Source: an uncultured delta proteobacterium (GTDB taxonomy: Bacteria > Desulfobacterota > Binatia > JACPRU01). From it: a stretch of 64,000 bases of DNA. The notes under the pieces were generated by a model. It was not told the origin of the DNA. It worked only from the letters and a program-made list of their open reading frames with translations, and did not search any database. Every line of letters starts with the position of its first letter. The first letter of the stretch is position 1. This document shows, piece by piece, positions 1 through 64,000 of this stretch. The stretch covers positions 320,001-384,000 of the forward strand of contig CAVUWD010000011.1 of assembly GCA_963745025.1 (NCBI GenBank), read 5' to 3'. The translations under genes and the position numbers were made by a program.

Positions 1-1043
1 GGGCAGTTGTACGGATTCCACATCTTCCGCCCCGCGCCCTCGTAGTCGATCGTCATGAAGCCCTGACGGTCGATCGTCATCTCGAGGGGGATGTGAACGA
101 TGCAGTTGCGGCTGAGCGGCGAAGCGCCGGCCTTGCCCTCGAAGAGATGCCCGGCGTGGGCGGCCGATCGGTAGCGACCGGGCACGGTCAGCATCTTCAT
201 GCGCTGGAGGTGCGCACGGCGGCCTTCCTCGATGATCTCGCGGATCGCCCGCTTGTAGTAGTCGAGCCCGTACTGCTCGACCACCTCGAGCACCTTCTCG
301 CGGACGTCGAGACAAGCGCTCACCATCGCCTTCTCGTCGAGCACGAAATAGACGGGCGTGCGCAGATTCATCTCCGCGCGCACGAAGAAGTCGCGCCGGA
401 TCTTGTCGTTGACGGCGACCTTCTCGGCGCTGACGATCATGCCCTGCCCGAAGCGCTCCGCCGTGGTCGTCTGGTTGGCGCCGCCGAAGACGCCGCCGAT
501 CTCCAGCTCGTGCGCCACCGCGCCCACCCAGCCGATCAGCTCCTTCCCGTGGAAGATCGGCATGACGTTCATGAGGTCCGGCGGATGCACGTCGGACACG
601 AAGGGATCGTTGTTGGCGAAGACGTCGCCGTGGGCGATCCCCGGGTCCGACTCGTAGTCGCGCTCGATCATCCATTGGATGAAGCGGGAGAGCGTGTGCA
701 CGTGCACCATGATCCCGGTCGAGAGGACCACGCTATCGCCCTCGGGGGTGTAGAGCGCGACCACCGACTCGCCGACCTCGCGAACGCCCGGCGAGGCCGA
801 GATCTTCTTCGAGGTCTCGCGCGCGTTCACCACCGCCGAGCGCAGTCGCGCGTGCAGGCTCTCGTAATGGAGGTAGTTCTCCGCCTTCAGGCGAAGGTCG
901 GAGATGCCGTGGTAGTGGCCCGTCTCGTCGAGCAGCTCGCGGTTTCGCGCGAGCGCCGTGACGAGCGTCAGGCCGTCCGGGCCGATGCCGCGCCGCTCGG
1001 GAGGCGCCTCTGCCGTGGTTTTGGTCGCCATCTCCATGGCCAT
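1..1043 (-). CDS. acxB: Acetone carboxylase alpha subunit-like (hydantoinase B/oxoprolinase family); 3' end runs off the window
   Basis: Not in the ORF track. My translation gives MAMEMATK...KKISASPGVREVGE...STGIMVHVHT...NNDPFVSDVHPPD...WVGAVAHE, with the E/HxxD/H metal-ligand pattern of Acx alpha. RBS AGGAG at 1046-1050. Directly downstream of acxA. Start is 1043 or 1037. Confidence 0.85.
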   Translation of the reverse strand, partial: MAMEMATKTTAEAPPERRGIGPDGLTLVTALARNRELLDETGHYHGISDLRLKAENYLHYESLHARLRSAVVNARETSKKISASPGVREVGESVVALYTPEGDSVVLSTGIMVHVHTLSRFIQWMIERDYESDPGIAHGDVFANNDPFVSDVHPPDLMNVMPIFHGKELIGWVGAVAHELEIGGVFGGANQTTTAERFGQGMIVSAEKVAVNDKIRRDFFVRAEMNLRTPVYFVLDEKAMVSACLDVREKVLEVVEQYGLDYYKRAIREIIEEGRRAHLQRMKMLTVPGRYRSAAHAGHLFEGKAGASPLSRNCIVHIPLEMTIDRQGFMTIDYEGAGRKMWNPYNC

Positions 1044-1050
1044 CACTCCT

Positions 1051-3192
1051 TTACCTTCCGCGAAGCCAGAAGAAGTTCCACTCGTCGATGTCGATGCGCT
1101 TGCCCTCCGGCACCACCAGCGTCGTCGCCGGATGCTCGATGATGGCCGGACCCGTGACCCGATTGCCGGGCTTTAGAAGCTCCATCTCCCACAGCGAAGC
1201 CGGCAGCCAGCGTCCCTTCCAGTACATGTTGCGCGTACCCTTGTGGGCCTTTCGCTCAGGCTCCGTGGAGCCGAGCGGCTGCTTGACGATGCGCGGCTTC
1301 ACCTTCTCGACCGAAGCGAGAAGCCCGAGCTCGAAGATCTGGTAGCCGGCGCCCTCGTACCGTGCGACGCGCGAGTTGATCTTCGAGTAGAGGTCTTCCC
1401 AGGCAGCGATCAGCCGGTCGACGTCGGCGGCCGTCTTCAAGCGCGGGGCCGGCGAGACCACCTCGAGATCGCTCAGCTGCCCGCCGTAGCGCACCATCGC
1501 GAGCTGCGTGAAGCGGATCTCGCGGCCGACCGCGATCTCGGCGGCCATCTCGGCGCGCGCCGCTTCTTCCATCTCCTCCCAGATCCTGTTGACGGACTCG
1601 GCAACCGCCCGCTTGGCTTCCTGATCCGCGCCGGACGGCAACCCGAGATGGACCGAGCGAGCGTAACGGTGCTGGTAATCGGCCGTCGTGCACCCGAAGG
1701 CCGAGAAGGCCGCGGCAAAGTGGAAGGTCAGCACGCCGCTGAAATCGAGCCCTTCCGTATAACCCGCGAGGTGCAATGGGCCGGCTCCGCCGTAGCCGAA
1801 GAGCGTGTACTGCGTGGTGTCGAGACCGCGTGCCGAGGCGACCGCGCGGATCGCGTCGCGCGCCTCGCGCTCCATCATGCGGACGATCGCCTCCGCTCCC
1901 GCGTATACGTCGACGCCGATCTGCTCGGTCACCTGCTCCTTCAGCGCGCGCAGCGCGAGCTCCTTGTCGAGCTTCTGCTTGCCGCCGAGGAAGTAGTCGG
2001 GATTCAGGTAACCGAGGACGAGATCGCAGTCGGTGATCGTGACCGTCGTGCCGCCCTTGCCGAACGAGACCGGCCCCGGAGTCGACCCCGCGCTCTCCGG
2101 ACCGATCTGCACCTTCTTGGTGACCGGATCGACCTTTACGTAGCTGCCGGCTCCCGCGCCGATGTTCTCCATGGCGATCGTAGGTAGGTTCAACTTGAAG
2201 CGCGCCAGCACCGGCTCGGCCTCCACCGGAACGTACCCCGCGGTGATCGTTCCGATGTCGAAGCTCGTGCCTCCGAGGTCGGTGACGATGATGTTCTGCA
2301 TGCCGGTGAGGTCGCTCAAGTGCTTCGCGCCCATGACGCCGCCGACCGGCCCGGAGATGAGCGTCTCGTGCAGGCGTGGATAACGGATGTTGCAGAGGCC
2401 TCCATACGCCAGCACCGTCTGCAGCGGGTAGCGGTAGCCGCGGCTCTGCACCGCCTTCTCGACTTTCTCGAGCTGGGTGCGCACGGGAGCGACCGCGTAG
2501 GCCTCGATCAACGCCGCATTCAGCCTCGAGTTCTCGCGGATCACCGGGCGGAGATCGCTGCCGAGGTACACGGGTACGTCGCCGTTCCGACCCATCCGCA
2601 CGCTCACGCCGTGGATGATCGCCTGCGCGCGCTTCTCGTGCTCCGGGTTCAGGTACGAGTAGAGGAAGTGGACGACGATCGCCTCCACCCCGTCGGCGAG
2701 AAGCTCTTCGGCGGCCGCCTCGACGTCGTGCTCATAGAGCGGGATCACCGCCTCTCCGAAGACGTCGATTCGCTCGGTGACGCCGTGGACGTGGTGGCGG
2801 TCGACGAGCGCCGAAGGATGCACGTGCGTCACCGCGTGGATGCGATCCGAGTAGGAGTACCCCGTCCAGCTCTGCATCCCCCGGCCCATCAGGACGTCGT
2901 CCTCGAACCCCTTGGTGGTGATGAGGCCGACCTTCTGGCCGCGACGCGTGAGCAGCGTGTTGACCATCGTCGTGCCCGAGTAGAGCGCGACCTCGAGCTC
3001 CGGATAGAGGGATCGCTGGTCGATTCCCCAGTAGGACATGGCGTCTGTCGCCGACTCGAGAAATCCGAGTGATTCGTCGTGCGGCGTAGTCGCGGCCTTG
3101 CCGACGGTGAAATCGCCGTTCTCGTCGACGATGAAGGTGTCCGTCATCGTTCCGCCGGCATCGATTCCGAGCACTAAAGGTTTCCGAGCCAC
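1051..3192 (-). CDS. acxA: Acetone carboxylase beta subunit-like (hydantoinase A/oxoprolinase, ATP-binding)
   Basis: 713 aa; LGIDAGGTMTDTF, GKAATTP, SGPVGG, TDLGGTSFD, GPESAGSTPGP, YGGAGPLH, GPAIIEHPATT. Confidence 0.88.
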   Translation of the reverse strand: MARKPLVLGIDAGGTMTDTFIVDENGDFTVGKAATTPHDESLGFLESATDAMSYWGIDQRSLYPELEVALYSGTTMVNTLLTRRGQKVGLITTKGFEDDVLMGRGMQSWTGYSYSDRIHAVTHVHPSALVDRHHVHGVTERIDVFGEAVIPLYEHDVEAAAEELLADGVEAIVVHFLYSYLNPEHEKRAQAIIHGVSVRMGRNGDVPVYLGSDLRPVIRENSRLNAALIEAYAVAPVRTQLEKVEKAVQSRGYRYPLQTVLAYGGLCNIRYPRLHETLISGPVGGVMGAKHLSDLTGMQNIIVTDLGGTSFDIGTITAGYVPVEAEPVLARFKLNLPTIAMENIGAGAGSYVKVDPVTKKVQIGPESAGSTPGPVSFGKGGTTVTITDCDLVLGYLNPDYFLGGKQKLDKELALRALKEQVTEQIGVDVYAGAEAIVRMMEREARDAIRAVASARGLDTTQYTLFGYGGAGPLHLAGYTEGLDFSGVLTFHFAAAFSAFGCTTADYQHRYARSVHLGLPSGADQEAKRAVAESVNRIWEEMEEAARAEMAAEIAVGREIRFTQLAMVRYGGQLSDLEVVSPAPRLKTAADVDRLIAAWEDLYSKINSRVARYEGAGYQIFELGLLASVEKVKPRIVKQPLGSTEPERKAHKGTRNMYWKGRWLPASLWEMELLKPGNRVTGPAIIEHPATTLVVPEGKRIDIDEWNFFWLRGR

Positions 3193-3464
3193 CGCCCTGT
3201 CTCCTCTTCGCGCCGGCGCCGCGCTGAAATCACGGCGTCGCTTCGTTCACCCGTCAGACCATAGTGGCAACTGCCATGGCGCCGGAAGAAGTGTCAAGGC
3301 GAGATGTCGCTGCCCTCGAAGCGAGAACGATTTGGTTCTTCCGGTCGGTCGAGAGCTTTGACCGGCGCCGGCTGCCCGAGGTATTCGCAGCGCGCGGCGT
3401 CGTAGCGTCCGGTGCGGCGACTCTCGGGCGATTCGAAGATCCGTCGCGGTCATGGAGGCAGAGG

Positions 3465-4121
3465 ATGGACGTCCGGGCAGTGTGCATCTCGCGGACGATC
3501 GCCGCCGGCGGCGAGGCCGTCGGCGAGCTGGTCGCCCGTCGTCTGGAGTTTCGCTACGTCGACGAGCAGATCGTCGCGCTCGCGGCAAGGGAGGCGCAGG
3601 CCGATCCCGCGCTGGCCGCCGCCGCGGAGCACCGACAGCCTCTTCTGCAGCGCCTGCTCGAAACGCTGCCGAGCGCGCGCGGCCTCGCGAGCGCGGCGAC
3701 CCTCGCCACGGGCGTGCCGTTCGACGCCTTCGCCGGCGCCGCCTCCAGCGGCCGCGCCGTGCCGGAGGACATGCGCGTGCTGATTCGCGCGGCGATCCAC
3801 GAGGTGGCCCGCGCGGGTCGAGCGGTGATCGTCGCCCATGCCGCGTCGATGGCCCTCGCCGGAGTCGAAGGCGTATTGCGCGTGCTCGTGACCGCCCCGA
3901 TCGAGGTACGCGCCCGGCGCCTGGTCGCCGCGGAAGGACTCGCTGGGGCCGAGGCCGAGGCGGCCGTCGCCTCGTCCGACCGGGAGCGGCGAGACTACCT
4001 GAGGCGCTTCTACGCCGTGAAAGAGGAATTGCCGACGCACTACGACGTCGTCCTCAACACCGAGGTGCTCACCACCGAGCAGGCGGCCGCCGCGGTCGTC
4101 GCGGCGGCGCGCGGGCTGTGA
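3465..4121 (+). CDS. Cytidylate kinase-like family protein
   Basis: VCISRTIAAGGEAVG N-terminus, VIVAH, SDRERRDYLRRFY...YDVVLNT; ATG at 3465 after GGAGG-N-GAGG. Confidence 0.8.
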   Translation: MDVRAVCISRTIAAGGEAVGELVARRLEFRYVDEQIVALAAREAQADPALAAAAEHRQPLLQRLLETLPSARGLASAATLATGVPFDAFAGAASSGRAVPEDMRVLIRAAIHEVARAGRAVIVAHAASMALAGVEGVLRVLVTAPIEVRARRLVAAEGLAGAEAEAAVASSDRERRDYLRRFYAVKEELPTHYDVVLNTEVLTTEQAAAAVVAAARGL

Positions 4122-4194
4122 GCGCGGGCGGCGCGCCGCTTGACGCCGCCGTTCGATTGGATTTGTGTTCCCCCTGGGTTAGAGATTCGGCGTC

Positions 4195-5337
4195 TTGAGC
4201 AGATCCTCTCCGGCCAATCACGTCCGGCGCATCCGTCCCATGGCGCTGGAGGCGCGCCTTGCGGGACCGCTCACCGTCGCCCTTCGTTCGGACGACCGAG
4301 CGGTGGCGGAGTGGCTCATCGAATTCCTCCATCCGTGGTTCGTGCCCACCGCGGGAGCCGCCGAGATTCAGGTTTCGGTGTCGAGCGCGGAAGGTGCGTA
4401 CGCCGAGCTCGACGTTCGGCGCCCACTCGACGCGGCTCCCCGCGCCTGTTTTGCCTTGGATCAACAGGTGGTCTCACTGCCCGCCTGGTCCACCGAGGAA
4501 GGCATAACGGTCGCGGACCCGAGGCGCTCGTGCTTTCTCGTCCTAGCCCCACGCCAGATCGCCCTCTTCGGCGACCCGACCACGCGACGGTGGCGGTTCA
4601 CCCTGCAGCTCGTCTTCCATGAAATCGCAGCCACCCGGGCGCGCCGCACGGACCTCGATCTCCATGCCGCCGCCATCGAAGCCGGCGGCCGTGCAGTCGT
4701 GATCGTCGGCCCCAAGCGCGCCGGCAAGACGACGCTATCTTTCCACCTCTTGCGCTCGGAGCGCTGCCGTTGGATCGCCAACGACCGCGCGTTCGTCGGA
4801 AACGCCGGTAGGGCGGCGTTCACGATTCGCGGGATGCCCACGGCGGTGAAGATCCAGCCGCCGATGCTCCATGAGTTTCCCGAGCTGCGGCGAGGGCTCC
4901 GCAACGTGGAGCGGCCGTATCTCCACGCCGTCAACGAGGTCGCCGGCGCAAGCCTCGGCGAAGAGCTCGACGGGTCGGTCGAATTCGCGTTGAGCCCGGC
5001 GCAGCTCGCGCGGCAGTTGAAGGTGGAGCCGCTGGCCTCGGCGCCGTTGGCCGCGATCGTCTTTCCGCAGATCCGCCCCGAGACGGCTGGCTTCGCCGTC
5101 GAGCGGCTCGACACGGCGGAGGTGAGCGCCGGAATCTGGGCGAACCTCTACGGCAAGCCTTCCGGCCGGCACGAGCCGACCCTGTTCGAGGAGCTCGACG
5201 GTGGGACGCGCGCTTCGCGGCGAAGCCTGGCGGATGCGCTCTCGGAAATCGTTCCCGGCTACCGCGTCGTTCTCGGCCGCGACGCCTACGCCGCGCCCGA
5301 CTTCGCCGTGCGGTTGCTGGAAACCGTCCTGCCGTGA
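4195..5337 (+). CDS. HPr kinase-like P-loop kinase
   Basis: LHAAAIEAGGRAVVIVGPKRAGKTTL (His plus Walker A) and WIANDR, typical of HPrK-related kinases. Start TTG 4195 (also kept in copy B) or ATG 4240. Confidence 0.75.
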   Translation: MSRSSPANHVRRIRPMALEARLAGPLTVALRSDDRAVAEWLIEFLHPWFVPTAGAAEIQVSVSSAEGAYAELDVRRPLDAAPRACFALDQQVVSLPAWSTEEGITVADPRRSCFLVLAPRQIALFGDPTTRRWRFTLQLVFHEIAATRARRTDLDLHAAAIEAGGRAVVIVGPKRAGKTTLSFHLLRSERCRWIANDRAFVGNAGRAAFTIRGMPTAVKIQPPMLHEFPELRRGLRNVERPYLHAVNEVAGASLGEELDGSVEFALSPAQLARQLKVEPLASAPLAAIVFPQIRPETAGFAVERLDTAEVSAGIWANLYGKPSGRHEPTLFEELDGGTRASRRSLADALSEIVPGYRVVLGRDAYAAPDFAVRLLETVLP

Positions 5338-6200
5338 CGATCCCAGGCCCGCCCGAGGTATCGCGAGACGTCGAGGAAGCGCTCGATCGACACGGCCTGC
5401 GCCCGCGGCGAATCGAGCTCGTCTCGCCGCTGCGCGAGCGGAAGGGGATCCGCTTTGCGTACCGGGTGGATGCCGACGACGGCCGAAGCATCAAGGCGCG
5501 ACACTTCGGAGCCCCCGAGGACGCGCGCCGCCACTTCGAGCTGCGCGCCGGCCTGGAAGCGGCCTTCGCGCCGGCGCTAGCCAACTACGGGTCCGTGGTC
5601 CTCGAGGAGTGGGTCGAGGGCGCGGCGCTCACCGAGCTCGACGCGGACGCTCGGGCCGAAGAGGCCGGAGCGTTGCTCGGACGGCTGCACGCCCGGTCGC
5701 TCGGTCCGGAAGTTCCCTCCGTGATCCGTACCCGGAAGTGGATCGAGGGCGCCGAGTCGGACCTCGCGATCCTCACGAGCGCCGGCGCGCTCGCGCCCGA
5801 CGAAGCGGTTCGTCTGCGAGCCGAGATCCGTCGACGCGATCCGCGGTCGGCCCGAACGGCCCTCATCCACCTCGACTTCTGCGTCGAGAACATGCTGATC
5901 GATCCGCGAGGTGAGCTGCGAATCATCGATAACGAGTTGCTCGCCATCAATCCGGCGGGCCTCGATCTCGGACGCACCTTCCACCGCTGGCCGATGCCGG
6001 AGGCGACGTGGGGCCGCTTCCTCCGCGGCTACCGTTCCTCGGCCCCGAGCGAGCCGGAAGCGACCGGGTTTTGGAAGATCGTCGCGGCCCTGACGGGCAC
6101 GAGAGTGTTCCTTCAGCGAATGCCGGCGCGCGTCGATGCGTCTGTCGCGCTGCTTCGCCGCTTCGCCGAGGGCGAGAGCCTCGCGGATCCGCTGCCGTGA
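5334..6200 (+). CDS. Aminoglycoside phosphotransferase (APH)/choline kinase-like phosphotransferase
   Basis: VLEEWVEG, LGRLH, Brenner motif HLDFCVENML, IIDNE; GTGA overlap with the upstream gene. Confidence 0.8.
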   Translation: MTIPGPPEVSRDVEEALDRHGLRPRRIELVSPLRERKGIRFAYRVDADDGRSIKARHFGAPEDARRHFELRAGLEAAFAPALANYGSVVLEEWVEGAALTELDADARAEEAGALLGRLHARSLGPEVPSVIRTRKWIEGAESDLAILTSAGALAPDEAVRLRAEIRRRDPRSARTALIHLDFCVENMLIDPRGELRIIDNELLAINPAGLDLGRTFHRWPMPEATWGRFLRGYRSSAPSEPEATGFWKIVAALTGTRVFLQRMPARVDASVALLRRFAEGESLADPLP

Positions 6201-6862
6201 CCGAATCCATCGTGGTCGTCTGCATGGGTGGGATCGGCCACGTGCAGATCCTCCTGCCGGTGATTTCCGGGCTTGCCTCTCGCGGCCGCGTCGTGCACGT
6301 GATGACCCGCAGCGACTTCCGGACCCAGGTCGAGGGCGCGGGCGCGCGGTTCGTCGACCTCTACGCGCACCGTCCGCTCGACGCGGTGGACGCGACGTCG
6401 ATTCCCTTCCCGAGCCGCTTCGTCACCTTCGCCGCGATGTACGACGAAAGCCTGTCCGATGAGATCGGCGCGCTCGCACCTGCCTTGATCGTCTACGATA
6501 CCTTCACGCTCGCGGGCCCGGTGGCGGCGCGGCGGCTCGGCATCCCGTACGTCAACGTCTGCCCGAACCACGCGCCGGTTCCGGCTCGCATGATCGAGGC
6601 ATTGCGGCGGGACCCGCGGGTAGCCGTTTCCGCCGAGTGCCATGCGGCCGTGAAGCGCCTGCAGGAAGTTCACGGGATGAGCGGCGCCAATCCGTTTTCG
6701 TACTACGAGGCGTTGAGCCCCTACTTGAACGTGTACGGCGAGCCCGCGGAGTTCCTCGACCCGGACGAGCGCGCAGCCCTCGCCCCAATCGCATTCTTCG
6801 GGTCGCTTCTGCCGCCCGTGCGGCGAGACGGCGCCATCGCCGGAGCATTTCCCCGCGGCCGC
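6197..6862 (+). pseudogene. Truncated GT1 (MGT/UDP-glycosyltransferase), N-terminal half only
   Basis: Paralogous to 14019-15236 up to GAFPR, then similarity stops. The donor-binding C-terminal domain is absent. Confidence 0.85.
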
Positions 6863-7006
6863 CGCGGTGCCATCGCCCCCCTCGGCGGCCGCTCTCGGCG
6901 CACCATCCCCCTAACGGCCCAAACGTGGAAAGCCGCGCCCGGCGCGGAGTTCCCCTCCCCTACCCCGCGAAATTGTTAGCCGATTCCCCTCGCGTGGAAA
7001 TTCAGG

Positions 7007-7279
7007 CTAGCCGAGCGCGGAGCCCTTCCCCGCTCGATTCATGACGAGATCCGCCAACAGCTCGACGGTATCCATGCGACCGACGCGAATGTCCTCGGGC
7101 TCGAGGGTGAACGAGAACTGCTCCTCGAGGAAGGTGACGAGTTCGAGCATCGACACCGACGTCATGACTCCGCTGCTGATGAGCAACGTCGAGTCCTGGA
7201 GCGTTTCCGCTGCTTCGCCCAGGAGGAAGTTGGCGAGGATGAAGGAACGAATCGTTTGCCGAATTTCCTCGCGCGTCAT
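7007..7279 (-). CDS. Acyl/peptidyl carrier protein (intact copy)
   Basis: 90 aa, acidic; LISSGVMTSVSMLELVTFLEEQF (variant of the GxxDS phosphopantetheine site). Confidence 0.85.
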   Translation of the reverse strand: MTREEIRQTIRSFILANFLLGEAAETLQDSTLLISSGVMTSVSMLELVTFLEEQFSFTLEPEDIRVGRMDTVELLADLVMNRAGKGSALG

Positions 7280-7339
7280 CGCCGATCACCCGTTGCCGTT
7301 CGAACGCCGCAGGAAGCTAGTTCTGCGACCTGCATCCTG

Positions 7340-7670
7340 TCAACGCTTCCACCAGTCCGGGCGGAGCCCCTTCACGAGAGAGGACATCGCCACCTCGACT
7401 TCGTCTTTGATGTGCTCCGGCACCTCGAAGGTTCACGTCCTCGTCGATTCGTCGCGCGTGGCCCGTTGGCGCCTCGCGGCACCGTTCGCCGCTCCGGCGA
7501 TCCAGGAAGTGGCGATCCCCGCGGGTCTGCTCGTGGCTATGCGCCCATGCACGATCGATTTCCGCATCATGCGACCGCGCTCGCCCGCGTCCCTCGGGCT
7601 GAGCGCAGACCAGAGGCTGCTCGGCATCCATTTGAGCTCGCTTCGCCTCCGCCCGGGCCCCGTTGCGTAG
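7340..7670. pseudogene. Deletion junction relic: Rieske oxygenase 3' end (minus strand) fused to nucleotidyltransferase 3' end (plus strand)
   Basis: 7340-7428 matches 17122-17209 and 7431-7670 matches 19858-20097. About 2.65 kb is missing at a CTCGA microhomology. Confidence 0.9.
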
Positions 7671-7687
7671 TCGGGCTCCACGGCGCT

Positions 7688-8227
7688 ATGCGGACGAGCA
7701 TGGGCCAGGGGATGCTTCGAGGAAAAGTCGCCATCGTGACCGGGGCGGGCAGCCCGATCGGCACGGGCCATGCGATGGCGCTCGCGCTGGCGCGGGCGGG
7801 AGCGCGCGTGGCGTTGCTGGATCTCAACCGAGAGTGGCTCGCACAAAATTTCTGGGAAGTGCCCGTGGCCGCCTGGGACCGGGCTACGGGCCGTCCAAGG
7901 CCGGGCATGAAGCTCTCGTCGCCCTCATGGCACACGAGCTCGAAGGCAGCGGCGTGACGGCGAACGTCCTGGTCCCCGGCGGTCCGACCAACACCAACTT
8001 CTTCGCCGCCGAGGCGAAGGTCGATCGGGCCGCCCTCATTCAACCCGAGGTCATGCAGGCGCCGGCAGTCTGGCTCGCTTCCGATGCCTCACGTGACGTC
8101 AACGGCCGACGCATCATCGCGTACTACTGGGATGAAAATCTGCCGCTCGGAGAGCGGCTCACCAAGGCAAGCGCGCCTGCGGCCTGGCCGCAGCTCGGCG
8201 AGCAGGCGAGTCACCCCACGCCCGTGA
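7688..8227 (+). pseudogene. SDR oxidoreductase relic with two internal deletions
   Basis: Matches 20115-20972 but lacks ~20274-20459 (in frame) and 20497-20629 (133 nt, out of frame). The NNAG segment is lost. Confidence 0.9.
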
Positions 8228-9567
8228 AGATCACCGACGCGGAAGTCGACCGGATTGCCCGAGCGCTCGGGGATGCACCCAGCGCGGCGTACACGACGCC
8301 GCACGTGTACCCGTGGGCCGTGCAGAACTTCGAATCGCGGCCGCTCGCCGAACGCCCGCAGCCGGCGAACGGCGATCTCCGACTCTACGTCCACATCCCC
8401 TTCTGCAACTACCGCTGTACGTTCTGCTTCTTCGCCGTGCGCGTCGGCGCCAAGCAGCGGGAAATGGAGCGGTACGTGGCCGCGCTCGAGCGAGAGCTCG
8501 AGTGGGTCGCGCCGGGGACCTCGCTCTCACAGTTGTTCATCGGCGGGGGCACGCCGACCTCTCTGCCCTCCGATCTTCTCGCGGCCCTTCTCGCCGCGAT
8601 CTTCGCGCGTATGACGTCATCCGGCGAGCGCCCTCACACCGTGGAGGCGTCCCCGGAATCGATCCGTGAGGCACACCTGCGCGCGCTGCAGGATCACGGC
8701 GTCGGCCGGGTGAGCATGGGCATCGAGAGCCTTGACGACGCGGTGTTGGACGCCGTGCGCCGCCGCCACAGCCCCGCCCAGACGCTCGAGGCGTGCCGGA
8801 TGGTCGTGGAGAGCGGCGTCGCCTTGAACGTCGACCTCATCTACGGCCTTCCCGGTCAGACGGAGGCGAGCTTCCAGCGCGATCTCGAAGCGGTCGCCGC
8901 CGCTGGGGTTCACTCGCTCTGCTTGTACGTCTTGCGACTCAACGAGCACACGCCGGTCGCAGCGCGGCTCGCCGCCGAGGAGCGACTCGACCTGAAGCGG
9001 CTGATGCGCTGGCGCGCGTTCGTGACCCGCGCCGCCGAGGAGCTCGGATTCGAGCAGACGCGTTGCTTCATGTTTGAGCGCCGTCCCACGACCCGGCCGG
9101 AGCAGTCGCCGACCTCCGCGGCCGCCGGCACGGTCGACCAACTCGGCATCGGCATGAGCGCACGCTCCCAGCTCGGCGACGTCGTCTATCGCAACCACGA
9201 GCGATCTGAAACCTACCTGCAGCGGGTGGAGCGGAGCCTGAGCCCCGTCGAGACGGTGTTCCACCTGGACGTCGCCGACCGCAAGACGCAGTTCGTCGCG
9301 GGCTCCCTCGGTTGCGGCAAAGCGCTCTCGCGCGTCGCCTACGAGCACGCGTTCGGCGCTTCGATCGACACCGACTTCGGCGAGCTGCTCGAGCGCCTCC
9401 GCCACGCGGAGCTGATCGAGGACGACGGCGCGCGGGTCGTGCTGACCGAGCCGGGAAAGCTCGTCTACGACCGCGTGCTGCTCTGCTTCTACCCTGAGCG
9501 CGCCAAGCGGTGGCTGCGAGACTGGGCCGCCGGGCCGAGGGATCACCGCAGCGAGCCGCGACGGTGA
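8224..9567 (+). CDS. HemN-like radical SAM enzyme (copy A, intact)
   Basis: LYVHIPFCNYRCTFC (CxxxCxxC), FIGGGTP, TVEASP, RVSMGIES, NVDLIYGLPGQT. GTG start at 8224 by comparison with copy B. Confidence 0.9.
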   Translation: MKITDAEVDRIARALGDAPSAAYTTPHVYPWAVQNFESRPLAERPQPANGDLRLYVHIPFCNYRCTFCFFAVRVGAKQREMERYVAALERELEWVAPGTSLSQLFIGGGTPTSLPSDLLAALLAAIFARMTSSGERPHTVEASPESIREAHLRALQDHGVGRVSMGIESLDDAVLDAVRRRHSPAQTLEACRMVVESGVALNVDLIYGLPGQTEASFQRDLEAVAAAGVHSLCLYVLRLNEHTPVAARLAAEERLDLKRLMRWRAFVTRAAEELGFEQTRCFMFERRPTTRPEQSPTSAAAGTVDQLGIGMSARSQLGDVVYRNHERSETYLQRVERSLSPVETVFHLDVADRKTQFVAGSLGCGKALSRVAYEHAFGASIDTDFGELLERLRHAELIEDDGARVVLTEPGKLVYDRVLLCFYPERAKRWLRDWAAGPRDHRSEPRR

Positions 9568-9791
9568 CCCGACCACTGGCACTGCTTGAGGCGGTACGCG
9601 CGCTGCGAAGTAAAGACGGCATGGATCTCGCGCCCGAGCTCGGTGCCATCCACGAGCTTTCCCGCGTGCGCAAGGAAAGTTACGTGATACGCCAACACGT
9701 CGTGCGCCTCGCGAGCTACTACACGCAGAAGAAGTTGACGGGCATTATTGCCCCGCTACCGACCGACCCGAAACCGAGGGGCGACGGCTGA
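9564..9791 (+). CDS. Small hypothetical protein or relic, coupled to the radical SAM gene
   Basis: GTGA overlap; MTRPLALLEAVRALRSKDG...; no family recognised. Confidence 0.3.
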   Translation: MTRPLALLEAVRALRSKDGMDLAPELGAIHELSRVRKESYVIRQHVVRLASYYTQKKLTGIIAPLPTDPKPRGDG

Positions 9792-9866
9792 TCTCCGCGT
9801 AGCGGGAGGAGAGGACAGGGTCGTTCTGTGGAGGAGCCCGTGGCGCAAGCGTGCTGCCGCTTCGCG

Positions 9867-11600
9867 ATGCGCGACCGGCTCCTCGCCGTCGCATCGTACA
9901 CGATCGTCGCGCTAGTCTGCCTCGCTCGGCTCGACGGCGTGTTCACGTTCCGCGACCTCACCTCGACCGACACGGAACTATACTACCGCGCCGCATCGAC
10001 GTGGCTCGGCCAAGGGCTCCTCACCGTCGATCGCGCGCCGCTATACGCGGTGCTTCTTGCCGTCGCGCGAATGGTGATCGACGACGCCACCATCGTCATT
10101 CCCGCTCACCGCGTAATCGCGGCGCTCGCGCTGGCTCTCGCCGGGCACGCGTTCTTCCGGCGCCTGTTCCCAGCCCCGATCGCGCTGGTGCTCGCGACAT
10201 GGGCTGCCTTAGTTCCCACGCAGTTCGACGGCCTCTATGAGGTTCATCTCGTCGGCGCCGCGGCTTGCGCGATCACCGCGTGGGTTGCGACGTACGGCGA
10301 GCGGCGAAGCGCTCGCGGCGCCGTCCTCGGGCTGCTGCTGATCTTCTCTCTCATCCGCTCCGAGCTCCTGGCGGCGGCGGTCGCCTGGGGGGCCGCTTGT
10401 GCCTTCTACGAGTTCCGCCTGCGGCGCTCGAACGGCGCGAGCCCCGGGTCCGTCCTCCTGCCCTTCCTGCTTCCCCCGCTCGCCTTGGCCGTCGTGCTCT
10501 CCATCACCTTCGCCGCCGGCGGGTGGGCACCGAGATTCCGCACGCCCAAGACCACGCGGCACTTCTGCAACGCCTACGCGCTTGGTGTCGCGGAGCGTGA
10601 GGGCCTGCCACGCCGCGCTACGTGGGTCGGATGCAAGCGAATCTTGCTGCGCGATTTCGGGCGCGCCGACGTGGGACCCTTCGGAGCACTGACGGCATCG
10701 CCGCGAGCGATGCTTGGCCACTTCGCCTGGAACCTCCGACTGCTGCCGGCCACGCTGGAGCTGCTACTGTGGGGAGCGACCGGGGCCGCCGAGGGCTCGG
10801 ATTACGTTCCGATACCCACGGGCTCGCTCGTGGCGCGCGGCGCGAGTGTCGTGCTCATCGCGCTCGTCGTCGCTGGTTCCATCCGCCTACGCCCGCCAAT
10901 CGACCCCCGCTTGGAGGCGCGCCGCCATTGGGGCTTCATCGGCCTCGGAGCGCTCCTCGCCACGTCGTTCGTCGTCTTGGTCGCCTCGCGAGCGCGCGCC
11001 CCGTATCTCGCGCCTGTCGGGATTGGCATGTTCGCACTCGTCGGCAGAGCACTCGAAGCGCTTTGGCCGGCGGCGCGCTCGAGACGGGCCGAACTCGCCG
11101 TGATCGGCCTCGTCCTCTGCGCGGTACCGTTCGTACCGGCTCGCTACGACGCAGCGTACCAAACACCCAACGATGCCCTCAATCAGGCGCCAGCATCCGA
11201 GGTTGGCGGGGGGCAGCCGACCGCGATCGCGGTGCGACGCCTCAACCGCAATCGCGACGAACTCGCTTCGGAGTCCGTGCGGCTCGCTGCGGCGCTCCGG
11301 CCGACGGCCCTTTGCTGCTACCTCTCCTCGAGCAAGGGAATCTGCGCCGGGGTACGGGTCGGTGCGCTGCTCACTATAGAAGATCCCGCGCTCCTCGATC
11401 GAGAGATCCGGAGGCTTGGAACCACGCACTTCTACGTCGACGAACGCCCGACCGCACGCGCGGCGAAGGAACTCGAGAGCGCCGGGCTCGGATGGACGAG
11501 GGTCGCGCCCGCGGACCGCCGCGAGCCATGGGTCCTCTTGCGCGCGGAGCCTCGCGCCCTCCAACGGGCCCCTGCAACGACACCGCTTCACACGGAGTGA
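9867..11600 (+). CDS. Polytopic membrane protein, GT-C/PMT-like
   Basis: About 11-12 hydrophobic segments, DTELY in the first loop, RAPLY, IRSE motif, soluble C-terminal domain. Confidence 0.55.
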   Translation: MRDRLLAVASYTIVALVCLARLDGVFTFRDLTSTDTELYYRAASTWLGQGLLTVDRAPLYAVLLAVARMVIDDATIVIPAHRVIAALALALAGHAFFRRLFPAPIALVLATWAALVPTQFDGLYEVHLVGAAACAITAWVATYGERRSARGAVLGLLLIFSLIRSELLAAAVAWGAACAFYEFRLRRSNGASPGSVLLPFLLPPLALAVVLSITFAAGGWAPRFRTPKTTRHFCNAYALGVAEREGLPRRATWVGCKRILLRDFGRADVGPFGALTASPRAMLGHFAWNLRLLPATLELLLWGATGAAEGSDYVPIPTGSLVARGASVVLIALVVAGSIRLRPPIDPRLEARRHWGFIGLGALLATSFVVLVASRARAPYLAPVGIGMFALVGRALEALWPAARSRRAELAVIGLVLCAVPFVPARYDAAYQTPNDALNQAPASEVGGGQPTAIAVRRLNRNRDELASESVRLAAALRPTALCCYLSSSKGICAGVRVGALLTIEDPALLDREIRRLGTTHFYVDERPTARAAKELESAGLGWTRVAPADRREPWVLLRAEPRALQRAPATTPLHTE

Positions 11601-11661
11601 TCTACCCGTAGTGCCGACGGAGATCCCAGCGAGCGCAGGCCCGATTCTGGATAGCCGCCCG

Positions 11662-13191
11662 ATGAGTCCCACGACGCGCGCCGCGGGGCGCCTGGACGCC
11701 CTGGTGTGGATGGGGTTCATCGTCGCCACATTCACGCGGGTGACGTGGTTGACGTCGAAGCCCTTCTGGCGAGATGAAGCGTGGGGCGCGTTGCTCGCCG
11801 GCGAGCCGCTCCATAACGTGATCAGGGATGTGCGGCCGATTCCGGTCGGGTTCGTTGCGCTCACGAAGCTCGCCGCCTTGCTGCCCGCATTGCCGCCCGA
11901 GGTCGCGTTTCGTCTGCCGCCGCTGCTGGGCGGCTTGGCGGCACTCCCTTGCATAGTTGGCCTCGCGCGCGCGCTGGGCGCGCCGCAGACCGTGGCCGTG
12001 ACGGCACTGTGGTTGGCCGCGGGCATGCCGGCGCTGATTTATTATTCGCGAGAGCTAAAGTCGTACGGTTTCGATTTTCTGCTTGCCGCCGCGTTACCCT
12101 GGCTGACTGTTCGCCTGTTTGGGCGCGACGGGGACGCACACGGTGGCGACAGGGGCACGACGGCGGGGATCTTGTGCGCGCTCTTGGTCGCCGGCCCGTG
12201 GATCACGTTCGGGGCAGTCTTTCCGATCACGGTCATCTTGGCATGGGGATGGCTCGTGTGGTGGCGCAGCGCGGATCGCGCGACGCGTGCGCGGTGGGCT
12301 ACCGCATCGTTCCTGTTCGGCGTCTCATTCGCCGTCGCCTACATGGTGGCGCTCCGGCGGCAAGCGGCGAGTCCACGCCTGCACAGTTTCTGGCATTCGT
12401 GGTTGTTTACGATCGGCGGCTTACCGACGCCGCTCCAGACTACAGAGGCCTGCGGGCGATACTTCACCATCTCGCTGCGCTATCTCTTCCCTGGCGTGTG
12501 GCCATGCGCGATCGTGCTCGCGATGATCGGCTCGTGGGCGTGGCCGCGCCGGCTGCGAGGCTTTCTGCTGTGCCTTTGCGTCGGCACGGCGGGGGCCACC
12601 GTGGCCGCCGCGCTCGCGAATCGGTATCTGCTCGCCCACGGACGGCTGCTGCTGTTCGCGGCGCCACCGTACATCTTATTGGTGGCGGCGGGGTTGGTGG
12701 AGGTCGGTCGCTGGGTGTCATGTCAGCGGGGCAACTGGATCGGCGTGGCGATCGCGGTGATGGTGTCGCTCGTCTGGTGCTCGGCGTCGGTGCTCCATCG
12801 CATCGGCCTCTATCACGGCGAGGGGAGACACCACTTTCTCTACGACACGCTCCACGACGTGGAGCCGCTGATCGCGTATGCGGCGGAGGCCGCAGCCTCC
12901 GGCGATGCCGTGCTTGCGTCGAACCGCACTGCGTACCAGTTCCGGTTCTACGCCCACGGTCGATTGCCCGACGCCACCGTGTGTTTGTGGTACCAATGCC
13001 AGACCCGGCCGACCCAGTTGCTCCAGCAATGGTTGCTGACGGTCCAGGCGCGTGGCTGGCTATTCTTACTGGATGACGAGGCTGACGCGTTGGCGGCGCT
13101 GATCGATCCGGTGCAGTTTGATCGGCAGGCAGTTGCGCTCACGCGCGGTGCGCAACTGTGGCAGATCACGCGCCGCAGCAACGGACCTTGA
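11662..13191 (+). CDS. GT-C family (GT39/PMT/ArnT-like) membrane glycosyltransferase
   Basis: FWRDEAW first-loop motif, EVAFRLP, IYYSRELKSY, many TM helices, periplasmic C-terminal domain. Confidence 0.75.
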   Translation: MSPTTRAAGRLDALVWMGFIVATFTRVTWLTSKPFWRDEAWGALLAGEPLHNVIRDVRPIPVGFVALTKLAALLPALPPEVAFRLPPLLGGLAALPCIVGLARALGAPQTVAVTALWLAAGMPALIYYSRELKSYGFDFLLAAALPWLTVRLFGRDGDAHGGDRGTTAGILCALLVAGPWITFGAVFPITVILAWGWLVWWRSADRATRARWATASFLFGVSFAVAYMVALRRQAASPRLHSFWHSWLFTIGGLPTPLQTTEACGRYFTISLRYLFPGVWPCAIVLAMIGSWAWPRRLRGFLLCLCVGTAGATVAAALANRYLLAHGRLLLFAAPPYILLVAAGLVEVGRWVSCQRGNWIGVAIAVMVSLVWCSASVLHRIGLYHGEGRHHFLYDTLHDVEPLIAYAAEAAASGDAVLASNRTAYQFRFYAHGRLPDATVCLWYQCQTRPTQLLQQWLLTVQARGWLFLLDDEADALAALIDPVQFDRQAVALTRGAQLWQITRRSNGP

Positions 13192-13680
13192 CACGCTCGA
13201 GGCGCGCATGGGGCAGGTGCAGCAGCGGGGCAAAGCGCACTCGTGACCGCGTCTCTTAGCGTGCCCCCGCTGCGAGGGGGGTACGACGGTCGAGGGTCGC
13301 GGACATCGTCCCTCGTCTCCCGAGCGCTCTTCGCCGCGCGCTCTCGCTCAGGCGTCTCCCCCGAACGGTGTAGGCGTCCTTGATCAGTAGGAACCCGCTC
13401 GTCCGACCCTCCTCTTTGCTGTTTCCCAGGCAATTCGACTGGTCCATGTCCTGCATGATCCGAAGTAGCGATGACCGATCCCGCAGTTCAGCCAACAGTT
13501 AGAGACGGCGCGTCGAGGTCTCCGCCGGGCTTACGCAGTGTCGCTTCCGCGGTGGTGCGATAGACGTCCGGCTCTGATCGATCTCGACAAGCCGCGCTTT
13601 GCAACCGGTGCGCACGCTCGATCGCTCGATACCGCCGCTCGATTGGATTTGCGTTCCGCTTGAGTTAGAGATCGAGTGTC

Positions 13681-14022
13681 TTGAACAGATCTGCTTCTTC
13701 GCCGAACCATGGCCGGCGTGTCAGTCCCGTGGAGTTCGAGACGCAGCTCGCGGGACCCTTCACCGCCGCTCTTCGCTCGAACGACCGAGCAACAGCGGAG
13801 TGGCTCATCGAGTTCCTCCATTCGTGGTTCGTGCCCTCCGCGAGGGCGGGCGCGATCCAGGTGTCGGTTTCGAACGCGGAAGATTCTGATACCGAGCTCT
13901 CCGACGAGGTCGCCGGCGCATCGCGAGAGGTCGAGGACGTGCTCGATCGATACGTCGATGCCTCGGTTGCGTTGCTTCGCCGTTTCGCCGAGGGCAAGAG
14001 CCTCGCGTATCCGGTGCCATGA
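13681..14022 (+). pseudogene. In-frame mosaic relic of the HPrK-like and APH kinase genes
   Basis: Four segments matching 4195-4410, 4931-4950, 5361-5393 and 6131-6200, joined in a single open frame. Confidence 0.9.
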
Positions 14023-15236
14023 CCAGGTCCATCGTGGTCTTGTGCATGGGAGGGACCGGGCACGTGCAAGCCCTCCTCCCGTTGATTTCCGGGCTCGCCT
14101 CTCGCGGCTGCATCGTGCACGTGATGACCCGCGGCGACTTCCGCGCCCACGTCGAGGGAGTGGGTGCGCGCTTCGTCGATCTCTACGCACGCCGCCCGCT
14201 CGAGGCAGCGGATGCGACGTCGATGCCGTTCCCAAGCCGATTCGTCACCTTCGCCGCGACGTACGCCGAAAGCCTGGCCGAGGAGGTCGGCGCGCTCACC
14301 CCGGCATTGATCGTCTACGACACCTTCACGGTTGCAGGTCCGGTGGCGGCGCAGCGGCTCGGCATTCCGTATGTCAACTTCTGCTCGAACCACGCGCCGG
14401 TTCCGGCCCGCATGATCGCGGCCTTGAGGCGCGACCCCCGCGTCGCCATTTCCGCCGAGTGCCGCGCGGCCGTGCGGTGCCTCCGGGAAGTTCACGGGAT
14501 GAGTGGCGCCAATCCGTTTTCATACTACGAGGCGTTGAGTCCGTACTTGAACGTGTACGCGGAGCCGGAGGAGTTCCTCGAGCCAGACGAGCGCGCCGCC
14601 TTCGAGCCGATCGCCTTCTTCGGGTCGCTCCTGCCGCCGGCATCACGAAACGCCCCGGTTATCGGAGCGTTCCCGCGCAGCCGGGACGGAAGAAAAGTCT
14701 ACGTTTCGTTCGGCACGGGTGTCTGGCGGTATTTCGCAACCGTCGCCCTCGCCGCGTTGAAGGCCGTCTCCGATGCCCTTGCGAACCACGATGCGGCCGT
14801 CCTCGTGAGTCTTGGCGGGAGCGACGTCGCGGCGGATGCCCGCGGCGAGCTCGTACGGTCGAACGTCCGCATCGTCGACTACGCCGATCAGTGGGCGGCG
14901 CTCGAGGAGGCCGACCTCTTCATCACCCACCACGGAACCAACTCGACCCACGAATCGATCTTCCACGAAGTTCCCATGCTCTCGTACCCCTTCTTCGGCG
15001 ATCAACCGGCGCTCGCTCGGCGCTGCCAGGAGCTCGGCCTGGCCGTTCCGCTGACTGCCGAGCCGCAAACCCCGGTCACCCCCGAAGCGCTGCTCGCGGC
15101 GTTGCGGCGGGTCGCCGACGAGCAAGACCGCTTTGCGGCCCGCTTATCCGAGGCGCGGTCGTGGGAGCTTCGTACGATCGCCGATCGCGGAGCCGTCCTC
15201 GATCGCATCCTCTCGTGCACTTCGGCGTCCGCTTGA
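14019..15236 (+). CDS. GT1 glycosyltransferase (MGT/UDP-glucuronosyltransferase family), intact
   Basis: GGTGHV, VYVSFGT, DYADQWAALEEADLFITHHGTNSTHES...PFFGDQ (PSPG-like box). Confidence 0.92.
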   Translation: MTRSIVVLCMGGTGHVQALLPLISGLASRGCIVHVMTRGDFRAHVEGVGARFVDLYARRPLEAADATSMPFPSRFVTFAATYAESLAEEVGALTPALIVYDTFTVAGPVAAQRLGIPYVNFCSNHAPVPARMIAALRRDPRVAISAECRAAVRCLREVHGMSGANPFSYYEALSPYLNVYAEPEEFLEPDERAAFEPIAFFGSLLPPASRNAPVIGAFPRSRDGRKVYVSFGTGVWRYFATVALAALKAVSDALANHDAAVLVSLGGSDVAADARGELVRSNVRIVDYADQWAALEEADLFITHHGTNSTHESIFHEVPMLSYPFFGDQPALARRCQELGLAVPLTAEPQTPVTPEALLAALRRVADEQDRFAARLSEARSWELRTIADRGAVLDRILSCTSASA

Positions 15237-15242
15237 GCTCGA

Positions 15243-16778
15243 TCACTGCGCCGGAGTCTCCCGGCGAAGCCTCTCGAAGTCGATCTTGCCCCTCGAGGTT
15301 CGGGGAAGCGCAGCGTGGAACGCGAAGCGCTCCGGGATCATGTAGGGCGGGAGCTTCACGGCGCAGAACTCCTTCAGCTCGACCACCGAGACGCGCGTAC
15401 CGCTCACGTGGGCCACGAGCTCGAGCCCACGCGAACCGTCGACCGCGACCACGACGGCTTCCTTGATCGCCGGGTGCTCGTAGAGGCGCGTCTCGATCTC
15501 GCCGGGCTCGACGCGATAGCCGCGGAGCTTCACCATGCGCCCGATGCGCCCGGCGTAGCGGAGGTCGCCGGTCGGCAGCTCGACCACCAGGTCGCCGGTG
15601 CGATACCACGGCAGCCCTCCGTCCGCGGCCGGGAGCAGGCGCTCGGCGTTCAGCGCGGGCTGATTCAGATATCCGGTCGTCAGACCCTCGCCGCGGAGTT
15701 GGAGCTCGCCGATCGTTCCCGCGGAAACGACCTCGCCCTGGACTCCGACGACGCGCGCTTCGTAGTGCTCGGACGGGCGGCCGATCGGAGGAGGACCGTC
15801 GAACTCCGCGTCGCGAGGAATCTCGTAGTAGGTGGCGATGTTCGTCTCGGTCGATCCCCAGCAATTGAAGTAACGGGGGTGGGGAAGCCGGCGTCGAAGC
15901 GTCGTCAAGTGGGGCGCCGGAAACACCTCGCCGCCGAACACAACGAGCCGAAGGGCGGAGAGATCGCGTGACTCCAGATCGTCGAGCGCGGCGATCCGCG
16001 ACAGGATCGAGGGAGTCGCGAACAAGATCGTCACTCGCTCCCGGCTGATCAGATCGACAACGTGCCGCGCGAACTGGCGAACCTCGTCGGGAACCAAGAC
16101 CAGCGGCGCGCCGCAGGTCGAGCTCGAGTAGATGTCGAACAGCGACATGGCGAAGTGAAACGGCGCATGGTTGGCGAACACGTCGCGCTCGCCGATTCCG
16201 AACAGGCGATGGCTCCACCGCGCGAACGCGGCGATCGCCGCTCGGCTCATCATCCACCCCTTGTGACGGCCGGTGGTGCCCGACGTGTAGAGAATACAGG
16301 CGATCCCGGACTGCGCGGACGCGCGCTTCGCCCGAAGCTCGGGAGCGAACTCGGCAGGGTCGGGCGCCCACTCGCGGATGGCGCGCCCCAGCCCCACGGA
16401 CGCGATCGGATGGACGTCGACCGATCCGCCGAGCCGCTGCGTCGCCTGCCGATATCCCGCCTCGAAGCGCTCCTCGACGATCGTCAGGCGCACGCCGCAG
16501 TCGGTGTGAATTTCGGCATTGCGCTCGACCGGAGCCCCGGGGTCGACGGGCACATAGGTGCAACCGGCGCGAAGCGTTCCCAGCATCGCGGCGATCGCGT
16601 CGCACGAGCGACGGACGTAGAGACCGATGCGGGCGCCCGGCTCGACGTCCAGCCGACACAATCGAGCGGCGACGCCATCCGCGAGTCGATCGAGATCCGC
16701 GTACGAGACGCTTCCGCGCCCCGGTTCGATCACCGCGGGCCGACCGTCCGCCGCTGCGAGCGAGCCGAGACGGGTCAT
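15243..16778 (-). CDS. Stand-alone NRPS-type/DltA-like adenylation enzyme
   Basis: YVPVDP, ILYTSGTTGRHKG, NCWGSTE, GELQLRGEGLTTGYLN, YRTGD, KLRGYRVEPGEIE, LPPYMIP, RGKID. Confidence 0.92.
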   Translation of the reverse strand: MTRLGSLAAADGRPAVIEPGRGSVSYADLDRLADGVAARLCRLDVEPGARIGLYVRRSCDAIAAMLGTLRAGCTYVPVDPGAPVERNAEIHTDCGVRLTIVEERFEAGYRQATQRLGGSVDVHPIASVGLGRAIREWAPDPAEFAPELRAKRASAQSGIACILYTSGTTGRHKGWMMSRAAIAAFARWSHRLFGIGERDVFANHAPFHFAMSLFDIYSSSTCGAPLVLVPDEVRQFARHVVDLISRERVTILFATPSILSRIAALDDLESRDLSALRLVVFGGEVFPAPHLTTLRRRLPHPRYFNCWGSTETNIATYYEIPRDAEFDGPPPIGRPSEHYEARVVGVQGEVVSAGTIGELQLRGEGLTTGYLNQPALNAERLLPAADGGLPWYRTGDLVVELPTGDLRYAGRIGRMVKLRGYRVEPGEIETRLYEHPAIKEAVVVAVDGSRGLELVAHVSGTRVSVVELKEFCAVKLPPYMIPERFAFHAALPRTSRGKIDFERLRRETPAQ

Positions 16779-16787
16779 CCGTGGCGG

Positions 16788-17061
16788 CTAGCCGAGCGCG
16801 GAGCCCTTCCCCGCTCGACTCATGACGAGATCGGCCAACAGCTCGACGGTATCCATGCGACCGACGCGAATGTCCTCGGGCTCGAGGGTCAACGAGAACT
16901 CGCTCCTCGAGGAAGGTGACGAGCTCGAGCATCGACACCGACGTCATGACTCCGCTGCTGATGAGCAACGTCGAGTCCTGGAGCGTTTCCACTGCTTCGC
17001 CCGGGAGGAAGTTGGCGAGGATGAAGGAGCGAATCGTTTGCCGAATTTCCTCGCGCGTCAT
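16788..17061 (-). CDS. Carrier protein (copy B) with a +1 frameshift near 16900, probably a sequencing error
   Basis: Near-identical to 7007-7279 with one extra base. Confidence 0.8.
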
Positions 17062-17121
17062 CACCGATCACCCGTTGCCGTTCGAACGCCGCAGGAAGCT
17101 AGTTCTGCGACCTGCATCCTG

Positions 17122-18438
17122 TCAACGCTTCCACCAGTCCGGGCGGAGCCCCTTCACGAGCGCGGACATCGCCAGCTCGACTTCGTCTTGATGTGCTCCG
17201 GCACCTCGACGGGAAGAAAGGCGCGGAACATCACGTCCTCGTCTCCGGTCAGTCCCGGCAGCCCCTCGCCTCGCACGCCGTATCCCTTGCGCGCGCCCGG
17301 CAGGGTGATCTTGCGGTTCTTCTGCGGATCGCGAATCACGCCTTGCGGATCGCCTCCCGCGGCGACGATTCTCGCTTGCTCGAGCAGCTTCTCGCGAAAC
17401 ATGATGATGCCCCGGTCCGTCTCGCCGAGGTGCTCCCGGGTTCGATCGACGAGCGGGCCCGGCCCGAGCCAGCTCGCGTAGTCCTGGCTCACGAGGTGGC
17501 TGCCGAAGTCCTCGGTCGGTCCCGCTTCCGGCTCGAGGCTCGCGTGCTTGCGGTAGACGGGGACGCGCTCCTGCTCGACCCTCGGCTTCGGCGGGATCAT
17601 CACCTGCCCGTAGCGGCGTCTTCCAGCTGGTGATCGTCAGTCGATACACCATGATCGTCCGTGCATCGTCGACCGGAACGACCCAGGTCAGATACCAGCC
17701 TTGCCCGCCCGCGCCGTCGACGTTCGGAAACAGCACCGTTCGATCCGCCAGCCATCGATCGGAGCCTTCGAGCTTTCGCTGGAAGACCACCCCGTACTCG
17801 AAGTCCAGCCAGCGAAACGCGGTGTGACGCGGACGCCGGGCCGGAACCTCGCGGCCATGGAGGCGATAGGACCAGCGATCGTGAAGCCACTCGATGTGGA
17901 CGGGATCGTAGAAGCCTTCCATGACCTGAACCCAGTTGCAGGGCAGGTGCAAGAAGGAGACGACCGTGTACCCCGGGCTGTAGAAGCCCGCCCAGTCGGG
18001 CAGCAACGAGGCGGGGTCGGGACCGAGGTACGCCCACAGGAGCCCCGCCTTCGCCTGCACCGGATAGGCGCGCGTGCGGATTCGCTCCTTGAACGTCGGT
18101 TCCCGGATTCACCGTCTCTTCGAACGGCTGCTCGAGACAGCGGCCCGCCTCGTCGAAGCGCCAGCCGTGGTAGCTGCAACGGATCCCGCATTCCTCGACC
18201 ATCCCGTACGAGAGGTCGAACTGGCGATGCGGGCAGCGGCGCTCGAGCAGACCGTAGGTGCCACGCTTGTCCCGGTAGAGGACGAGATCCTCGCCGAGCA
18301 CTCGCACCGGGCCGGATCGGCCGTCTCGGCGAGCTCGTCGACCGCCGCGATCGGCATCCAGTAGCGCCGCAGAAGCTCGCCGACGGGAGTGCCCGCGCCG
18401 ACCTGCGACAGCGTCTTGGCGTCCTCTCGATTGAGCAT
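17122..18438 (-). CDS. Rieske non-heme iron oxygenase alpha subunit (phthalate dioxygenase/LigX-like), several frameshifts
   Basis: VGAGTPVGELLRRYWMP, CPHRQFDLSYG...CSYHGW (Rieske site), NWVQVMEGFYDPVHIEWLH (mononuclear Fe site), EHLGETDRGII. Confidence 0.88.
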
Positions 18439-18467
18439 TGCGCCTCTTACCATAGCCTCCGCCACAA

Positions 18468-20097
18468 GTGTTGCCGCAGCCCCACCAGGAGCTCTTGCTC
18501 AAGGCGGTACTCGCCCCAGGCGACGAAGCGGTCCGCCGCTGGAAGGCATGGCGAGCCGCCAACGACCCCGAGGCGAGTCGAGCGCACAAGTCGCCGCCTG
18601 TTCCCGTCGCGTACCGCAACCTGCGCGACGCTGGGCTCTCGGACCGCGATCTCGCGCTGCTCCGCGAAGCGTACGAGGAGAGCCAGACGAAGATGCACGG
18701 GAAGCTCGCCGCCGCTCGACCCGTGCTGGAAGCCCTCGTCGCAGCAGGGGTCGACCCGCTCGTCCTCAAAGGAGCCGCGCTGACACGATTTTACGCGGGT
18801 GACCCGGCGCTCCGGCCTATGCGGGACGTCGACGTGCTCGTGCCCCCGAGCCAAGTCGAGCGAGCGATCGCGACGCTCTCGGCTCTCGGCTACGAGCCGG
18901 CGGCGGGCATGGCCCTCTCGTGCCTCGCCCGATGCGCGTTCCGGGCCGGTCCGGGCTGGTTGTTCGTCGCTCCGAACGCTCCGGACGTGGACCTGCACTG
19001 GCATGCGCTGCACGAATCCCGCCAGCCGGATGCGGACGACGACTTTTGGCAAGGCGCGATCTCTCTCGACTTCCAGGGCATGAAGGTCAAGGCGATGAAC
19101 GCGACCGACCAGCTTCTCCACGTTTGCGTTCACGGCCTGCAGCGCGAGCTGAGGGAGAACCTCCGCTGGATCGTCGACGCAATCATGATCCTGCGGCACG
19201 AAGCGGAGCCGATCGATTGGCAGCGGCTGCTGGCGCAAGTCGTCGCGGCGTCGTCTGGTACTGCAAGCCCGGTACTGCTTTCAGTATCTGGCCGGGACCT
19301 TCGCGGCTCCGATCCCGCAGCAGGCGCTGGAGCAGCTCCGACGCGCGCGGGTCTCGTGGCTCGAGTGGATGGAGTTTCGCGCGCGGCTCCGCCCCGAGCC
19401 GCGCGGAGCGTTTGCGCAAGCGGTCCTCGCCCACCAACAAGAGGTGCGCCGGGGAGGCAATGCATCGCCCCGGGCGTTTTGCCGCTCGCTGCCGCGCCAT
19501 CTCTGGGGCGCAGCGCGGTGGTGGCAGATGCCCGCCTGGACCGTGCTGGATCGGTTGGGTCTCGATCTCCGCCCGGGCACGACGATGGCGCGCTCCGTCT
19601 TCACGGCTCCGCGCGAGCCCGAGACCCCGATCGCACCACCGGCCTACGAGGTCGGCCAGCGGCTCGTCTTCGGCCGTAACGGTAACGGCCTCCCGGCGCT
19701 ATGCTCCGGATGGTCTTATGCCGAGTCGGTTGGCGTTTGGAGCGAGGGAATCATCGCTCGGTTGGAGTTCGTCCTGCGAGAGCTTTCCGAGGGTCCCTTG
19801 CAGTTGGAAATCGAGCTCGCCGCCGCGATGGTCGGCGAGTCCCATCCGACGCTCGATGTTCACGTCCTCGTCGATTCGTCGCGCGTGGCCCGTTGGCGCC
19901 TCGCGGCACCGTTCGCCGCTCCGGCGATCCAGGAAGTGGCGATCCCCGCGGGTCTGCTCGTGGCTATGCGCCCATGCACGATCGATTTCCGCATCATGCG
20001 ACCGCGCTCGCCCGCGTCCCTCGGGCTGAGCGGAGACCAGAGGCTGCTCGGCATCCATTTGAGCTCGCTTCGCCTCCGCCCGGGCCCCGTTGCGTAG
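18468..20097 (+). CDS. Nucleotidyltransferase (NTP_transf_5-like) with a C-terminal beta-sandwich domain; frameshift near 19250
   Basis: LVLKGAAL...LRPMRDVDVLV, VDLHW, LLHVCVHG, LRWIVD; C-terminal GWSYAESVGVWSEG...DQRLLGI. Confidence 0.82.
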
Positions 20098-20114
20098 TCG
20101 GGCTCCACGGCGCT

Positions 20115-20972
20115 ATGCGGACGAGCATGGGCCAGGGGATGCTTCGAGGAAAAGTCGCCATCGTGACCGGGGCGGGCAGCCCGATCGGCACGGGCCATGC
20201 GATGGCGCTCGCGCTGGTGCGGGCGGGGGCGCGCGTGGCGTTGCTGGATCTCAACCAGGAATGGCTCGCACGAAGCCTCCGGGAGATCGAAGAGGTCGGC
20301 GGCAGCGGCTCAGCCGTGGCGATCGTAACCGACGTTTCGGACGCCGACGCGGCGGAACGGGCGGTCGACCGCACGATCGCGGAGCTCGGCGGCCTCCACG
20401 TACTCGTCAACAACGCCGGCACCACTCCGCGCGCAAGCGGCTTCAGCACCACCAGCCTGAATTTCTGGGAAGTGCCCGTGGCCGCCTGGGACCGGGTGGT
20501 CGCCGTCAACTTCAGCGGCGCGTTCTACATGGCCCGGGCGGTAGCGGGGCATCTGCTGGCGCAGGGCTGGGGTCGGATCATCGGCGTGACCACGAGCATG
20601 GACACGATGTATCGCAAGCGCGCATCGCCCTACGGGCCGTCCAAGGCCGGGCATGAAGCTCTCGTCGCCCTCATGGCACACGAGCTCGAAGGCAGCGGCG
20701 TGACGGCGAACGTCCTGGTCCCCGGCGGTCCGACCAACACCAACTTCTTCGCCGCCGATGCGAAGGTCGATCGGGCCGCCCTCATTCAACCCGAGGTCAT
20801 GCAAGCGCCGGCAGTCTGGCTCGCCTCCGATGCTTCACAGGCGTTCAACGGCCGACGCATCATCGCGTACTACTGGAACGAGACTCTGCCGCTCGGAGAG
20901 CGGCTCACCAAGGCAAGCGCGCCTGCGGCCTGGCCGCAGCTCGGCGAGCAGGCGATCACCCCACGCCCGTGA
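20115..20972 (+). CDS. SDR family oxidoreductase
   Basis: GKVAIVTGAGSPIGTG, LVNNAG, YGPSK (YxxxK), ANVLVPGG. Confidence 0.92.
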   Translation: MRTSMGQGMLRGKVAIVTGAGSPIGTGHAMALALVRAGARVALLDLNQEWLARSLREIEEVGGSGSAVAIVTDVSDADAAERAVDRTIAELGGLHVLVNNAGTTPRASGFSTTSLNFWEVPVAAWDRVVAVNFSGAFYMARAVAGHLLAQGWGRIIGVTTSMDTMYRKRASPYGPSKAGHEALVALMAHELEGSGVTANVLVPGGPTNTNFFAADAKVDRAALIQPEVMQAPAVWLASDASQAFNGRRIIAYYWNETLPLGERLTKASAPAAWPQLGEQAITPRP

Positions 20973-22330
20973 AGATCACCAACGCGGAAGTCGACCGGAT
21001 TGCCCGAGCGCTCGGGGATGCACCCAGCGCGGCGTACACGACGCCGCACGTGTACCCGTGGGCCGTGCAGAACTTCGAATCGCGGCCGCTCGCCGAACGC
21101 CCACAGCCGGCGACCGGCGATCTCCGACTCTACGTCCACATCCCCTTCTGCAACTACCGCTGTACGTTCTGCTTCTTCGCCGTGCGCGTCGGCGCCAAGC
21201 AGCGGGAAATGGAGCGGTACGTGGCCGCGCTCGAGCGAGAGCTCGAGTGGGTGGCGTCGGGGACCTCGCTCTCACAGTTGTTCATCGGCGGGGGCACGCC
21301 GACCTCTCTGCCCTCCGATCTTCTCGCGGCCCTTCTCGCCGCGATCTTCGCGCGTATGACGTCGTCCGCTGAGCGCCCTCACACCGTGGAGGCGTCCCCG
21401 GAATCGATCCGTGAGGTACACCTGCGCGCGCTGCAGGATCACGGCGTCGGCCGGGTGAGCATGGGCATCGAGAGCCTTGACGACGCGGTGTTGGACGCCG
21501 TGCGCCGCCGCCACAGCCCCGCCCAGGCGCTCGATGCATGTCGACTGGTCGTGGACAGTGGCCTGCTCCTGAACATCGACCTAATCTACGGCCTTCCCGG
21601 TCAGACGGAGGCGAGCTTCCAGCGCGATCTCGAAGCGGTCGCCGCCGCTGGGGTTCACTCGCTCTGCTTGTACGTCTTGCGACTCAACGAGCACACGCCG
21701 GTCGCAGCGCGGCTCGCCGCCGAGGAGCGACTCGACCTAAAGCGGCTGATGCGCTGGCGCGCGTTCGTGACCCGCGCCGCCGAAGAGCTGGGATTCGAGC
21801 AGACGCGTTGCTTCATGTTTGAGCGCCGTCCCACGACCCGGCCGGAGCAGTCGCCGACCTCCGCGGCCGCCGGCACGGTCGACCAACTCGGCATCGGCAT
21901 GAGCGCGCGCTCCCAGCTCGGGAACGTGGTCTACCGCAACCACGAGCGGTGTGAAACGTACTTGCAGCGGATGGAACGAGGCCTGAGCCCCGTCGAGACG
22001 GTGTTCCACCTGGACGTCGCCGACCGCAAGACGCAGTTCGTCGCGGGCTCCCTCGGTTGCGGCAAGGCGCTCTCGCGCGTCGCCTACGAGCACGCGTTCG
22101 GCGCTTCGATCGACACCGACTTCGGCGAGCTGCTCGAGCGCCTCCGCCACGCGGAGCTGATCGAGGACGACGGCGCACGGGTCGTGCTGACCGAGCCGGG
22201 AAAGCTCGTCTACGACCGCGTGCTGCTCTGCTTCTACCCTGAGCGCGCCAAGCGGTGGCTGCGAGACTGGGCCGCCATGCCGAAGGTTCATCGCAGCGGC
22301 TCGGGGCGAGCCTCGGGTCTCGCCGGCTAG
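20969..22330 (+). CDS. HemN-like radical SAM enzyme (copy B, intact)
   Basis: CNYRCTFC, GGGTP, NIDLIYGLPGQT, LGIGMSARSQL; GTGA-coupled to the SDR. Confidence 0.9.
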   Translation: MKITNAEVDRIARALGDAPSAAYTTPHVYPWAVQNFESRPLAERPQPATGDLRLYVHIPFCNYRCTFCFFAVRVGAKQREMERYVAALERELEWVASGTSLSQLFIGGGTPTSLPSDLLAALLAAIFARMTSSAERPHTVEASPESIREVHLRALQDHGVGRVSMGIESLDDAVLDAVRRRHSPAQALDACRLVVDSGLLLNIDLIYGLPGQTEASFQRDLEAVAAAGVHSLCLYVLRLNEHTPVAARLAAEERLDLKRLMRWRAFVTRAAEELGFEQTRCFMFERRPTTRPEQSPTSAAAGTVDQLGIGMSARSQLGNVVYRNHERCETYLQRMERGLSPVETVFHLDVADRKTQFVAGSLGCGKALSRVAYEHAFGASIDTDFGELLERLRHAELIEDDGARVVLTEPGKLVYDRVLLCFYPERAKRWLRDWAAMPKVHRSGSGRASGLAG

Positions 22331-22554
22331 CGCCGAGCTTCGCTCCACGCAAGACGCTACGCCGAGGCAGGTGAGCTCAATAAGCACGTATTCCCGTCGA
22401 TCGGGAAGAGTCCGCTTCGCAATTCCCAGGACATACCTTCCCGGGGACAAATACTACTCGGATCCAGCCATCCAGATGATATTCGGATCCGACAGTGTCG
22501 TGGGAGAACCATCTAGATGGATGCCCGGGAGTCTCGCCCTTCCGCGGCTGCTGC

Positions 22555-22690
22555 TCATTGATTGTCGAGCGGAGCGTAAACCAACTCGCCGCCGTCTACG
22601 ACAAACGTCTGCCCCGTCGCGTAGGCACCGGCAGGACTCGCCAGGTACAGCGCGATGCCCGCGATCTCGCTGCGACATCGCCGGCCACGG
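22555..22690 (-). pseudogene. C-terminal relic of an SDR
   Basis: [27 protein letters not shown], with no N-terminal Rossmann fold upstream. Confidence 0.7.
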
Positions 22691-22766
22691 GTCTGCCGCC
22701 CGGTTAGCAAATGATCGGCAACCCTTCTTGTGGCCATCGCATTCTCGGCATCTCGCACGCGCTCAC

Positions 22767-24167
22767 TCATATCGAGTTGAGGAAGTCGATCAGTTGCCGC
22801 TGCTCGCGTGCGGATAGCGCCTGGAAGGCGGCTGCCGCGGCCTCCCCCTGACCCGCATGCAGACTGATGGCTTCGGCAATCGTGCTGGCGCGGCCGTCGT
22901 GCAGAAAACGGGAGCGAGCGCGCACCCCCCACAATGGTGCCGTACGCATCATCGTCGGACCTGCCGTTCCTGAGGTTATCCCGTCACCCAGCGACCCCAT
23001 GTCGTGCAGCAGGAAGTCGGAGTACGGATGGAAGGTCCGATTGGCGAGGGCCGCGTTGAGCGTCGAGCTGATCGGTACGCCGCCAGTGGTCGGCGGAATG
23101 AACGACGCTGGATTCCGCGCAGTGGTCAGGCTTGGCCTGTGACAGGCGTGGCAGCCGATCTCTTTGAATAGGAGGGCGCCATTACCCCCACTAGAATCTC
23201 GAACGGTGGGCGGCGCGTCCAGCGCCCGCATGAAATCGGTGAACCGGTCGATGTCGGCCCGACCGTCCGCTTCCGTGGGATCCTCCGGGTCCTCACTCAC
23301 CTGCAACACGATACCGAACTGCTGCTCCCCGAGCGCGCAGTTGCTCACCTCCGTCGGACTGTCCGGATTCGTGATGCCCATCTCGTTGAGGTACGCATCC
23401 GCGGAGAACGCGCGCAAAGTCGCGTGGTCGTCCTTCCAGCCAAAGCGCGCGACGCGTTGCGCGCCGTGCTCGGTGACCAGCCGAAGCGTCCCGCGTACCG
23501 CCGACGGCTGGCGTTGCGCCAACTGCTCGAAGGTCGAGTCCGCGACCGCCTCGACCAGGCCTAAGCCAAAGAGTGGGCTTGTGGCTCGCCCGGCGACGCA
23601 GTTTTCACCGCTGGCAAAGTCGGCGCTGCTCGGGTCGCAGGTCGGCAAGCTCGTACGAAAGGTAGTCTTTGCCGCCTCTTCTACTTGGCAGGGCGAGAGC
23701 TGGCATCCCGGCGCGGTTAGCTGACAACCCAACGGCTCCGCCACAATTCCGCTGGTGAAGATGGGGGTACCGCCCTGTGACTGCGGGCCTTGGCGCAGCA
23801 TATTGTCGGCCGCGAAAATGTGTACCGGGCCGGGCTGGGTGTTGTCCCGCACCCGGATCACGTTGACGAACAAGCCCGCGCCGCCAATTGCCGGCTGCGA
23901 GTGACACCCGGCGCACGACACACCGTTGAAGACCGGTCCTATCTGCGGCAGCGTTTCGATTTCTTTGAAGTTGAACTGTCCGGCGGCAAAGATTCGCCGA
24001 TCGTTCGGATCTTGCGCGACCGCCGACAGGGGCGCACCGGAGCCGGTCAGATGAACTACCTCCGGCATTTGTCCACGGTTATTTCGATTCGCCGGTCCAG
24101 CGTAAGCGCTGGCCGCGCCCAGTAAACACGCGAGACAGATAATTTGTACGATTCGCCGAAAACTCAT
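22767..24167 (-). CDS. Secreted di-heme oxidoreductase (DHOR/thiol oxidoreductase family)
   Basis: Signal peptide; [13 protein letters not shown] and GCHACH heme motifs; [45 protein letters not shown]. Confidence 0.88.
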
Positions 24168-24347
24168 TCTTCCTCCCGCCCTCCCGCGCGTGCAGTCCGC
24201 GCGGCTTATTTCCAGGGCAAAGCCCAGGTTGGAGGATCGCTGCCAGAAGCGGCCGAATGCCACATGAACTGCGATCTCGGACGCTGGGGTCTCCTCCTTC
24301 CTGCTGCATCTCGCCCAGCCTTACGGTCGTATCGTCCTTGTCGATCG

Positions 24348-24413
24348 TCACCTTCTTGCTGCGGCAACGTCTGGGACGCCGAGGAGGATGGAGGTGAGGC
24401 GGTGCAGTGCCAT
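24348..24413 (-). pseudogene. N-terminal relic of a VOC/extradiol dioxygenase gene
   Basis: MALHRLTSILLGVPDVAAA followed by a stop; located right after the FAH gene, a common FAH-VOC pairing. Confidence 0.55.
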
Positions 24414-24427
24414 CGTTGGCCTCGCCT

Positions 24428-25276
24428 TCAGCGGTCCGCGGGCGCGGCGACGAGGTGGTTGCGCAGAGTGCCGATGCCTTCGACGTAGCTGGTCAGTACT
24501 TCCCCCGGCCTCAGGAAGCGCGGGGGCTTTCGCGTGGCGCCGATGCCCGCCGGGGTGCCGGTGAAGATCACGTCTCCCGGAAGCAGCGGCAAAACCGCCG
24601 AGAGCTCGGCGACGAGGCGCGAGACCCCGAACACCATGTTGGACGTGCGGCTCTTCTGCACCGTCTCGCCGTCGATCGCGCAGCCGAGCTCGAGGTCGTC
24701 GCGGTTCGGAACCTCGTCGGGCGTCACCAGCCATGGCCCCATGGGTCCGAATCCGGGAAACGACTTGCCGAGCGAGAACTGTCCCGCTCCCGCCCACTGG
24801 ACGATCCGCTCGGAGAGATCCTGGCCGACCGTGAGACCCGCGACGTGGTCCCAGGCGGCGCTCTCGGCCACGCGGTAGGCGCGGATGCCGATCACCACAA
24901 CGAGCTCGACTTCCCAGTCGACGTTGGGGGAGGGCAGCCGCACCTCGGCCGCGGGCGCAGTGATGCAGGTCGGGAACTTGGTGAACACGGCCGGGGTCGA
25001 CGGGACGGGCAGCCCGGCTTCCGCCGCGTGCGCCTTGTAGTTGAGACCGATCCCGAACACTTGCGTAGGTCGCGGCGACGGGGCGCCGAGATCCGCTTCG
25101 ACGATGGGTCGGTCTCCGCGGTCGCTCTGCGCGTCCGCCCAGCGACGGAAATCCGCCCACTGCGTGAGCACGGCATGGGGGTCCGCAGGAAATCGCCCGT
25201 GCGAGGCCGTCTCGACGTCGATCGCGCCCGCGCCTGCGACGATCGCCGCGCGCCCTGCCAAATTTGCGAATTTCAT
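24428..25276 (-). CDS. Fumarylacetoacetate hydrolase family protein
   Basis: GIGLNY, DWEVEL, GQDLSER, GKSF, PGDVIFTGTPAG. Confidence 0.93.
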   Translation of the reverse strand: MKFANLAGRAAIVAGAGAIDVETASHGRFPADPHAVLTQWADFRRWADAQSDRGDRPIVEADLGAPSPRPTQVFGIGLNYKAHAAEAGLPVPSTPAVFTKFPTCITAPAAEVRLPSPNVDWEVELVVVIGIRAYRVAESAAWDHVAGLTVGQDLSERIVQWAGAGQFSLGKSFPGFGPMGPWLVTPDEVPNRDDLELGCAIDGETVQKSRTSNMVFGVSRLVAELSAVLPLLPGDVIFTGTPAGIGATRKPPRFLRPGEVLTSYVEGIGTLRNHLVAAPADR

Positions 25277-25741
25277 TGCGTTGATTTCCTTCTGATCGCC
25301 GGCTCACCCTGAGCCCTGTGCGAGGCCCCCGGTGGTCAGCAGCAGCGTGCTGACGCCGACAACCCTCACCGCAGTTGCGACCTTCTTCATTGTCATCCTC
25401 ATTGTCATCTCAGATCCTACGGGTGAAAAATCGCCCAGGCAACGTCAACGATTCGCACGGGACCGTTGCGATCGACAGCCATAGCGCCACACAAGCTTCG
25501 CGCCCCACATGACGCGAGCCATCGGGCGCTGGTTGCGTGTTCTCGGTTACGCACTTCTCGACAACCAGATCAGCCTATCCTGCGGCATCATGACGCTGAA
25601 ACACGTCGTCGAACCTCTCGATCACTTCGGAGGTGTTTGTGTAGTCCATGACAGCTTCACTGTTTGTGACACGCGACGAAGCGCGGAAGCGCGGTTGACA
25701 GGTTGTTCGCGGGCAAGGTAGGGCCCACCCGGAGGTTGACC

Positions 25742-26572
25742 ATGCCTTGTTGGAACGTCGAAGAACGCGACGGGATCGTCGTCGCCGCGCACAATAACCC
25801 GCCGATGAACTACCTCGTCAGCGAGGGGACGGCCGAGCTCGCCGACCTCGTCGAGAGCTGGCGTCGGCCGGAAGTACGGGTGGTCGTGATCACCGGCGCT
25901 CCCAAGGACAAGTACATCACGCATTACAGCGTCGAGGAGCTCGTCAAGCTCGGGGACGACCCCCATCGGCTCCGACAGCTCGCCCGCGGGCTCGTCTTCG
26001 GGTATCACACGCTGCTCCGTTCGCTCGCCTATCTCGACAAGCCCGTCATCGCCGCGATGAACGGGGACACGATGGGCGCCGGGCTCGAGCTATCACTGAA
26101 TTGCGACATCCGGATCGCCCAGCGAGGAGACTTCCGCATCGGCTTCCCCGAGGTGGCGCTCGGCATCCTGACCGGCACGGGCTCGCAACTGCTGGCGCGA
26201 ATGATCGGCGTCGGGCGCGCGCTCGACTTCCTGCTGCGCAGCCGCACGGTCAGTCCAGAAGGAGCGCTGGAGCTCGGCATCGTCAACGAGCTCGCCACGG
26301 ACGCACGGGCACGCGCCCTCGAGGTCGCCGAAGGCTTGAAGTGCCTCTCACCGGTGTCCGTGGTCGCCGCCAAGCGCTCGATCGTGCGCGGCGCGAACCT
26401 GCCGATCGAAGAGGGCCTTCAGATCGAGGGCGAGGAGTGGTTGAAGACGATTGTCACCGACGAGGCCATGCGGCTCATGCGGGACTACGTCGCACAGCCA
26501 TTCGAGAAGCGCAGGGAGTGGATCCGCGCGCACGGCGTACCGCCCGCAGCCGGGAGCGCCACCGGAGCTTGA
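25742..26572 (+). CDS. Enoyl-CoA hydratase/isomerase family protein
   Basis: NPPMN, KPVIAAMNGDTMGAGLELSLNCDIRIA, GFPEVALG. Confidence 0.9.
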   Translation: MPCWNVEERDGIVVAAHNNPPMNYLVSEGTAELADLVESWRRPEVRVVVITGAPKDKYITHYSVEELVKLGDDPHRLRQLARGLVFGYHTLLRSLAYLDKPVIAAMNGDTMGAGLELSLNCDIRIAQRGDFRIGFPEVALGILTGTGSQLLARMIGVGRALDFLLRSRTVSPEGALELGIVNELATDARARALEVAEGLKCLSPVSVVAAKRSIVRGANLPIEEGLQIEGEEWLKTIVTDEAMRLMRDYVAQPFEKRREWIRAHGVPPAAGSATGA

Positions 26573-26617
26573 GCGTCGCCCGAAGCCCGGGGACGGTCCG
26601 CCTCAGTCCGTGGAGCA

Positions 26618-26996
26618 GATCACGGCCAGCGAAGCAACGGGAATGAGCGCGCCGCGTGTGACCCGCACCCGATCAGTTTTCGCACCACTCTCGAGGAGAC
26701 GGACGCGGTCGGTTGTGGTCGGCCCGTACTCGAGTCGATCACAATCGACCGCAACCGCGCGGAGCGCGGAAGACAATCACCCTCGACACTGGTCTATTGT
26801 CTTCCGCGCTTGCGCGCGGTGGCTGGATTTTCCGGTCGACCCGAATCCGGGCCGACCGGAAAGTCCAGCGCTTCCGGATCTCGAGCGCCGGAGGCGAAGA
26901 CTGAGGCATCACGCGCCGCGATCGCCGCGCGACATCGCCCTCCCCTTTGCTGGGATCCGCGGCGTCCGTTTCGCCCGCGTGACGCCCGGCCCAGCG
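26618..26996 (+). ncRNA. Candidate structured non-coding RNA (multibranch, four abutting hairpins inside a long closing stem); family unknown
   Basis: Hairpins at 26705-26752, 26754-26820, 26822-26869 and 26870-26895; closing helix 26673-26681 / 26896-26904; most non-Watson-Crick pairs are G-U on the plus strand. Confidence 0.55.
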
Positions 26997-27016
26997 GCCT
27001 AGCCTCGGAGAGGAAC

Positions 27017-27898
27017 ATGGAAACCGGAAAATTCCGCGGTTTCGAAATATCGATCCACGATCCCGGGATCGCGCTCGTGACGTTCGATCGGCCCGAGCGC
27101 CTGAATGGCACGACGCAGCACATGAAACGCGACCTGGTCGAGACGCTTCTCCAGGTGCAGATGGACGACACGATCCGGGTCATCGTCTTCACCGGCTCCG
27201 GGAGAGCATTCTCCGCCGGGGACGACATCACCGGGCGCGCCGTGGAGTACCCGGGAGCCCGGGCGCTCGTCCCCGACATCCCGCCGGGACACGATCACCC
27301 GACGGGAACGTATAACGGGCTGCGGGCGATCTCGCAGCCGCTGAACCTGGCGGTGAGGAATCTCGACAAGCTCACGATCGCCGCGGTCAACGGTGTGGCG
27401 ATCCAGACGGGTCTCTCGCTCGCCCTCGCCTGCGACTTCCGCATCGCCTCTACGGAGGCGATGCTCGGGAGTGCGACGCTCCGCTTCGGATTCCTGCCCG
27501 ACGAGGGCGGGCAGTTCCTCCTCGTGCAGCTGATCGGCGTCGCGAAGACGATGGACTTCCTGATGCGGAAGCGGATCGTATCGGCCGCCGAGGCGCTGGA
27601 GCTCGGTCTCGTCCACGAGGTGGTACCGCCCTCGGAGCTGATGCTCCGAGCAATGGACCTCGCCCGCGAGCTGGCGGAAGGACCGCAGGTCGCGATGCGC
27701 ATGCTGAAGCGGTCGATCTACAACGCCGCCGAGATGACGTTCGCTCAGGCGCTCGACGAGATCGCAGCGAAGACGGCTGTCAGCGACCATCACCCCGACG
27801 CCGCGGAGGGCGTGAAGGCGTTCCAGGAGAAGCGGGCTCCGCGCTTCAACCGCTGGATCGAGGAGCGTAGATCGGCCGCAGCCAAATCGCCGCGCTAG
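27017..27898 (+). CDS. Enoyl-CoA hydratase/isomerase (PaaG-like)
   Basis: FDRPERLNG, TGSGRAFSAGDD, IAAVNGVA, LALACDFRIA, EGVKAFQEKRAPRF; RBS GGAGAGG. Confidence 0.9.
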   Translation: METGKFRGFEISIHDPGIALVTFDRPERLNGTTQHMKRDLVETLLQVQMDDTIRVIVFTGSGRAFSAGDDITGRAVEYPGARALVPDIPPGHDHPTGTYNGLRAISQPLNLAVRNLDKLTIAAVNGVAIQTGLSLALACDFRIASTEAMLGSATLRFGFLPDEGGQFLLVQLIGVAKTMDFLMRKRIVSAAEALELGLVHEVVPPSELMLRAMDLARELAEGPQVAMRMLKRSIYNAAEMTFAQALDEIAAKTAVSDHHPDAAEGVKAFQEKRAPRFNRWIEERRSAAAKSPR

Positions 27899-28012
27899 AA
27901 GAAGTGCGGGATGTCCCGTTCGCTGTCGAACCTTGGCAATTCCTTGATCGCGGTCTCAGCCTCGATCAACAACACCAACTCAGGAGTGGACCTCGAATGC
28001 TCGAACCTGGGG

Positions 28013-28315
28013 CTACGTCATCGCCGAGACCGACTCGACCGAGTATCGCTTGATCGCTGACGGCCCGGCGAGAAGCCCTGGAAGCTGCTGCCGGAAGACT
28101 CGCATGTGCTCGGTTTGAAAATGGTGCGCCAACGCCTCGTCACTCTCCCATTCCTCGAAGATGAGGATCGTGTTCGGGTCCTCGAGATCGGCCGAGAACT
28201 GGTAGGTGATGCAGCCCTGCTCCTTCCGGGTGGCTTCTGCCATCGCGAGCGCTGCGCGTATTGCGTCCTGGCGTCGTTCCGGACGGACCAGCACTTTTCC
28301 TGTGACTACGGTCAT
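28013..28315 (-). CDS. Antibiotic biosynthesis monooxygenase (ABM)/putative quinol monooxygenase
   Basis: TRKEQGCITY, FEEWES...HFQTEHM; RBS AAGGAG. Confidence 0.9.
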   Translation of the reverse strand: MTVVTGKVLVRPERRQDAIRAALAMAEATRKEQGCITYQFSADLEDPNTILIFEEWESDEALAHHFQTEHMRVFRQQLPGLLAGPSAIKRYSVESVSAMT

Positions 28316-28936
28316 CTGTCATCTCCTTCCGTCGCTTGTGATGATCGGCGTCAACTCCGGCCGTGTACCTCTCCGAGGACAAGGACGCGAACCGAAGGTC
28401 AAGCCGGATTTCTGGCTCCGGCGGCTGCCCCGTGGAAGGCCGGGCGCACGTCGGCCCCGTGAGAGTCGAGCTCGGCGAGGCGCCGTCGATGAGCTTCCCC
28501 AACGAAGACAACCAGCTGCTTCGCCTCGCAGCTGCGGGTCGAGCTCCCCTCGCGCTCCCGAGCTCGGCGAGCCTCGAGCGGAGGGGGATCGTCGCCCGTA
28601 CACCTCCGAAGGGAGCGACGGAGTCGCATACGATCGCGCTCGGCTTGTAGAAATATTCCTCGAGAAAGTGGTCGAGGAGATTGGGGCCCGAGGAGCGTCA
28701 TCCCCCGATCGCGAGGTCGTCAAGATTTCGAAGTCGGGAAGGTCTCCACCGGAACTCCGAACGATGCGGCGAACGGGCGTACAAAGTCGGACAATTGGGG
28801 TCTTCAGCTCTTTCGGATGAGTAAATTTAGGTACCCGTAAGGATCTGAAATTATAGTGTTTTCTGGCCACCAAGCACGTTAGACTTCCACTGGTATGGGG
28901 TATGCTCTGTGTCGTCCGAAGATGGCCGGTTAAGTT

Positions 28937-30908
28937 ATGGAAATCGTTCATAGCGATGAGGACCCGAGAGAAGAAGGCAAACCCTCGTCGCCTCTCTCTG
29001 AGGCCGGCTCCATCGAAGAGCTGAGGAGGCTCTTCGACCCCGCGCCTTTTGCCGTGCTCGCAGTCGGGCCCAAGGGGCTCATCGAATACGTCAATCGGCG
29101 TCACTGCGAGATCTTCACGCATCCGCGGGATTATTATCGCGGGCAAGGATTTCCGCGCGACGTTCGGCCCGGCCCTCGCAACGGCCGGTCTGCTCGAGCG
29201 GTACGACCGCCTGGTCGAGCGAGGAGAAGCGTTCCATGCGACAAGGCTGGATTTCGGGAGCCGCGCCGACGACGCCAGCCTTGCGGTGAGTATGCGCGGC
29301 TATCGGACGGGTCGATGGATCCTCATCGTATCGGTCCTCGAGCGGGTAGTTGATGACCAGCAAGCGCGTTATCTGCAGCTTTTCGAGAACGCCAACGATG
29401 GCGTCTTCATCCTCTCGCGAGACGGGCGGTTCACCGCAGTCAATCGAAGATTCTCCGAGATGGTCGGGGTGCCGATCCCGGAGCTGATCGGTAAGACCAC
29501 CGAGATCTTTCTTCCGGGACGCTTCGGGCAATCGCTCGATCGGCTGGAGCGGATCTTGCGTGAGGGACGCCTCGGCCCCTACGAACTGGAGATCTTCACG
29601 CCGAAGGGCGTGCAGTTCGTCTCGCTGAACGGGTTCGCGCTCGTCGAGGAGGGGAAGCCCGTCGGGGTGATGAGCATCGCCCGGGACACTACCGAGGAGC
29701 ACCGGCGCGCGGAGGAACTTCGGGAGGCTCGCGATAAGGCTCTCGAATCTTCACGTCTCAAGACCTCCTTCTTGGCCAACGTCAGTCACGAGATCCGCAC
29801 TCCACTCAACGTCATGCTCGGCTACGGATCGTTGCTTGCCGACCTCGCCGGAGATACCGGCAACGCGGACCAGGTCGAAATCGTCCAACACATGCGGCGC
29901 GCGGGAGAGCGCTTGGAGGAGACCATTGATTCGATTCTGGACATCTCGAAGATCGAGTCCGGCTCCTTCGACGTGCGCCCGGAACGCGTAGAGCTCGCCG
30001 CGGCGATCGAGCGCCAGATCAGCGACTTCCAGCCGATGGCGCGTGCCAAAGGACTGGCTCTTTCCTTCACAATCGGCGACCCGAGTGCGGCAGTGATCTT
30101 CGACCCGTACTGTCTCGACACCGCGCTCATGAATCTATTGGCCAACGCCATCAAGTTCACGCCGAACGGCGATGTGCACGTGGAGCTGGCACGCGACTCG
30201 GACCGGCATCTCTGCCTGCATGTGCGCGACACGGGGGTCGGAATCGACGCTGATTTCCTTCCTCGGCTCTGCGAGCCATTCGCGCAAGAGGACAGCGGCT
30301 TCACCCGGCGATTCGACGGTGTGGGGCTGGGGCTTGCCTTGACGAAGAGGTATCTCGAGCTGAACGGCGCGCGCCTCTCGGCCAAGAGCCAGAAGGGCCT
30401 CGGCTCGCTTTTCACGATTCATTTCACAACCGAGATCGCGCTTCCTCGACCCGCCGACGTGAGCCCCGCCAGCTCCGCGGGACCAGTCGACTTCTCTACC
30501 GACCTCACGCGGTTGCGGGTACTCGTCGTTGAGGACGACGAACAGACCAGGAACTACATGAACATCATGCTCGGCAAGTCTCGCGAGCTTTCGCTCGCCG
30601 CAAGCGCGGACGAGGCCCTGCTCGTGTTGGCGGCCCGTCAGGTGGACATCGTGCTGATGGACATCTCACTCAAAGGACGTGAGGACGGCCTGGCACTGAC
30701 CAGACGGCTTCGCAGCGATCCCGGGTTGAAGAATCTGGCGATCATAGCGCTCACCGCTCACGCGTTTCCCGAGGATCGGCGTGCCGCGCTCGCGGCGGGT
30801 TGCGACGACTACCTGGCGAAGCCGTTCACCCCCCGCGACCTCATGGCGAAGATCGCGGCCGTGCTTCCGAACGAGGAGATCGAACGCCGGATCTCCGCCC
30901 CGGCATAG
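28937..30908 (+). CDS. Hybrid PAS sensor histidine kinase with receiver domain; frameshift near 29140
   Basis: PAS domain (LFENANDGVFILS), FLANVSHEIRTPLN, NLLANAIKFT, DTGVGI, GVGLGL, LVVEDD...LMDISL...KPF. Confidence 0.92.
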
Positions 30909-31094
30909 GGGAGCGCGTTTCGGATCGCCGTCGTATCGCTGTTCATCCGGAAAAACATCTCCGAGGGAGGTCGCGTCGCGGGGAGGAGTAGAAGTTTCGC
31001 GGGCTGTATGGCTGCTCGGCGGCGAGAAATAGGGCTACGCCGAACGGCCACGAGCACGATCGTCGCCGTGTCTCCCGTCGGACCGCGATCGGCG

Positions 31095-31886
31095 TCACTT
31101 ACTTGTGACGACCGCGTCCTCGACGATGATCGCGTACTTGTAACCAAAGCCGAAATCCCTGTCGACGCCGAGCTTACCCCGCGCGAGCACCGTGTCGCCG
31201 ATGTTGGCAACCGTGCTCGTCGTCACGGTCAGGTCGTTGGTGTCCGCGTCGCCGCTTCCGTCACGGATGTGAATCCAGTTCTTGCCCATGACGCCCGTCG
31301 TCACCTTGACGACCTTGCCGCGCACCGACACTTCCTTGCCGGCGAGGCCGCTCTTGTCGGCGTAGAGCTCGGCCACGCGGTAGCCGCCTTCGGCCTTCGC
31401 GACGTTCGAGAGGTCCACGGCGCCAACCGACGAGGCCGGCGAACCATGGCCGCTCGGCGCGCTCGAGGCGTTCGCGGTAGGCTTGCCTGCCGAATCGCCC
31501 CGGGTGACCTCGATCCTATCGACGAAGTAGACGACGTCGAACGTCCGCTCCAGCGTTTTGCTGTGGAAGTTGGGCATCGGAACACCTGCGGACAGCACCA
31601 CCTGTTCGCCGACGGCGACCGTCAGTTCCGGCGCGGCGGCCCAGACTTTCGCTGCGCCATCATCGACGAGCACGTAGGTATAGCCGCCCGAGTTCATCGT
31701 CTCGACGACTCTTCCCCTCCTGGGCGCCGACTTGCCTGCCCCGGTGCCACCCGTCGCAGCGGCCTCCGTTGCGGAAGCTTCCGAGGCGAGCACCACGGCC
31801 CCGGCCTGCCCGTCGTCACGCGCGCGGCCGGCAAGGACGATCGCGGCCATTCCGACCGCCGCGATCGAGAGGATGGGGTGTCTCAC
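31095..31886 (-). CDS. Exported tandem OB-fold protein (NrfJ-like)
   Basis: GRVVETMNSGGYTY, FHSKTLERTFD, VRGKVVK...MGKNWIHIRDGSG, DRDFGFGYKY. Confidence 0.75.
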   Translation of the reverse strand: MRHPILSIAAVGMAAIVLAGRARDDGQAGAVVLASEASATEAAATGGTGAGKSAPRRGRVVETMNSGGYTYVLVDDGAAKVWAAAPELTVAVGEQVVLSAGVPMPNFHSKTLERTFDVVYFVDRIEVTRGDSAGKPTANASSAPSGHGSPASSVGAVDLSNVAKAEGGYRVAELYADKSGLAGKEVSVRGKVVKVTTGVMGKNWIHIRDGSGDADTNDLTVTTSTVANIGDTVLARGKLGVDRDFGFGYKYAIIVEDAVVTSK

Positions 31887-32039
31887 AGCAGTTCCTCCTT
31901 GTCACGCATCATGCCGCTTCTCCAATTTGCATACCATGCAGACGATGCGTCGGTTTCGCAAGCAGCGCCCTCGGTCGGACCAAATGACGAAAGCCTGTTT
32001 CAGGGGAATCGGGGCATCCCTTCCGGTGTCTACCGGATC

Positions 32040-32303
32040 ACTCGCAAGCGCCTCTACTTGTACCACCGCTTCCTCGACAGGTACCGATTCCCCGGTGACC
32101 CCGCCGCAGGCATCCCAAATCGCTTCTACAGCGAGACGACGATCATTCAGCTCGGATTCGTGGCCAGTCGCGAGATCCTTTCCGGCCTGCGCCTCGCCAT
32201 TCAGCCCGCGCCGACCTACGGAAGGATCCGCGCGCATTACCCGGGAAACTACGATCTCAGCGGAGGAGTGGCGGGCATTTCCATTACCTATCGGCTGGAC
32301 TAG
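32040..32303 (+). pseudogene. Relic of an outer-membrane beta-barrel (FadL/OmpP1-like)
   Basis: Alternating beta-strand pattern and C-terminal YPGNYDLSGGVAGISITYRLD; no plausible full-length gene. Confidence 0.35.
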
Positions 32304-32404
32304 AGTCCGGCGGCGAGCCGCCAGGAGGCGCGCATGGCCGCGAGCATCATCTCCGGCAGCGCTCACGTCACCGAGCCGCCCGACGAGACAAAGAGGGGAC
32401 CTTG

Positions 32405-33097
32405 ATGGAACCTGAAACAAGATTCCCCAACGACGCCACCTCACAGCTCCAGAATGTCATTCCGACTGCCATGGCGGTCTTGACCGACCCTAAGAGCTTC
32501 TTCGCCTCGATGCCGAAGGAGGGCGGATTCGAGGCGCCCGGCATCTTCGCTCTCGCGATGCTCGTCCCCTACGCCGTGATTCCCGCACTGCTGTCGCTCC
32601 TCCATCTCCACGCCGGAGGCTTCATCGCCTCGCTGATCGTCATGCCGGTCTTCGGCGCCATCGGACTCCTGGTCGGCGCAGCGATCGTTCTGTTCGTCTC
32701 GCGGGCGCTCGGCGGCGAAGCGAGCTTCGAGTCGAGCTTCCGCATCGTCGCCTACTCAGCGGCGATCGCACCGATTCAGGCCGTTGCCCAGATCATCCCC
32801 TACCTGCATATCCTGGTCAGTGCCTACGGCCTCTACCTGGCGATCGTGGCCGTGATCGCCGTCCATCGTGTGCCGGAGCAGAAGGCGTGGCGCGTGCTCG
32901 GCGGAATCGCCGCGGTGCTGCTGGTATTTTGGTTCTTCGCAACCATGAGCGCGCGGCGGATGGCTTCGCAAATGGAGGCCATGAAGCCCCAGATGGACGA
33001 GTTGTCGCACCAGATGCAGAAGCAGGCCGAGGAAATGCAGAAGGCCGCCGAGAAGATGCAGCAAGAGATGCAGCACCAGGAACAGCAGAGCCGCTGA
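32405..33097 (+). CDS. Yip1 family membrane protein with a Gln/Met-rich coiled-coil tail
   Basis: VLTDPKSFFASMPKEGGF, GGEASFESSFRIVAYS, 5 TM segments. Confidence 0.82.
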   Translation: MEPETRFPNDATSQLQNVIPTAMAVLTDPKSFFASMPKEGGFEAPGIFALAMLVPYAVIPALLSLLHLHAGGFIASLIVMPVFGAIGLLVGAAIVLFVSRALGGEASFESSFRIVAYSAAIAPIQAVAQIIPYLHILVSAYGLYLAIVAVIAVHRVPEQKAWRVLGGIAAVLLVFWFFATMSARRMASQMEAMKPQMDELSHQMQKQAEEMQKAAEKMQQEMQHQEQQSR

Positions 33098-33105
33098 AAG
33101 CCCCC

Positions 33106-33306
33106 TTGCTGCCGGCGAGCGCCAAGGCCGGCAAGTTAACCGGATTTTCTGGCATCCCCGGTAGGTTGGCGTCCCTGTAAGAGACGCGGGTCTCGGTTCG
33201 CGGTTCCGAAGCCCGGGCTTCAGTGGCCGCTGAGGGTGCTCAGCGCCACCGGCCCCCAAGACTTGAGCTCACGCGCCCCGCACAACACAAAGCTTACCCG
33301 CGCGTC
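33106..33306. terminator. Row of GC-rich hairpins between convergent genes (probable terminator region)
   Basis: tgccggc/gccggca, accgg/ccggt, gcgtc/gacgc, gtgg-cgctgag/ctcagcg-ccac. Confidence 0.4.
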
Positions 33307-33318
33307 CGTCATCTCGGT

Positions 33319-34287
33319 TTACACTTTCTTGAGAAACTCCATGAGCAATCGATTCACCTCAGTGGGTCGTTCTTGTTGAATCCAATGCCCTGCGCCAGGA
33401 AGGATCACTTTCTTCGTTAAGTTTGGAATCGCCTGTTCCAGTCTCGCCACTGCATCCGGATACATAGTGAGGACCGCATCAACTTCACCAGCGACAAAAA
33501 GCGTCGGTTGCTGAATCTGTGCGCCGCACATCGGCGCCGAGAATTCCCACATACGATCGATGTTGCGATACCAATTGAGCCCACCTCGAAAACCGGAACG
33601 CGTGAACTCTTGCACGAAAAACTCTAAGTCCTGCTCTGTCAGCCACGAGGGAAGCACGGCCGGCACAGTCACGCTGTCCATTAGCGTTTCGGATTTCTTA
33701 AACAGAAAGCGCCAGCGCTGCGCCGGTGGTGGATCGCCGGAGGCCGAATACAGAAATGCGAGCAACGATTTGCGAATGTCTGTCTCGAATTCGGCTTCGG
33801 CCTTGCCGGGCTCTTGAAAGTACGACTGATAGAAATGGAATTGGTCGCCTTCGAGGTATTTCATTCCTACAGTTGGACGTGGATCCGTCCAGGACCGTTG
33901 CAAATACGGCACACTCAAGAGGCCGAGCACGCGGAATATATCCGGGCGCAACAGCGCACAATGCCAGGCCACCGGCGCACCCCAATCATGACCAACAATC
34001 ACTGCGTGTTCTTCTCCCAACGCATGAACGAGGCCGACGATGTCAGCGGTCAGCTTGAGAATGTGGTACTCCTCGATCGCCTCAGGCTTGTCGGTCTGAC
34101 CATACCCGCGTTGATCAGGAGCAACGACGTGATAGCCCGCCCCTGCAAGTGCTGGCAATTGATGCCGCCACGAGTACCAGGACTCCGGCCAGCCATGACA
34201 CAAGATCACGAGTGGCCCTTCGCCCTGTTCGGCGATATGCATGCGAATCCCGTTGGTGTCGAGAACACGATGGCGGATCGTATTCAT
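33319..34287 (-). CDS. Epoxide hydrolase (alpha/beta hydrolase, EphA-like)
   Basis: HGWPESWYSWRHQ, DQRGYG, GHDWGA, YQSYFQ, GGLNWYRN, AGHWIQQE. Confidence 0.93.
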   Translation of the reverse strand: MNTIRHRVLDTNGIRMHIAEQGEGPLVILCHGWPESWYSWRHQLPALAGAGYHVVAPDQRGYGQTDKPEAIEEYHILKLTADIVGLVHALGEEHAVIVGHDWGAPVAWHCALLRPDIFRVLGLLSVPYLQRSWTDPRPTVGMKYLEGDQFHFYQSYFQEPGKAEAEFETDIRKSLLAFLYSASGDPPPAQRWRFLFKKSETLMDSVTVPAVLPSWLTEQDLEFFVQEFTRSGFRGGLNWYRNIDRMWEFSAPMCGAQIQQPTLFVAGEVDAVLTMYPDAVARLEQAIPNLTKKVILPGAGHWIQQERPTEVNRLLMEFLKKV

Positions 34288-34675
34288 GAGCCTTCCTCCG
34301 ATATGCAGTACTCGACCTAGCAGCCCGAGCGCGGCCCACCCGTGAACGCGAACCAACGGCCCTTGCCGCGAGCTCGGCGAGCCCATGCGAAGGACTCCTT
34401 CCTGTCGAGGATTGTGGGTGAGAATTCAGTCGGTTTTGTAGTGCTTCGGCTGCTCGAAAGCATAGGCCTCACTTCGGCTGCGGCCATACACCAGGCACAG
34501 CCGTCGCCAACTCGGGCCAGCCATGCACAAAAATGACAAGCGGTCCGTCTTCCGGTCCTGCTGCAAGATAAAAGGTCGTATGTCGCGCTGTCTTGATCGT
34601 GTGTTCGGTGATGGACATCTCAGGTTTCTTTCTCTTTCTGGGAGCGGGGTTTTCGTGCCTGTCGAGCGGCCGTCT

Positions 34676-36442
34676 TCAGAGTCGCCAGACGAATGGGATC
34701 ACCCCGATGGCGATCGCCCCGCAGAGCAGGTCGAGCGGCAGCCCGATCCGCACGAAGTCGGTATAGCGATACCCGCCTGGCCCGTAGACGATGAGGTGGG
34801 TCGTGTAGCCGAACGGGGTGGCGAACGCGCAGCTCGCGGCCACGGTGATCGCGATGACGAAGGCGCGGGGGTCGACGCCGAGGTCGCCCGCCGTCGCGAC
34901 CCCGATCGGGAACATCAGCGCCGCCGCCGCGTTGTGATTGATGACCTCGGTCAAGGCGACGGTCGCGAAGTAGATCACCGCGAGCGTTCCGATCTGGCCG
35001 AACGACGCCCTGGAAACGAGCGCGTGCGCGACTGCGGCCGCCGCGCCGGTCTTCTCGATCGCGCTCGCCAAGCCGATCGCGGCGGCGATCATGATCAGCA
35101 AGGGCCACTCGATCGCCGCCCGCGCCCTCGCCGCGGAGGTGCAGCGGGTGGCGATCAACACGCCCGCCGCGAGAAACGAAGCGATCGAAATCGGCAGCCA
35201 TTCCATCCAGACCACGAACACGAGGCAGCCGAGCACGCAGAGCGCGAGGCGTGCGCGATCGAAGCGCGGCGGCTCGGAGTCGGAGACCTCGCTCACGAGA
35301 TAGAAGTCGGGGCTATTGCGGTGGACTCGGACGAAGCCCGGCGCAGTCTGCATGAGCAGCGTGTCGCCTGGCTCGAGAACGACCTCGCCGATCTTGCCGC
35401 CCACGCGCACGCCGTTTCGGTGCACCGCGATCACCGCAGCGTCGTACACCGTGCGGAAGTTGGCGTCACGAATGCTCTGGCCGACGAGCGGCGAGGAGGG
35501 GGAGATCACCGCCTCGGTGAGCCGCCGATCAGGCCGAACCATCGAGGCGTCGTTGCCGTGACTGTCCGGCGCGAGGCCGCGCATTTTCTGCAGATCGACG
35601 ATGGTCTCGACCACGCCCACGAAGACGAGGCGGTCACCCTCGCGGATCACCTCGTCGGGTCCGACCGGCGTGATCACCCGAGCGGCCCTGTCGATCTCCA
35701 CCAGGAAAAGGCCGGGGAGATGGCGCAGGCCCCCCTCCTCGACCGCCTGGCCGATGAGCGGGCTTTTCGGCTCGACGATCATCGCAACGGTGTACTCTCG
35801 CCGATGCTCGCCGACCTCGTCGCTCGGGTCGCGCCGGTCGGGGAGCAGGCGTGACGCGAACAGCAACATGTACCCCAGCCCAGCCGCGCAGACCGGAAGC
35901 CCGACGGGAGCGAGCTCGAAGAAGCCCATGGGCCGCATGCCGCCCTTGATCATCAGGCCGTTCACCGTGAGGTTCGTGCTCGTGCCGATCAGCGTGATGA
36001 CCCCGCCGAGGATCGTCGCGTAGGAGAGCGGAATCAGGAACCGCGCCGGTGAGGAGCGGTTTCGCCGCGACCAGTCGATCACCACCGGCGTCATCATGGC
36101 GACGATCGTGGTGTTGTTGAGGAACGCGGATAGCGCCGCCACCGGAGTCATCATCCGCGCAAGGCCGGTGACCTCGCTGCGCGAACGGCCGAAGATTCGG
36201 CCGAAGAGCGCCTCCACGGCGCCCGTGTCGCGGAGAGCCGCCGAGAGGACGAGCAGCGCTCCGACCGTCGCCATCGACTGGTTCGAGAAGCCGGCGAAGG
36301 TCTCCGTCGGCGTGAGCACGCCCGCCGCCGCCAGCGTGAAGAGGCCGCCCATGAGCACGACGTCGGGCGAAGTGACCTCGCGGGCCATCGCGATGATCGT
36401 GGCGGCAAGCACCGCGAGCGTAAACCAACCCTGCCAGTCCAT
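34676..36442 (-). CDS. SLC13 permease with TrkA-C (RCK_C) domains
   Basis: SAFLNNT, TLIGTSTN, two RCK_C repeats, FATPFGYTTHLIVYGPGGY. Confidence 0.92.
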   Translation of the reverse strand: MDWQGWFTLAVLAATIIAMAREVTSPDVVLMGGLFTLAAAGVLTPTETFAGFSNQSMATVGALLVLSAALRDTGAVEALFGRIFGRSRSEVTGLARMMTPVAALSAFLNNTTIVAMMTPVVIDWSRRNRSSPARFLIPLSYATILGGVITLIGTSTNLTVNGLMIKGGMRPMGFFELAPVGLPVCAAGLGYMLLFASRLLPDRRDPSDEVGEHRREYTVAMIVEPKSPLIGQAVEEGGLRHLPGLFLVEIDRAARVITPVGPDEVIREGDRLVFVGVVETIVDLQKMRGLAPDSHGNDASMVRPDRRLTEAVISPSSPLVGQSIRDANFRTVYDAAVIAVHRNGVRVGGKIGEVVLEPGDTLLMQTAPGFVRVHRNSPDFYLVSEVSDSEPPRFDRARLALCVLGCLVFVVWMEWLPISIASFLAAGVLIATRCTSAARARAAIEWPLLIMIAAAIGLASAIEKTGAAAAVAHALVSRASFGQIGTLAVIYFATVALTEVINHNAAAALMFPIGVATAGDLGVDPRAFVIAITVAASCAFATPFGYTTHLIVYGPGGYRYTDFVRIGLPLDLLCGAIAIGVIPFVWRL

Positions 36443-36612
36443 GGTCCGGCTGGTATACCGAGAACGCTGGGCTGCGGCCACCTCGTCGCCGGATTGGGCT
36501 TGGGGGTGATCTCCCAGTCGCAAGCTGCGCGCGATGATCTATTCGGGGTGCCGTCCGCCCCGCGACCAGGTGCGCTCGCTCGCCGTCAGCCGCGGCACCC
36601 TCATGTTCCGCG

Positions 36613-37617
36613 TCATACGTGGTTCCGTAGCATCAACTCTCTTGGGTGAGGTTCGAGATACGTCTGTGCCTGCAAGTATGAAATCGCAAAGTGTCGCACG
36701 TAGTGCCGTACCAACGTGAGCGGTACCACCAGTGGCAGCATCCCGCGTCCGTAGTCTTCGATGAGCTCGGCGAGTTCGTGCCGTGCCGAGCTATCGAGCC
36801 GATCGGAGAAGTATCCGAGGATGTGCTGCAAGACGTTCACGTGCCGCTTGGGTGTCGCCATCACCTCGACGGCGCTCATGAACTGCGCCTCATAGGAAGC
36901 GCGCAGGTCCGGACGCGTCATCGCTTTCGCCCCGGCCACCAGGCGTCCCAGCTCGGCATACAGCCTTGGGGAGTGTGCCATGAGCTGCAGCTTGTGGGCG
37001 GTATGGAACGCGACAACATTGCCGATCGTCCAGCGGCCGCGAAACAGCGAGCGCAGGCGGCGATAGGCGAATACCCGCCCGACGAAGTTCTCGCGCAGGC
37101 GCGGGTCACTCAGGCGGCCCTCTTCCTCCACCGGGAGGTGGGGGAAGGCCTGCAGCAGTGCCTCGGCGAACAGGCCGCGGCCGCTTGCGACCGGACCGCT
37201 GCGTCCGTAGATTTTCACGCGTTCCATACCGCAGCTGGGGGAGCTTTTCTTGAGCACGTAGCCGCACAGATCGTGTGCGCGGAGCGCGGCAACGCGCCGC
37301 GCGGCGTAGTTTCGCATCGTGTCGGTGTGATCGATGCCGGTCTTGGTGGTCACCAGCCGCACCTGATCCTCGATACGGCGCAAGTGCATCGATTCCCGTG
37401 GCACGCCGAGACCGGCCTCGACTTCAGGACAGACGGCTACCCATTCGACGTAGCGGCCAAAGGTATCGACCAAGAAAGGGTCGCGCTTGTGCCCGCCGTC
37501 GAAGCGCACGTGTTCGCCGAGCAAGCAGGTCGAGACACCGATGCGAATCGGCGAATCCGACGGGCTGGCTGCGCCCGCGCGCTGTGCGACGCGCTGCGAT
37601 CCTTCACCCGCGCTCAC
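36613..37617 (-). CDS. DUF523/DUF1722 (YbbK-YbgA) protein, 2-thiouracil desulfurase-like N-terminal domain
   Basis: GVSTCLLGEHVRFDGGHK, CPEVEAGLGVPRE, KKSSPSCG, EEEGRL, HTAHK, QTYLEPHP...LRNHV. Confidence 0.92.
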   Translation of the reverse strand: MSAGEGSQRVAQRAGAASPSDSPIRIGVSTCLLGEHVRFDGGHKRDPFLVDTFGRYVEWVAVCPEVEAGLGVPRESMHLRRIEDQVRLVTTKTGIDHTDTMRNYAARRVAALRAHDLCGYVLKKSSPSCGMERVKIYGRSGPVASGRGLFAEALLQAFPHLPVEEEGRLSDPRLRENFVGRVFAYRRLRSLFRGRWTIGNVVAFHTAHKLQLMAHSPRLYAELGRLVAGAKAMTRPDLRASYEAQFMSAVEVMATPKRHVNVLQHILGYFSDRLDSSARHELAELIEDYGRGMLPLVVPLTLVRHYVRHFAISYLQAQTYLEPHPRELMLRNHV

Positions 37618-37897
37618 GGGGTGCCCTCCTCACCAATCACTTTCATGCGCATAATGTGATCGGCACTGTCCAACTTCCCCGCAGGGTTCCGGGCCCGGGT
37701 GAGCGGCGACCTCGCGCCTGGATCAAGACCATGGAGTTTGTGCTCGCGGCGCGCGACGTGCGGATCGCGCGTGATCCGATCGGCATCGTCGGCGATCGGA
37801 ATCACCGGGCTCGCGCCTCCCAGGGGGCCTCGTCGAGATCAAGGTGATCGCGCGCCGGGAAGTTGAAGCCGGGCGACCTCGAAGGCGGCTCAAGGGC

Positions 37898-38098
37898 TCA
37901 GCGATGCCGCGGCGGCGCCTCGATCGTGTCGCCGCAGGTCGAGCCGCATTGCGGGCAGACGTACTCGTACTTGTCGCCGTTCGGCAGAACGAGGAGCAGG
38001 CGTTTCCGCACCGGCACGGCCGTCCGACATTTCGGGCAGGCGAGTAGCGTAGCATTCATCCGCTCGAAGGACGCCCGCGGGACTCGCTCAGTCGGCAT
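37898..38098 (-). CDS. Small zinc-ribbon protein
   Basis: CPKC...VRKRLLLVLPNGDKYEYVCPQCG. Confidence 0.75.
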   Translation of the reverse strand: MPTERVPRASFERMNATLLACPKCRTAVPVRKRLLLVLPNGDKYEYVCPQCGSTCGDTIEAPPRHR

Positions 38099-38217
38099 GC
38101 CCGCAAATTAGTATAGACTTTGCCTTGCGCGCAACGTCCACGACTCCACGGCATGCCCGGACTCTTGCATTGGCCGATCAGGACCTCCAAAGTGAAAGCA
38201 ACGGATCGGAGGCAATC

Positions 38218-38676
38218 ATGGCAGATGCGAAGGTCCCTGCGGGTATGCCCGGCTGGATTCAGAATCACGTGCGGCAATATCTCGAGAGCGGGGGCACAGA
38301 AGGGCACATGTGGGACTCCTCGGTCGTGGGCGGACCGGGCCCACTGCCGACGCTCCTCCTCACGACGACCGGTCGTAAATCGGGCACGAAACAGCTCGTG
38401 CCTCTCATCTACGGCAAGACCGAAGGGGGGGTCGTCGTGATCGCATCCAAGGGAGGAGCGCCCGAGCACCCCGGCTGGTATCGCAACCTCACCGCCAACT
38501 CGGAAGTCGAGGTGCAAGTGGGGACGGAGCGGTTTCGAGCCAAGGCATCGACCGTCGAAGGCCCGGAGCGAGCGAAGCTCTGGGACCAGATGGTTGGCAT
38601 CTACCCGCCCTATACCGCGTACCAGAAGAAGACCGAGCGGAAGATTCCCGTAGTGGCGCTGAGGCGGGTCGAGTAG
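38218..38676 (+). CDS. Deazaflavin (F420)-dependent nitroreductase family (DDN/FDOR-A)
   Basis: LLLTTTGRKSG, ASKGGAPEHPGWYRNLTAN, YQKKTERKIPVV; RBS GGAGG. Confidence 0.92.
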   Translation: MADAKVPAGMPGWIQNHVRQYLESGGTEGHMWDSSVVGGPGPLPTLLLTTTGRKSGTKQLVPLIYGKTEGGVVVIASKGGAPEHPGWYRNLTANSEVEVQVGTERFRAKASTVEGPERAKLWDQMVGIYPPYTAYQKKTERKIPVVALRRVE

Positions 38677-38851
38677 GGGCGACTCGAGGTCAGGCGGTAG
38701 CGCGGCCTGTGCGGGCGCCAGGTCGAGGTGCAGATACGGCGTTCGGCAGCCCATCGTTCGTGCCGTCGCGACTGGTTCTCAAATCGGTGGTCGCCATGCG
38801 CGCGTCTGGCGCTGCCCGACTGACGTGACGGACAGAAGGAAGGGGGACGTC

Positions 38852-40291
38852 GTGCCTGAACTTGCCTATGTTTCCGCCGTCGATCTTGCAAACAAAATTC
38901 GCCAACGAGAAGTTTCCAGCACAGAAGCGCTAGAGTATTTCCTCGCGCGTGTCGCCACGCTCGACAAAACCATCAATAGCGTTGTCACCATCGACGCCGA
39001 CCGGGCGCGCGCTGAAGCAACTGCGGCCGACGAAGCCTTGGCACGAAGCGAAGTGCGCGGACCGTTGCACGGCGTACCGATGACCGTCAAAGATTCGTTT
39101 CAGACCGCGGGGATGCGTACGACGTCGGGCGCACCGGAACTAGTGAACTTCGTGCCACAAGAAGACGCTTGGCCGGTTGCGCGTTTACGCGAAGCCGGGG
39201 CCGTCATTTTTGGCAAGACCAATCTGCCGATCTACGCCGGCGACCTACAAAGTTACAACGAGATTTTTGGGACGACGAACAATCCTTATGACGTGACGCG
39301 CACGCCAGGCGGCTCGTCCGGCGGTTCCGCGGCTGCGCTTGCATGTGGGTTTACTCCACTGGAACTCGGCAGTGATATCGGTGGTTCCATTCGCCTGCCG
39401 TGTCATATGTCGGGCGTTGTCGGGCACAAACCCAGTTATGGCATCGTGCCGGCCCACGGGCAGATCCCTGGGCCGCCCGGGACTTTGACCTTGGCTGACC
39501 TTGCAGTCGTCGGACCGATGGCCCGGACTGTCGAGGACCTCGAACTGGGACTCAAGATCATGGCCGGTCCGAATCGGTGGGAAAAGCCGGCCTGGCGCTT
39601 GGAGCTGCCTCCTCCCCGTCGGGAGACACTCAAGCAATACCGCATTGCCGCCTGGTTTGACGATCCACGATGTCGTGTCGAGCCGGAGATCAGGACTCTG
39701 CTGGAGAATGCGGCGCGCGCACTCGCGAACGTAGGAGTGCGGCTTGATGCGGAGGCGCGCCCAGAGTTTTCTCTGGAGAAGGTTGCCGATACTTTCTTCG
39801 CGCTTTTGCAGGCGGCTCTGGCTGGTGGAACGTCTCGAGACCGCATCGAAGCATACGCCGCTTCGACTGGCGATACTCCTCTTGCGACCACGCGTCGCCT
39901 GCTCGCCATGCGACACCGCGAGTGGCTCAGCTATAACGAACGACGCCTCCAGCTGCGAAAATGCTGGGAAGCGTTCTTTCAGCAGTGGGACATCATCCTG
40001 TTGCCGGTCATGCCCTGCGCTGCTGTTTTTCACGACCATTCAGAGCCGCAATCAGCGCGACTCGCGTGGGTAGGGGGTGAGCGACGCCCGTATTGGGACC
40101 TGACGACCTGGATGGCCCCCGCAGGTGCTTGTTACTTGCCTGCGACCGTAGTGCCGGTCGGGTGTCTGAGCAATGGATTGCCAGTCGGCATTCAAATCGT
40201 CGGACCCTATTTGCACGATCGCACGACGCTGGATGTGGCCAGACATCTTCTCGCTATTGTCGGCGGCTGTCCTCGGCCTGCCGGGTTCTAA
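38852..40291 (+). CDS. Amidase signature family protein
   Basis: GPLHGVPMTVKD, GKTN, PGGSSGGSAAA, GSDIGGSIR. Confidence 0.93.
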   Translation: MPELAYVSAVDLANKIRQREVSSTEALEYFLARVATLDKTINSVVTIDADRARAEATAADEALARSEVRGPLHGVPMTVKDSFQTAGMRTTSGAPELVNFVPQEDAWPVARLREAGAVIFGKTNLPIYAGDLQSYNEIFGTTNNPYDVTRTPGGSSGGSAAALACGFTPLELGSDIGGSIRLPCHMSGVVGHKPSYGIVPAHGQIPGPPGTLTLADLAVVGPMARTVEDLELGLKIMAGPNRWEKPAWRLELPPPRRETLKQYRIAAWFDDPRCRVEPEIRTLLENAARALANVGVRLDAEARPEFSLEKVADTFFALLQAALAGGTSRDRIEAYAASTGDTPLATTRRLLAMRHREWLSYNERRLQLRKCWEAFFQQWDIILLPVMPCAAVFHDHSEPQSARLAWVGGERRPYWDLTTWMAPAGACYLPATVVPVGCLSNGLPVGIQIVGPYLHDRTTLDVARHLLAIVGGCPRPAGF

Positions 40292-40396
40292 CTTCGATCC
40301 GAAATTATTCTGCGACGTGAACGTGGGCGGGCTCGCGCCTGGCTTGTCCGCCGCGCGCTAGTGGAGACGCGCGCGAGGTTCGGCTAGAACACCGGC

Positions 40397-41518
40397 GTGT
40401 TGTCGCGGATCGCCCTCGTGGCATTGAGCGTAGTGACGAGCTTGCTGGTCCTCGAGCTCGGCGTCCGCATCGTCGCCGCCTTCGACACGAACTACTTTGA
40501 TGAGATTGTCGCGCGGCAAGCGCCCACCGCCGGCCGAGAGCTCACGCTCGCCGATTTGCTCCGCCCGAGCGCCGACGACTTGATCGTCTACGGGTTGAGG
40601 CCGGGTGCGCAGGGCCGCTTCCTCGGCCAGCCCATCGCGATCAACTCGCTCGGGATGCGCGACGGCGAGAGAGCGCTCGAGAGACGGTCGGGGACCTTCC
40701 GCATCGTCGGCCTCGGTGATTCCCACATGTTCGGTTGGGGCGTGCGGGGAGACGAGACCTTTCTTGCGCTGTTGGAAAAGCGCCTGGCTCAACACTTTGC
40801 GGGCCGGAGCTTCGAAGCCTGGAACTTGGCCGTGCCCGGCTACAACAGCGTGCAGGAGGTCGAGACGTTTGCGACGAAGGCGCCGGCGATCGGGCCCGAC
40901 TTGGTCGTCGTCAATTGGGTGGGCAACGACATGGATCTCCCGAACTTCCTCGCGAAGCGGCCCGAGGTTTACAGCCTGCGGAGATCGTTTCTGCTCGAGC
41001 TGATACGTGGCCGTGCGCGGGTCTGGCAGGGGAAGTCCGTGAAGTCCTCGGCGGCGCTGGTTCCGGTGGAGTACGACGAGCACACGAGACGATTCAACCC
41101 GAAGGTGGAGGAGGTTCCCGAGCGCTATCGTCCTCTCCTTGGCACGGAGAACATGATGCGGGCCTTGGATCGATTGGCAGAGCTAGCCCGCGAGTATCGG
41201 ATTCCCCCGGTCATCCTGTTCGATTGGAACTCTCCGCAGGCGGATCCTGCAAAGGCGGAGAGTCACGACCCGTCGCGAATGGCCGTCAAGCAGAGGTGTG
41301 CCGCGCAGGGTTATCTGGTCGTCGACACGGAAGATCGGGTGCTCCGGTACTTGAAGGACCACCACCTCGACGCGAGCGCGCTGCATGTTTCTGATTCGGA
41401 TCCTCATCCGAGCGTGCTTCGCCACCGATTGATCGCCGAGGAGCTGTTCGAGTCGCTCGTCGGTTCGGGACTGATCGAGCGCCCGGCACCGGCGAGCTCT
41501 CCTCGCGCGGGCGAATGA
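40397..41518 (+). CDS. SGNH/GDSL hydrolase with N-terminal membrane anchor
   Basis: INSLGMRD, LGDSHMFGWG, NLAVPGYN, GND, DPHP. Confidence 0.85.
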   Translation: MLSRIALVALSVVTSLLVLELGVRIVAAFDTNYFDEIVARQAPTAGRELTLADLLRPSADDLIVYGLRPGAQGRFLGQPIAINSLGMRDGERALERRSGTFRIVGLGDSHMFGWGVRGDETFLALLEKRLAQHFAGRSFEAWNLAVPGYNSVQEVETFATKAPAIGPDLVVVNWVGNDMDLPNFLAKRPEVYSLRRSFLLELIRGRARVWQGKSVKSSAALVPVEYDEHTRRFNPKVEEVPERYRPLLGTENMMRALDRLAELAREYRIPPVILFDWNSPQADPAKAESHDPSRMAVKQRCAAQGYLVVDTEDRVLRYLKDHHLDASALHVSDSDPHPSVLRHRLIAEELFESLVGSGLIERPAPASSPRAGE

Positions 41519-41655
41519 GCTCGGTCGGGGAACTCCTCGGGGTGGAGCGCACGCCGTGCGACGAGACCACTCGGGTGATGCGCGCATCTGCTCGCTCGTT
41601 GACGGGCAGTGCCGTTCCACGTTGAAATCGGGTCAACGAGGTGAGAGGAGAACGC

Positions 41656-42801
41656 ATGCCACAGCAAGCCATGGGACTCCAGTTGCGCTCGACCGTCAAG
41701 AAAGAAGGCATCGTCGAGCTCTCGCTCACGAGTGTGCCGATCCCCGAGCCGAAGCCCGACGAGGTGGTGGTCCGCGTCGACGCGTCTCCGATCAACCCCT
41801 CAGATGTGGGGCTGATGTTCGGCGGCGCCGACCTGTCCACGGCGAAAGCCTCCGGCACCCCCGACAATCCGGTCGTGACGGCGAGCATCCCACCGGCAAT
41901 GATGAGGGCCATGGCCGGACGCGTGGACCAGTCGTTGCCGGCCGGCAACGAAGGCGCGGGCGTGGTGGCGCGTGCCGGTTCCTCCGACGAAGCCCGGGCG
42001 CTGATGGGCAAGACCGTGGCGATTCTCGGCGGCGCCATGTACGCGCAGTTCCGCTGCATCAAGGCCGGCCAGTGCCTCGTCTTGCCGCAGGGCACCACGC
42101 CGGCGGAGGGCGCCTCCTGCTTCGTGAACCCGCTCACCGCACTCGGCATGGTCGCGACCATGCGTGTGGAAAACCATTCGGCGCTCGTGCACACGGCGGC
42201 GGCCTCGAACCTAGGCCAGATGCTGAACAAGATCTGCATCAAGGACGGCATCGGACTGGTGAATATCGTGCGCAGACAGGAGCACGTGGACCTTCTCAAG
42301 GCCATCGGAGCCAAACACGTGGTGGACTCCAGCACCCCGACGTTCATGAACGATCTCACGGAGGCCCTCGTCGCCACCGGCGCGACATTGGCGTTCGACG
42401 CCACTGGCGGCGGCAAGCTGGCGAGTCAGATCCTTTCGTGCATGGAGGCGGCCGCGAACCGGACGGCCAAGGAATACAGCCGCTACGGGTCCACGACGCA
42501 CAAACAGGTGTACATCTACGGCGGCTTGGACCGCGGTCCGACAGAGCTCACCCGCAACTTCGGCATGGCGTGGGGCGTCGGCGGCTGGTTGCTCACCCCG
42601 TTCCTGCAGAAGGTCGGTCCCGAAGCTGCACGGAAGCTGCGAGAGCGAGTGGCCGCCGAGATCAAAACGACCTTCGCCAGTCACTACACCAAGGAGGTTT
42701 CGCTCGCGGAGGCGCTGCGATTGGAGGAGATCGCCATCTACGGCAAGCAAGCCACCGGCCAGAAGTACCTGATCAATCCGAACAAGGGGCTCGCTCACTG
42801 A
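41656..42801 (+). CDS. MDR family NAD(P)H oxidoreductase (zinc-binding dehydrogenase fold)
   Basis: ASPINPSD, GNEGAG, FVNPLTALGM, HTAAASNLG, FDATGGG. Confidence 0.9.
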   Translation: MPQQAMGLQLRSTVKKEGIVELSLTSVPIPEPKPDEVVVRVDASPINPSDVGLMFGGADLSTAKASGTPDNPVVTASIPPAMMRAMAGRVDQSLPAGNEGAGVVARAGSSDEARALMGKTVAILGGAMYAQFRCIKAGQCLVLPQGTTPAEGASCFVNPLTALGMVATMRVENHSALVHTAAASNLGQMLNKICIKDGIGLVNIVRRQEHVDLLKAIGAKHVVDSSTPTFMNDLTEALVATGATLAFDATGGGKLASQILSCMEAAANRTAKEYSRYGSTTHKQVYIYGGLDRGPTELTRNFGMAWGVGGWLLTPFLQKVGPEAARKLRERVAAEIKTTFASHYTKEVSLAEALRLEEIAIYGKQATGQKYLINPNKGLAH

Positions 42802-42807
42802 CCATCG

Positions 42808-42880
42808 CTATTTGTAGGCGACCGCCGCGCTGGACGGCCCGGTGAGCTTGATGACCTCGAAATCGCGGAAGCCGGCGCTC
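42808..42880 (-). pseudogene. C-terminal relic of a class-2 O-methyltransferase
   Basis: Reverse strand reads SAGFRDFEVIKLTGPSSAAVAYK*; the rest of the gene is absent. Confidence 0.55.
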
Positions 42881-43030
42881 GTAACGTGCCCTGCGCCAGG
42901 CGCTAGCCCGGTAGGCTGCCTGGCCGGAGCTGGTTCGCGACCAACGGGAGCGATCTGTGGCGCAGCCTCCTAGCCCGCCTCGTTCCGTCCCGCCGGTCCC
43001 CCGAAAAAGTGCGCTCGACCCGGCGTCGGC

Positions 43031-43693
43031 TCAACGCGGTGAGCCATCCGGCAGGACGGAATCGAGGACCGTCCGAGCGAAGCGCTGGAGTTCCGCGCGG
43101 CTCCGGCCCGCAGCCTTCGACTGGGCGATGCCGTAAGCCGCACTGACGAGAGCGATTGCTCCGTCCTCGGGGGCGAGATCCGCTCGGATGCTGCCGTCCC
43201 TCTGTCCCGCACGGATCGTGTCCTTGATCATCCCGAAGACCCGATTCTGGAGCGCGCGGTAGCGATCCCACAACTCGTCCTCCGTCGCCATGCTCCATTC
43301 GAGCCAGATCCGCGCGTATTCGAGCTTGGCCTCGATGAGCTCCGTGATCCGCGCCAGATGATCGTAGAGGGCTTCCCGCGGAGGCTTGCCGCTCCGGTGC
43401 GCAGCGGTCGCCATTTCGAGAGCCCAGCGCGCCATGCTCTCGAAGACGGCCTCGCGGAGCGCGCGCCGTGTCGGGAAGTAGACGAAGATCGTCGACAGCG
43501 ACACGCCAGCTTCCTTGGCGACGTGCAGATGACCGGCCATCGCCACTCCCTCCCGGGCAAAGACCCTGATCGCGCAGTCGAGCAGCAACTCGCGCCGGAC
43601 CTCTGGGGCGAGGCGGCGGGCTCGCGGGCGTGACGCTTCGCGGAGCCCACTCGTCGTCTTCCTCTTCACAGCGGAGCCGCTTCGTCCCATCAT
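43031..43693 (-). CDS. TetR family regulator, divergent from the carboxylase operon
   Basis: RRELLLDCAIRVFAREG...VAKEAGVSLSTIFVYFPTR HTH. Confidence 0.9.
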   Translation of the reverse strand: MMGRSGSAVKRKTTSGLREASRPRARRLAPEVRRELLLDCAIRVFAREGVAMAGHLHVAKEAGVSLSTIFVYFPTRRALREAVFESMARWALEMATAAHRSGKPPREALYDHLARITELIEAKLEYARIWLEWSMATEDELWDRYRALQNRVFGMIKDTIRAGQRDGSIRADLAPEDGAIALVSAAYGIAQSKAAGRSRAELQRFARTVLDSVLPDGSPR

Positions 43694-43700
43694 GCAAAGC

Positions 43701-43756
43701 TTGACAGATTTCTTATTATGATGCTACTCAATATATAATGAGTGAATACTTAATAA
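43701..43756. promoter_or_regulatory. AT-rich divergent promoter with candidate TetR operator ACTCA-ATATATAA-TGAGT (43726-43743)
   Basis: TTGACA at 43701, TATAAT at 43734, near-perfect 18-bp palindrome. Confidence 0.65.
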
Positions 43757-43832
43757 CTCGATTCTTCGACGCCTCCGCTTCCCTGCTCGCGTAGGCTCGA
43801 CAGCGGCTCTCGAAGGCCGGGCGAGGAGCGTC

Positions 43833-45757
43833 ATGGGAACGCTGATCAACGTCGACAACGGCGGGACGCTGACCGACGTCTGCGTGATCGCCGACGGCAA
43901 GGTCTTTCGCACCAAGACGCTGACGACGCCCTACGACCTCTCCGAGTGCTTCTTCGAGGGGATGCGGCTGGCCTCGCGCGAGGTGCTCGGGCGGGATGAC
44001 GTCGAGACCCTTCTGCGCGGCGCGGATCTGATCCGCTACTCGACGACGCAGGGAACGAACGCCCTGGTCGAGAGGAAGGGCCAGCGTCTGGGGCTCGTCG
44101 TCGATGACGAGCAGCTCATCGCCGCGCTTTCCGACACGGTGGCGGCACAGGATCTCGTCTATGCGCTCGTCGCCGAGCGGGCACGCCGCGTGGACCCCTC
44201 GCTGGACGACGAGGTCTTCGACCGCGCCCTCGTCCGCGCGGTGAACGAGCTCACGGCGGCGGGAGCGAACCGGATCGTCGTGAGCTTTCCCGGCGGGATT
44301 CGGCCGCGCGGGAGCAGCGCGCCGAGCGGATCCTCCTCCAGCGCTTTCCCCTCCACCTTCTCGGAACCGTGCCCCTCCTTTTCGCGCACGAGCTCACCGA
44401 CGATCCCGATCCCGCCCGTCGCACCTGGACGGCTCTTCTCAACGCCTTCCTCCATCCCGCCATGGAACAGTTTCTCTACGCTGCCCAGCGACGGCTCCAG
44501 AAATTCAAGGGACGGGCACCTCTCCTCATCTTTCGGAACGACGGGGGATCGGCGCGGATCGCGAAGACGATCGCCATTCGGACGTGCGGCTCCGGCCCGC
44601 GCGGCGGGATGGAGGGCGTTCGGGCCCTGGCCCGCCACTACGGCTTCGAGGAGCTCGTCTCGGCCGACGTCGGCGGCACGACAACCGACGTGGGCACCGT
44701 GAGCGGCGGCGAGATTTGCCACCTCCGTCGCGGCGCGATCGAGGGTGTCGCGGTCTCGAACCCGCTCGCCGACGTCAAGAGCGTGGGTGTGGGCGGGAGC
44801 TCCGTCATCCGCGTGCAGGCCGGGACGCTGGAGGTCGGTCCGCAGAGCGTCGGCAGTGTTCCGGGTCCCGCTTGCTTCGGCCGCGGCGGGCGCGAGGCGA
44901 CGATCACCGACGCCTTCCTGCTGATGGGGATTCTGGATCCGAGGACGTTTTTCGGCGGCGGGCTCGAGCTCGACGCGGAGCGGAGCCGCGCCGCCGTCCT
45001 CGCGAATGTCGCCGTGCCCCTCGGCCTGCCGCTCGACGAGGCGCTCGTTGCGATGGAGGAGGCCTGGGCTAGGAAGATCGCCGAGGGGATCCGCCGGTCG
45101 GCTCCGATCTCGGATCGCACGGTTCTCGCAGCGTTCGGAGGCGCCGGAGCCCTCGCGGTCTGCCGCGTGGCCGAGCTCGTCAGCATCCATCGAGTCGTCC
45201 TCCCCGGTCTCGCCTCGGTCTTCAGCGCCATCGGCATCGGCTTCAGCGACCTCGCCCAAGAGTACGAGGCGCAGATCCGCGAGCACACGCCGGGGGCGCT
45301 GGATGCCCTGCTTCGAACGCTGCGCAAGCGGGCGGAGCGCGACATGTTCGCGGAACGCGTCTCCCCTGCGGAGTGCACGATCGAGACCTCGATAGTCGGC
45401 ACCGTCGACGGCCGGGAAACGACTTTCCCATACGCGCCGGGTGACGGAGTGGCGGGCGACGTCGCGGGCCTCGAAGACCTCGGGCTCCGCTTGCGGGTGG
45501 CGAAGCGCCTCGAGCACGTTTCGCTCGTCCCCGTGGGCGGGGAGCGGCCCTCACCGGCGACCGCCCCGGGGACCCGACGGGCGCACCTCGCCGGGCGGTG
45601 GCGGGACCTGCCCGTCTACCGGATCCACGAGCAGGCTCCGGGCGCGCGCGCCGAGGGTCCCGCGATCTTCGAGGAGCCCTTTCTCACGGGAACGCTCCTT
45701 CCGGGGTGGCGATTCGAGCTCACCGCGAACCGAGACGTCCTGCTCTCCCGGGCGTGA
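43833..45757 (+). CDS. apcA: Acetophenone carboxylase alpha-like subunit (hydantoinase A family); frameshift near 44300
   Basis: INVDNGGTLTD, TKTLTTPYDLS, RYSTTQGTNALVER, RRTWTALLNAFLHP, DVGGTTTD. Confidence 0.8.
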
Positions 45758-45768
45758 AGGAGAACACG

Positions 45769-46173
45769 ATGAAGGTGCCGATCACGGAATACCTGTGCAT
45801 CGAACTCGACACCGAGCAGTGGGAGTGCCGCGAATGCGGGCGCGGCCTCGGCTCCGCGCGGCAAAACTACAAGGAAGGGCTCCTGGTGCACGCCCGCGAC
45901 CCCCGGGAGATCCACCGCCCGCTCCTCGATCCGACCCTCTACGAGTACACATACTCCCCGGACCCGAACTGGTGCGCGATCCTCGAGTTCTACTGCCCCG
46001 GCTGCGGCACACTGGTCGAGACCGAGTACACGGTGCCCGGGCATCTGCCGATCCACGACATCGAGATCGACGTCGACGCGCTGAAGAAGCGCTGGGAAGG
46101 CATCAGTGAGTATCCTGCGGACCGCGGCAACCTGCCTGCGCCGCGCCTGCGAACGGACGACCACCGTCACTAA
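45769..46173 (+). CDS. apcB: Acetophenone carboxylase beta-like / acetone carboxylase gamma family zinc subunit
   Basis: MKVPITEYL, CRECG, NYKEG, EFYCPGCG, PGHLPIHD; RBS AAGGAG. Confidence 0.85.
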   Translation: MKVPITEYLCIELDTEQWECRECGRGLGSARQNYKEGLLVHARDPREIHRPLLDPTLYEYTYSPDPNWCAILEFYCPGCGTLVETEYTVPGHLPIHDIEIDVDALKKRWEGISEYPADRGNLPAPRLRTDDHRH

Positions 46174-46196
46174 AGGAGCCCGCGGGGGATCTCGTC

Positions 46197-48330
46197 ATGA
46201 AGCGCGTCGCCGTCGACATCGGGGGAACGTTCACCGACTGCTTCGTCGCCTGGAACGGGCGCTTCGCCGAGGCCAAAGCGCTGACGACCCACCACAACCT
46301 AGCCCAGGGCTTCAACGAGGCCCTCGACCGCGCCTGCGAGGAGCTCGGCGTGGGCCGGGAAGAGCTGCTGTCGCAGGTCGACTCCGTGCGCTACGCGACG
46401 ACGCTCGGCACGAACGCCCTGATCGAGAGAAAGGGACCGAACCTCGGTCTGCTGATCACCCACGGGTTCGAGGGAACCGTCCCGGTGAGCCGGGGGCGAG
46501 GGTACGGCGACGGGCTCTCGATCTTCGAGAAGATGGATGTCACCAACGCGAAGCGCCCCGACCCGCTCGTGCCGATCCCCATGATCCGCGGAGTCCGCGA
46601 GCGCCTCGACTGGGCGGGGAACGTCGTGATCCCTCTCGACGAGGACGACGTCCGCGTGAAGATCCGTCGAGCTCGTCGAAAACGGGCTCGAAGGGCTCGT
46701 CGTGAGCACCGCGAATGGCATCGTGAATCCGGCGCACGAGCGGCGCATCCGCGAGATCTTTCTCGAAGAGTACCCGCGAAGCATGCTCGGCGCGATCCCG
46801 ATCATCCTCGCCTCGGAGGTAACCGGCCGCCGGGGAGAGTACGTGCGGACGACCTCGACGCTGATCGACGCCTACCTCCACTCCATCATGTACCACGCGA
46901 TGAGCCGGCTCGAGCTGAACCTCCGCGAGTCGCGCTACGAGAAGCCCATGCTCCTCGTCCACAACTCCGGGGGCATGGCGCAGCTCAACTCGACGGACGC
47001 GCTCCAGACCGTCCACTCCGGTCCGGTCGCCGGGATCCATGCAGGGGAGACGCTGGCGGAAGCGTCGGGGCTCGGCAACATCGTCACGACGGACATGGGC
47101 GGGACGAGCTTCGACATCGGGATCGTCGTCGAGGGCGGCATCAAGTTCTACGATTTCAACCCGACGATCGACCGCTTCCTCGTCGCTCTCCCCATGGTGC
47201 ACCTGACGTCACTCGGCGCCGGCGGCGGGTCGATTGCGCGCTACGACGCAACCTACGCGACGGTGCGGGTGGGACCGGACAGCGCGGGATCCGATCCCGG
47301 GCCCGCCTGCTACGACCGTGGCGGGACCACCCCGACCGTCACCGACGCCGACCTGCTCCTCGGCTTCCTCGACCTCGAGAACTACGCGCACGGGCGGATC
47401 CGCCTGAACCCGAAGCGCTCTCGGCGGGCCTTCGAGGAGCTGTGCGACGCGCTCGACATGGAGGCGCTCGACGTCGGCCGGCTGGTGCGGCGCCGCGTCG
47501 ACAACGACATGGCCGTCGGCATCGTCGCCGAGCTCGCCTCCCGCGGCTTGCGGCCCGAGCGCTTCACGATGCTCGCCTACGGCGGAAACGGACCGCTCCA
47601 CGCCTGCGGCATCGCCGCGATCGCCGGCATCGATCGCGTCCTCGTCCCGCCCTTCGCCTCGGTCTTTTCGGCCTGCGGCGCGGCGACGCTGCGGCAGATG
47701 CACATCCACGAGTACAATCGCCTCACCGATCTCTACAACCCGTTCACGCGAACCGTCTTCGACGATTACGGCCCCTTCAACCAGGTCGTGGAGGCGCTCG
47801 AGGAGCGGGGCCGCCAAGATCTCCTGCGGCAGGGTTTCGAGGCGAAGGACGTGCGCCACCGCCTCGAGCTCGACATTCGCTACGGCACGCAGCTGATCGA
47901 GACCGCGATCGTCTGCGACAAGACGCGGATCCACAGCGTGCGGGACGTACTGCAGATCATCGAGAAGCACGCCGAGGACTTCGCGACGCGCTACGGCGAG
48001 GCGAGCCGGAGCCCGGAATCCGGCGTGCGCGTCACGACCTATCGAGTCGCCTCCTGGGTCGAGACAGAGCGCCTGCAATTCGGGGACCTGACTCCCGGGC
48101 GGCTGCGGCGCCCGACGCCGCCGCCCGTCGGCACGAGGAGTTGCTACTTCGTCGATTCGCAGGATCCATTGGACGCGCCCTTCTACGACGGCCGGGCCCT
48201 CGAGCCGGGAGTCGGCCTCGACGGACCGGCGATCGTGAACCCGGGAGCGACGACCTACCTCGTCGAACCCGGCTGGCGCTACGAGGCCGTGGAGCAAGGG
48301 GCCGTCTGGCTGACGCGGCTCCCGGCGTAA
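46197..48330 (+). CDS. apcC: Acetophenone carboxylase gamma-like subunit (hydantoinase A family); frameshift near 46665
   Basis: VDIGGTFTD, RYATTLGTNALIER, SGPVAG, DMGGTSFD, GPDSAGSDPGPACY, YGGNGPLH. Confidence 0.82.
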
Positions 48331-48356
48331 GCACCGAAGCGCGGAGGATCGGCATC

Positions 48357-50666
48357 ATGAGCGAAGGAGAAGCGAGAGGGAGCCTGAGCGACCGTGAGCT
48401 CGTGGAGCGCTTCCTCAAGGCGAACGTCCGCTTTCTCGGTCCCGATCCAGAGATCATGCGGAACTTCCAGCTCGCCCCCCGCTCGGAGCGGGAGGAGCGG
48501 GTTCTTCGCGGCTCTACGGACCTGCACCTCTTCGAGGAGATCCGCAACGTCCTGAGCGGCGCCTGCAACCAGGACATGGACGTCGTCCGTCAGATGGTCG
48601 CCTCGCCGGCGGGACGCTTCGGAGACCTGTGTGTCGCGATCTTTGCCGCCAAGGGCGACATGGCCGTCGCTCCGTCGACCGGAGTCTTCGGGTTCTCGTC
48701 CGTCCTCCACTACGCGATTCGCTTCATCCTAAAGTACTACCGGGACGATCCCTCCGTCGGCCTGCGGCCCGGCGACTGCTTCGTGATGAACGACAGCTAC
48801 TACGGCGGGATCCACAACCCGGATCTTGCCTCCTTCATGCCCGTCTTCCACGACGGCGAGCTGGTCGCGTGGGTCTCCTGCGCGATGCACCATGGGGAGA
48901 TCGGAGCGGCGGACCCCGGCGGGATGGGTCCGATGATCGAGTCGCGGGCCGACGAGGGGCTGAAGATCCCGCCGACCCGCTACGCCGAAAACTACCGCAT
49001 CAAGACGGACCTGCTGACCTTCCTCCAGAACATGACGCGGGACGTGAACCTCATGGGCGTCGACCTGCGGACGCGCATGGCATCCTGCATCCGCATGGAG
49101 AAGAAGGTCCTCTCGCTGATCGCGCAGTACGGTATGGACGTGGTGGTCGGCGCGCTCCGGCACGGGATCGAGGCGGTCGAGGCCGAGGCCAGGCGGCGGA
49201 TCGCGGCTCTGCCCGATGGCACAGCTCGAGTCCAGATGTTCTCGGACTCGACGATGAGGGAGGACGCGCTGATCAAGGTTCACCTCGAGGCGACCCTGCG
49301 CGGAGGCGAGCTCGTCCTCGATTTCCGGGGAAGCTCTCCCCAGATCGGAAACCGGCCGATCAACCAGGCGTTTCACATCGCGGGCGTCTACGGGGCGATG
49401 ACTCTCTTCCAGTACTTCTGGCCCGACCTGCCCCACATCAACGCGGCGATGGCGCCCGTGCGGGTCGTGACCGATCCGGGCTCGATCCTCGACGCGCAGA
49501 ACGCTCCGGTCGCGCTCAGCATGCAACCCTTCTTCAAGGCGATCACGGCGATGCACGTGGCGCTGACGAAGCTCGGCTTCTCGGTGCCGGAGAAGCGAGC
49601 CCGGCCGATCGCGCCCTGGTTCAACCAGCCCCTCACCTTCATCTACGGCGGGCTCACGCAGCACATGCAGCAGGTCGGAAACCTCTGCGCCGACATCAAT
49701 GGGATGCCCGGCGGGGCGAAGTGGGACGACGATGGCGAGCACTCGATCGCCCCGAACTTTGCGGCCTACGTGGACTGCGGCGAGTCGGAGCTCACGGAGG
49801 AAGAGCTGCCGTTTCTCTATTTCACCTCGAAGCGGCTTTTGCGGGACAACGTCGGGTTCGGAAAGTTCCGCGGCGGCGCGGGTTACGAGATCGCGATCTC
49901 GAAGCGTGGCTCGCCTTTCTTCGGGTTCATGTCGATCTGCGGCGGTTCGAAGTTCCCCTCGACGATCGGCCTCTTCGGCGGCTACGCGTGCCCGACGTAT
50001 CCCCTCGCCAGGATCAAGGGGGTCAACGTGTTCGAGGAAATCCGCAAAGACCCCTCGAAGTTCCAGGCGTCGCTCGTCGACCTGATGAACCGCAGGCCCT
50101 TCCCAGGAGGGGACTACACGACTCACCGAAACGCCCTGCCGTTCGAGGTCGCCGAGGAGGGTGAGCTCTACATGACGTCCCAGGGAGCCGGTGGCGGCTA
50201 CGGCGACGTCCTGCAGAGGGATCCCGAGCGCGTGATGCGGGATCTACGCGAAGGGCTGATCTCCCACGAGACGGCGCGCGAGGTCTACAAAGTCGTCTAC
50301 GACGAGGAGACCCACGCCGTCGACGTCGACGCGACGAGACGCCTGCGGGACGACGAGCGAGAGGCGCGCAAGCGGCGCGGCGTTTCGTACGCCGAGTTCG
50401 TGAAGCGATGGTGCCGCGAGCGACCGCCCGAGGGGATCCCATACCTCGGCAGCTGGGGGCCGGACCGGACGACGCTCTGGACGCCGGCCGGGCCGATCCT
50501 GGCCGACCAGATCGGAGCGGGATACCTGTTCCCGGATCCAGGTCAGGTCGAGATCACGAGGCTCCGGGCCGCGCTCGAGGCGGCTGGGAAACGCATCGCC
50601 GAGTTCGAGGCCCGGGCCGGCGCCGACGACGGAGTGCGCAGGCCATGCAAGGGCCGGGAGGCGTAA
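48357..50666 (+). CDS. apcD: Acetophenone carboxylase delta-like catalytic subunit (hydantoinase B family)
   Basis: FLGPDPEIM, SPAGRFGD, NDSYYGGIHNPD, HHGEIG, GFGKFRGG, GGGYGDVL; RBS GGAGG. Confidence 0.82.
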   Translation: MSEGEARGSLSDRELVERFLKANVRFLGPDPEIMRNFQLAPRSEREERVLRGSTDLHLFEEIRNVLSGACNQDMDVVRQMVASPAGRFGDLCVAIFAAKGDMAVAPSTGVFGFSSVLHYAIRFILKYYRDDPSVGLRPGDCFVMNDSYYGGIHNPDLASFMPVFHDGELVAWVSCAMHHGEIGAADPGGMGPMIESRADEGLKIPPTRYAENYRIKTDLLTFLQNMTRDVNLMGVDLRTRMASCIRMEKKVLSLIAQYGMDVVVGALRHGIEAVEAEARRRIAALPDGTARVQMFSDSTMREDALIKVHLEATLRGGELVLDFRGSSPQIGNRPINQAFHIAGVYGAMTLFQYFWPDLPHINAAMAPVRVVTDPGSILDAQNAPVALSMQPFFKAITAMHVALTKLGFSVPEKRARPIAPWFNQPLTFIYGGLTQHMQQVGNLCADINGMPGGAKWDDDGEHSIAPNFAAYVDCGESELTEEELPFLYFTSKRLLRDNVGFGKFRGGAGYEIAISKRGSPFFGFMSICGGSKFPSTIGLFGGYACPTYPLARIKGVNVFEEIRKDPSKFQASLVDLMNRRPFPGGDYTTHRNALPFEVAEEGELYMTSQGAGGGYGDVLQRDPERVMRDLREGLISHETAREVYKVVYDEETHAVDVDATRRLRDDEREARKRRGVSYAEFVKRWCRERPPEGIPYLGSWGPDRTTLWTPAGPILADQIGAGYLFPDPGQVEITRLRAALEAAGKRIAEFEARAGADDGVRRPCKGREA

Positions 50667-52222
50667 TGAGAGTCATCGACTACTTCGATCGGGGTGCGCT
50701 CCTCGATCCAGGGCAGATCGCCCTGATCTCGAGCGGGGAGCGCTTCACCTACCGGGAGCTGCAAGGCGTTTCGCACCGCATCGCTGCGGCGATGGCGCGC
50801 CGCGGAATCGGTGGGGTGCCGCACGCGGCGATCCTGTCACGGAACGATCCCCTCGCCGTGCAGGCGCTCCTCGGAGTCTTCCGCGCCGGCGCCGCATGGG
50901 TGCCGATCAATCCGATGAATGCCGCCGACACGAACGCCGAGATCATGCGCTACGCCGACGTCGAGTGGCTCTTCTATCACGGCGATTCGGCGGCGCAGGT
51001 TCCGCGGTTCCGGGAGGCGGTGCCGACGCTCCGGCACCTCGTTTGCCTCGATCGCGACGACGGCGAGGTTCCGTCGCTCGCCCGGTTCATGGCGGACGAG
51101 GGGAACGGACCCGTGCCGCAGTTCCCTTGCGACCCGGACCGCCTCGTCGGGATCTTCCCGACGGGCGGGACCACGGGCCCCTCGAAGGCCGTGATTCACA
51201 CCGCCCTCGTCTGGCAAACCTGTTTCGTCCTCGCTCACCTTCACTGGTTCACCAAGGAGCGTCCCATCTTCCTCGGCGTGACCCCGATGACCCATGCAGC
51301 CGGTCTGATGGCCTACCTGCACACGGTTCGTGGCGGGACGATGATCCTCGAGGACGGGTTCGATCCGAAACGCTGGTGCGAGGCCGTCGAGACCCACCGC
51401 GCGACCCACAGTTTCCTCCCGCCGACGGCGCTCTATGCTCTGCTCGCCTATCCGGGCATCCGTAAGCACGACTTCTCGAGCCTTCGCTACTTCTGCGTCG
51501 CCGCCGCACCGGTCTCGCCGGACAAGCTGAGGGAGGCGGTCGAGGTCCTGGGTCCGTGCATGTGCGAGGTGTTCGGCCAGGCGGAGGCGCCGGCGTTCCT
51601 CACCGCGCTCTCTCCGGACGAGATCGCGGCCGCCGCGGCCGGCGCGAAGCCACACCTCCTCAAGAGCTGCGGCCGCCCGACGATGCTCGCCAAGGTTGGG
51701 ATCATGGACGACATGGGCAATCTCCTCGGTCCCCGAGAGACCGGCGAGATCGTCTCGCAGTCGTTCCTGAACGTGCCCGGGTACTACAAGAAGCCCGAGG
51801 CGACGGCGGAGGTCCGTCAGTTCGGATGGCACCATACGGGCGACGTCGGGTACTTCGACGAGGAAGGCTACTTCTACATCGTCGACCGGAAGAAGGACAT
51901 GATCATCACCGGCGGATTCAACGTCTTCTCCGCCGAAGTCGAGCAGGCCGTCCTCTCGGTCGAAGCGATCCAGGACTGCGCGGTGATCGGCATTCCCGAC
52001 CCGAAGTGGGGCGAGGCGGTGACGGCGATCGTGGAGCTCAAGGCGGGAAAGACAATCGCCGCCGACGAGGTCATCGCCGCCTGCAAAGCGAAGCTCGGCA
52101 GCGTCAAGGCGCCGAAGCGGATCGAGTTCCTGGCGAGCCTTCCCCGCACGCCGAACGGCAAAATCGACAAGGCGACGATCCGCAAGAAGTTCTGGGAAGG
52201 TCGCGAGCGGAGCGTCAACTGA
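50666..52222 (+). CDS. Acyl-CoA synthetase (AMP-forming)
   Basis: PTGGTTGPSK, FGQAE, HTGD, DRKKDMIITGGFNV, PDPKWGE, NGKID; TAATG overlap with apcD. Confidence 0.92.
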   Translation: MRVIDYFDRGALLDPGQIALISSGERFTYRELQGVSHRIAAAMARRGIGGVPHAAILSRNDPLAVQALLGVFRAGAAWVPINPMNAADTNAEIMRYADVEWLFYHGDSAAQVPRFREAVPTLRHLVCLDRDDGEVPSLARFMADEGNGPVPQFPCDPDRLVGIFPTGGTTGPSKAVIHTALVWQTCFVLAHLHWFTKERPIFLGVTPMTHAAGLMAYLHTVRGGTMILEDGFDPKRWCEAVETHRATHSFLPPTALYALLAYPGIRKHDFSSLRYFCVAAAPVSPDKLREAVEVLGPCMCEVFGQAEAPAFLTALSPDEIAAAAAGAKPHLLKSCGRPTMLAKVGIMDDMGNLLGPRETGEIVSQSFLNVPGYYKKPEATAEVRQFGWHHTGDVGYFDEEGYFYIVDRKKDMIITGGFNVFSAEVEQAVLSVEAIQDCAVIGIPDPKWGEAVTAIVELKAGKTIAADEVIAACKAKLGSVKAPKRIEFLASLPRTPNGKIDKATIRKKFWEGRERSVN

Positions 52223-52257
52223 CCGCACGGGTGAGCCACAACCAAGAAAGGGCAGGG

Positions 52258-53514
52258 ATGGAACCCGTTTACTTACTCGGCATCTACGCCACCCCGGTCC
52301 GCCGCTACGCGGACCGGACCTTCAAGGACCTGGTTCGCGAGGCCTGCGTGAACACCCTAGCCGATGCCCGCCTCGAGCGGCCTCCCGATCTCGGCATGGC
52401 CTACTTCGCCAACTCCTTCATGGACTACTGGGGCCAGTCGGCCTGTCGGGGCCACGTCTGTCTCGCGCCGCTCGTGGACGAGGGCATTCTTCCGGATCGC
52501 CTGCCCGTGGTGAACGTGGAGAGCGGCTGCGCGACCGGTTCGGCGGCCTTTCATTCCGCCTGCAGGGAGATCCTCGCCGGCGCGGCGGACGCGGCACTCG
52601 CCGTTGGCGTGGAGAAGCTCTACGACGACGCGAATCCGCGAGCTGTCCTCGCGCACATCGCGAGAGCGGCGGATCAGTTCGATCCGGATCACTGGCTCGC
52701 CATCTGGCGGGACTGGGCGTCCGAGGTCGGCAAGCAGCTCGGCCTCGGGGAGGATCGCTCCTTGGCGATGGACTATTACGCGACCGCCGCCCTCCACCAC
52801 ATGAAGCGCTACGGGACGACGGTCGAGCAGATTGCCCTCGCCGCCGCCCTCGGCCACAACCACGGGGCGAAGAACCCGCGCGCCCAGTATCGCTTCGAGA
52901 CGACGGTCGAGGAGGTGCTCGCGGACCGCGTGGTCTCCGCGCCGCTGACGCGCTCCATGTGCGCCCCCGTCGGCGACGGTGCGGCCGCCGCGCTCGTCTG
53001 CTCACGCCGCTTCCTCGAGCGGGTCTCTCCGGAGGCCCGCGCGCGGGCGCTGCGCGTCCGGGGTTGGGCCTTCGCGGGCGGGAAGTACGCCCCTACGCCG
53101 GACGAGCCGAAGACGGCGGAGGTCGCCGCGAAGAAGGCCTACGCCGCCGCGGGCGTGTCGCCGCGGGACATCGACCTTGTCGAGCTCCACGACGCCACCT
53201 CCTTCGCGACGGTTCACCTCGTGGAGGATCTCGGGCTCTGCCCCAGGGGAGAGGGCGGACGCTTCCTCGAGTCGGGAGCGACGAGGCTCGGCGGTGAGGT
53301 TCCGGTCAACCTCTCGGGCGGTCTCGTCGCCCGGGGCCATCCGATCGGCGCGACGGGCCTGATGATGCTGAACGAGCTCGCGATTCAGCTCCGCGGCGAG
53401 GCAGGGGACATGCAGATCGAGGGTGCGGCGATCGGGCTCCAGGAGAACGGCGGCGGGATCATCGGACGGGAGGTCGCGTCCGCATCGGTGATCCTGCTCG
53501 AACGCGAGCGGTAG
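52258..53514 (+). CDS. Thiolase (SCP2/SCP-x type)
   Basis: NVESGCATG, GVEKL, NPRAQY, VGDGAAA, ELHDAT, NLSGGLVARGHPIGATG. Confidence 0.9.
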   Translation: MEPVYLLGIYATPVRRYADRTFKDLVREACVNTLADARLERPPDLGMAYFANSFMDYWGQSACRGHVCLAPLVDEGILPDRLPVVNVESGCATGSAAFHSACREILAGAADAALAVGVEKLYDDANPRAVLAHIARAADQFDPDHWLAIWRDWASEVGKQLGLGEDRSLAMDYYATAALHHMKRYGTTVEQIALAAALGHNHGAKNPRAQYRFETTVEEVLADRVVSAPLTRSMCAPVGDGAAAALVCSRRFLERVSPEARARALRVRGWAFAGGKYAPTPDEPKTAEVAAKKAYAAAGVSPRDIDLVELHDATSFATVHLVEDLGLCPRGEGGRFLESGATRLGGEVPVNLSGGLVARGHPIGATGLMMLNELAIQLRGEAGDMQIEGAAIGLQENGGGIIGREVASASVILLERER

Positions 53515-53563
53515 CGGAGGTCGAGTGTCCCACCAGGTCCGGCGTTGAGAGCGCCCGCGACCG

Positions 53564-54439
53564 TCACGCCAAGCGAGGCTCGACGCGGATGCGCGCGCCG
53601 TGCACCGCGGCTTCGTCGATCTCCCACCACGTCGGTTCGGCATCGCAACGCGTGAGGCCGATGCCGTTTGCGCGGAGCGCGCTCGTCGTGGCGTCGAGGT
53701 CGGTCGATTCGAGCACGAGCGAGTACATGCCTTCTCCGTGGCTGCGCAGGAACGCAGCGAGCTCCCGCCCGAAGCCCCTGCCGTCGTCGATCGGAGACGT
53801 GATCTCGATCCTGCCACCGCTCGGCGGCGCACATACGGCGACCCGCACTCCGCGCGCGCCGTCCGCGGGCTCCACCCGCGTGGGAATGCCGAGGCGGTCG
53901 CGATAGACGCTCACCGCAGCGTCGAGGTCCGCCACGGCGACGATCGCGCGGGAGATTCCCGCCAAGCGTGCCCGGCTCGCGCGCTCCGAGGCCGGCCCCA
54001 AACCCTGCTCGATCTCCCGCTCGAGATCTTCCGCCGAACCCGAGGGGTATATGCGGATCAGCACCCCGTGGGTGTTCTTCGGGTGGATGTCGCGGCCGCC
54101 TGCGTCCTGCATGAGCGGCATGACCTCGAGTCCGCGCGAGGCGAGCGCGTCGGCTTCGGCGTTCGGGTCCGGGGCATACAGCATCAGCGCGAAGAGCCCC
54201 TCGCCGCGGCGGTCGAGGAAACGGATGAGACTTCGGCTGTGGGCTCGCGCGGGATCATCGGGCGACATCAGCTCGATGTGACTCCCGCCCGTCGGAACGC
54301 AGAGCGACATGCGGATGCCGAGGGCTTCGCGAAGCCACTTGAACTCGTGGACGGGCATGCCAAGCCCGTCGCGGAAGGTGGCGATCGCGCGGTCCATGTC
54401 GCGGACGGCGATCGCGATGCGCGGCATGGCGGTGATCAT
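53564..54439 (-). CDS. Two-domain VOC family protein (methylmalonyl-CoA epimerase-like)
   Basis: Two glyoxalase repeats: IAIAVRDMD...IELMSP...FLDRRGEG and VAVADLD...IEITSP...FLRSHGEG. Confidence 0.82.
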   Translation of the reverse strand: MITAMPRIAIAVRDMDRAIATFRDGLGMPVHEFKWLREALGIRMSLCVPTGGSHIELMSPDDPARAHSRSLIRFLDRRGEGLFALMLYAPDPNAEADALASRGLEVMPLMQDAGGRDIHPKNTHGVLIRIYPSGSAEDLEREIEQGLGPASERASRARLAGISRAIVAVADLDAAVSVYRDRLGIPTRVEPADGARGVRVAVCAPPSGGRIEITSPIDDGRGFGRELAAFLRSHGEGMYSLVLESTDLDATTSALRANGIGLTRCDAEPTWWEIDEAAVHGARIRVEPRLA

Positions 54440-54618
54440 GGAGCGACCCTGTTCCAGAACTCATTGCGCAGCACGCTCACGAGCCGCGGATGCTCGGCGC
54501 CCGACGCGACGCTCGGCGCGAGATGGATCTCCACGGCCTCGGGGGTGATTTTTCGGCTCGACTGGAATTCGAATGGAGTCATTGGCGGGCCTCGCTCGTC
54601 AACCGAATCGAGGGGAGG

Positions 54619-56413
54619 CTACGCCATCCGAGCGGTATTCCCAAGCATGCCAAGCGGGAAATGAACGCGTGCCTCTGCGTCAGGATGCCTCGTGCAGCAC
54701 GCCCTAGCCCATGTATGTTTGCGTACCATGAACGTCGGCGAAGAACAGCGCAGGAGCTCACGGACACGCCCGCTTTCTGCTATCCAAGGGCCGAGATCAA
54801 CTGTCCCACCCCCACACAAATCAGTAAGGTTGGCAAACCACGAACCGCTGCCTCTCTTACGAGAGAAGTGACCAGTGACGGCGATCGACTCATAACACTC
54901 GCCTTGGCATTCGGGGGGGGCCGTCAAGGAAAAAGCGGCAACGCAATGTTGCCAGAAGTGCCTCTCGCTTGGCGGGCTTCCGAGCCCCTTCGTCGGATCA
55001 ACACCGAAGAGGGGCGGTGGGTTCAAGTCCCCCTCCTCGCATTTCAGCTGCACCAGAACCTTCGCGGACTTAGAAGACACTTTCGCTTTTTCAGCGTGAA
55101 GGTTCCGGTCTAGGTTCCGGTTTCGACGCGACGCGACTTTCGCTTCCGCGTCGGAAACGGCTTGGTCCTGCGTGTGGCTTTGGCGCTCCAGGGCCTCGAT
55201 GATCGCCGGGTCAAGACCGCGATCCGGGATGTACTTCCCATAGTGCCGCTCGATCATCTGCAGGCTGGTGCCGTGGTACTTCGCGACGCCCCAAGGATTC
55301 GCTCCTTGGGTGAGCTGCCAAGAGATCGACGTGTCCCGCGTGCAGTAGAAGACACGCTGGCGGATCCCAAGACGGCGTAGTGTGTCGTAGAAGCCGTGGT
55401 CGACAGGCCAGTCGCGCACGTAGAGCGATTCCGACCCAGGGCCGGTGAAGAAGAAGTCGTCGGGCTTTGGGTGAAGGCGACCCGACCGGCTGTTCACGAG
55501 GACGTCGACGACATTCGGATAGAGCTTGATCAACCGCTTCGAGCCGCGCGTCTTCGGTTCGTTGTCCTCGCCCTCGTCGCGGCTCTTGTTGATCCGGACC
55601 GTGCCCTCCCTGAGGTCCACGTCCGCTTCGCGTAGAGCGGCCGTCTCCGACGGGCGGCAGCCCGTCCAGAACTGGAAGTACAGGAACGGGTACCAGTACA
55701 GCTTGTGCTGCCGATACCACTCGAGGATCCGGTCGCGCTCAACCGCTTCGAACGGATCGGGCTCGTCGCTAGCGACGACGCCCACGATCGTGTCTTCCTT
55801 CGGCCAGCGAAGGTTCGCGGGGAACGGGTCCATCGCGGGCACGCCGTGACGCTCCATCGCCTCGACGATTAGGGACCGGAAGTAGCTCGTGACGATGTTC
55901 CGGACCGTCTTCACCTTGATCGTTCGAATCGAGCGCTTGCCGGCCTCGCGATCCGTACGCCGGACACGCCTGCGCAAGAGATCGTCCTGAAGCTTCTTGA
56001 CCTTCGCTGTCGTGATCTCGGCGAGCGGCGTCTTCTTGCCGAGTATCGGCAGGATGATGTTCTGGACGTACGAGGTCGCCTTGCGCCAGTAGTTGCGACG
56101 TTCACGCTCGGCGATGTGCGTGAGCCACCACTCCGCAAACTCGCCGAGCGTGATCGGCTTCGTCTCCGCCGCAGGCTTGTCTGGCATCAGGCGAGGCGGG
56201 CAGTCGCCTAGAACGGCCAGCAACGCCGCGTGGAGCTCATCTCCGGCCTCCAAGCGCTCGGAGACGAGTACCGCTTTGGCTTCGAGTCGCCGGCGGCACT
56301 TACCGCCCTCTCCGTCGTCGCGCAGCTTCGTGCCGATCCACTCGTCGCGTCCGCGCCAGAAGATGCGGAAGGCGAGATACCCGTGGCGACTCCGGCTGAC
56401 CTGGAACGGCCAT
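54619..56413 (-). CDS. int: Tyrosine recombinase/phage integrase; probable 1-nt error just after the start; the frame reads through the att core
   Basis: Arm domain RHGYLAFRIFW, core-binding domain TLGEFAEWW...ILPILG, FWTGCRPSE, PKT, FYCTRDT, HGTSLQMIERHY. Confidence 0.9.
55019..55041 (+). mobile_element. att core: 3' fragment of a tRNA (probably Leu), not an intact tRNA
   Basis: GGGTTCAAGTCCCCCTCCTCGCA is a T-loop, 3' T-stem, acceptor strand and A discriminator. No 5' half upstream. It abuts the integrase. Confidence 0.8.
55100..55121. repeat. Tandem 10-bp direct repeat AGGTTCCGGT (candidate integrase arm-type sites)
   Basis: Copies at 55100-55109 and 55112-55121, about 60 bp from the att core. 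Confidence 0.65.
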
Positions 56414-56702
56414 CTACGCGACTCTTCTGCCTCCGGGCTGCGCCAACGGCAAGCGATCGTCGTCGCGCTCGTTGCGGTCGGTGCCTTCGAGCCATGAGAC
56501 AAGCGCAGAGTGAATCCATCGAAGACCTATGCCTCGGCGCGTGTGATAGTGAATGCCTTCGCGAAAGATCCCGAGCGCGATCTTGTTGCGGAGACTCTTC
56601 GGCGAGAGCCTCAGGAACTCTCCCGCCTCTCTCGTGGTCATGTACTCGCTGGGATGCTGGAGCGTCGAAGATCGCATCGGTCGTCCTCTCGACCCTTCCC
56701 AT
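56414..56702 (-). CDS. Excisionase-like HTH protein; probable frameshift near 56650
   Basis: EYMTTREAGEFLRLSPKSLRNKIALGIFREGIHY; GAGGAGG RBS before ATG 56702; its stop abuts the integrase start. Confidence 0.8.
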
Positions 56703-57043
56703 CGCGACCTCCTCACTCCCCTCGGGTCTTGCCATCGACAGCAGAGGATCGTGTGCGCGTATCGCGAGTCGATTTCCAGAGGGGAAATCGAATTCGCGAA
56801 ACACGGTGTTTCAAGCGTCGCTCTAAAGTTTGCCGCCGGTCAGAGGGAGGGAGAATATGGTAACGTGATCGACGCGATGACCGACCAATCCAAGATTCGG
56901 CGATTCTGCAGGAACCGACGTGGAACCTGGAGCCGGCGCTTTCGAGCACTCGCCGGGTGCGCCGCCGACTTCCCGTATCCCGGTGACCTTTCGCTCGCTT
57001 TACGCGGTACCAAGAACCGCGGTGAGCTGCTATTAGGGCCGTG

Positions 57044-57256
57044 ATGGATCTACCGGTCGTACTGCGCGCTGGTGAGGATGGCTTCCTTGTCGCGGAGTGC
57101 CCTGCGATCCCCGGATGCATCAGCCAGGGTCGTACCCGCGAAGAGGCGCTCGCAAACATCCGCGAAGCGATCGAGCTCTGTCTCGAGAACCGATCCGAAG
57201 AGGGCTGGCAGCTTCCCATCGAGTACGAGATCGTCCGCGTCGCGGTCGGCGGCTGA
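57044..57256 (+). CDS. hicB: HicB antitoxin (short form, no DNA-binding domain)
   Basis: EDGFLVAECPAIPGCISQGRTREEALANIREAIELCL. Confidence 0.93.
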   Translation: MDLPVVLRAGEDGFLVAECPAIPGCISQGRTREEALANIREAIELCLENRSEEGWQLPIEYEIVRVAVGG

Positions 57257-57387
57257 GGCCCCGCTGGCGGCCCGTTCCGTTACGATTTACAGTCGCCGTC
57301 CTCGCTCCTGCGCACCTCCGAAACATGGCGATTTGGAGCTGGGTAGAGAATGGTCCTGTGACGTCGATGGACTCGTAGAGGTGTGCG

Positions 57388-57609
57388 GTGGCAGCTCTTC
57401 CGGCGATCTCAGGCAAGCAATGCGTGGCGGCGCTCGCGAAGCTCGGATACCGTCAGGCACGCCAGCGCGGGAGCCACGTGCGGCTCGTCTGTGAGGGTCG
57501 GACTCCCGTCACGGTTCCCCTGCATGACACGGTCGATCGCGGCACGCTGCGCAGCATTCTGAGGGTCACCGACATCTCGGTCGACGACTTCATCACGCTC
57601 CTCAAGTGA
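57388..57609 (+). CDS. hicA: HicA mRNA interferase toxin
   Basis: LPAISG...LAKLGY...RQRGSHVRL...TVPLH...GTLRSIL. Confidence 0.93.
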   Translation: MAALPAISGKQCVAALAKLGYRQARQRGSHVRLVCEGRTPVTVPLHDTVDRGTLRSILRVTDISVDDFITLLK

Positions 57610-58444
57610 GGAGCCATCGGGTCGCAAAGGCGATCCGAGAAAGCGCGAGCTCAGGTCCAAAGCATGTCAGACGCGACTCGCAACAAAATCTGTCTAGCCG
57701 ACAAATTTTACTTTCTCTTCCGACCAGTTCGCTCCAGTTGTCTGCCGTGCTTTATCTTGCATTACGCACGACACATTCGTCTGAAGTTTTCCCAGCCGAA
57801 TCATCGACCTTCTCCACGGTCGACCGGGGCGGAAGCTCGAGGCTCGCTACGCGTCGACTCGGAAACTTTTCTCGAAGATTTTCCAGGCGATCGCGGCGCC
57901 GAGACGGCCCAACCTTCGATACTTCCTTCGCTGAACCATCGGGATTGCCATCGGCCGCTCGCAGATGAAGCTCGCGACTCAACGCGCGAGGACTTGGAAC
58001 GTTCATCGGCGCTTTTCTAACTGCGTCGTTGGGTCAGAACGTGAACGCTCCAACCGGTGTCGGACTGATGATCGGTGTGCGGCTCACTGACGCCGGCAGC
58101 GCTGTCGTATGCGCAACCAGCGATTGTCGGCGCTCAACTTCACCACTCTGCCATCGACAACACGAACCCTGGTGAAACCTGCGGGTCGAAGGTCTCTGCC
58201 GCGTGAGGGAACCTCATCTTCGGCAGAACGTCGAAGGGTATAATCAGCTGTGAGTGTCGAAATAGACGTAGCTCGTGACTCCAGATCGATGGGCCGGCCC
58301 GCACATGGTCGGCATCGTGACATCGACGATGCCGGGCTCCGGGGCGAGCTCGCAGAAGAGCGACGTTCCCCACCGTGAGCACGAGCGTCGATTCCCGGTC
58401 GTCGAGCCGTCCTCGTCCCGGGCTTGCAGACGCCGGTCGAGTAG

Positions 58445-59032
58445 TCAGCGCGCGCCGAGGCCGAACCGCGCCTTCACGTTCGCGCGGGAGTTTCGGAGAA
58501 TCGCCTCTGCCCGCTCGTCGGAGACAGTCCGCGACAGGGCGAGAGCGCCCGCCATCTCGGCGATCGCCGACCAGGCGAGCGCCTCGGCGTCTCTCGCACC
58601 GACCTTCTTGGCGAGCTTCGCAAGACTCGAGACGGAGCGCTCGAGGCCGTCGGCGAAGCGCTCGCGGGCGCGGTCGGACAAGTTCGGCAGATCGCCCGAC
58701 ACGATCGCGACCGGGCAGCCGGCCGCGCGGTCGAGACGATGCGACGGCGCGAGATAGGTATCGACCCACCTCGCGATAGCCTCCGCGGGCTCGCGGCCCT
58801 CCGTGACGCTCAGGAACCGGCCATACACGGCGTCGAACATGTGCGTGATCGCCTGCGCGATCAGGTCGTCCTTCGATTCGAAGTGCGCGTAGAACCCGCC
58901 GTGCGTGAGCCCGGCGGCGGCCATGACATCGGCGACGCTGACGCGCTCGGCGCCCTTGGTCCGGATCGCCGCGGCGGCTTCACCGAGCACGCGGAGCCGG
59001 GTCCGCTCTTTGTGATTCTCGCCGTAGCGCAT
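58445..59032 (-). CDS. TetR family regulator
   Basis: MRYGENHKERTR...SVADVMAAAGLTHGGFYAHFESKDDL, GCP. Confidence 0.93.
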   Translation of the reverse strand: MRYGENHKERTRLRVLGEAAAAIRTKGAERVSVADVMAAAGLTHGGFYAHFESKDDLIAQAITHMFDAVYGRFLSVTEGREPAEAIARWVDTYLAPSHRLDRAAGCPVAIVSGDLPNLSDRARERFADGLERSVSSLAKLAKKVGARDAEALAWSAIAEMAGALALSRTVSDERAEAILRNSRANVKARFGLGAR

Positions 59033-59036
59033 GACT

Positions 59037-59120
59037 CAAGATGCTACTGATAATCTTGTATTTTGTCAATTTGAGCGAATTTCAATCGGACCCTAGTTGT
59101 CTTAAGATGATGAATATCAT
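59037..59120. promoter_or_regulatory. Divergent promoter with two related palindromes (candidate TetR operators)
   Basis: CAAGAT-N10-ATCTTG (59037-59058) and ATGAT-GAAT-ATCAT (59107-59120) in an AT-rich spacer. Confidence 0.6.
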
Positions 59121-59135
59121 ATACAGGATATCGCC

Positions 59136-60607
59136 ATGGATAGTCGCTCGACCGCTGCCGACGTCCCGGTCGCGCCGCGCGCGTGGGCCGGTCTCGCCGT
59201 CGTGGCCGCAGCTGCGTTCGTGGTCAGCCTCGATACGATGGTGCTCTACGTCGCCTTCGGCGACATCCGCCGCGATTTTCCCGACGTAGCGGCCGCCTCG
59301 CTGTCGTGGATCCTCTCCGGGTACACGATCGTCATCGCCGCCGGCATGATCGGCGCCGGGCGATGGGCCGACCGGCTTGGGAGGCGTCGCGTCTTCCTGG
59401 TGGGCATGGCGCTCTTCACCGCCGCTTCGGCGATCTGCGCCGCCGCGCCAGGCGTCGGTCTGCTGGTCGCCGGCCGGGTGCTGCAGGGAATGGGCGCCGC
59501 GGCGCTCACCCCGGCGTCTCTCGCGCTCATACTGCATGCGTTCCCGAGGTCTCGCGTGCCGCAAGCGATCGCGCTCTGGGGCGCCGCCGGCGCGCTCGCT
59601 GCCGCTCTTGGTCCTACGATCGGCGGGCTCTTCGTCGAAGCCTGGGGCTGGCGCTCGGTCTTCGTCGTCAACGTTCCTATCGGCATCGCGACGGCGATCC
59701 TCGGACCACGCCTCCTCGACGAATCGCGCGAGGCGAAAGGCTCGTCGTTTGCCCGATCTCGTCGGCACCGCGGCCGTCACGATCGCCGTCGTCCTCCTCG
59801 CGCTCGGGATCGTTCAGTCCGACGAATGGGGATGGCGGGACCTGCGGACCGTCGGCGCGCTCGCCGGCGGTCTCGCGCTGGTCGGCGCATTCGTCGCGCG
59901 GTGCGCCACCGTGCCGAATCCGGTGTTCGCGCTCGAGCTCTTCTCCGAGCGCGGCTTTCGCTGGGCGAACCTCGCCCAGCTTCTCTACGGCACCGGATTC
60001 ACGATCATGTTCTTCGGAAATGTGCAGTTTCTGGGCGACGTCTGGCGCTACTCGCCGGTTCGAACCGGGCTCGCGATGGCGCCAGGGCCCGCTCGTCGTC
60101 TTCCTGCTCGCGCCCCGCTTCGGCAAGCTCGCCGGGCGGATCGGGCACCGCGCCATCCTGATCCCGGGAGGCCTGGTCTACGCGGCGGCGGCGGTGATGC
60201 TGCTCTCGCGAGCCGGCGCGGCGCCCGACTACCTCGGCGTGTGGTTGCCCGCCGTCCTCTGGGCGGGCGTCGGAGTGGCGATGATCGTGCCGCTCCTCAC
60301 TTCCGCCGCCGTCGCGGGTCTGCCCGCCGACCGCTTCGCGACCGGCTCCGCCGTGAATGCCGCGCTCCGCAACATCGGCCAGACGCTCGGCGTCTCGATC
60401 TTCGTCGCGTTCGTCGGCGGATCGGCGCACGCGAATCTTCTCGCGCATCACCGTCTCGCGTGGTGGCTCGTCGCCGCGGCCGGCATCGGCGTGACGGCGA
60501 TCTCGTGGTGTCTGCCCACGCCGGCCGCGGGGCTCGTGCGATCGCAAGTGGCTGGTCGGTGGACGTCCGCGTCCGCATTCCGCTCGGCGATGCGCGTCGA
60601 CGGGTAA
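59136..60607 (+). CDS. MFS transporter, DHA2/EmrB-QacA family; frameshifts near 59750 and 60090
   Basis: LDTMV, WILSGY, GRWADRLGRRR, GRVLQGMGAA, GPTIGG, WRSVFVVNVPIG. Confidence 0.9.
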
Positions 60608-60621
60608 AGCCGAAGGAGAAG

Positions 60622-61074
60622 ATGATGAGTCACGGCCGCGCGATTTCGGCGGAACCGACGAGCGACCTTCTCTACCTAGATGACCTTCGGGTAGGGCGCT
60701 TGCGTTCCGGGACGCATACCGTTACCGCCGACGAGATCCAGATCTTCGCGTACGAGTTCGACCCTCAGCCGTTTCATCTCAACGAGCGTGCGGCGCGCGA
60801 CAGCGTGTTCGGCGGGCTCGTGGCGAGCGGCTGGCACACGGCGGCGCTCACGATGAAGCTGCTCGTGACGGGCAGGCCGCTGATCGCCGGTGGCATGGTC
60901 GGCCGCGGTGGAGAGCTCGAGCGGCTTCGGCCGACGCGACCGGGCGATGCGCTGCGCGTCGAGAGCGTCGTCACGGCCGTCACCGCGTCCAGTTCCAAGC
61001 CCGACCGGGGCACGGTGACGTTCGACGTTCGGACGCTGAACGACAAAGACGAGGTCGTGCAGGCGGCGAGATGA
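60622..61074 (+). CDS. MaoC family dehydratase
   Basis: LYLDDL, FAYEFDPQPFHL, FGGLVASGWHTA, PTRPGD; RBS AAGGAG. Confidence 0.9.
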   Translation: MMSHGRAISAEPTSDLLYLDDLRVGRLRSGTHTVTADEIQIFAYEFDPQPFHLNERAARDSVFGGLVASGWHTAALTMKLLVTGRPLIAGGMVGRGGELERLRPTRPGDALRVESVVTAVTASSSKPDRGTVTFDVRTLNDKDEVVQAAR

Positions 61075-62605
61075 AGCTCATCGTGCCGAGACGGCCGACG
61101 ACCGTGAGGAGCAGGGCCGCTGCCCGAAACTCGATCGCCCGAACCACCATCGCGGTGCTCGGTATACTTCACGCGCTGACTCTCGCGAGCTGCGCCGTGG
61201 GGCCGGATTATCGTCCCGCCCCGATGGCGGTCGGCGGATTTCACAACGCGTCCGCCGTCGCGGCGAGGAGCGCAGCGGCGCCCTTGCCCCCGCTCGATCG
61301 CTGGTGGACCGGCTTCAGCGATCCGCTGCTGACGAGGATCGTCGAGCGAGCTCTCGAGCAGAATCTGGATCTCGCCGCGGCGCTCGCACGGGTCGATCAG
61401 GCGCGGGCGGCGGCGCGTGGCGCCGGCGCGGCGCTTCTCCCGACCGCGGACGCCACCAGCCAGGCCTTGAAGGCTCGCCTGTCCCTCGAGGGTGTGATCG
61501 GCTCGATCGGCAGGCATCTGCCGGGCTTCGATCGGAACGTCTCGCTCTACGACGTCGGCGTCGGTGCGAGCTGGGAAATCGATCTCTTCGGAGGGCTCCG
61601 ACGTGCCGCGGAAGCGGCGAACGCGGAAGCGGAAGCGGCCGAGGCAGCCGGAGCCGGCAGTCGGATCACGGTCGCGGCCGACGCGGCAGACGCGTACTTC
61701 TTGATCCGGGGCTTCCAGGCGCGCCTCGCGTTCGCTCGCGAGCAGGTCGCGACCGACGAGCGCCTGCTCGAGCTCGTCCGCCTCCGTTTCGCCCGTGACG
61801 TCGCGAGCGATCGCGAGGTCGCGCAGAGCGAGGCGTTGCTCGCGCAGGCGCGGAGCACCGTTCCGCTGCTCCTCTCCGGCCTCGAAGCCAGCTCAACCGG
61901 CTCGACGTTCTGATGGGCGATCAGCCGGGTACTCACGCGGCCGAGCTCGCGCGCGAGGCTGCGATCCCGGCGATCCCGACGATTCCTCACGGTGACGAAC
62001 CGGTCGACGTTCTGCGGCGCCGGCCGGACGTGATCGCCGCGGAGCGGCGGCTTGCGGCGTCCAACGCCAGAATCGGCGCCGCGCTCGGCGAATACTATCC
62101 GAAGCTCTCGATCGCCGGTCTCCTCGGCTTCGAAAGTACCGACGTCGATCACCTCTTCCGGTCGGCGACGTTTCAGCCGCAAGGCATCGCGGGGCTCCGT
62201 TGGCGGCTCTTCGACTTCGGCAAGATCGACGCCGAGGTCCGCGGAGCGCGCGGAGCCGAGGCCGAAGCACTGGCCGGCTTTCGACAGTCGATCCTCCGCG
62301 CGGCCGAAGACGTCGAGAACGCGTTCATGGCGCTCGTTCAATCCGAGGCCCGAACGCGCGAGCTCGTGAACGAGGTGGCAGCTCTCGGGCGAGCGCGCGA
62401 CACCGCGGAAGCCGCGTATCGAGGAGGAATCATCACCCTGACGGACGTCCTGGACGCGGACCGTCTCCTCCTTGTCGCTCAGGACGAGCTGGCGAAGACT
62501 CGCGCCGACACGGCGAGAGCCGCGGTCGCGTCGTTCCGGGCCCTCGGCGGCGGGTGGTCGGGATCGGCAGGCGTCGCGGCTGCCGCCGCGAAGGTTCACG
62601 TATGA
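61071..62605 (+). CDS. NodT/TolC-family outer membrane efflux lipoprotein; frameshift near 61895
   Basis: LASCAVGPDY lipobox, WWTGFSDPLL, SWEIDLFG, LRRRPDVIAAERRL, RALGGGW. Confidence 0.92.
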
Positions 62606-62655
62606 AGGTTTCATTCACGACACACGTCGCCGTTTCACGGCGCACGGAGGTCCCG

Positions 62656-63780
62656 ATGCTTCAGCGCCGTCATGCCTCGTTCTTCACCATCGTCGGTCTG
62701 CTGCCCTTCGCCTTGGCCGCATGCACGCACGCCGATTCTTCGAGACGATCCGCGGACGCAGAGTCCCCTCGTACGGGTCGCGACGGTCGAGGCCGCAGTC
62801 CAGACGGACCGTTCGTTCACGGGAATCGTCGCGGCGCGGGTGCAAAGCGACCTCGGCTTCCGCGTGTCGGGAAAGGTCCTGGAGCGTCTGGTCGATAACG
62901 GGCAGGCCGTCAAGAACGGCCAGCCGCTCATGCGGATCGATCCCGCAGATTTGAGACTCGCCGCGCGCGCACACGAGGAGGCGGTTGCCGCGGCCACGGC
63001 GCGCGCACGCCAGACGGCGGATGATGAGGCACGCTACCGCGGTCTCGTCTCCGCAGGAGCGGTGTCCCGATCGGCCTACGACCAGAGTCAAGGCCGCCGC
63101 CGAGTCGGCCAGAGCGGAGCTCAACGCTGCCAAGGCCCGCGCCGATGTCGCCCGAAACGAAACGAGCTACGCCGTGCTGCTCGCCGATGCCGACGGCGTG
63201 GTGGTCGAGACGCTGGCCGAGCCGGGGCAGGTCGTCGCCGCGGGCCAAGTCGTCATCCGCGTGGCGCATGCAGGGCAACGAGAAGCGGTCATCGATCTTC
63301 CCGAAACACTGCGCCCGGCGATCGGATCGACCGGCCGGGCGACGTTGTATGGGACCAATCTGACGGGCCCTGCGACGCTTCGCCAGTTGTCGGACGCCGC
63401 GAATCGTCAGTCGCGGACGTTCGAGGCACGGTATGTACTGGAGGACGGTCTGGCAGACGCGCCGCTCGGCTCGACCGTCTCGATCCAAATCGCGGCCGGC
63501 GGGTTCCGCGCGGACTCTCGAGCTCCCGATCGGCGCGATCTTCGATGCGGGCAAGGGTCCCGGTGTATGGCGTGTCGAAGGCGAAACGCCTCGGGTCAGT
63601 TGGCGTGCCGTCGAAGTCGCCGCACTCGGCGACGAAACGGCCGCGGTCGTTGGACCGCTCGAACCGGGGGATCGTATCGTCGCGCTCGGCGCGCATCTGC
63701 TGCACGAAGGCGAATCCGTGCGACTCGCTGACGGTGTCGTCGCGCAACAAGCAGAGATCGGCGGCCGGGGGCGGCCATGA
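62656..63780 (+). CDS. RND efflux periplasmic adaptor subunit; several frameshifts
   Basis: LAAC lipobox, ARVQSDLGFRVSGKV, LLADADGVV...EPGQVV, RTFEARY, VALGAHLLHEG. Confidence 0.88.
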
Positions 63781-64000
63781 GCGACTTCAATCTCTCCGCG
63801 CTCGCCGTACGCGAGCGCTCGGTCACGCTGTTCCTGCTCGTAGCGATCGCCCTCGCCGGAGTCGTCGCCTTCCTGACGCTCGGGCGCGCGGAAGATCCCT
63901 CGTTCACCATCAAGCAAATGACGGTGGTGACGGTTTGGCCCGGAGCCACGGCGAAGGAGATGGAAGAGCAAGTCGCCGAAAAGTTGGAGAAGCGGATGCA
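63777..64000 (+). CDS. RND efflux permease (AcrB family), 5' part
   Basis: MSDFNLSALAVRERSVTLF...LGRAEDPSFTIK...WPGATAKEMEEQV. Confidence 0.92.
   Translation, partial: MSDFNLSALAVRERSVTLFLLVAIALAGVVAFLTLGRAEDPSFTIKQMTVVTVWPGATAKEMEEQVAEKLEKRM

Follow-up and report, generated by a model that had tools for sequence, protein, structure and literature searches.

A lineage-restricted gene cluster with a conserved kinase pair, present as a partly broken double copy in an uncultured delta proteobacterium

The window analysed here is a stretch of 64,000 nucleotides from the genome of an uncultured delta proteobacterium (GCA_963745025.1), in which kinase, glycosyltransferase, adenylation, carrier-protein and radical SAM (rSAM) genes lie together, some of them twice. 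Do these genes form one cluster, and if so, which of them are its heart and what might it make? An earlier note on this DNA had described two copies of a nine-enzyme pathway built on a carrier protein. The window carries a rearranged, partly broken double copy of one real gene cluster, and the cluster is genuine and restricted to one uncultured bacterial class.

Two copies and their genes

Copy A spans positions 4137-9567 and copy B positions 13623-22330; both are partial, and every gene listed by the earlier note lies where it had been placed. Self-blastn of the window pairs 4137-4410 in copy A with 13623-13899 in copy B (78% identity), 6131-6816 with 13953-14638 (86%), 7005-7431 with 16786-17212 (97%), 7431-7847 with 19858-20274 (98%), 7847-7883 with 20460-20496 (100%) and 7884-9553 with 20630-22298 (96%). 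The two copies, the gene set and the merged order that had been claimed are borne out by these alignments, by Pfam and NCBIfam, and by two relatives, a near-identical metagenome contig (L069) and a genome of a sister genus (G007).

The first gene of the conserved cluster encodes an intact PEPCK/HPrK-like P-loop kinase (4195-5337, plus strand) that matches HprK_rel_B with an E value of 2.3e-10 and 40 bits, under the cut-off of 200. Its AF2 model (pLDDT 91.7) places PEP carboxykinases on top in Foldseek (E 7e-9, TMq 0.49), and the N-terminal domain is modelled as PEPCK-like and not as a winged-helix RRE. The protein has more than 240 homologues, every one unnamed. The end of its gene overlaps through GTGA with the start of an intact APH-fold kinase gene (5334-6200, plus strand; Pfam APH 49 bits). 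Such GTGA overlaps, read directly in the sequence at 5334-5337, 6197-6200 and 20969-20972, account at three gene junctions for the many start/stop overlaps reported earlier. Upstream lies a cytidylate-kinase-like gene (PF13189; 3264-4121, plus strand; 111 bits; 96% amino acid identity to L069), which is absent beside the HPrK homologues of 20 other loci and, as it is common to L069 only, probably lies outside the conserved cluster. In copy B a remnant at 13623-13903 (plus strand; blastn) retains the promoter region and the start of the HPrK-like gene (~70 codons); the remainder of this gene and most of the APH gene are deleted (self-blastn; blastn against L069).

The GT1 glycosyltransferase of copy A (6197-6979, plus strand) is truncated after ~224 codons and yields only N-terminal GT1 matches in Pfam; its resemblance to L069 stops at 6867 (blastn), where short-read contigs of samples X1 and X4 likewise cease matching. 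The copy B gene (14019-15236, plus strand) encodes an intact protein of 405 aa with a Pfam UDPGT score of 52.6 bits. Judging from its PDB sequence matches, which include YjiC, OleD/OleI, Kcn28, CalG and a sterol glycosyltransferase, it is of the small-molecule UDP-glycosyltransferase type. OleD/OleI, YjiC and MGT are its nearest solved relatives, with which it shares a full-length GT-B match and the HHGxxS/T...E donor motif. Unlike these macrolide-type enzymes it reaches only 129 bits in the NCBIfam MGT family (cut-off 260) and is translationally coupled to two kinases, an arrangement that to our knowledge is not known for MGTs.

The stand-alone NRPS-type adenylation (A) enzyme is an intact protein of 511 aa (15243-16778, minus strand) with 249 bits for AMP-binding, 327 bits for TIGR01733 (above the cut-off of 317) and 98% amino acid identity to L069. 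The position of Asp235 in alpha-amino-acid A domains is occupied by Ala (alignment to both LgrA A domains, FSFDGS / FHFAMS), which makes the earlier suggestion of an acid as substrate reasonable. The carrier protein of copy A (7007-7279, minus strand; 90 aa) is intact and 97% identical in amino acids to L069; its matches to PP-binding (17 bits, E 0.007) and ACP_for_OlsHI (E 1.2e-20) both fall under the cut-offs. Its counterpart in copy B (16788-17064, minus strand) has a frameshift from a single additional base at 16901 that is missing from short-read contigs of X1, X3 and X4. A free A enzyme adjoining a free carrier protein of ~90 aa is reminiscent of the PltF/PltL, DltA/DltC and CytC1 cassettes, and a PltF-type proline ligase, CytC1 and DltA are among the PDB matches of the A enzyme. 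In contrast to these cassettes, the window enzyme has Ala in place of the alpha-amino-binding Asp235, its partner is a phthalate-dioxygenase-type Rieske protein and not a flavoprotein, halogenase or MBOAT, and the cluster contains no thioesterase or condensation enzyme. The gene for this Rieske non-haem oxygenase (17154-18440, minus strand) is broken into Pfam pieces in three frames by single-base indels at 17188, 17613, 18098, 18309 and 18323 relative to intact orthologues. The L069 orthologue is an intact protein of 440 aa (Rieske 73 bits, LigXa_C); the PDB match is 7fjl/7fhr (E 7e-49), and no second Rieske copy was found in the source genome (G000) at E <= 1e-40.

The nucleotidyltransferase (18468-20097, plus strand; NTP_transf_5, 136 bits) is a fusion of 541-545 aa with a C-terminal CBM36/6/35-like beta-sandwich; its fold resembles MenT1, LnuA and ANT(2'')-Ia, and its gene is frameshifted at 19245. 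An apparently intact SDR follows (20115-20972, plus strand; adh_short 139 bits; 89% amino acid identity to genome G001) with TGxxxG and YxxxK motifs, and then an intact HemN-like rSAM protein of 453 aa (20969-22330, plus strand; Radical_SAM 96.5 bits, HemN_C 24.1 bits). In copy A this part is reduced to junction debris at 7285-7883, comprising the Rieske 3' end, the final ~80 codons of the nucleotidyltransferase C-domain (residues 462-541 at 7428-7667) and pieces of the SDR N-terminus that have two internal deletions (an adh_short remnant in ORF 7256-7954). The debris leads into an open frame (7663-9567, plus strand) in which an SDR C-terminal remnant (adh_short_C2, matched only over its C-terminal part at 25.9 bits, with a cut-off of 27) is fused to an rSAM portion that looks whole from ~8223 (96% nucleotide identity to copy B; Radical_SAM 101 bits; HemN_C 23.3 bits, just under the cut-off of 24). 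Like the HemN-like (class C) enzymes HemN, ChuW/HutW and NocN/NosN, the window rSAM combines Radical_SAM and HemN_C domains; its cluster motif is CNYRCTFC, and it matches HemN (E 1e-26) and NocN (E 1e-19) in the PDB. It differs from them in lying under all curated equivalog cut-offs (STM4012 at best, 219 bits against 380; ChuW/HutW 169 bits), and family scores do not distinguish between methylation, decarboxylation and another reaction.

The Pfam scan covered 24 main ORFs and 103 further ORFs of at least 60 aa overlapping 4100-22400, one of which (3264-4118) lies within the 24 and was omitted from the second scan; among the remaining 102 the sole additional match was the SDR N-terminal remnant. 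At E <= 0.001 none of the 126 ORFs between 3264 and 24263 matched a condensation, ketosynthase, thioesterase, MBOAT, PqqD or Asn-synthase family, so that the lack of condensation, ketosynthase, thioesterase, MBOAT, PqqD/RRE and lasso cyclase genes noted before holds.

Relatives and the conserved core

Comparison with relatives gives a reconstructed ancestral single-copy order of HPrK-like > APH > GT1 >< A < carrier protein < Rieske <> nucleotidyltransferase-CBM > SDR > HemN-like rSAM. L069 carries intact single copies of the cytidylate-kinase-like, HPrK, APH, GT1, A, carrier-protein, Rieske and nucleotidyltransferase-CBM genes together with ~30 codons from the start of the SDR, without the rest of SDR and rSAM. 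In G007 (locus L143) the intact order is HPrK > APH > GT1 >< A < carrier protein < Rieske <> SDR > rSAM, all eight genes being full-length matches (76-89% amino acid identity), and the nucleotidyltransferase is missing from this cluster. G001 retains HPrK, an APH remnant, a frameshifted GT1, nucleotidyltransferase-CBM, SDR, rSAM and membrane protein 1, without intact APH, A, carrier-protein or Rieske genes, and L068 combines rSAM, HPrK, APH, nucleotidyltransferase-CBM (56% identity) and a PMT_2+PA14 GT-C gene. All nine genes are intact together in no locus examined. The ancestral order behind the proposed nine-enzyme pathway is real; the pathway as a whole is weakened by the absence of the nucleotidyltransferase from the G007 cluster and the broken Rieske and nucleotidyltransferase genes of the window.

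The core was counted in 20 loci fetched around HPrK homologues in 18 genomes. The APH gene directly follows the HPrK-like gene in 19 of the 20, and GT1 occurs in 12, NTP_transf_5 in 7 and rSAM in 6, counts that are not independent of kinship, as the kinase served to pick the loci. That homologues keep the same order in other genomes upholds the view that the genes form a functional cluster. The carrier-protein module, which had been taken for its heart, is not what is conserved: Rieske, carrier protein and A enzyme recur in only four, two and one of the 20 loci. Across the class the invariant core is the HPrK-like and APH pair, usually with GT1 next, and the other genes are interchangeable accessories. 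In many loci the two kinases and GT1 are accompanied in operon-like order by rSAM, Rieske, methyltransferase and flippase genes; in 8/20 this trio comprises the only homologues of the window cluster (tblastn), so that its target may be a common molecule, cellular or foreign, with no dedicated scaffold involved.

Duplication and decay

The locus of this genome is a partial tandem duplication from which pieces have since been lost, and as an account of the whole layout this is considered reasonably probable. Both copies are incomplete, and an intact gene for the Rieske protein or the nucleotidyltransferase is found in neither: relative to intact orthologues the copy B carrier protein, Rieske and nucleotidyltransferase genes are frameshifted and the copy A GT1 gene is truncated. 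Rearranged, doubled and partly broken, the cluster is probably non-functional here, and with Rieske and nucleotidyltransferase broken the nine-enzyme pathway is a reconstruction that cannot be assumed to be run by the organism.

It is rather unlikely that the layout is an assembly artefact, in which two strain variants of one intact cluster were joined in series and the indels are consensus errors. The source genome is a MAG with 7.6% contamination, relatives have a single copy, identity between the copies varies from 78 to 100% by segment as mixed haplotypes would give, and among the contig pieces listed none crossed the key junctions. Consensus errors of a long-read MAG are in principle a possible source of the frameshifts. 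Decay is supported by the carrier-protein and Rieske stretch of copy B, where six frameshifting single-base indels lie within 1.5 kb (96-98% identity to L069) and 6 kb of flanks has no such indel; short-read contigs from three other samples have the unshifted state. Against an artefact, L069 aligns with the flanks and the left portion of copy A at 96.6-97.7% identity with zero gaps over 6031 bases, which indicates a low indel error rate of the assembly. The copies are also parted by 3.4 kb of unique DNA with membrane-protein genes that adjoin the cluster in G001 as well, and the deletions are particular to each copy and cleanly delimited (self-blastn; blastn against L069). Weak evidence against an artefact is that pieces from run X2 identical to the A-specific 6414-6575 and to the B-specific 14497-14660 have similar depths, 3.4 and 3.3.

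Proposed function

It is proposed with moderate confidence that the cluster is a phosphorylation-plus-glycosylation tailoring cassette for a small acceptor that is probably lipophilic or acyl in nature and would be exported or displayed. The two kinases would phosphorylate a hydroxyl of the acceptor and, by analogy with the action of the HPrK-like PsmK on a peptide serine, may add more than one phosphate, after which GT1, and the nucleotidyltransferase where present (cf. PsmN), would add a sugar. The acceptor or its acyl part would derive from a carboxylic acid other than an alpha-amino acid, loaded by the A enzyme on the carrier protein, hydroxylated by the Rieske enzyme, reduced or oxidised by the SDR, and methylated or otherwise altered by the rSAM. 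Of the sequence suggested earlier, an acid being loaded and modified and then phosphorylated, nucleotidylated or glycosylated, the acid is supported and the order of steps remains an inference. No characterised pathway fits in literature, Pfam or NCBIfam searches, and the literature searched does not describe this combination of genes.

Two known kinase systems are instructive. In pseudomycoidin, PsmK attaches one or more phosphates, in varying number, and a hexose on the phosphate requires PsmN (PMC6993621). PsmK/PsmN and PadeK of the pseudomycoidin and paeninodin type share with the window an HPrK-related P-loop kinase and an NTP_transf_5 protein with a DxD motif. The window cluster differs from them in lacking precursor, cyclase, protease and RRE genes, in pairing its kinase with an APH-fold kinase and usually GT1, and in a nucleotidyltransferase that has a CBM-like domain and, as G007 shows, is not needed for an intact cluster. 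A lasso cluster does not fit the 126 ORFs. The fosfomycin kinases FomA/FomB are likewise two different kinases encoded together, one of them (FomB) HPrK-related and phosphorylating an existing phosphate; there the partner has an amino-acid-kinase fold, as opposed to the APH fold, and the window cluster has no phosphonate genes. The idea of a diphosphate draws on a weak FomB match of the L068 kinase (26 bits, where the cut-off is 400) and on the peptide-kinase analogy.

That the kinases, the macrolide-type GT1 and the ANT/Lnu-like nucleotidyltransferase detoxify an incoming hydroxylated antibiotic or other xenobiotic by phosphorylating, glycosylating or nucleotidylating it, with the A enzyme, carrier protein, Rieske, SDR and rSAM as unrelated neighbours, is unlikely. 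The APH fold, MGT as the best family of GT1 with OleD/OleI among its PDB matches, the resemblance to LnuA and ANT(2'')-Ia and the loci with the trio alone would agree with such a role, but resistance families score far under their cut-offs (MGT as above; APH(3') at E 2.5e-4 for the L068 protein), and the operon-like company of the trio and the GTGA overlaps speak against it. We also know of no inactivation system that gives an extra PEPCK-like kinase a role. Less likely still is RiPP-like tailoring after the manner of the paeninodin and pseudomycoidin lasso clusters, in which the HPrK-like kinase would phosphorylate the C-terminal serine of a small ribosomal peptide, then glycosylated by nucleotidyltransferase and GT1. 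The kinase and NTP_transf_5 pair is the one characterised in pseudomycoidin, and L156 has the kinase pair and NTP_transf_5 beside an Asn-synthase-family gene and a sulfotransferase. Against this, the 126 ORFs include no Asn_synthase, transglutaminase-type protease, PqqD/RRE or other maturase, the 55-75 bp gaps of L069 leave no conserved intergenic space for a precursor, the kinase N-terminal domain is not predicted to be an RRE, and GT1 is of the small-molecule type.

Returning to the tailoring cassette, the proposed export of its product rests on neighbours that vary between loci. The window itself has polytopic membrane protein 1 (9828-11600, plus strand; 9 hydrophobic segments) and membrane protein 2 (11662-13191, plus strand; 8 hydrophobic segments) between the copies, as the earlier note had described; their GT-C identity is a lead only. 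Neither has a match in Pfam or NCBIfam. Protein 1 has atlas feature matches of 0.98-0.99 to RgtA/B/C/D-like and PMT_2-bearing clusters and a 79% orthologue (amino acids) adjoining the cluster in G001, and in protein 2 WRDEAW faces WFDEAQ of the L067 PMT_2 protein in a marginal BLASTP alignment (E 0.022). GT-C-like genes adjoin the cluster in the window, G001 and L067/L068; none occurs in the 20 HPrK-centred loci (tblastn) or in L069. Export and envelope neighbours are heterogeneous elsewhere, with a Polysacc_synt_3 flippase in L151, L157 and L160, AcrB/OEP in L157, MFS proteins in L156 and L158 and lipid A-type acyltransferases in L148. Together, the Wzx-type flippases, RND/MFS exporters and GT-C-like neighbours suggest a product that is exported from the cytoplasm or decorates the envelope.

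Gene content of the cluster

The metagenome-assembled genome that carries the window (5.6 Mb, 92.65% complete with 7.6% contamination; window GC about 66%) harbours a putative orphan tailoring or biosynthetic cluster built from familiar enzyme families. The cluster is present as two partial copies, A (4137-9567) and B (13623-22330), which in a self-comparison align in six collinear segments of 78-100% identity, the material missing from each copy being present in the other. Pfam and NCBIfam scans assign the same families that an earlier note had read from the sequence alone. A P-loop protein akin to HprK-related kinase B (4195-5337) is followed by an APH-fold kinase (5334-6200) and by a GT1 glycosyltransferase that is truncated in copy A (6197-6979) and whole in copy B (14019-15236). 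The minus strand encodes an NRPS-type adenylation (A) enzyme (15243-16778), a carrier protein of about 90 aa (7007-7279, with a second copy at 16788-17064) and a Rieske oxygenase (17154-18440). An NTP_transf_5 protein starts at 18468, an SDR ends at 20972, and a HemN-like radical SAM (rSAM) enzyme occupies 20969-22330, with a second copy within 7663-9567. The start/stop overlaps noticed earlier are GTGA sequences that couple the kinase to the APH gene, the APH gene to GT1 and the SDR to the rSAM gene, and the two polytopic membrane proteins described between the copies are found at 9828-11600 and about 11662-13191, with 9 and 8 hydrophobic segments. The search for absent families took in 24 plus 102 ORFs, with Pfam thresholds of E ≤ 0.01 and 0.001. 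Condensation, ketosynthase, thioesterase, MBOAT and PqqD genes had been said to be lacking, and none is present among the 102 further ORFs scanned between 4100 and 22400; an Asn-synthase domain is likewise missing from 102 of the 103 other ORFs of at least 60 aa in this interval, a control scan whose sole find is an SDR remnant. PADLOC defence models return two weak matches to rSAM and otherwise nothing.

The A enzyme reaches 327 bits against TIGR01733 (cut-off 317.4) and contains the stretch YTSGTTGRHKG as well as the A10 lysine. Asp235 of A domains binds the alpha-amino group, and when FHFAMS of the A enzyme is aligned to FSFDGS and IFDIS of the two LgrA A domains, an alanine takes the Asp235 position in both cases. 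The protein is a member of the adenylation fold but, judging from these residues, is probably not specific for an alpha-amino acid; the alanine is in keeping with a carboxylic acid substrate that lacks the alpha-amino group. A Dlt-type D-alanylation system was rejected, since the A enzyme scores 210-225 bits against DltA models with cut-offs of 476-560 and neither MBOAT (DltB) nor DltD is found among the ORFs of the window cluster. A carrier-protein match to the ornithine-lipid OlsH/OlsI system was also discarded: the OlsH and OlsI genes are absent here and, as far as the accessible text of the source goes, an ACP requirement is not described for that system. In the sister genus (genome G007) a long open frame was considered as a fusion of carrier protein and A enzyme and dismissed, as its upstream part is not carrier protein. 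The Rieske gene of the window lies in three frames broken by five indels and has no intact frame; its orthologue on L069, a near-identical metagenome contig with a single copy of the cluster, has the domains and motifs of the phthalate-dioxygenase type and is closest to the enzymes 7fjl and 7fhr of that type (E 7e-49). No reductase partner for it is encoded in the cluster.

The nucleotidyltransferase scores 136 bits against NTP_transf_5 (PF14907, threshold 31.2) and carries a DxD motif as DVDVLV, the window copy being frameshifted at 19245. In a structure model of the fusion (pLDDT 80.7) the N-terminal part adopts a predicted fold like MenT1, LnuA and ANT(2'')-Ia, and the C-terminal part is a sandwich similar to the CBM36, CBM6 and CBM35 modules. 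NTP_transf_5 proteins occur in 100 of 401 genomes of the class (counting the unpublished G473, G634 and G662), and the fused form is seen only in the window's genome (G000), its sister species (G001), the sister genus, a few metagenome contigs and some distant MAGs without other cluster genes. CBM-like C-terminal domains are also seen within the class at G673:C13:531280-532152 and G458:C30:74731-75174, where they form part of much longer open frames of 1045 and 813 aa, in one case in tandem.

The rSAM enzyme matches Radical_SAM (96.5 bits) and HemN_C (24.1 bits), both over the cut-off, contains the CxxxCxxC motif as CNYRCTFC and has the features of the HemN-like class C; its nearest structures are HemN and NocN. 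No equivalog cut-off is reached: the STM4012 family (NF006067) requires at least 380 bits, and the enzyme scores 218.6 and its orthologue on L068, a contig of a more distant metagenome lineage, 199. The two membrane proteins have no Pfam or NCBIfam match at E ≤ 10 and no significant BLASTP similarity to each other. Their language-model neighbours in the Atlas are RgtA/B/C/D-like and PMT_2-bearing clusters, and a WRDEAW stretch stands opposite WFDEAQ of a PMT_2 protein in a marginal alignment (E 0.022), which gives a lead, from sequence likeness, that both could be GT-C transferases.

The kinase, its partners and their conservation

The kinase contains a P-loop, GPKRAGKTT, and scores 40.2 bits against HprK-related kinase B (TIGR04355, cut-off 200); Pfam Hpr_kinase does not match it even at E ≤ 10. 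In the Atlas it neighbours a cluster labelled HprK-related kinase B, and the Atlas also hints at homologues in Actinomycetota and Pseudomonadota. A precomputed PF27840 annotation is found on its homologues, and the more than 240 homologues found are all unnamed ('hypothetical'). HPr kinase shares its fold superfamily with the PEP carboxykinases, and these resemble the whole of the kinase model (pLDDT 91.7), N-terminal domain included (E 7e-9, TMq up to 0.49). The modelled N-terminal domain bears no likeness to a peptide-recognition RRE, and the model would place the kinase with the HPrK family at the level of fold only. The APH protein finds no match among PDB sequences at E ≤ 0.01; the nearest relatives of GT1 in the same set are the small-molecule UDP-glycosyltransferases YjiC, OleD/OleI, Kcn28 and CalG and a sterol glycosyltransferase.

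The window's order comprises only 8 species genomes. Homologues of the cluster genes do co-occur elsewhere: the sister genus carries one block (locus L143, 9808-18481) of eight genes, kinase, APH, GT1, A, carrier protein, Rieske, SDR and rSAM, all full-length matches of 76-89% aa identity, its nucleotidyltransferase fusion lying alone on a different contig. The sister species retains the kinase, an APH remnant, a frameshifted GT1, the nucleotidyltransferase fusion (541 aa), SDR, rSAM and membrane protein 1; A, carrier protein and Rieske are absent from it. In the more distant lineage of L067/L068 (56% identity) a methyltransferase, an NMT1-like protein, a GT-B protein, rSAM, kinase, APH, the nucleotidyltransferase fusion and a GT-C protein with PMT_2 and PA14 are found. 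The place of GT1 on L068 is taken by a 381-aa GT-B-like protein (1871-3016, minus strand) with a homologue in L158; along its whole length it aligns with the model for hydroxymethylcytosylglucuronate/cytosylglucuronate synthase (E 1e-17, 64 bits, cut-off 300), and it shows no significant BLASTP similarity to the GT1 of copy B.

A kinase homologue at E ≤ 1e-30 is present in 27 of the 401 sampled genomes of the class, including the unpublished G473. Twenty of 31 kinase places were fetched, leaving out G000, G001, G473 and 8 weaker matches; the resulting counts are lower bounds, as many contigs are short, and related loci are not independent. An APH-fold kinase stands beside the kinase at 19 of the 20 loci, the contig of the remaining one ending at the kinase, and a GT1 of the same type is found at 12. 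NTP_transf_5 is detected by profile search at seven loci, the HemN-like rSAM at six, Rieske at four, the carrier protein at two and the A enzyme at one. At 11 loci scanned with Pfam the further neighbours include Wzx-type Polysacc_synt_3 flippases (L151, L157, L160), an O-methyltransferase with a Zn-ADH (L151, L152), GT28- or GT2-type transferases (L157, L160), AcrB/OEP (L157) and MFS transporters (L156, L158). At L148 (G544:C95, 6608-9914) lipid A-type and PlsC-type acyltransferases and a B12-binding rSAM lie directly upstream of the trio of kinase, APH and GT1, an arrangement that hints at a lipid acceptor. L156 (G600:C55, 6450-14825) combines the kinase pair and NTP_transf_5 with Asn-synthase-family, Sulfotransfer_4, LGT-like and MFS genes, and short stretches at 11759-11998 and 12663-12815 are similar to residues 26-106 of the kinase N-domain; the locus might be a variant of lasso-like or EPS-like type. 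The kinase profile has no match at E ≤ 1e-15 in 300 further genomes of a phylum sample, mostly of other classes, and the only other Rieske homologue in a 300-genome phylum sample (G298) has no A, carrier protein or Rieske neighbours.

Proposed chemistry and competing readings

To our knowledge, pseudomycoidin is the only characterised case in which an HPrK-related kinase is paired with an NTP_transf_5 protein. There, PsmK places a variable number of phosphates onto the C-terminal serine and PsmN is needed for a hexose on the phosphate (PMC6993621). The window shares with paeninodin-type lasso clusters the HPrK-related kinase and its NTP_transf_5 neighbour (HprK_rel_B E 2.3e-10; 136 bits), but a lasso cyclase of the Asn-synthase family, a transglutaminase-like leader protease and an RRE/PqqD are not found among the 24 plus 102 ORFs scanned and L069 has no intergenic room for a precursor, so a paeninodin-type lasso cluster was rejected, and a peptide substrate is considered very unlikely. 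In a further difference from pseudomycoidin, the window's kinase family is coupled to an APH-fold kinase at nearly every locus and usually to a small-molecule GT1. Since the lasso machinery is absent and these partners are present, the core is read as a phosphorylation-then-glycosylation cassette, conserved outside RiPPs. It would act in the cytoplasm, where a small hydroxylated acceptor would be phosphorylated and then glycosylated. The carrier-protein branch (non-amino-acid A enzyme, Rieske hydroxylase, SDR and HemN-like rSAM) would make or modify the acceptor or its acyl part; in other families methyltransferases, dehydrogenases and other glycosyltransferases would stand in its place. With flippases, exporters and GT-C-like proteins nearby, the product may be exported or displayed on the envelope. 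The reading we favour, with some reserve, is a tailoring or biosynthesis system of this kind that has decayed in this genome.

A more specific and distinctly tentative version, drawn by analogy with pseudomycoidin, is that the trio represents an undescribed route in which a phosphate or diphosphate bridge is built on a small lipid-like or acyl, non-peptide acceptor and a sugar is added. The chemistry of PsmK and PsmN would then act on a metabolite or envelope lipid instead of a peptide, the acceptor would be built on the carrier protein by A, Rieske, SDR and rSAM, and the product would reach the cell surface through flipping or transfer by Wzx-like or GT-C-like proteins. That the same genes form a detoxification cassette appears quite improbable. 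In the literature searched, neither this set of genes nor the family of HprK-related kinase B is described. If the trio works as proposed, it would constitute a new tailoring logic, a double kinase step followed by glycosyl transfer, for small molecules or envelope lipids, and a widespread kinase family that so far has no name would gain its first function. The class in which the trio sits consists of uncultured bacteria of soils and sediments without studied chemistry.

Decay of the locus

The gene order obtained by merging the two copies agrees, through the nucleotidyltransferase, with that of L069, which reads cytidylate-kinase-like, HPrK-like, APH, GT1, A, carrier protein and Rieske (the last three on the minus strand) and nucleotidyltransferase. 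The Rieske protein (440 aa) and the nucleotidyltransferase (543 aa) are intact there; only about the first 30 codons of the SDR remain and rSAM is deleted. Contigs of the L069 type occur in sediments. Over the window's flanks and the left part of copy A, L069 is 96.6-97.7% identical, and the 6031 aligned bases are free of gaps. The match to copy A ends at 6867 within GT1, restarts at 7005 at the carrier protein and at 7431 passes abruptly into the final 80 codons of the nucleotidyltransferase. Copy B retains about 70 kinase codons and is then continuous from the 3' end of APH to rSAM, with 96-98.7% identity to L069 over 15153-18450. Single-base indels against L069 lie at 16901 in the carrier protein and at 17188, 17613, 18098, 18309 and 18323 in the Rieske gene, and that at 19245 splits the nucleotidyltransferase. 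Homopolymers account for a minority of these sites, which together with the indel-free flanks makes consensus error less likely. In contigs from three unrelated short-read runs of other samples the L069 state is found at 16901 and 17187, in two of the three at 17613, and in one at further sites.

Neither a second Rieske homologue nor a second full copy of the nucleotidyltransferase fusion is found in G000, and given the indels the genome as assembled is without an intact Rieske or nucleotidyltransferase. Intact in the assembly are the kinase, APH, the carrier protein of copy A, GT1 and SDR of copy B, the A enzyme and one or two rSAM genes. The window locus is a decaying duplicate, and intact versions reside in the G007 locus and on L069. 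It is unlikely that the two-copy arrangement is an assembly artefact; none of the listed contig pieces, which come from four runs, bridges the copy junctions, a result that bears neither way, and in any public run at most 31% of the sampled window words are present. A 7.8 kb contig from one short-read run (X3) joins 3314 directly to 21837, with breakpoints at the start of the cytidylate-kinase-like gene and the end of the rSAM gene, and represents a related population that lacks the cluster altogether. Together with L069 and G001 it indicates that deletion is recurrent at the cluster locus, which is an indel hotspot.

Further to the right, a di-haem oxidoreductase gene (22689-24325) has 85.6% identity to L069, against about 97% for its neighbours, and L069 holds an extra SDR gene (11832-12620) absent from the window; the two observations point to recombination in the right flank too. 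Several hydantoinase/oxoprolinase A and B genes are located at 3-3192 and 43746-48330. The frames of the pair at 43746-45757 overlap and 43850-44080 is repeated at 46211-46435 (69%); this region may be another frameshifted or duplicated locus. The minus strand at 54619-56526 encodes a protein of 635 aa with a phage-integrase N-terminal SAM-like domain, and a mobile element may be located in the right part of the window.

Follow-up and report, generated by a model that had tools for sequence, protein, structure and literature searches.

Correia/NEMIS in Neisseria, ERIC/IRU in enterobacteria and RUP/BOX in pneumococcus are bacterial MITEs that form hairpins. These elements are small and non-coding, they have many intergenic copies with inverted tips and target duplications, and they adopt stable hairpins in single-stranded form, as does the element described here. 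For insertion sequences (IS) of the IS66 family, 8-bp direct repeats and tips beginning with GTAA are typical features. A member of that family from Deinococcus geothermalis, ISDge4 of the ISBst12 group, is reported with the tips GTGACTACTCAGCA and GTAACTGCTCAGCA, an 8-bp direct repeat and a single transposase gene (PMC12898284).

We analysed a window of 64,000 nucleotides, meaning the whole stretch of DNA presented above, in which a large structured RNA candidate had been placed at 26618-26996, between two crotonase genes. The original prediction offered three readings: an unrecognised ncRNA, a 5' leader for the enoyl-CoA hydratase gene downstream or a non-autonomous mobile element. The third is borne out by a dispersed repeat family of 98 loci with inverted tips and 8-bp duplications, by an IS with matching tips in the same genome and by an empty site. 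We have little doubt that positions 26657-26912 represent a 256-bp MITE with IS66-type ends, moved most likely in trans by the resident IS.

The upstream flanking gene (25703-26572, plus strand; Pfam ECH_1, 1.1e-26, and ORF list) and the downstream one (27017-27898, plus strand; ECH_1, 4e-51) both belong to the enoyl-CoA hydratase/isomerase family and lie outside the element. The element starts 84 nt 3' of the stop codon of the former and ends 104 nt before the start of the latter, whose ATG at 27017 is preceded by GGAGAGGAA, a ribosome-binding site. Prediction over 26300-27200 yielded no promoter-like and no terminator-like site. The native spacer also contains a G+C-rich hairpin of its own at 26950-26995, separate from the MITE, which ends approximately 12 nt 5' of the ribosome-binding site GGAGAGGAA of the downstream enoyl-CoA hydratase gene. 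This stretch is also present on the contig with the empty site (run X1, see below).

The element proper is shorter than the 26618-26996 unit first proposed, and the flanks beyond 26657-26912 are specific to this locus. An identical 8-mer, GCGCCGCG, stands on both sides of the element, at 26649-26656 on the left and 26913-26920 on the right, and occurs as a single copy in the X1 contig; the two occurrences are the target-site duplication. The left terminal inverted repeat (26657-26684, plus strand; TGTGA...TCAGTTTTCGCA) is common to eight copies and aligns with the left ends of the family, the left tip of the window's subfamily differing from that of the family by an insertion of 7 nt (TGTGACCCGCACCCGATCAG...). 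The right terminal inverted repeat, GGCGAAGACTGAGGCATCAC (reverse complement GTGATGCCTCAGTCTTCGCC), occupies 26893-26912 on the minus strand; it is defined by the family alignment and agrees with the tip of the IS66-family IS that resides in this genome. Two additional outer pairings had been included in the predicted structure. One of them, CGCGTG/CACGCG, is made up of the terminal TG/CA of the element and the partly palindromic duplication GCGCCGCG, and the other, GCAA-GGGA/TCCC-TTGC, belongs to unrelated, locus-specific flanking sequence.

Between the ends, three hairpins follow one another, each supported by the fold, by an inverted repeat and by covariation: H1 (26705-26752; inverted repeat I2), a 48-nt palindrome; H2 (26754-26820; I4), 67 nt long, central and on the symmetry axis of the element; and H3 (26822-26869; I3), a second 48-nt palindrome, related to H1 in inverted orientation. 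The fold and the inverted repeats reproduce these three hairpins as they had been described, and the fold also contains the predicted closing helix TCAGTTTTC/GAAGACTGA that encloses them. The fourth hairpin of the prediction, H4, is present as a palindrome (I5) within the right subterminal spacer (26870-26892), yet it forms in an alternative fold only, as the minimum-energy fold pairs this spacer with the left subterminal one (26685-26704).

The description of the hairpins as unrelated in sequence was only partly right. H1 and H3 represent one hairpin type in inverted orientation, related as an inverted repeat over 45 nt at 73%, and their loops in the family, CCGTACTCGG and CCGAGTACGG, are in most copies the reverse complement of each other. 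The argument that differing hairpins speak against a repeat array, for its part, overlooked that the entire block is the repeat unit. With three long palindromes, H3 being an inverted version of H1, the element as a whole is quasi-palindromic, and its match to its own reverse complement is almost as good as that to itself. No transposase gene could be accommodated in 256 bp, the full copies of the family being approximately 245-280 bp long. Stop-free frames run through most copies, which is uninformative at 66% G+C.

The fold is real and far beyond chance. The plus strand of 26618-26996 folds at -221 kcal/mol, compared with -161.8 ± 5.0 kcal/mol for dinucleotide shuffles (z -11.9), and the minus strand at -217.6 kcal/mol (z -6.9), with none of 100 shuffles as good on either strand. 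The strength of the predicted structure is thereby confirmed on both strands. As for a known RNA family, Rfam covariance models gave no match at the gathering threshold over the entire window. When the search of 26400-27200 was relaxed to E up to 10, only chance-level matches appeared, the best being MIR8788 (23.8 bits for a threshold of 124), along with sbcD RNA (17.2 bits for a threshold of 40).

The copy number shows that this structure is not unique. In the genome to which the window belongs (5.65 Mb in 20 contigs), blastn with a 251-nt query (26660-26910) found approximately 40 places, among which 7 full-length matches of 96-100% identity and some 30 more of 77-92% identity over the core. 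Aligned end to end, the 7 full-length copies share 94-98% pairwise identity. Two rounds of nhmmer gave 196 hits on both strands, which merged into 98 distinct loci; most of the loci match the model almost equally on both strands because the element is a quasi-palindrome. Together they amount to 19.6 kb, i.e. 0.35% of the genome, and are dispersed over 16 of the 20 contigs, 50 of them being at least 230 nt long. Alignment of these 50 full copies with 45-nt flanks revealed sharp boundaries, unrelated flanks and inverted tips, with terminal inverted repeats of approximately 20 nt whose consensus is GTAACGCCTCAGTCTTCGCC on the left and GGCGAAGACTGAGGCATTAC on the right.

Target duplications were sought by setting the element ends 5 nt outside a 13-nt tip core, at the 41 loci with two inward-facing cores. 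Flanking 8-mers with at least 7 of 8 identical letters were found at 10 of these loci, 7 of which are perfect. Ten other offsets yielded 0 or 1 such locus, and with shuffled partners the mean over 200 shuffles was 0.30, no shuffle exceeding 3. The other 31 loci fall below this strict test because their tips contain indels, their flanks have decayed or their cores were paired wrongly. The window's subfamily comprises 7 copies and one older relative. Inspection by eye of the eight copies with the window-type left end showed duplications with 8 of 8 letters in three, including the window copy, 7 of 8 in two and 6 of 8 in one, and duplications shifted by 1-2 nt in the remaining two.

Several members of the family are deletion variants, for example of 142 bp (tips and H2), 148 bp (tips and H3) or 200 bp (H2 and H3). 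All three types have kept both tips and have duplications of their own, with 7-8 of 8 letters. The existence of such shorter, tip-bearing variants with duplications indicates that the hairpins are modular and that no single one is indispensable. The family thus contains variants with one, two or three hairpins, and every transposed deletion variant that we examined retains at least one. Two MITE copies, at C13:239720-240009 and C8:227763-228035, harbour an internal tandem duplication of H2; such copies appear as two adjacent partial loci with H2 in common.

We also came across a second dispersed repeat in the same genome, outside the window. It is approximately 85-95 nt long and has some 30 copies, which are clustered and co-oriented with a spacing of 1.5-23 kb, with sharp boundaries and mostly unrelated flanks. 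Examples are found at G000 C17:11316-63176 (8 copies, minus strand), C4:61-17634 (5 copies), C6:513456-522621, C16:825928-852997 and C11:244520 and 246992 (loci L154 and L155 among the examples). An internal GTAAAGCCTCAAT resembles an IS66-type tip, yet it lies away from the end of the unit. This second repeat has no Rfam match at E up to 0.01, and its fold surpasses those of shuffles by a small margin only (z -1.8 and -2.5). It could be a cassette boundary, or possibly the end of another element.

Which enzyme moves the MITE is suggested by the IS of the same genome. A search with PF03050 gave three full hits and one partial hit. The corresponding IS is 1882 bp long and present in three copies, one at C19:80230-82111 and two in tandem on C6. 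Both of its ends carry the tip GTAAGGCCTCAGTCTCCGTA (GTAAGGCC... at C19; GTAAGGCCTCAGTCTCCGT...), and its 8-bp duplications are AACGATCG on both sides of the C19 copy and CTTCTGGA on C6. It encodes a 468-aa ORF (L033:1021-2427) with the domains PF03050 DDE_Tnp_IS66 (6.2e-38) and PF13005 zf-IS66 (1.1e-6), preceded by a 105-aa ORF (L033:684-1001) with a borderline match to DUF6788 (27.0 bits for a cut-off of 27.2). The usual three genes do not fit in 1882 bp; yet the 105-aa ORF is present, so that the IS may not strictly be a single-ORF element. The end of the 105-aa ORF overlaps the 468-aa open frame in a different frame, and the two ORFs could specify separate proteins or a frameshift fusion. 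On C6, the two IS copies are in direct tandem (G000 C6:484411-488185) with the 8 bp CTTCTGGA between them; the same 8 bp recur after the second copy, and the left flank of the first copy is different. This tandem may be an IS dimer or may result from insertion beside a pre-existing copy.

The IS and the MITE family match in their tips and in the 8-bp length of their duplications. Allowing up to 4 mismatches, the 20-nt IS tip occurs 28 times in the genome, 17 times at MITE loci, 6 times at IS ends and 5 times elsewhere, compared with a mean of 4.5 occurrences for shuffled IS tips. Beyond the tips, the MITE interior and the IS gave no nhmmer match at E up to 10. We infer that the resident IS66-family transposase is the mover of the MITE because approximately 16 of 20 tip letters are identical between the two and because they reside in the same genome. 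As the left tip of the window's subfamily is asymmetric, owing to its 7-nt insertion, recognition of this subfamily by the same enzyme is assumed.

An empty site was found among public sequencing data. Logan contigs of four public runs were compared with the window over 26300-27300. A 916-nt contig from run X1, a sediment metagenome, follows 26300-26647 with 13 differences and resumes over 26912-27300 with 8 differences. It skips 264 nt, corresponding to the 256-bp element plus one 8-bp duplication, and 9 letters fit either side of the joint. In a relative with approximately 97% identity, the two crotonase genes are therefore separated by 180 nt and the element is missing between them. The filled site is represented in run X3 by a 151-nt contig identical to the window, which bridges the left junction. 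The single RNA run contains 5% of the words, and its contigs cover 27223-27300 only, which is uninformative on transcription of the element.

The locus and the element family were also compared with genomes of related bacteria. A genome of the same genus (G001) has the orthologue of the upstream gene, with no sign of the downstream gene next to it. As for sister copies of the element, the flanks of L002 are 12 bp apart in G001 and the element is absent, the spacer differing beyond a clean excision; those of L003 are approximately 2.6 kb apart; and only one flank of L004 is matched. The family has 28 matches in G001 and 5 in a genome of another genus of the same taxonomic family (G005), the latter with the same architecture of tips and hairpins. 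No match was found in 5 other genomes of that taxonomic family, which are 65-82% complete, or in 33 genomes of other families of the class. A scan of public genome contigs for the hairpin-loop pattern returned at least 75 stretches, most of which are single chance hits; among the matches listed, the element family is found only in one 'uncultured delta proteobacterium' MAG, with 7 loci. Loop-pattern matches that recurred in Phycisphaerae/Tepidisphaerales do not belong to the family according to nhmmer. Distant blastn of the element against PLSDB plasmids gave no match.

The hairpins themselves raise the question of the level at which they are kept. Covariation was measured in an alignment of 42 copies with 68 pairs, using 500 shuffles and partners slid along the alignment as controls. 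Standard pairs occupy 92.9% of the cells, compared with 84.1% in shuffles and 30-41% with slid partners. Thirty-one pairs have changed on both sides, 12 of 21 in H1, 16 of 21 in H3 and 3 of 26 in H2, and none of the 500 shuffles reaches any of the covariation measures. In the 42 copies, 97.4% of the cells are paired in H1 and 95.8% in H3; in H2 (helices 2-5, 26 pairs), the outer stems hardly vary at all, and pairing in the inner stem amounts to 84%. H1 and H3 share a fixed skeleton, GC...TT...TCG..CCG-loop-CGG..CGA...AA...GC, that is found across copies and in at least two genera, and within each stem two boxes are free to vary in sequence with their complementarity always kept. The pairing of the hairpins is thus clearly maintained.

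An excess of G-U over A-C pairs had been taken to favour a structure of the plus strand in single-stranded form. This holds for the window copy, with 5 G-U pairs in H1-H3, but not for the family, in which the ratios of G-U to A-C are 44:8 in H1 (22 of the G-U pairs coming from one inherited column), 56:43 in H2 and 12:20 in H3. Nor is there a preference of strand, the model-sense strand having the better fold at 45 of 80 loci (p 0.22). In same-direction contexts, the transcribed strand has the better fold in 24 of 47 loci and the worse one in 23 (Wilcoxon p 0.90), and the element has the same orientation as the flanking genes in 22 cases and the opposite one in 25. According to a crude gene call, 73 of the 98 loci are located outside genes. 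The call classified 76% of the genome as coding, with over-extended 5' ends (a stricter first caller, with 56% coding, was discarded), and because of this over-extension the 25 gene-overlapping loci are mostly edge overlaps. The intergenic loci show no bias of context, with 41, 16 and 16 in tandem, convergent and divergent positions, respectively, for a background of 57%, 22% and 22% of the intergenic length. The absence of any consistent G-U bias and of strand, orientation or context preference points to a palindrome at the DNA level rather than to a strand-specific RNA.

The best-placed rival explanation is that the MITE has been co-opted, its hairpins acting in the crotonase mRNA as a stabiliser, an RNase target, a partial terminator or an insulator. 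Correia and ERIC MITEs do act at the RNA level in such ways. The window copy sits between two genes of the same strand, at the distances given above, its plus strand folds better than its minus strand, and pairing is strongly conserved in the family. However, the relative with approximately 97% identity does without the element at this site, no terminator-like or promoter-like sequence was predicted around it, and the family-wide figures for transcribed strand, orientation, context and G-U pairs that we have just described all go against such a role. We therefore consider co-option improbable. Should the two crotonase genes be co-transcribed, the hairpins would be included in the mRNA, and any effect there would be a by-product.

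A second rival explanation regards the hairpins as palindromes of the REP/BIME type spread by a RAYT (Y1/HUH) transposase, the inverted tips being incidental. In its favour, the element is a modular mosaic of long palindromes with variants of one, two or three hairpins, and two hits of Y1_Tnp (PF01797) in the genome exceed the cut-off. Nevertheless, defined inverted tips together with duplications of 8 bp are characteristic of DDE transposition, the tips match those of an IS66-family IS, and the family loci nearest to the Y1_Tnp genes are more than 5 kb (C11) or approximately 27 kb (C13) away. In addition, the hairpin units, of 48-67 nt, are longer than classical REPs. Taken together, these observations make a RAYT-driven spread very improbable. 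The Y1_Tnp hits are located at G000 C13:188500-188823 and C11:419866-420189 (L077 and L078), in open frames of 342 and 398 aa, which exceed the usual length of IS200 transposases.

As the third rival explanation, a structured ncRNA unique to this locus or a riboswitch-like leader at the 5' side of the enoyl-CoA hydratase gene, to which the very stable multi-hairpin fold and the position 5' of that gene had pointed, can practically be dismissed given the 98 copies in all kinds of intergenic context, the family's lack of orientation, strand or context preference, the close relative in which both genes are present around an empty site, the lack of an Rfam match above chance level, and the same-genus genome in which the upstream orthologue was found without the downstream gene beside it.

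To return to the IS66-type MITE, we conclude that it inserted in a 180-nt spacer between two co-directional enoyl-CoA hydratase genes, thereby duplicating the 8 bp GCGCCGCG, and that its mobilisation would have been effected most likely in trans by the DDE transposase of the 1.88-kb IS66-family IS. As for the hairpins, we infer that they are kept at the level of the DNA or of the element. Template-switch mutations render the two arms of a palindrome complementary. Such switching would mimic compensatory change without selection on RNA. Quasipalindromes are described as hotspots of these mutations (PMC7202029). Alternatively, intact hairpins may be needed for propagation. The palindromes might thus correct themselves by template switching, or they might be kept since single-stranded or cruciform DNA aids propagation.

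The double changes in H1 and H3 (28 of 42 pairs) are not expected of a purely selfish, decaying element, and some structural requirement exists. It is tempting to speculate that the three hairpins are functional modules rather than filler, either as a cis-requirement of IS66-type transposition or as a structured DNA or RNA module that the host uses and that is carried on the MITE, an idea that we put forward tentatively and consider rather unlikely. In the case of a cis-requirement, the transposase, or else the product of the small upstream ORF of the IS, might for example recognise a DNA intermediate in single-stranded or cruciform form. If true, functional hairpin modules would provide a handle on the poorly understood IS66 mechanism. 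The strict maintenance of the hairpins could likewise bear on substrate recognition by IS66-family transposases, whose mechanism is little known.

Our study also corrects a first impression, as a convincing signal of structured RNA, with a z-score of about -12 and covariation, is produced here by a palindromic MITE. Since such an element mimics the signal of an ncRNA, no intergenic fold should be declared an ncRNA until copy number and empty sites have been checked. For IS66-type MITEs, this family from an uncultured lineage offers a clean example with recent activity, a partner IS, deletion derivatives and a natural empty site. Full-text literature searches yielded no description of an IS66-derived MITE with such an architecture.

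How the element compares with known systems depends on the feature considered. Like REP/BIME/REPIN sequences, it is a modular mosaic of imperfect palindromes in which pairing is kept via compensatory changes. Unlike these RAYT-associated sequences, it has terminal inverted repeats, 8-bp duplications and longer units, and no family locus is found within 5 kb of either Y1_Tnp gene. The element also resembles hairpin-forming MITEs. MITEPsy1 and MITEPsy2 of P. syringae are described in PMC3189936 as small, non-coding and hairpin-forming, with many intergenic copies, inverted tips and duplications, all of which apply here. Nevertheless, Correia/NEMIS, ERIC/IRU, RUP/BOX and MITEPsy1/2 have no sequence relation to our element, and their tips and duplication length are different. 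Moreover, three separate hairpins of 48-67 nt are present in our element in contrast with one foldback in those families, and it displays no bias of orientation or context. Compared with MITEs derived from IS66-family elements, it is distinguished by an interior in which no similarity to the IS was detected outside the tips. Lastly, the partner IS may differ from the ISBst12 group by the 105-aa ORF ahead of its transposase gene. It is nonetheless of similar type, being short (1.88 kb) and combining DDE_Tnp_IS66 and zf-IS66 domains, and in the MITE and its partner IS, as in ISDge4 as reported for that group, the tips start with GT(A/G)A and contain CTCAG, and the direct repeats are 8 bp long.
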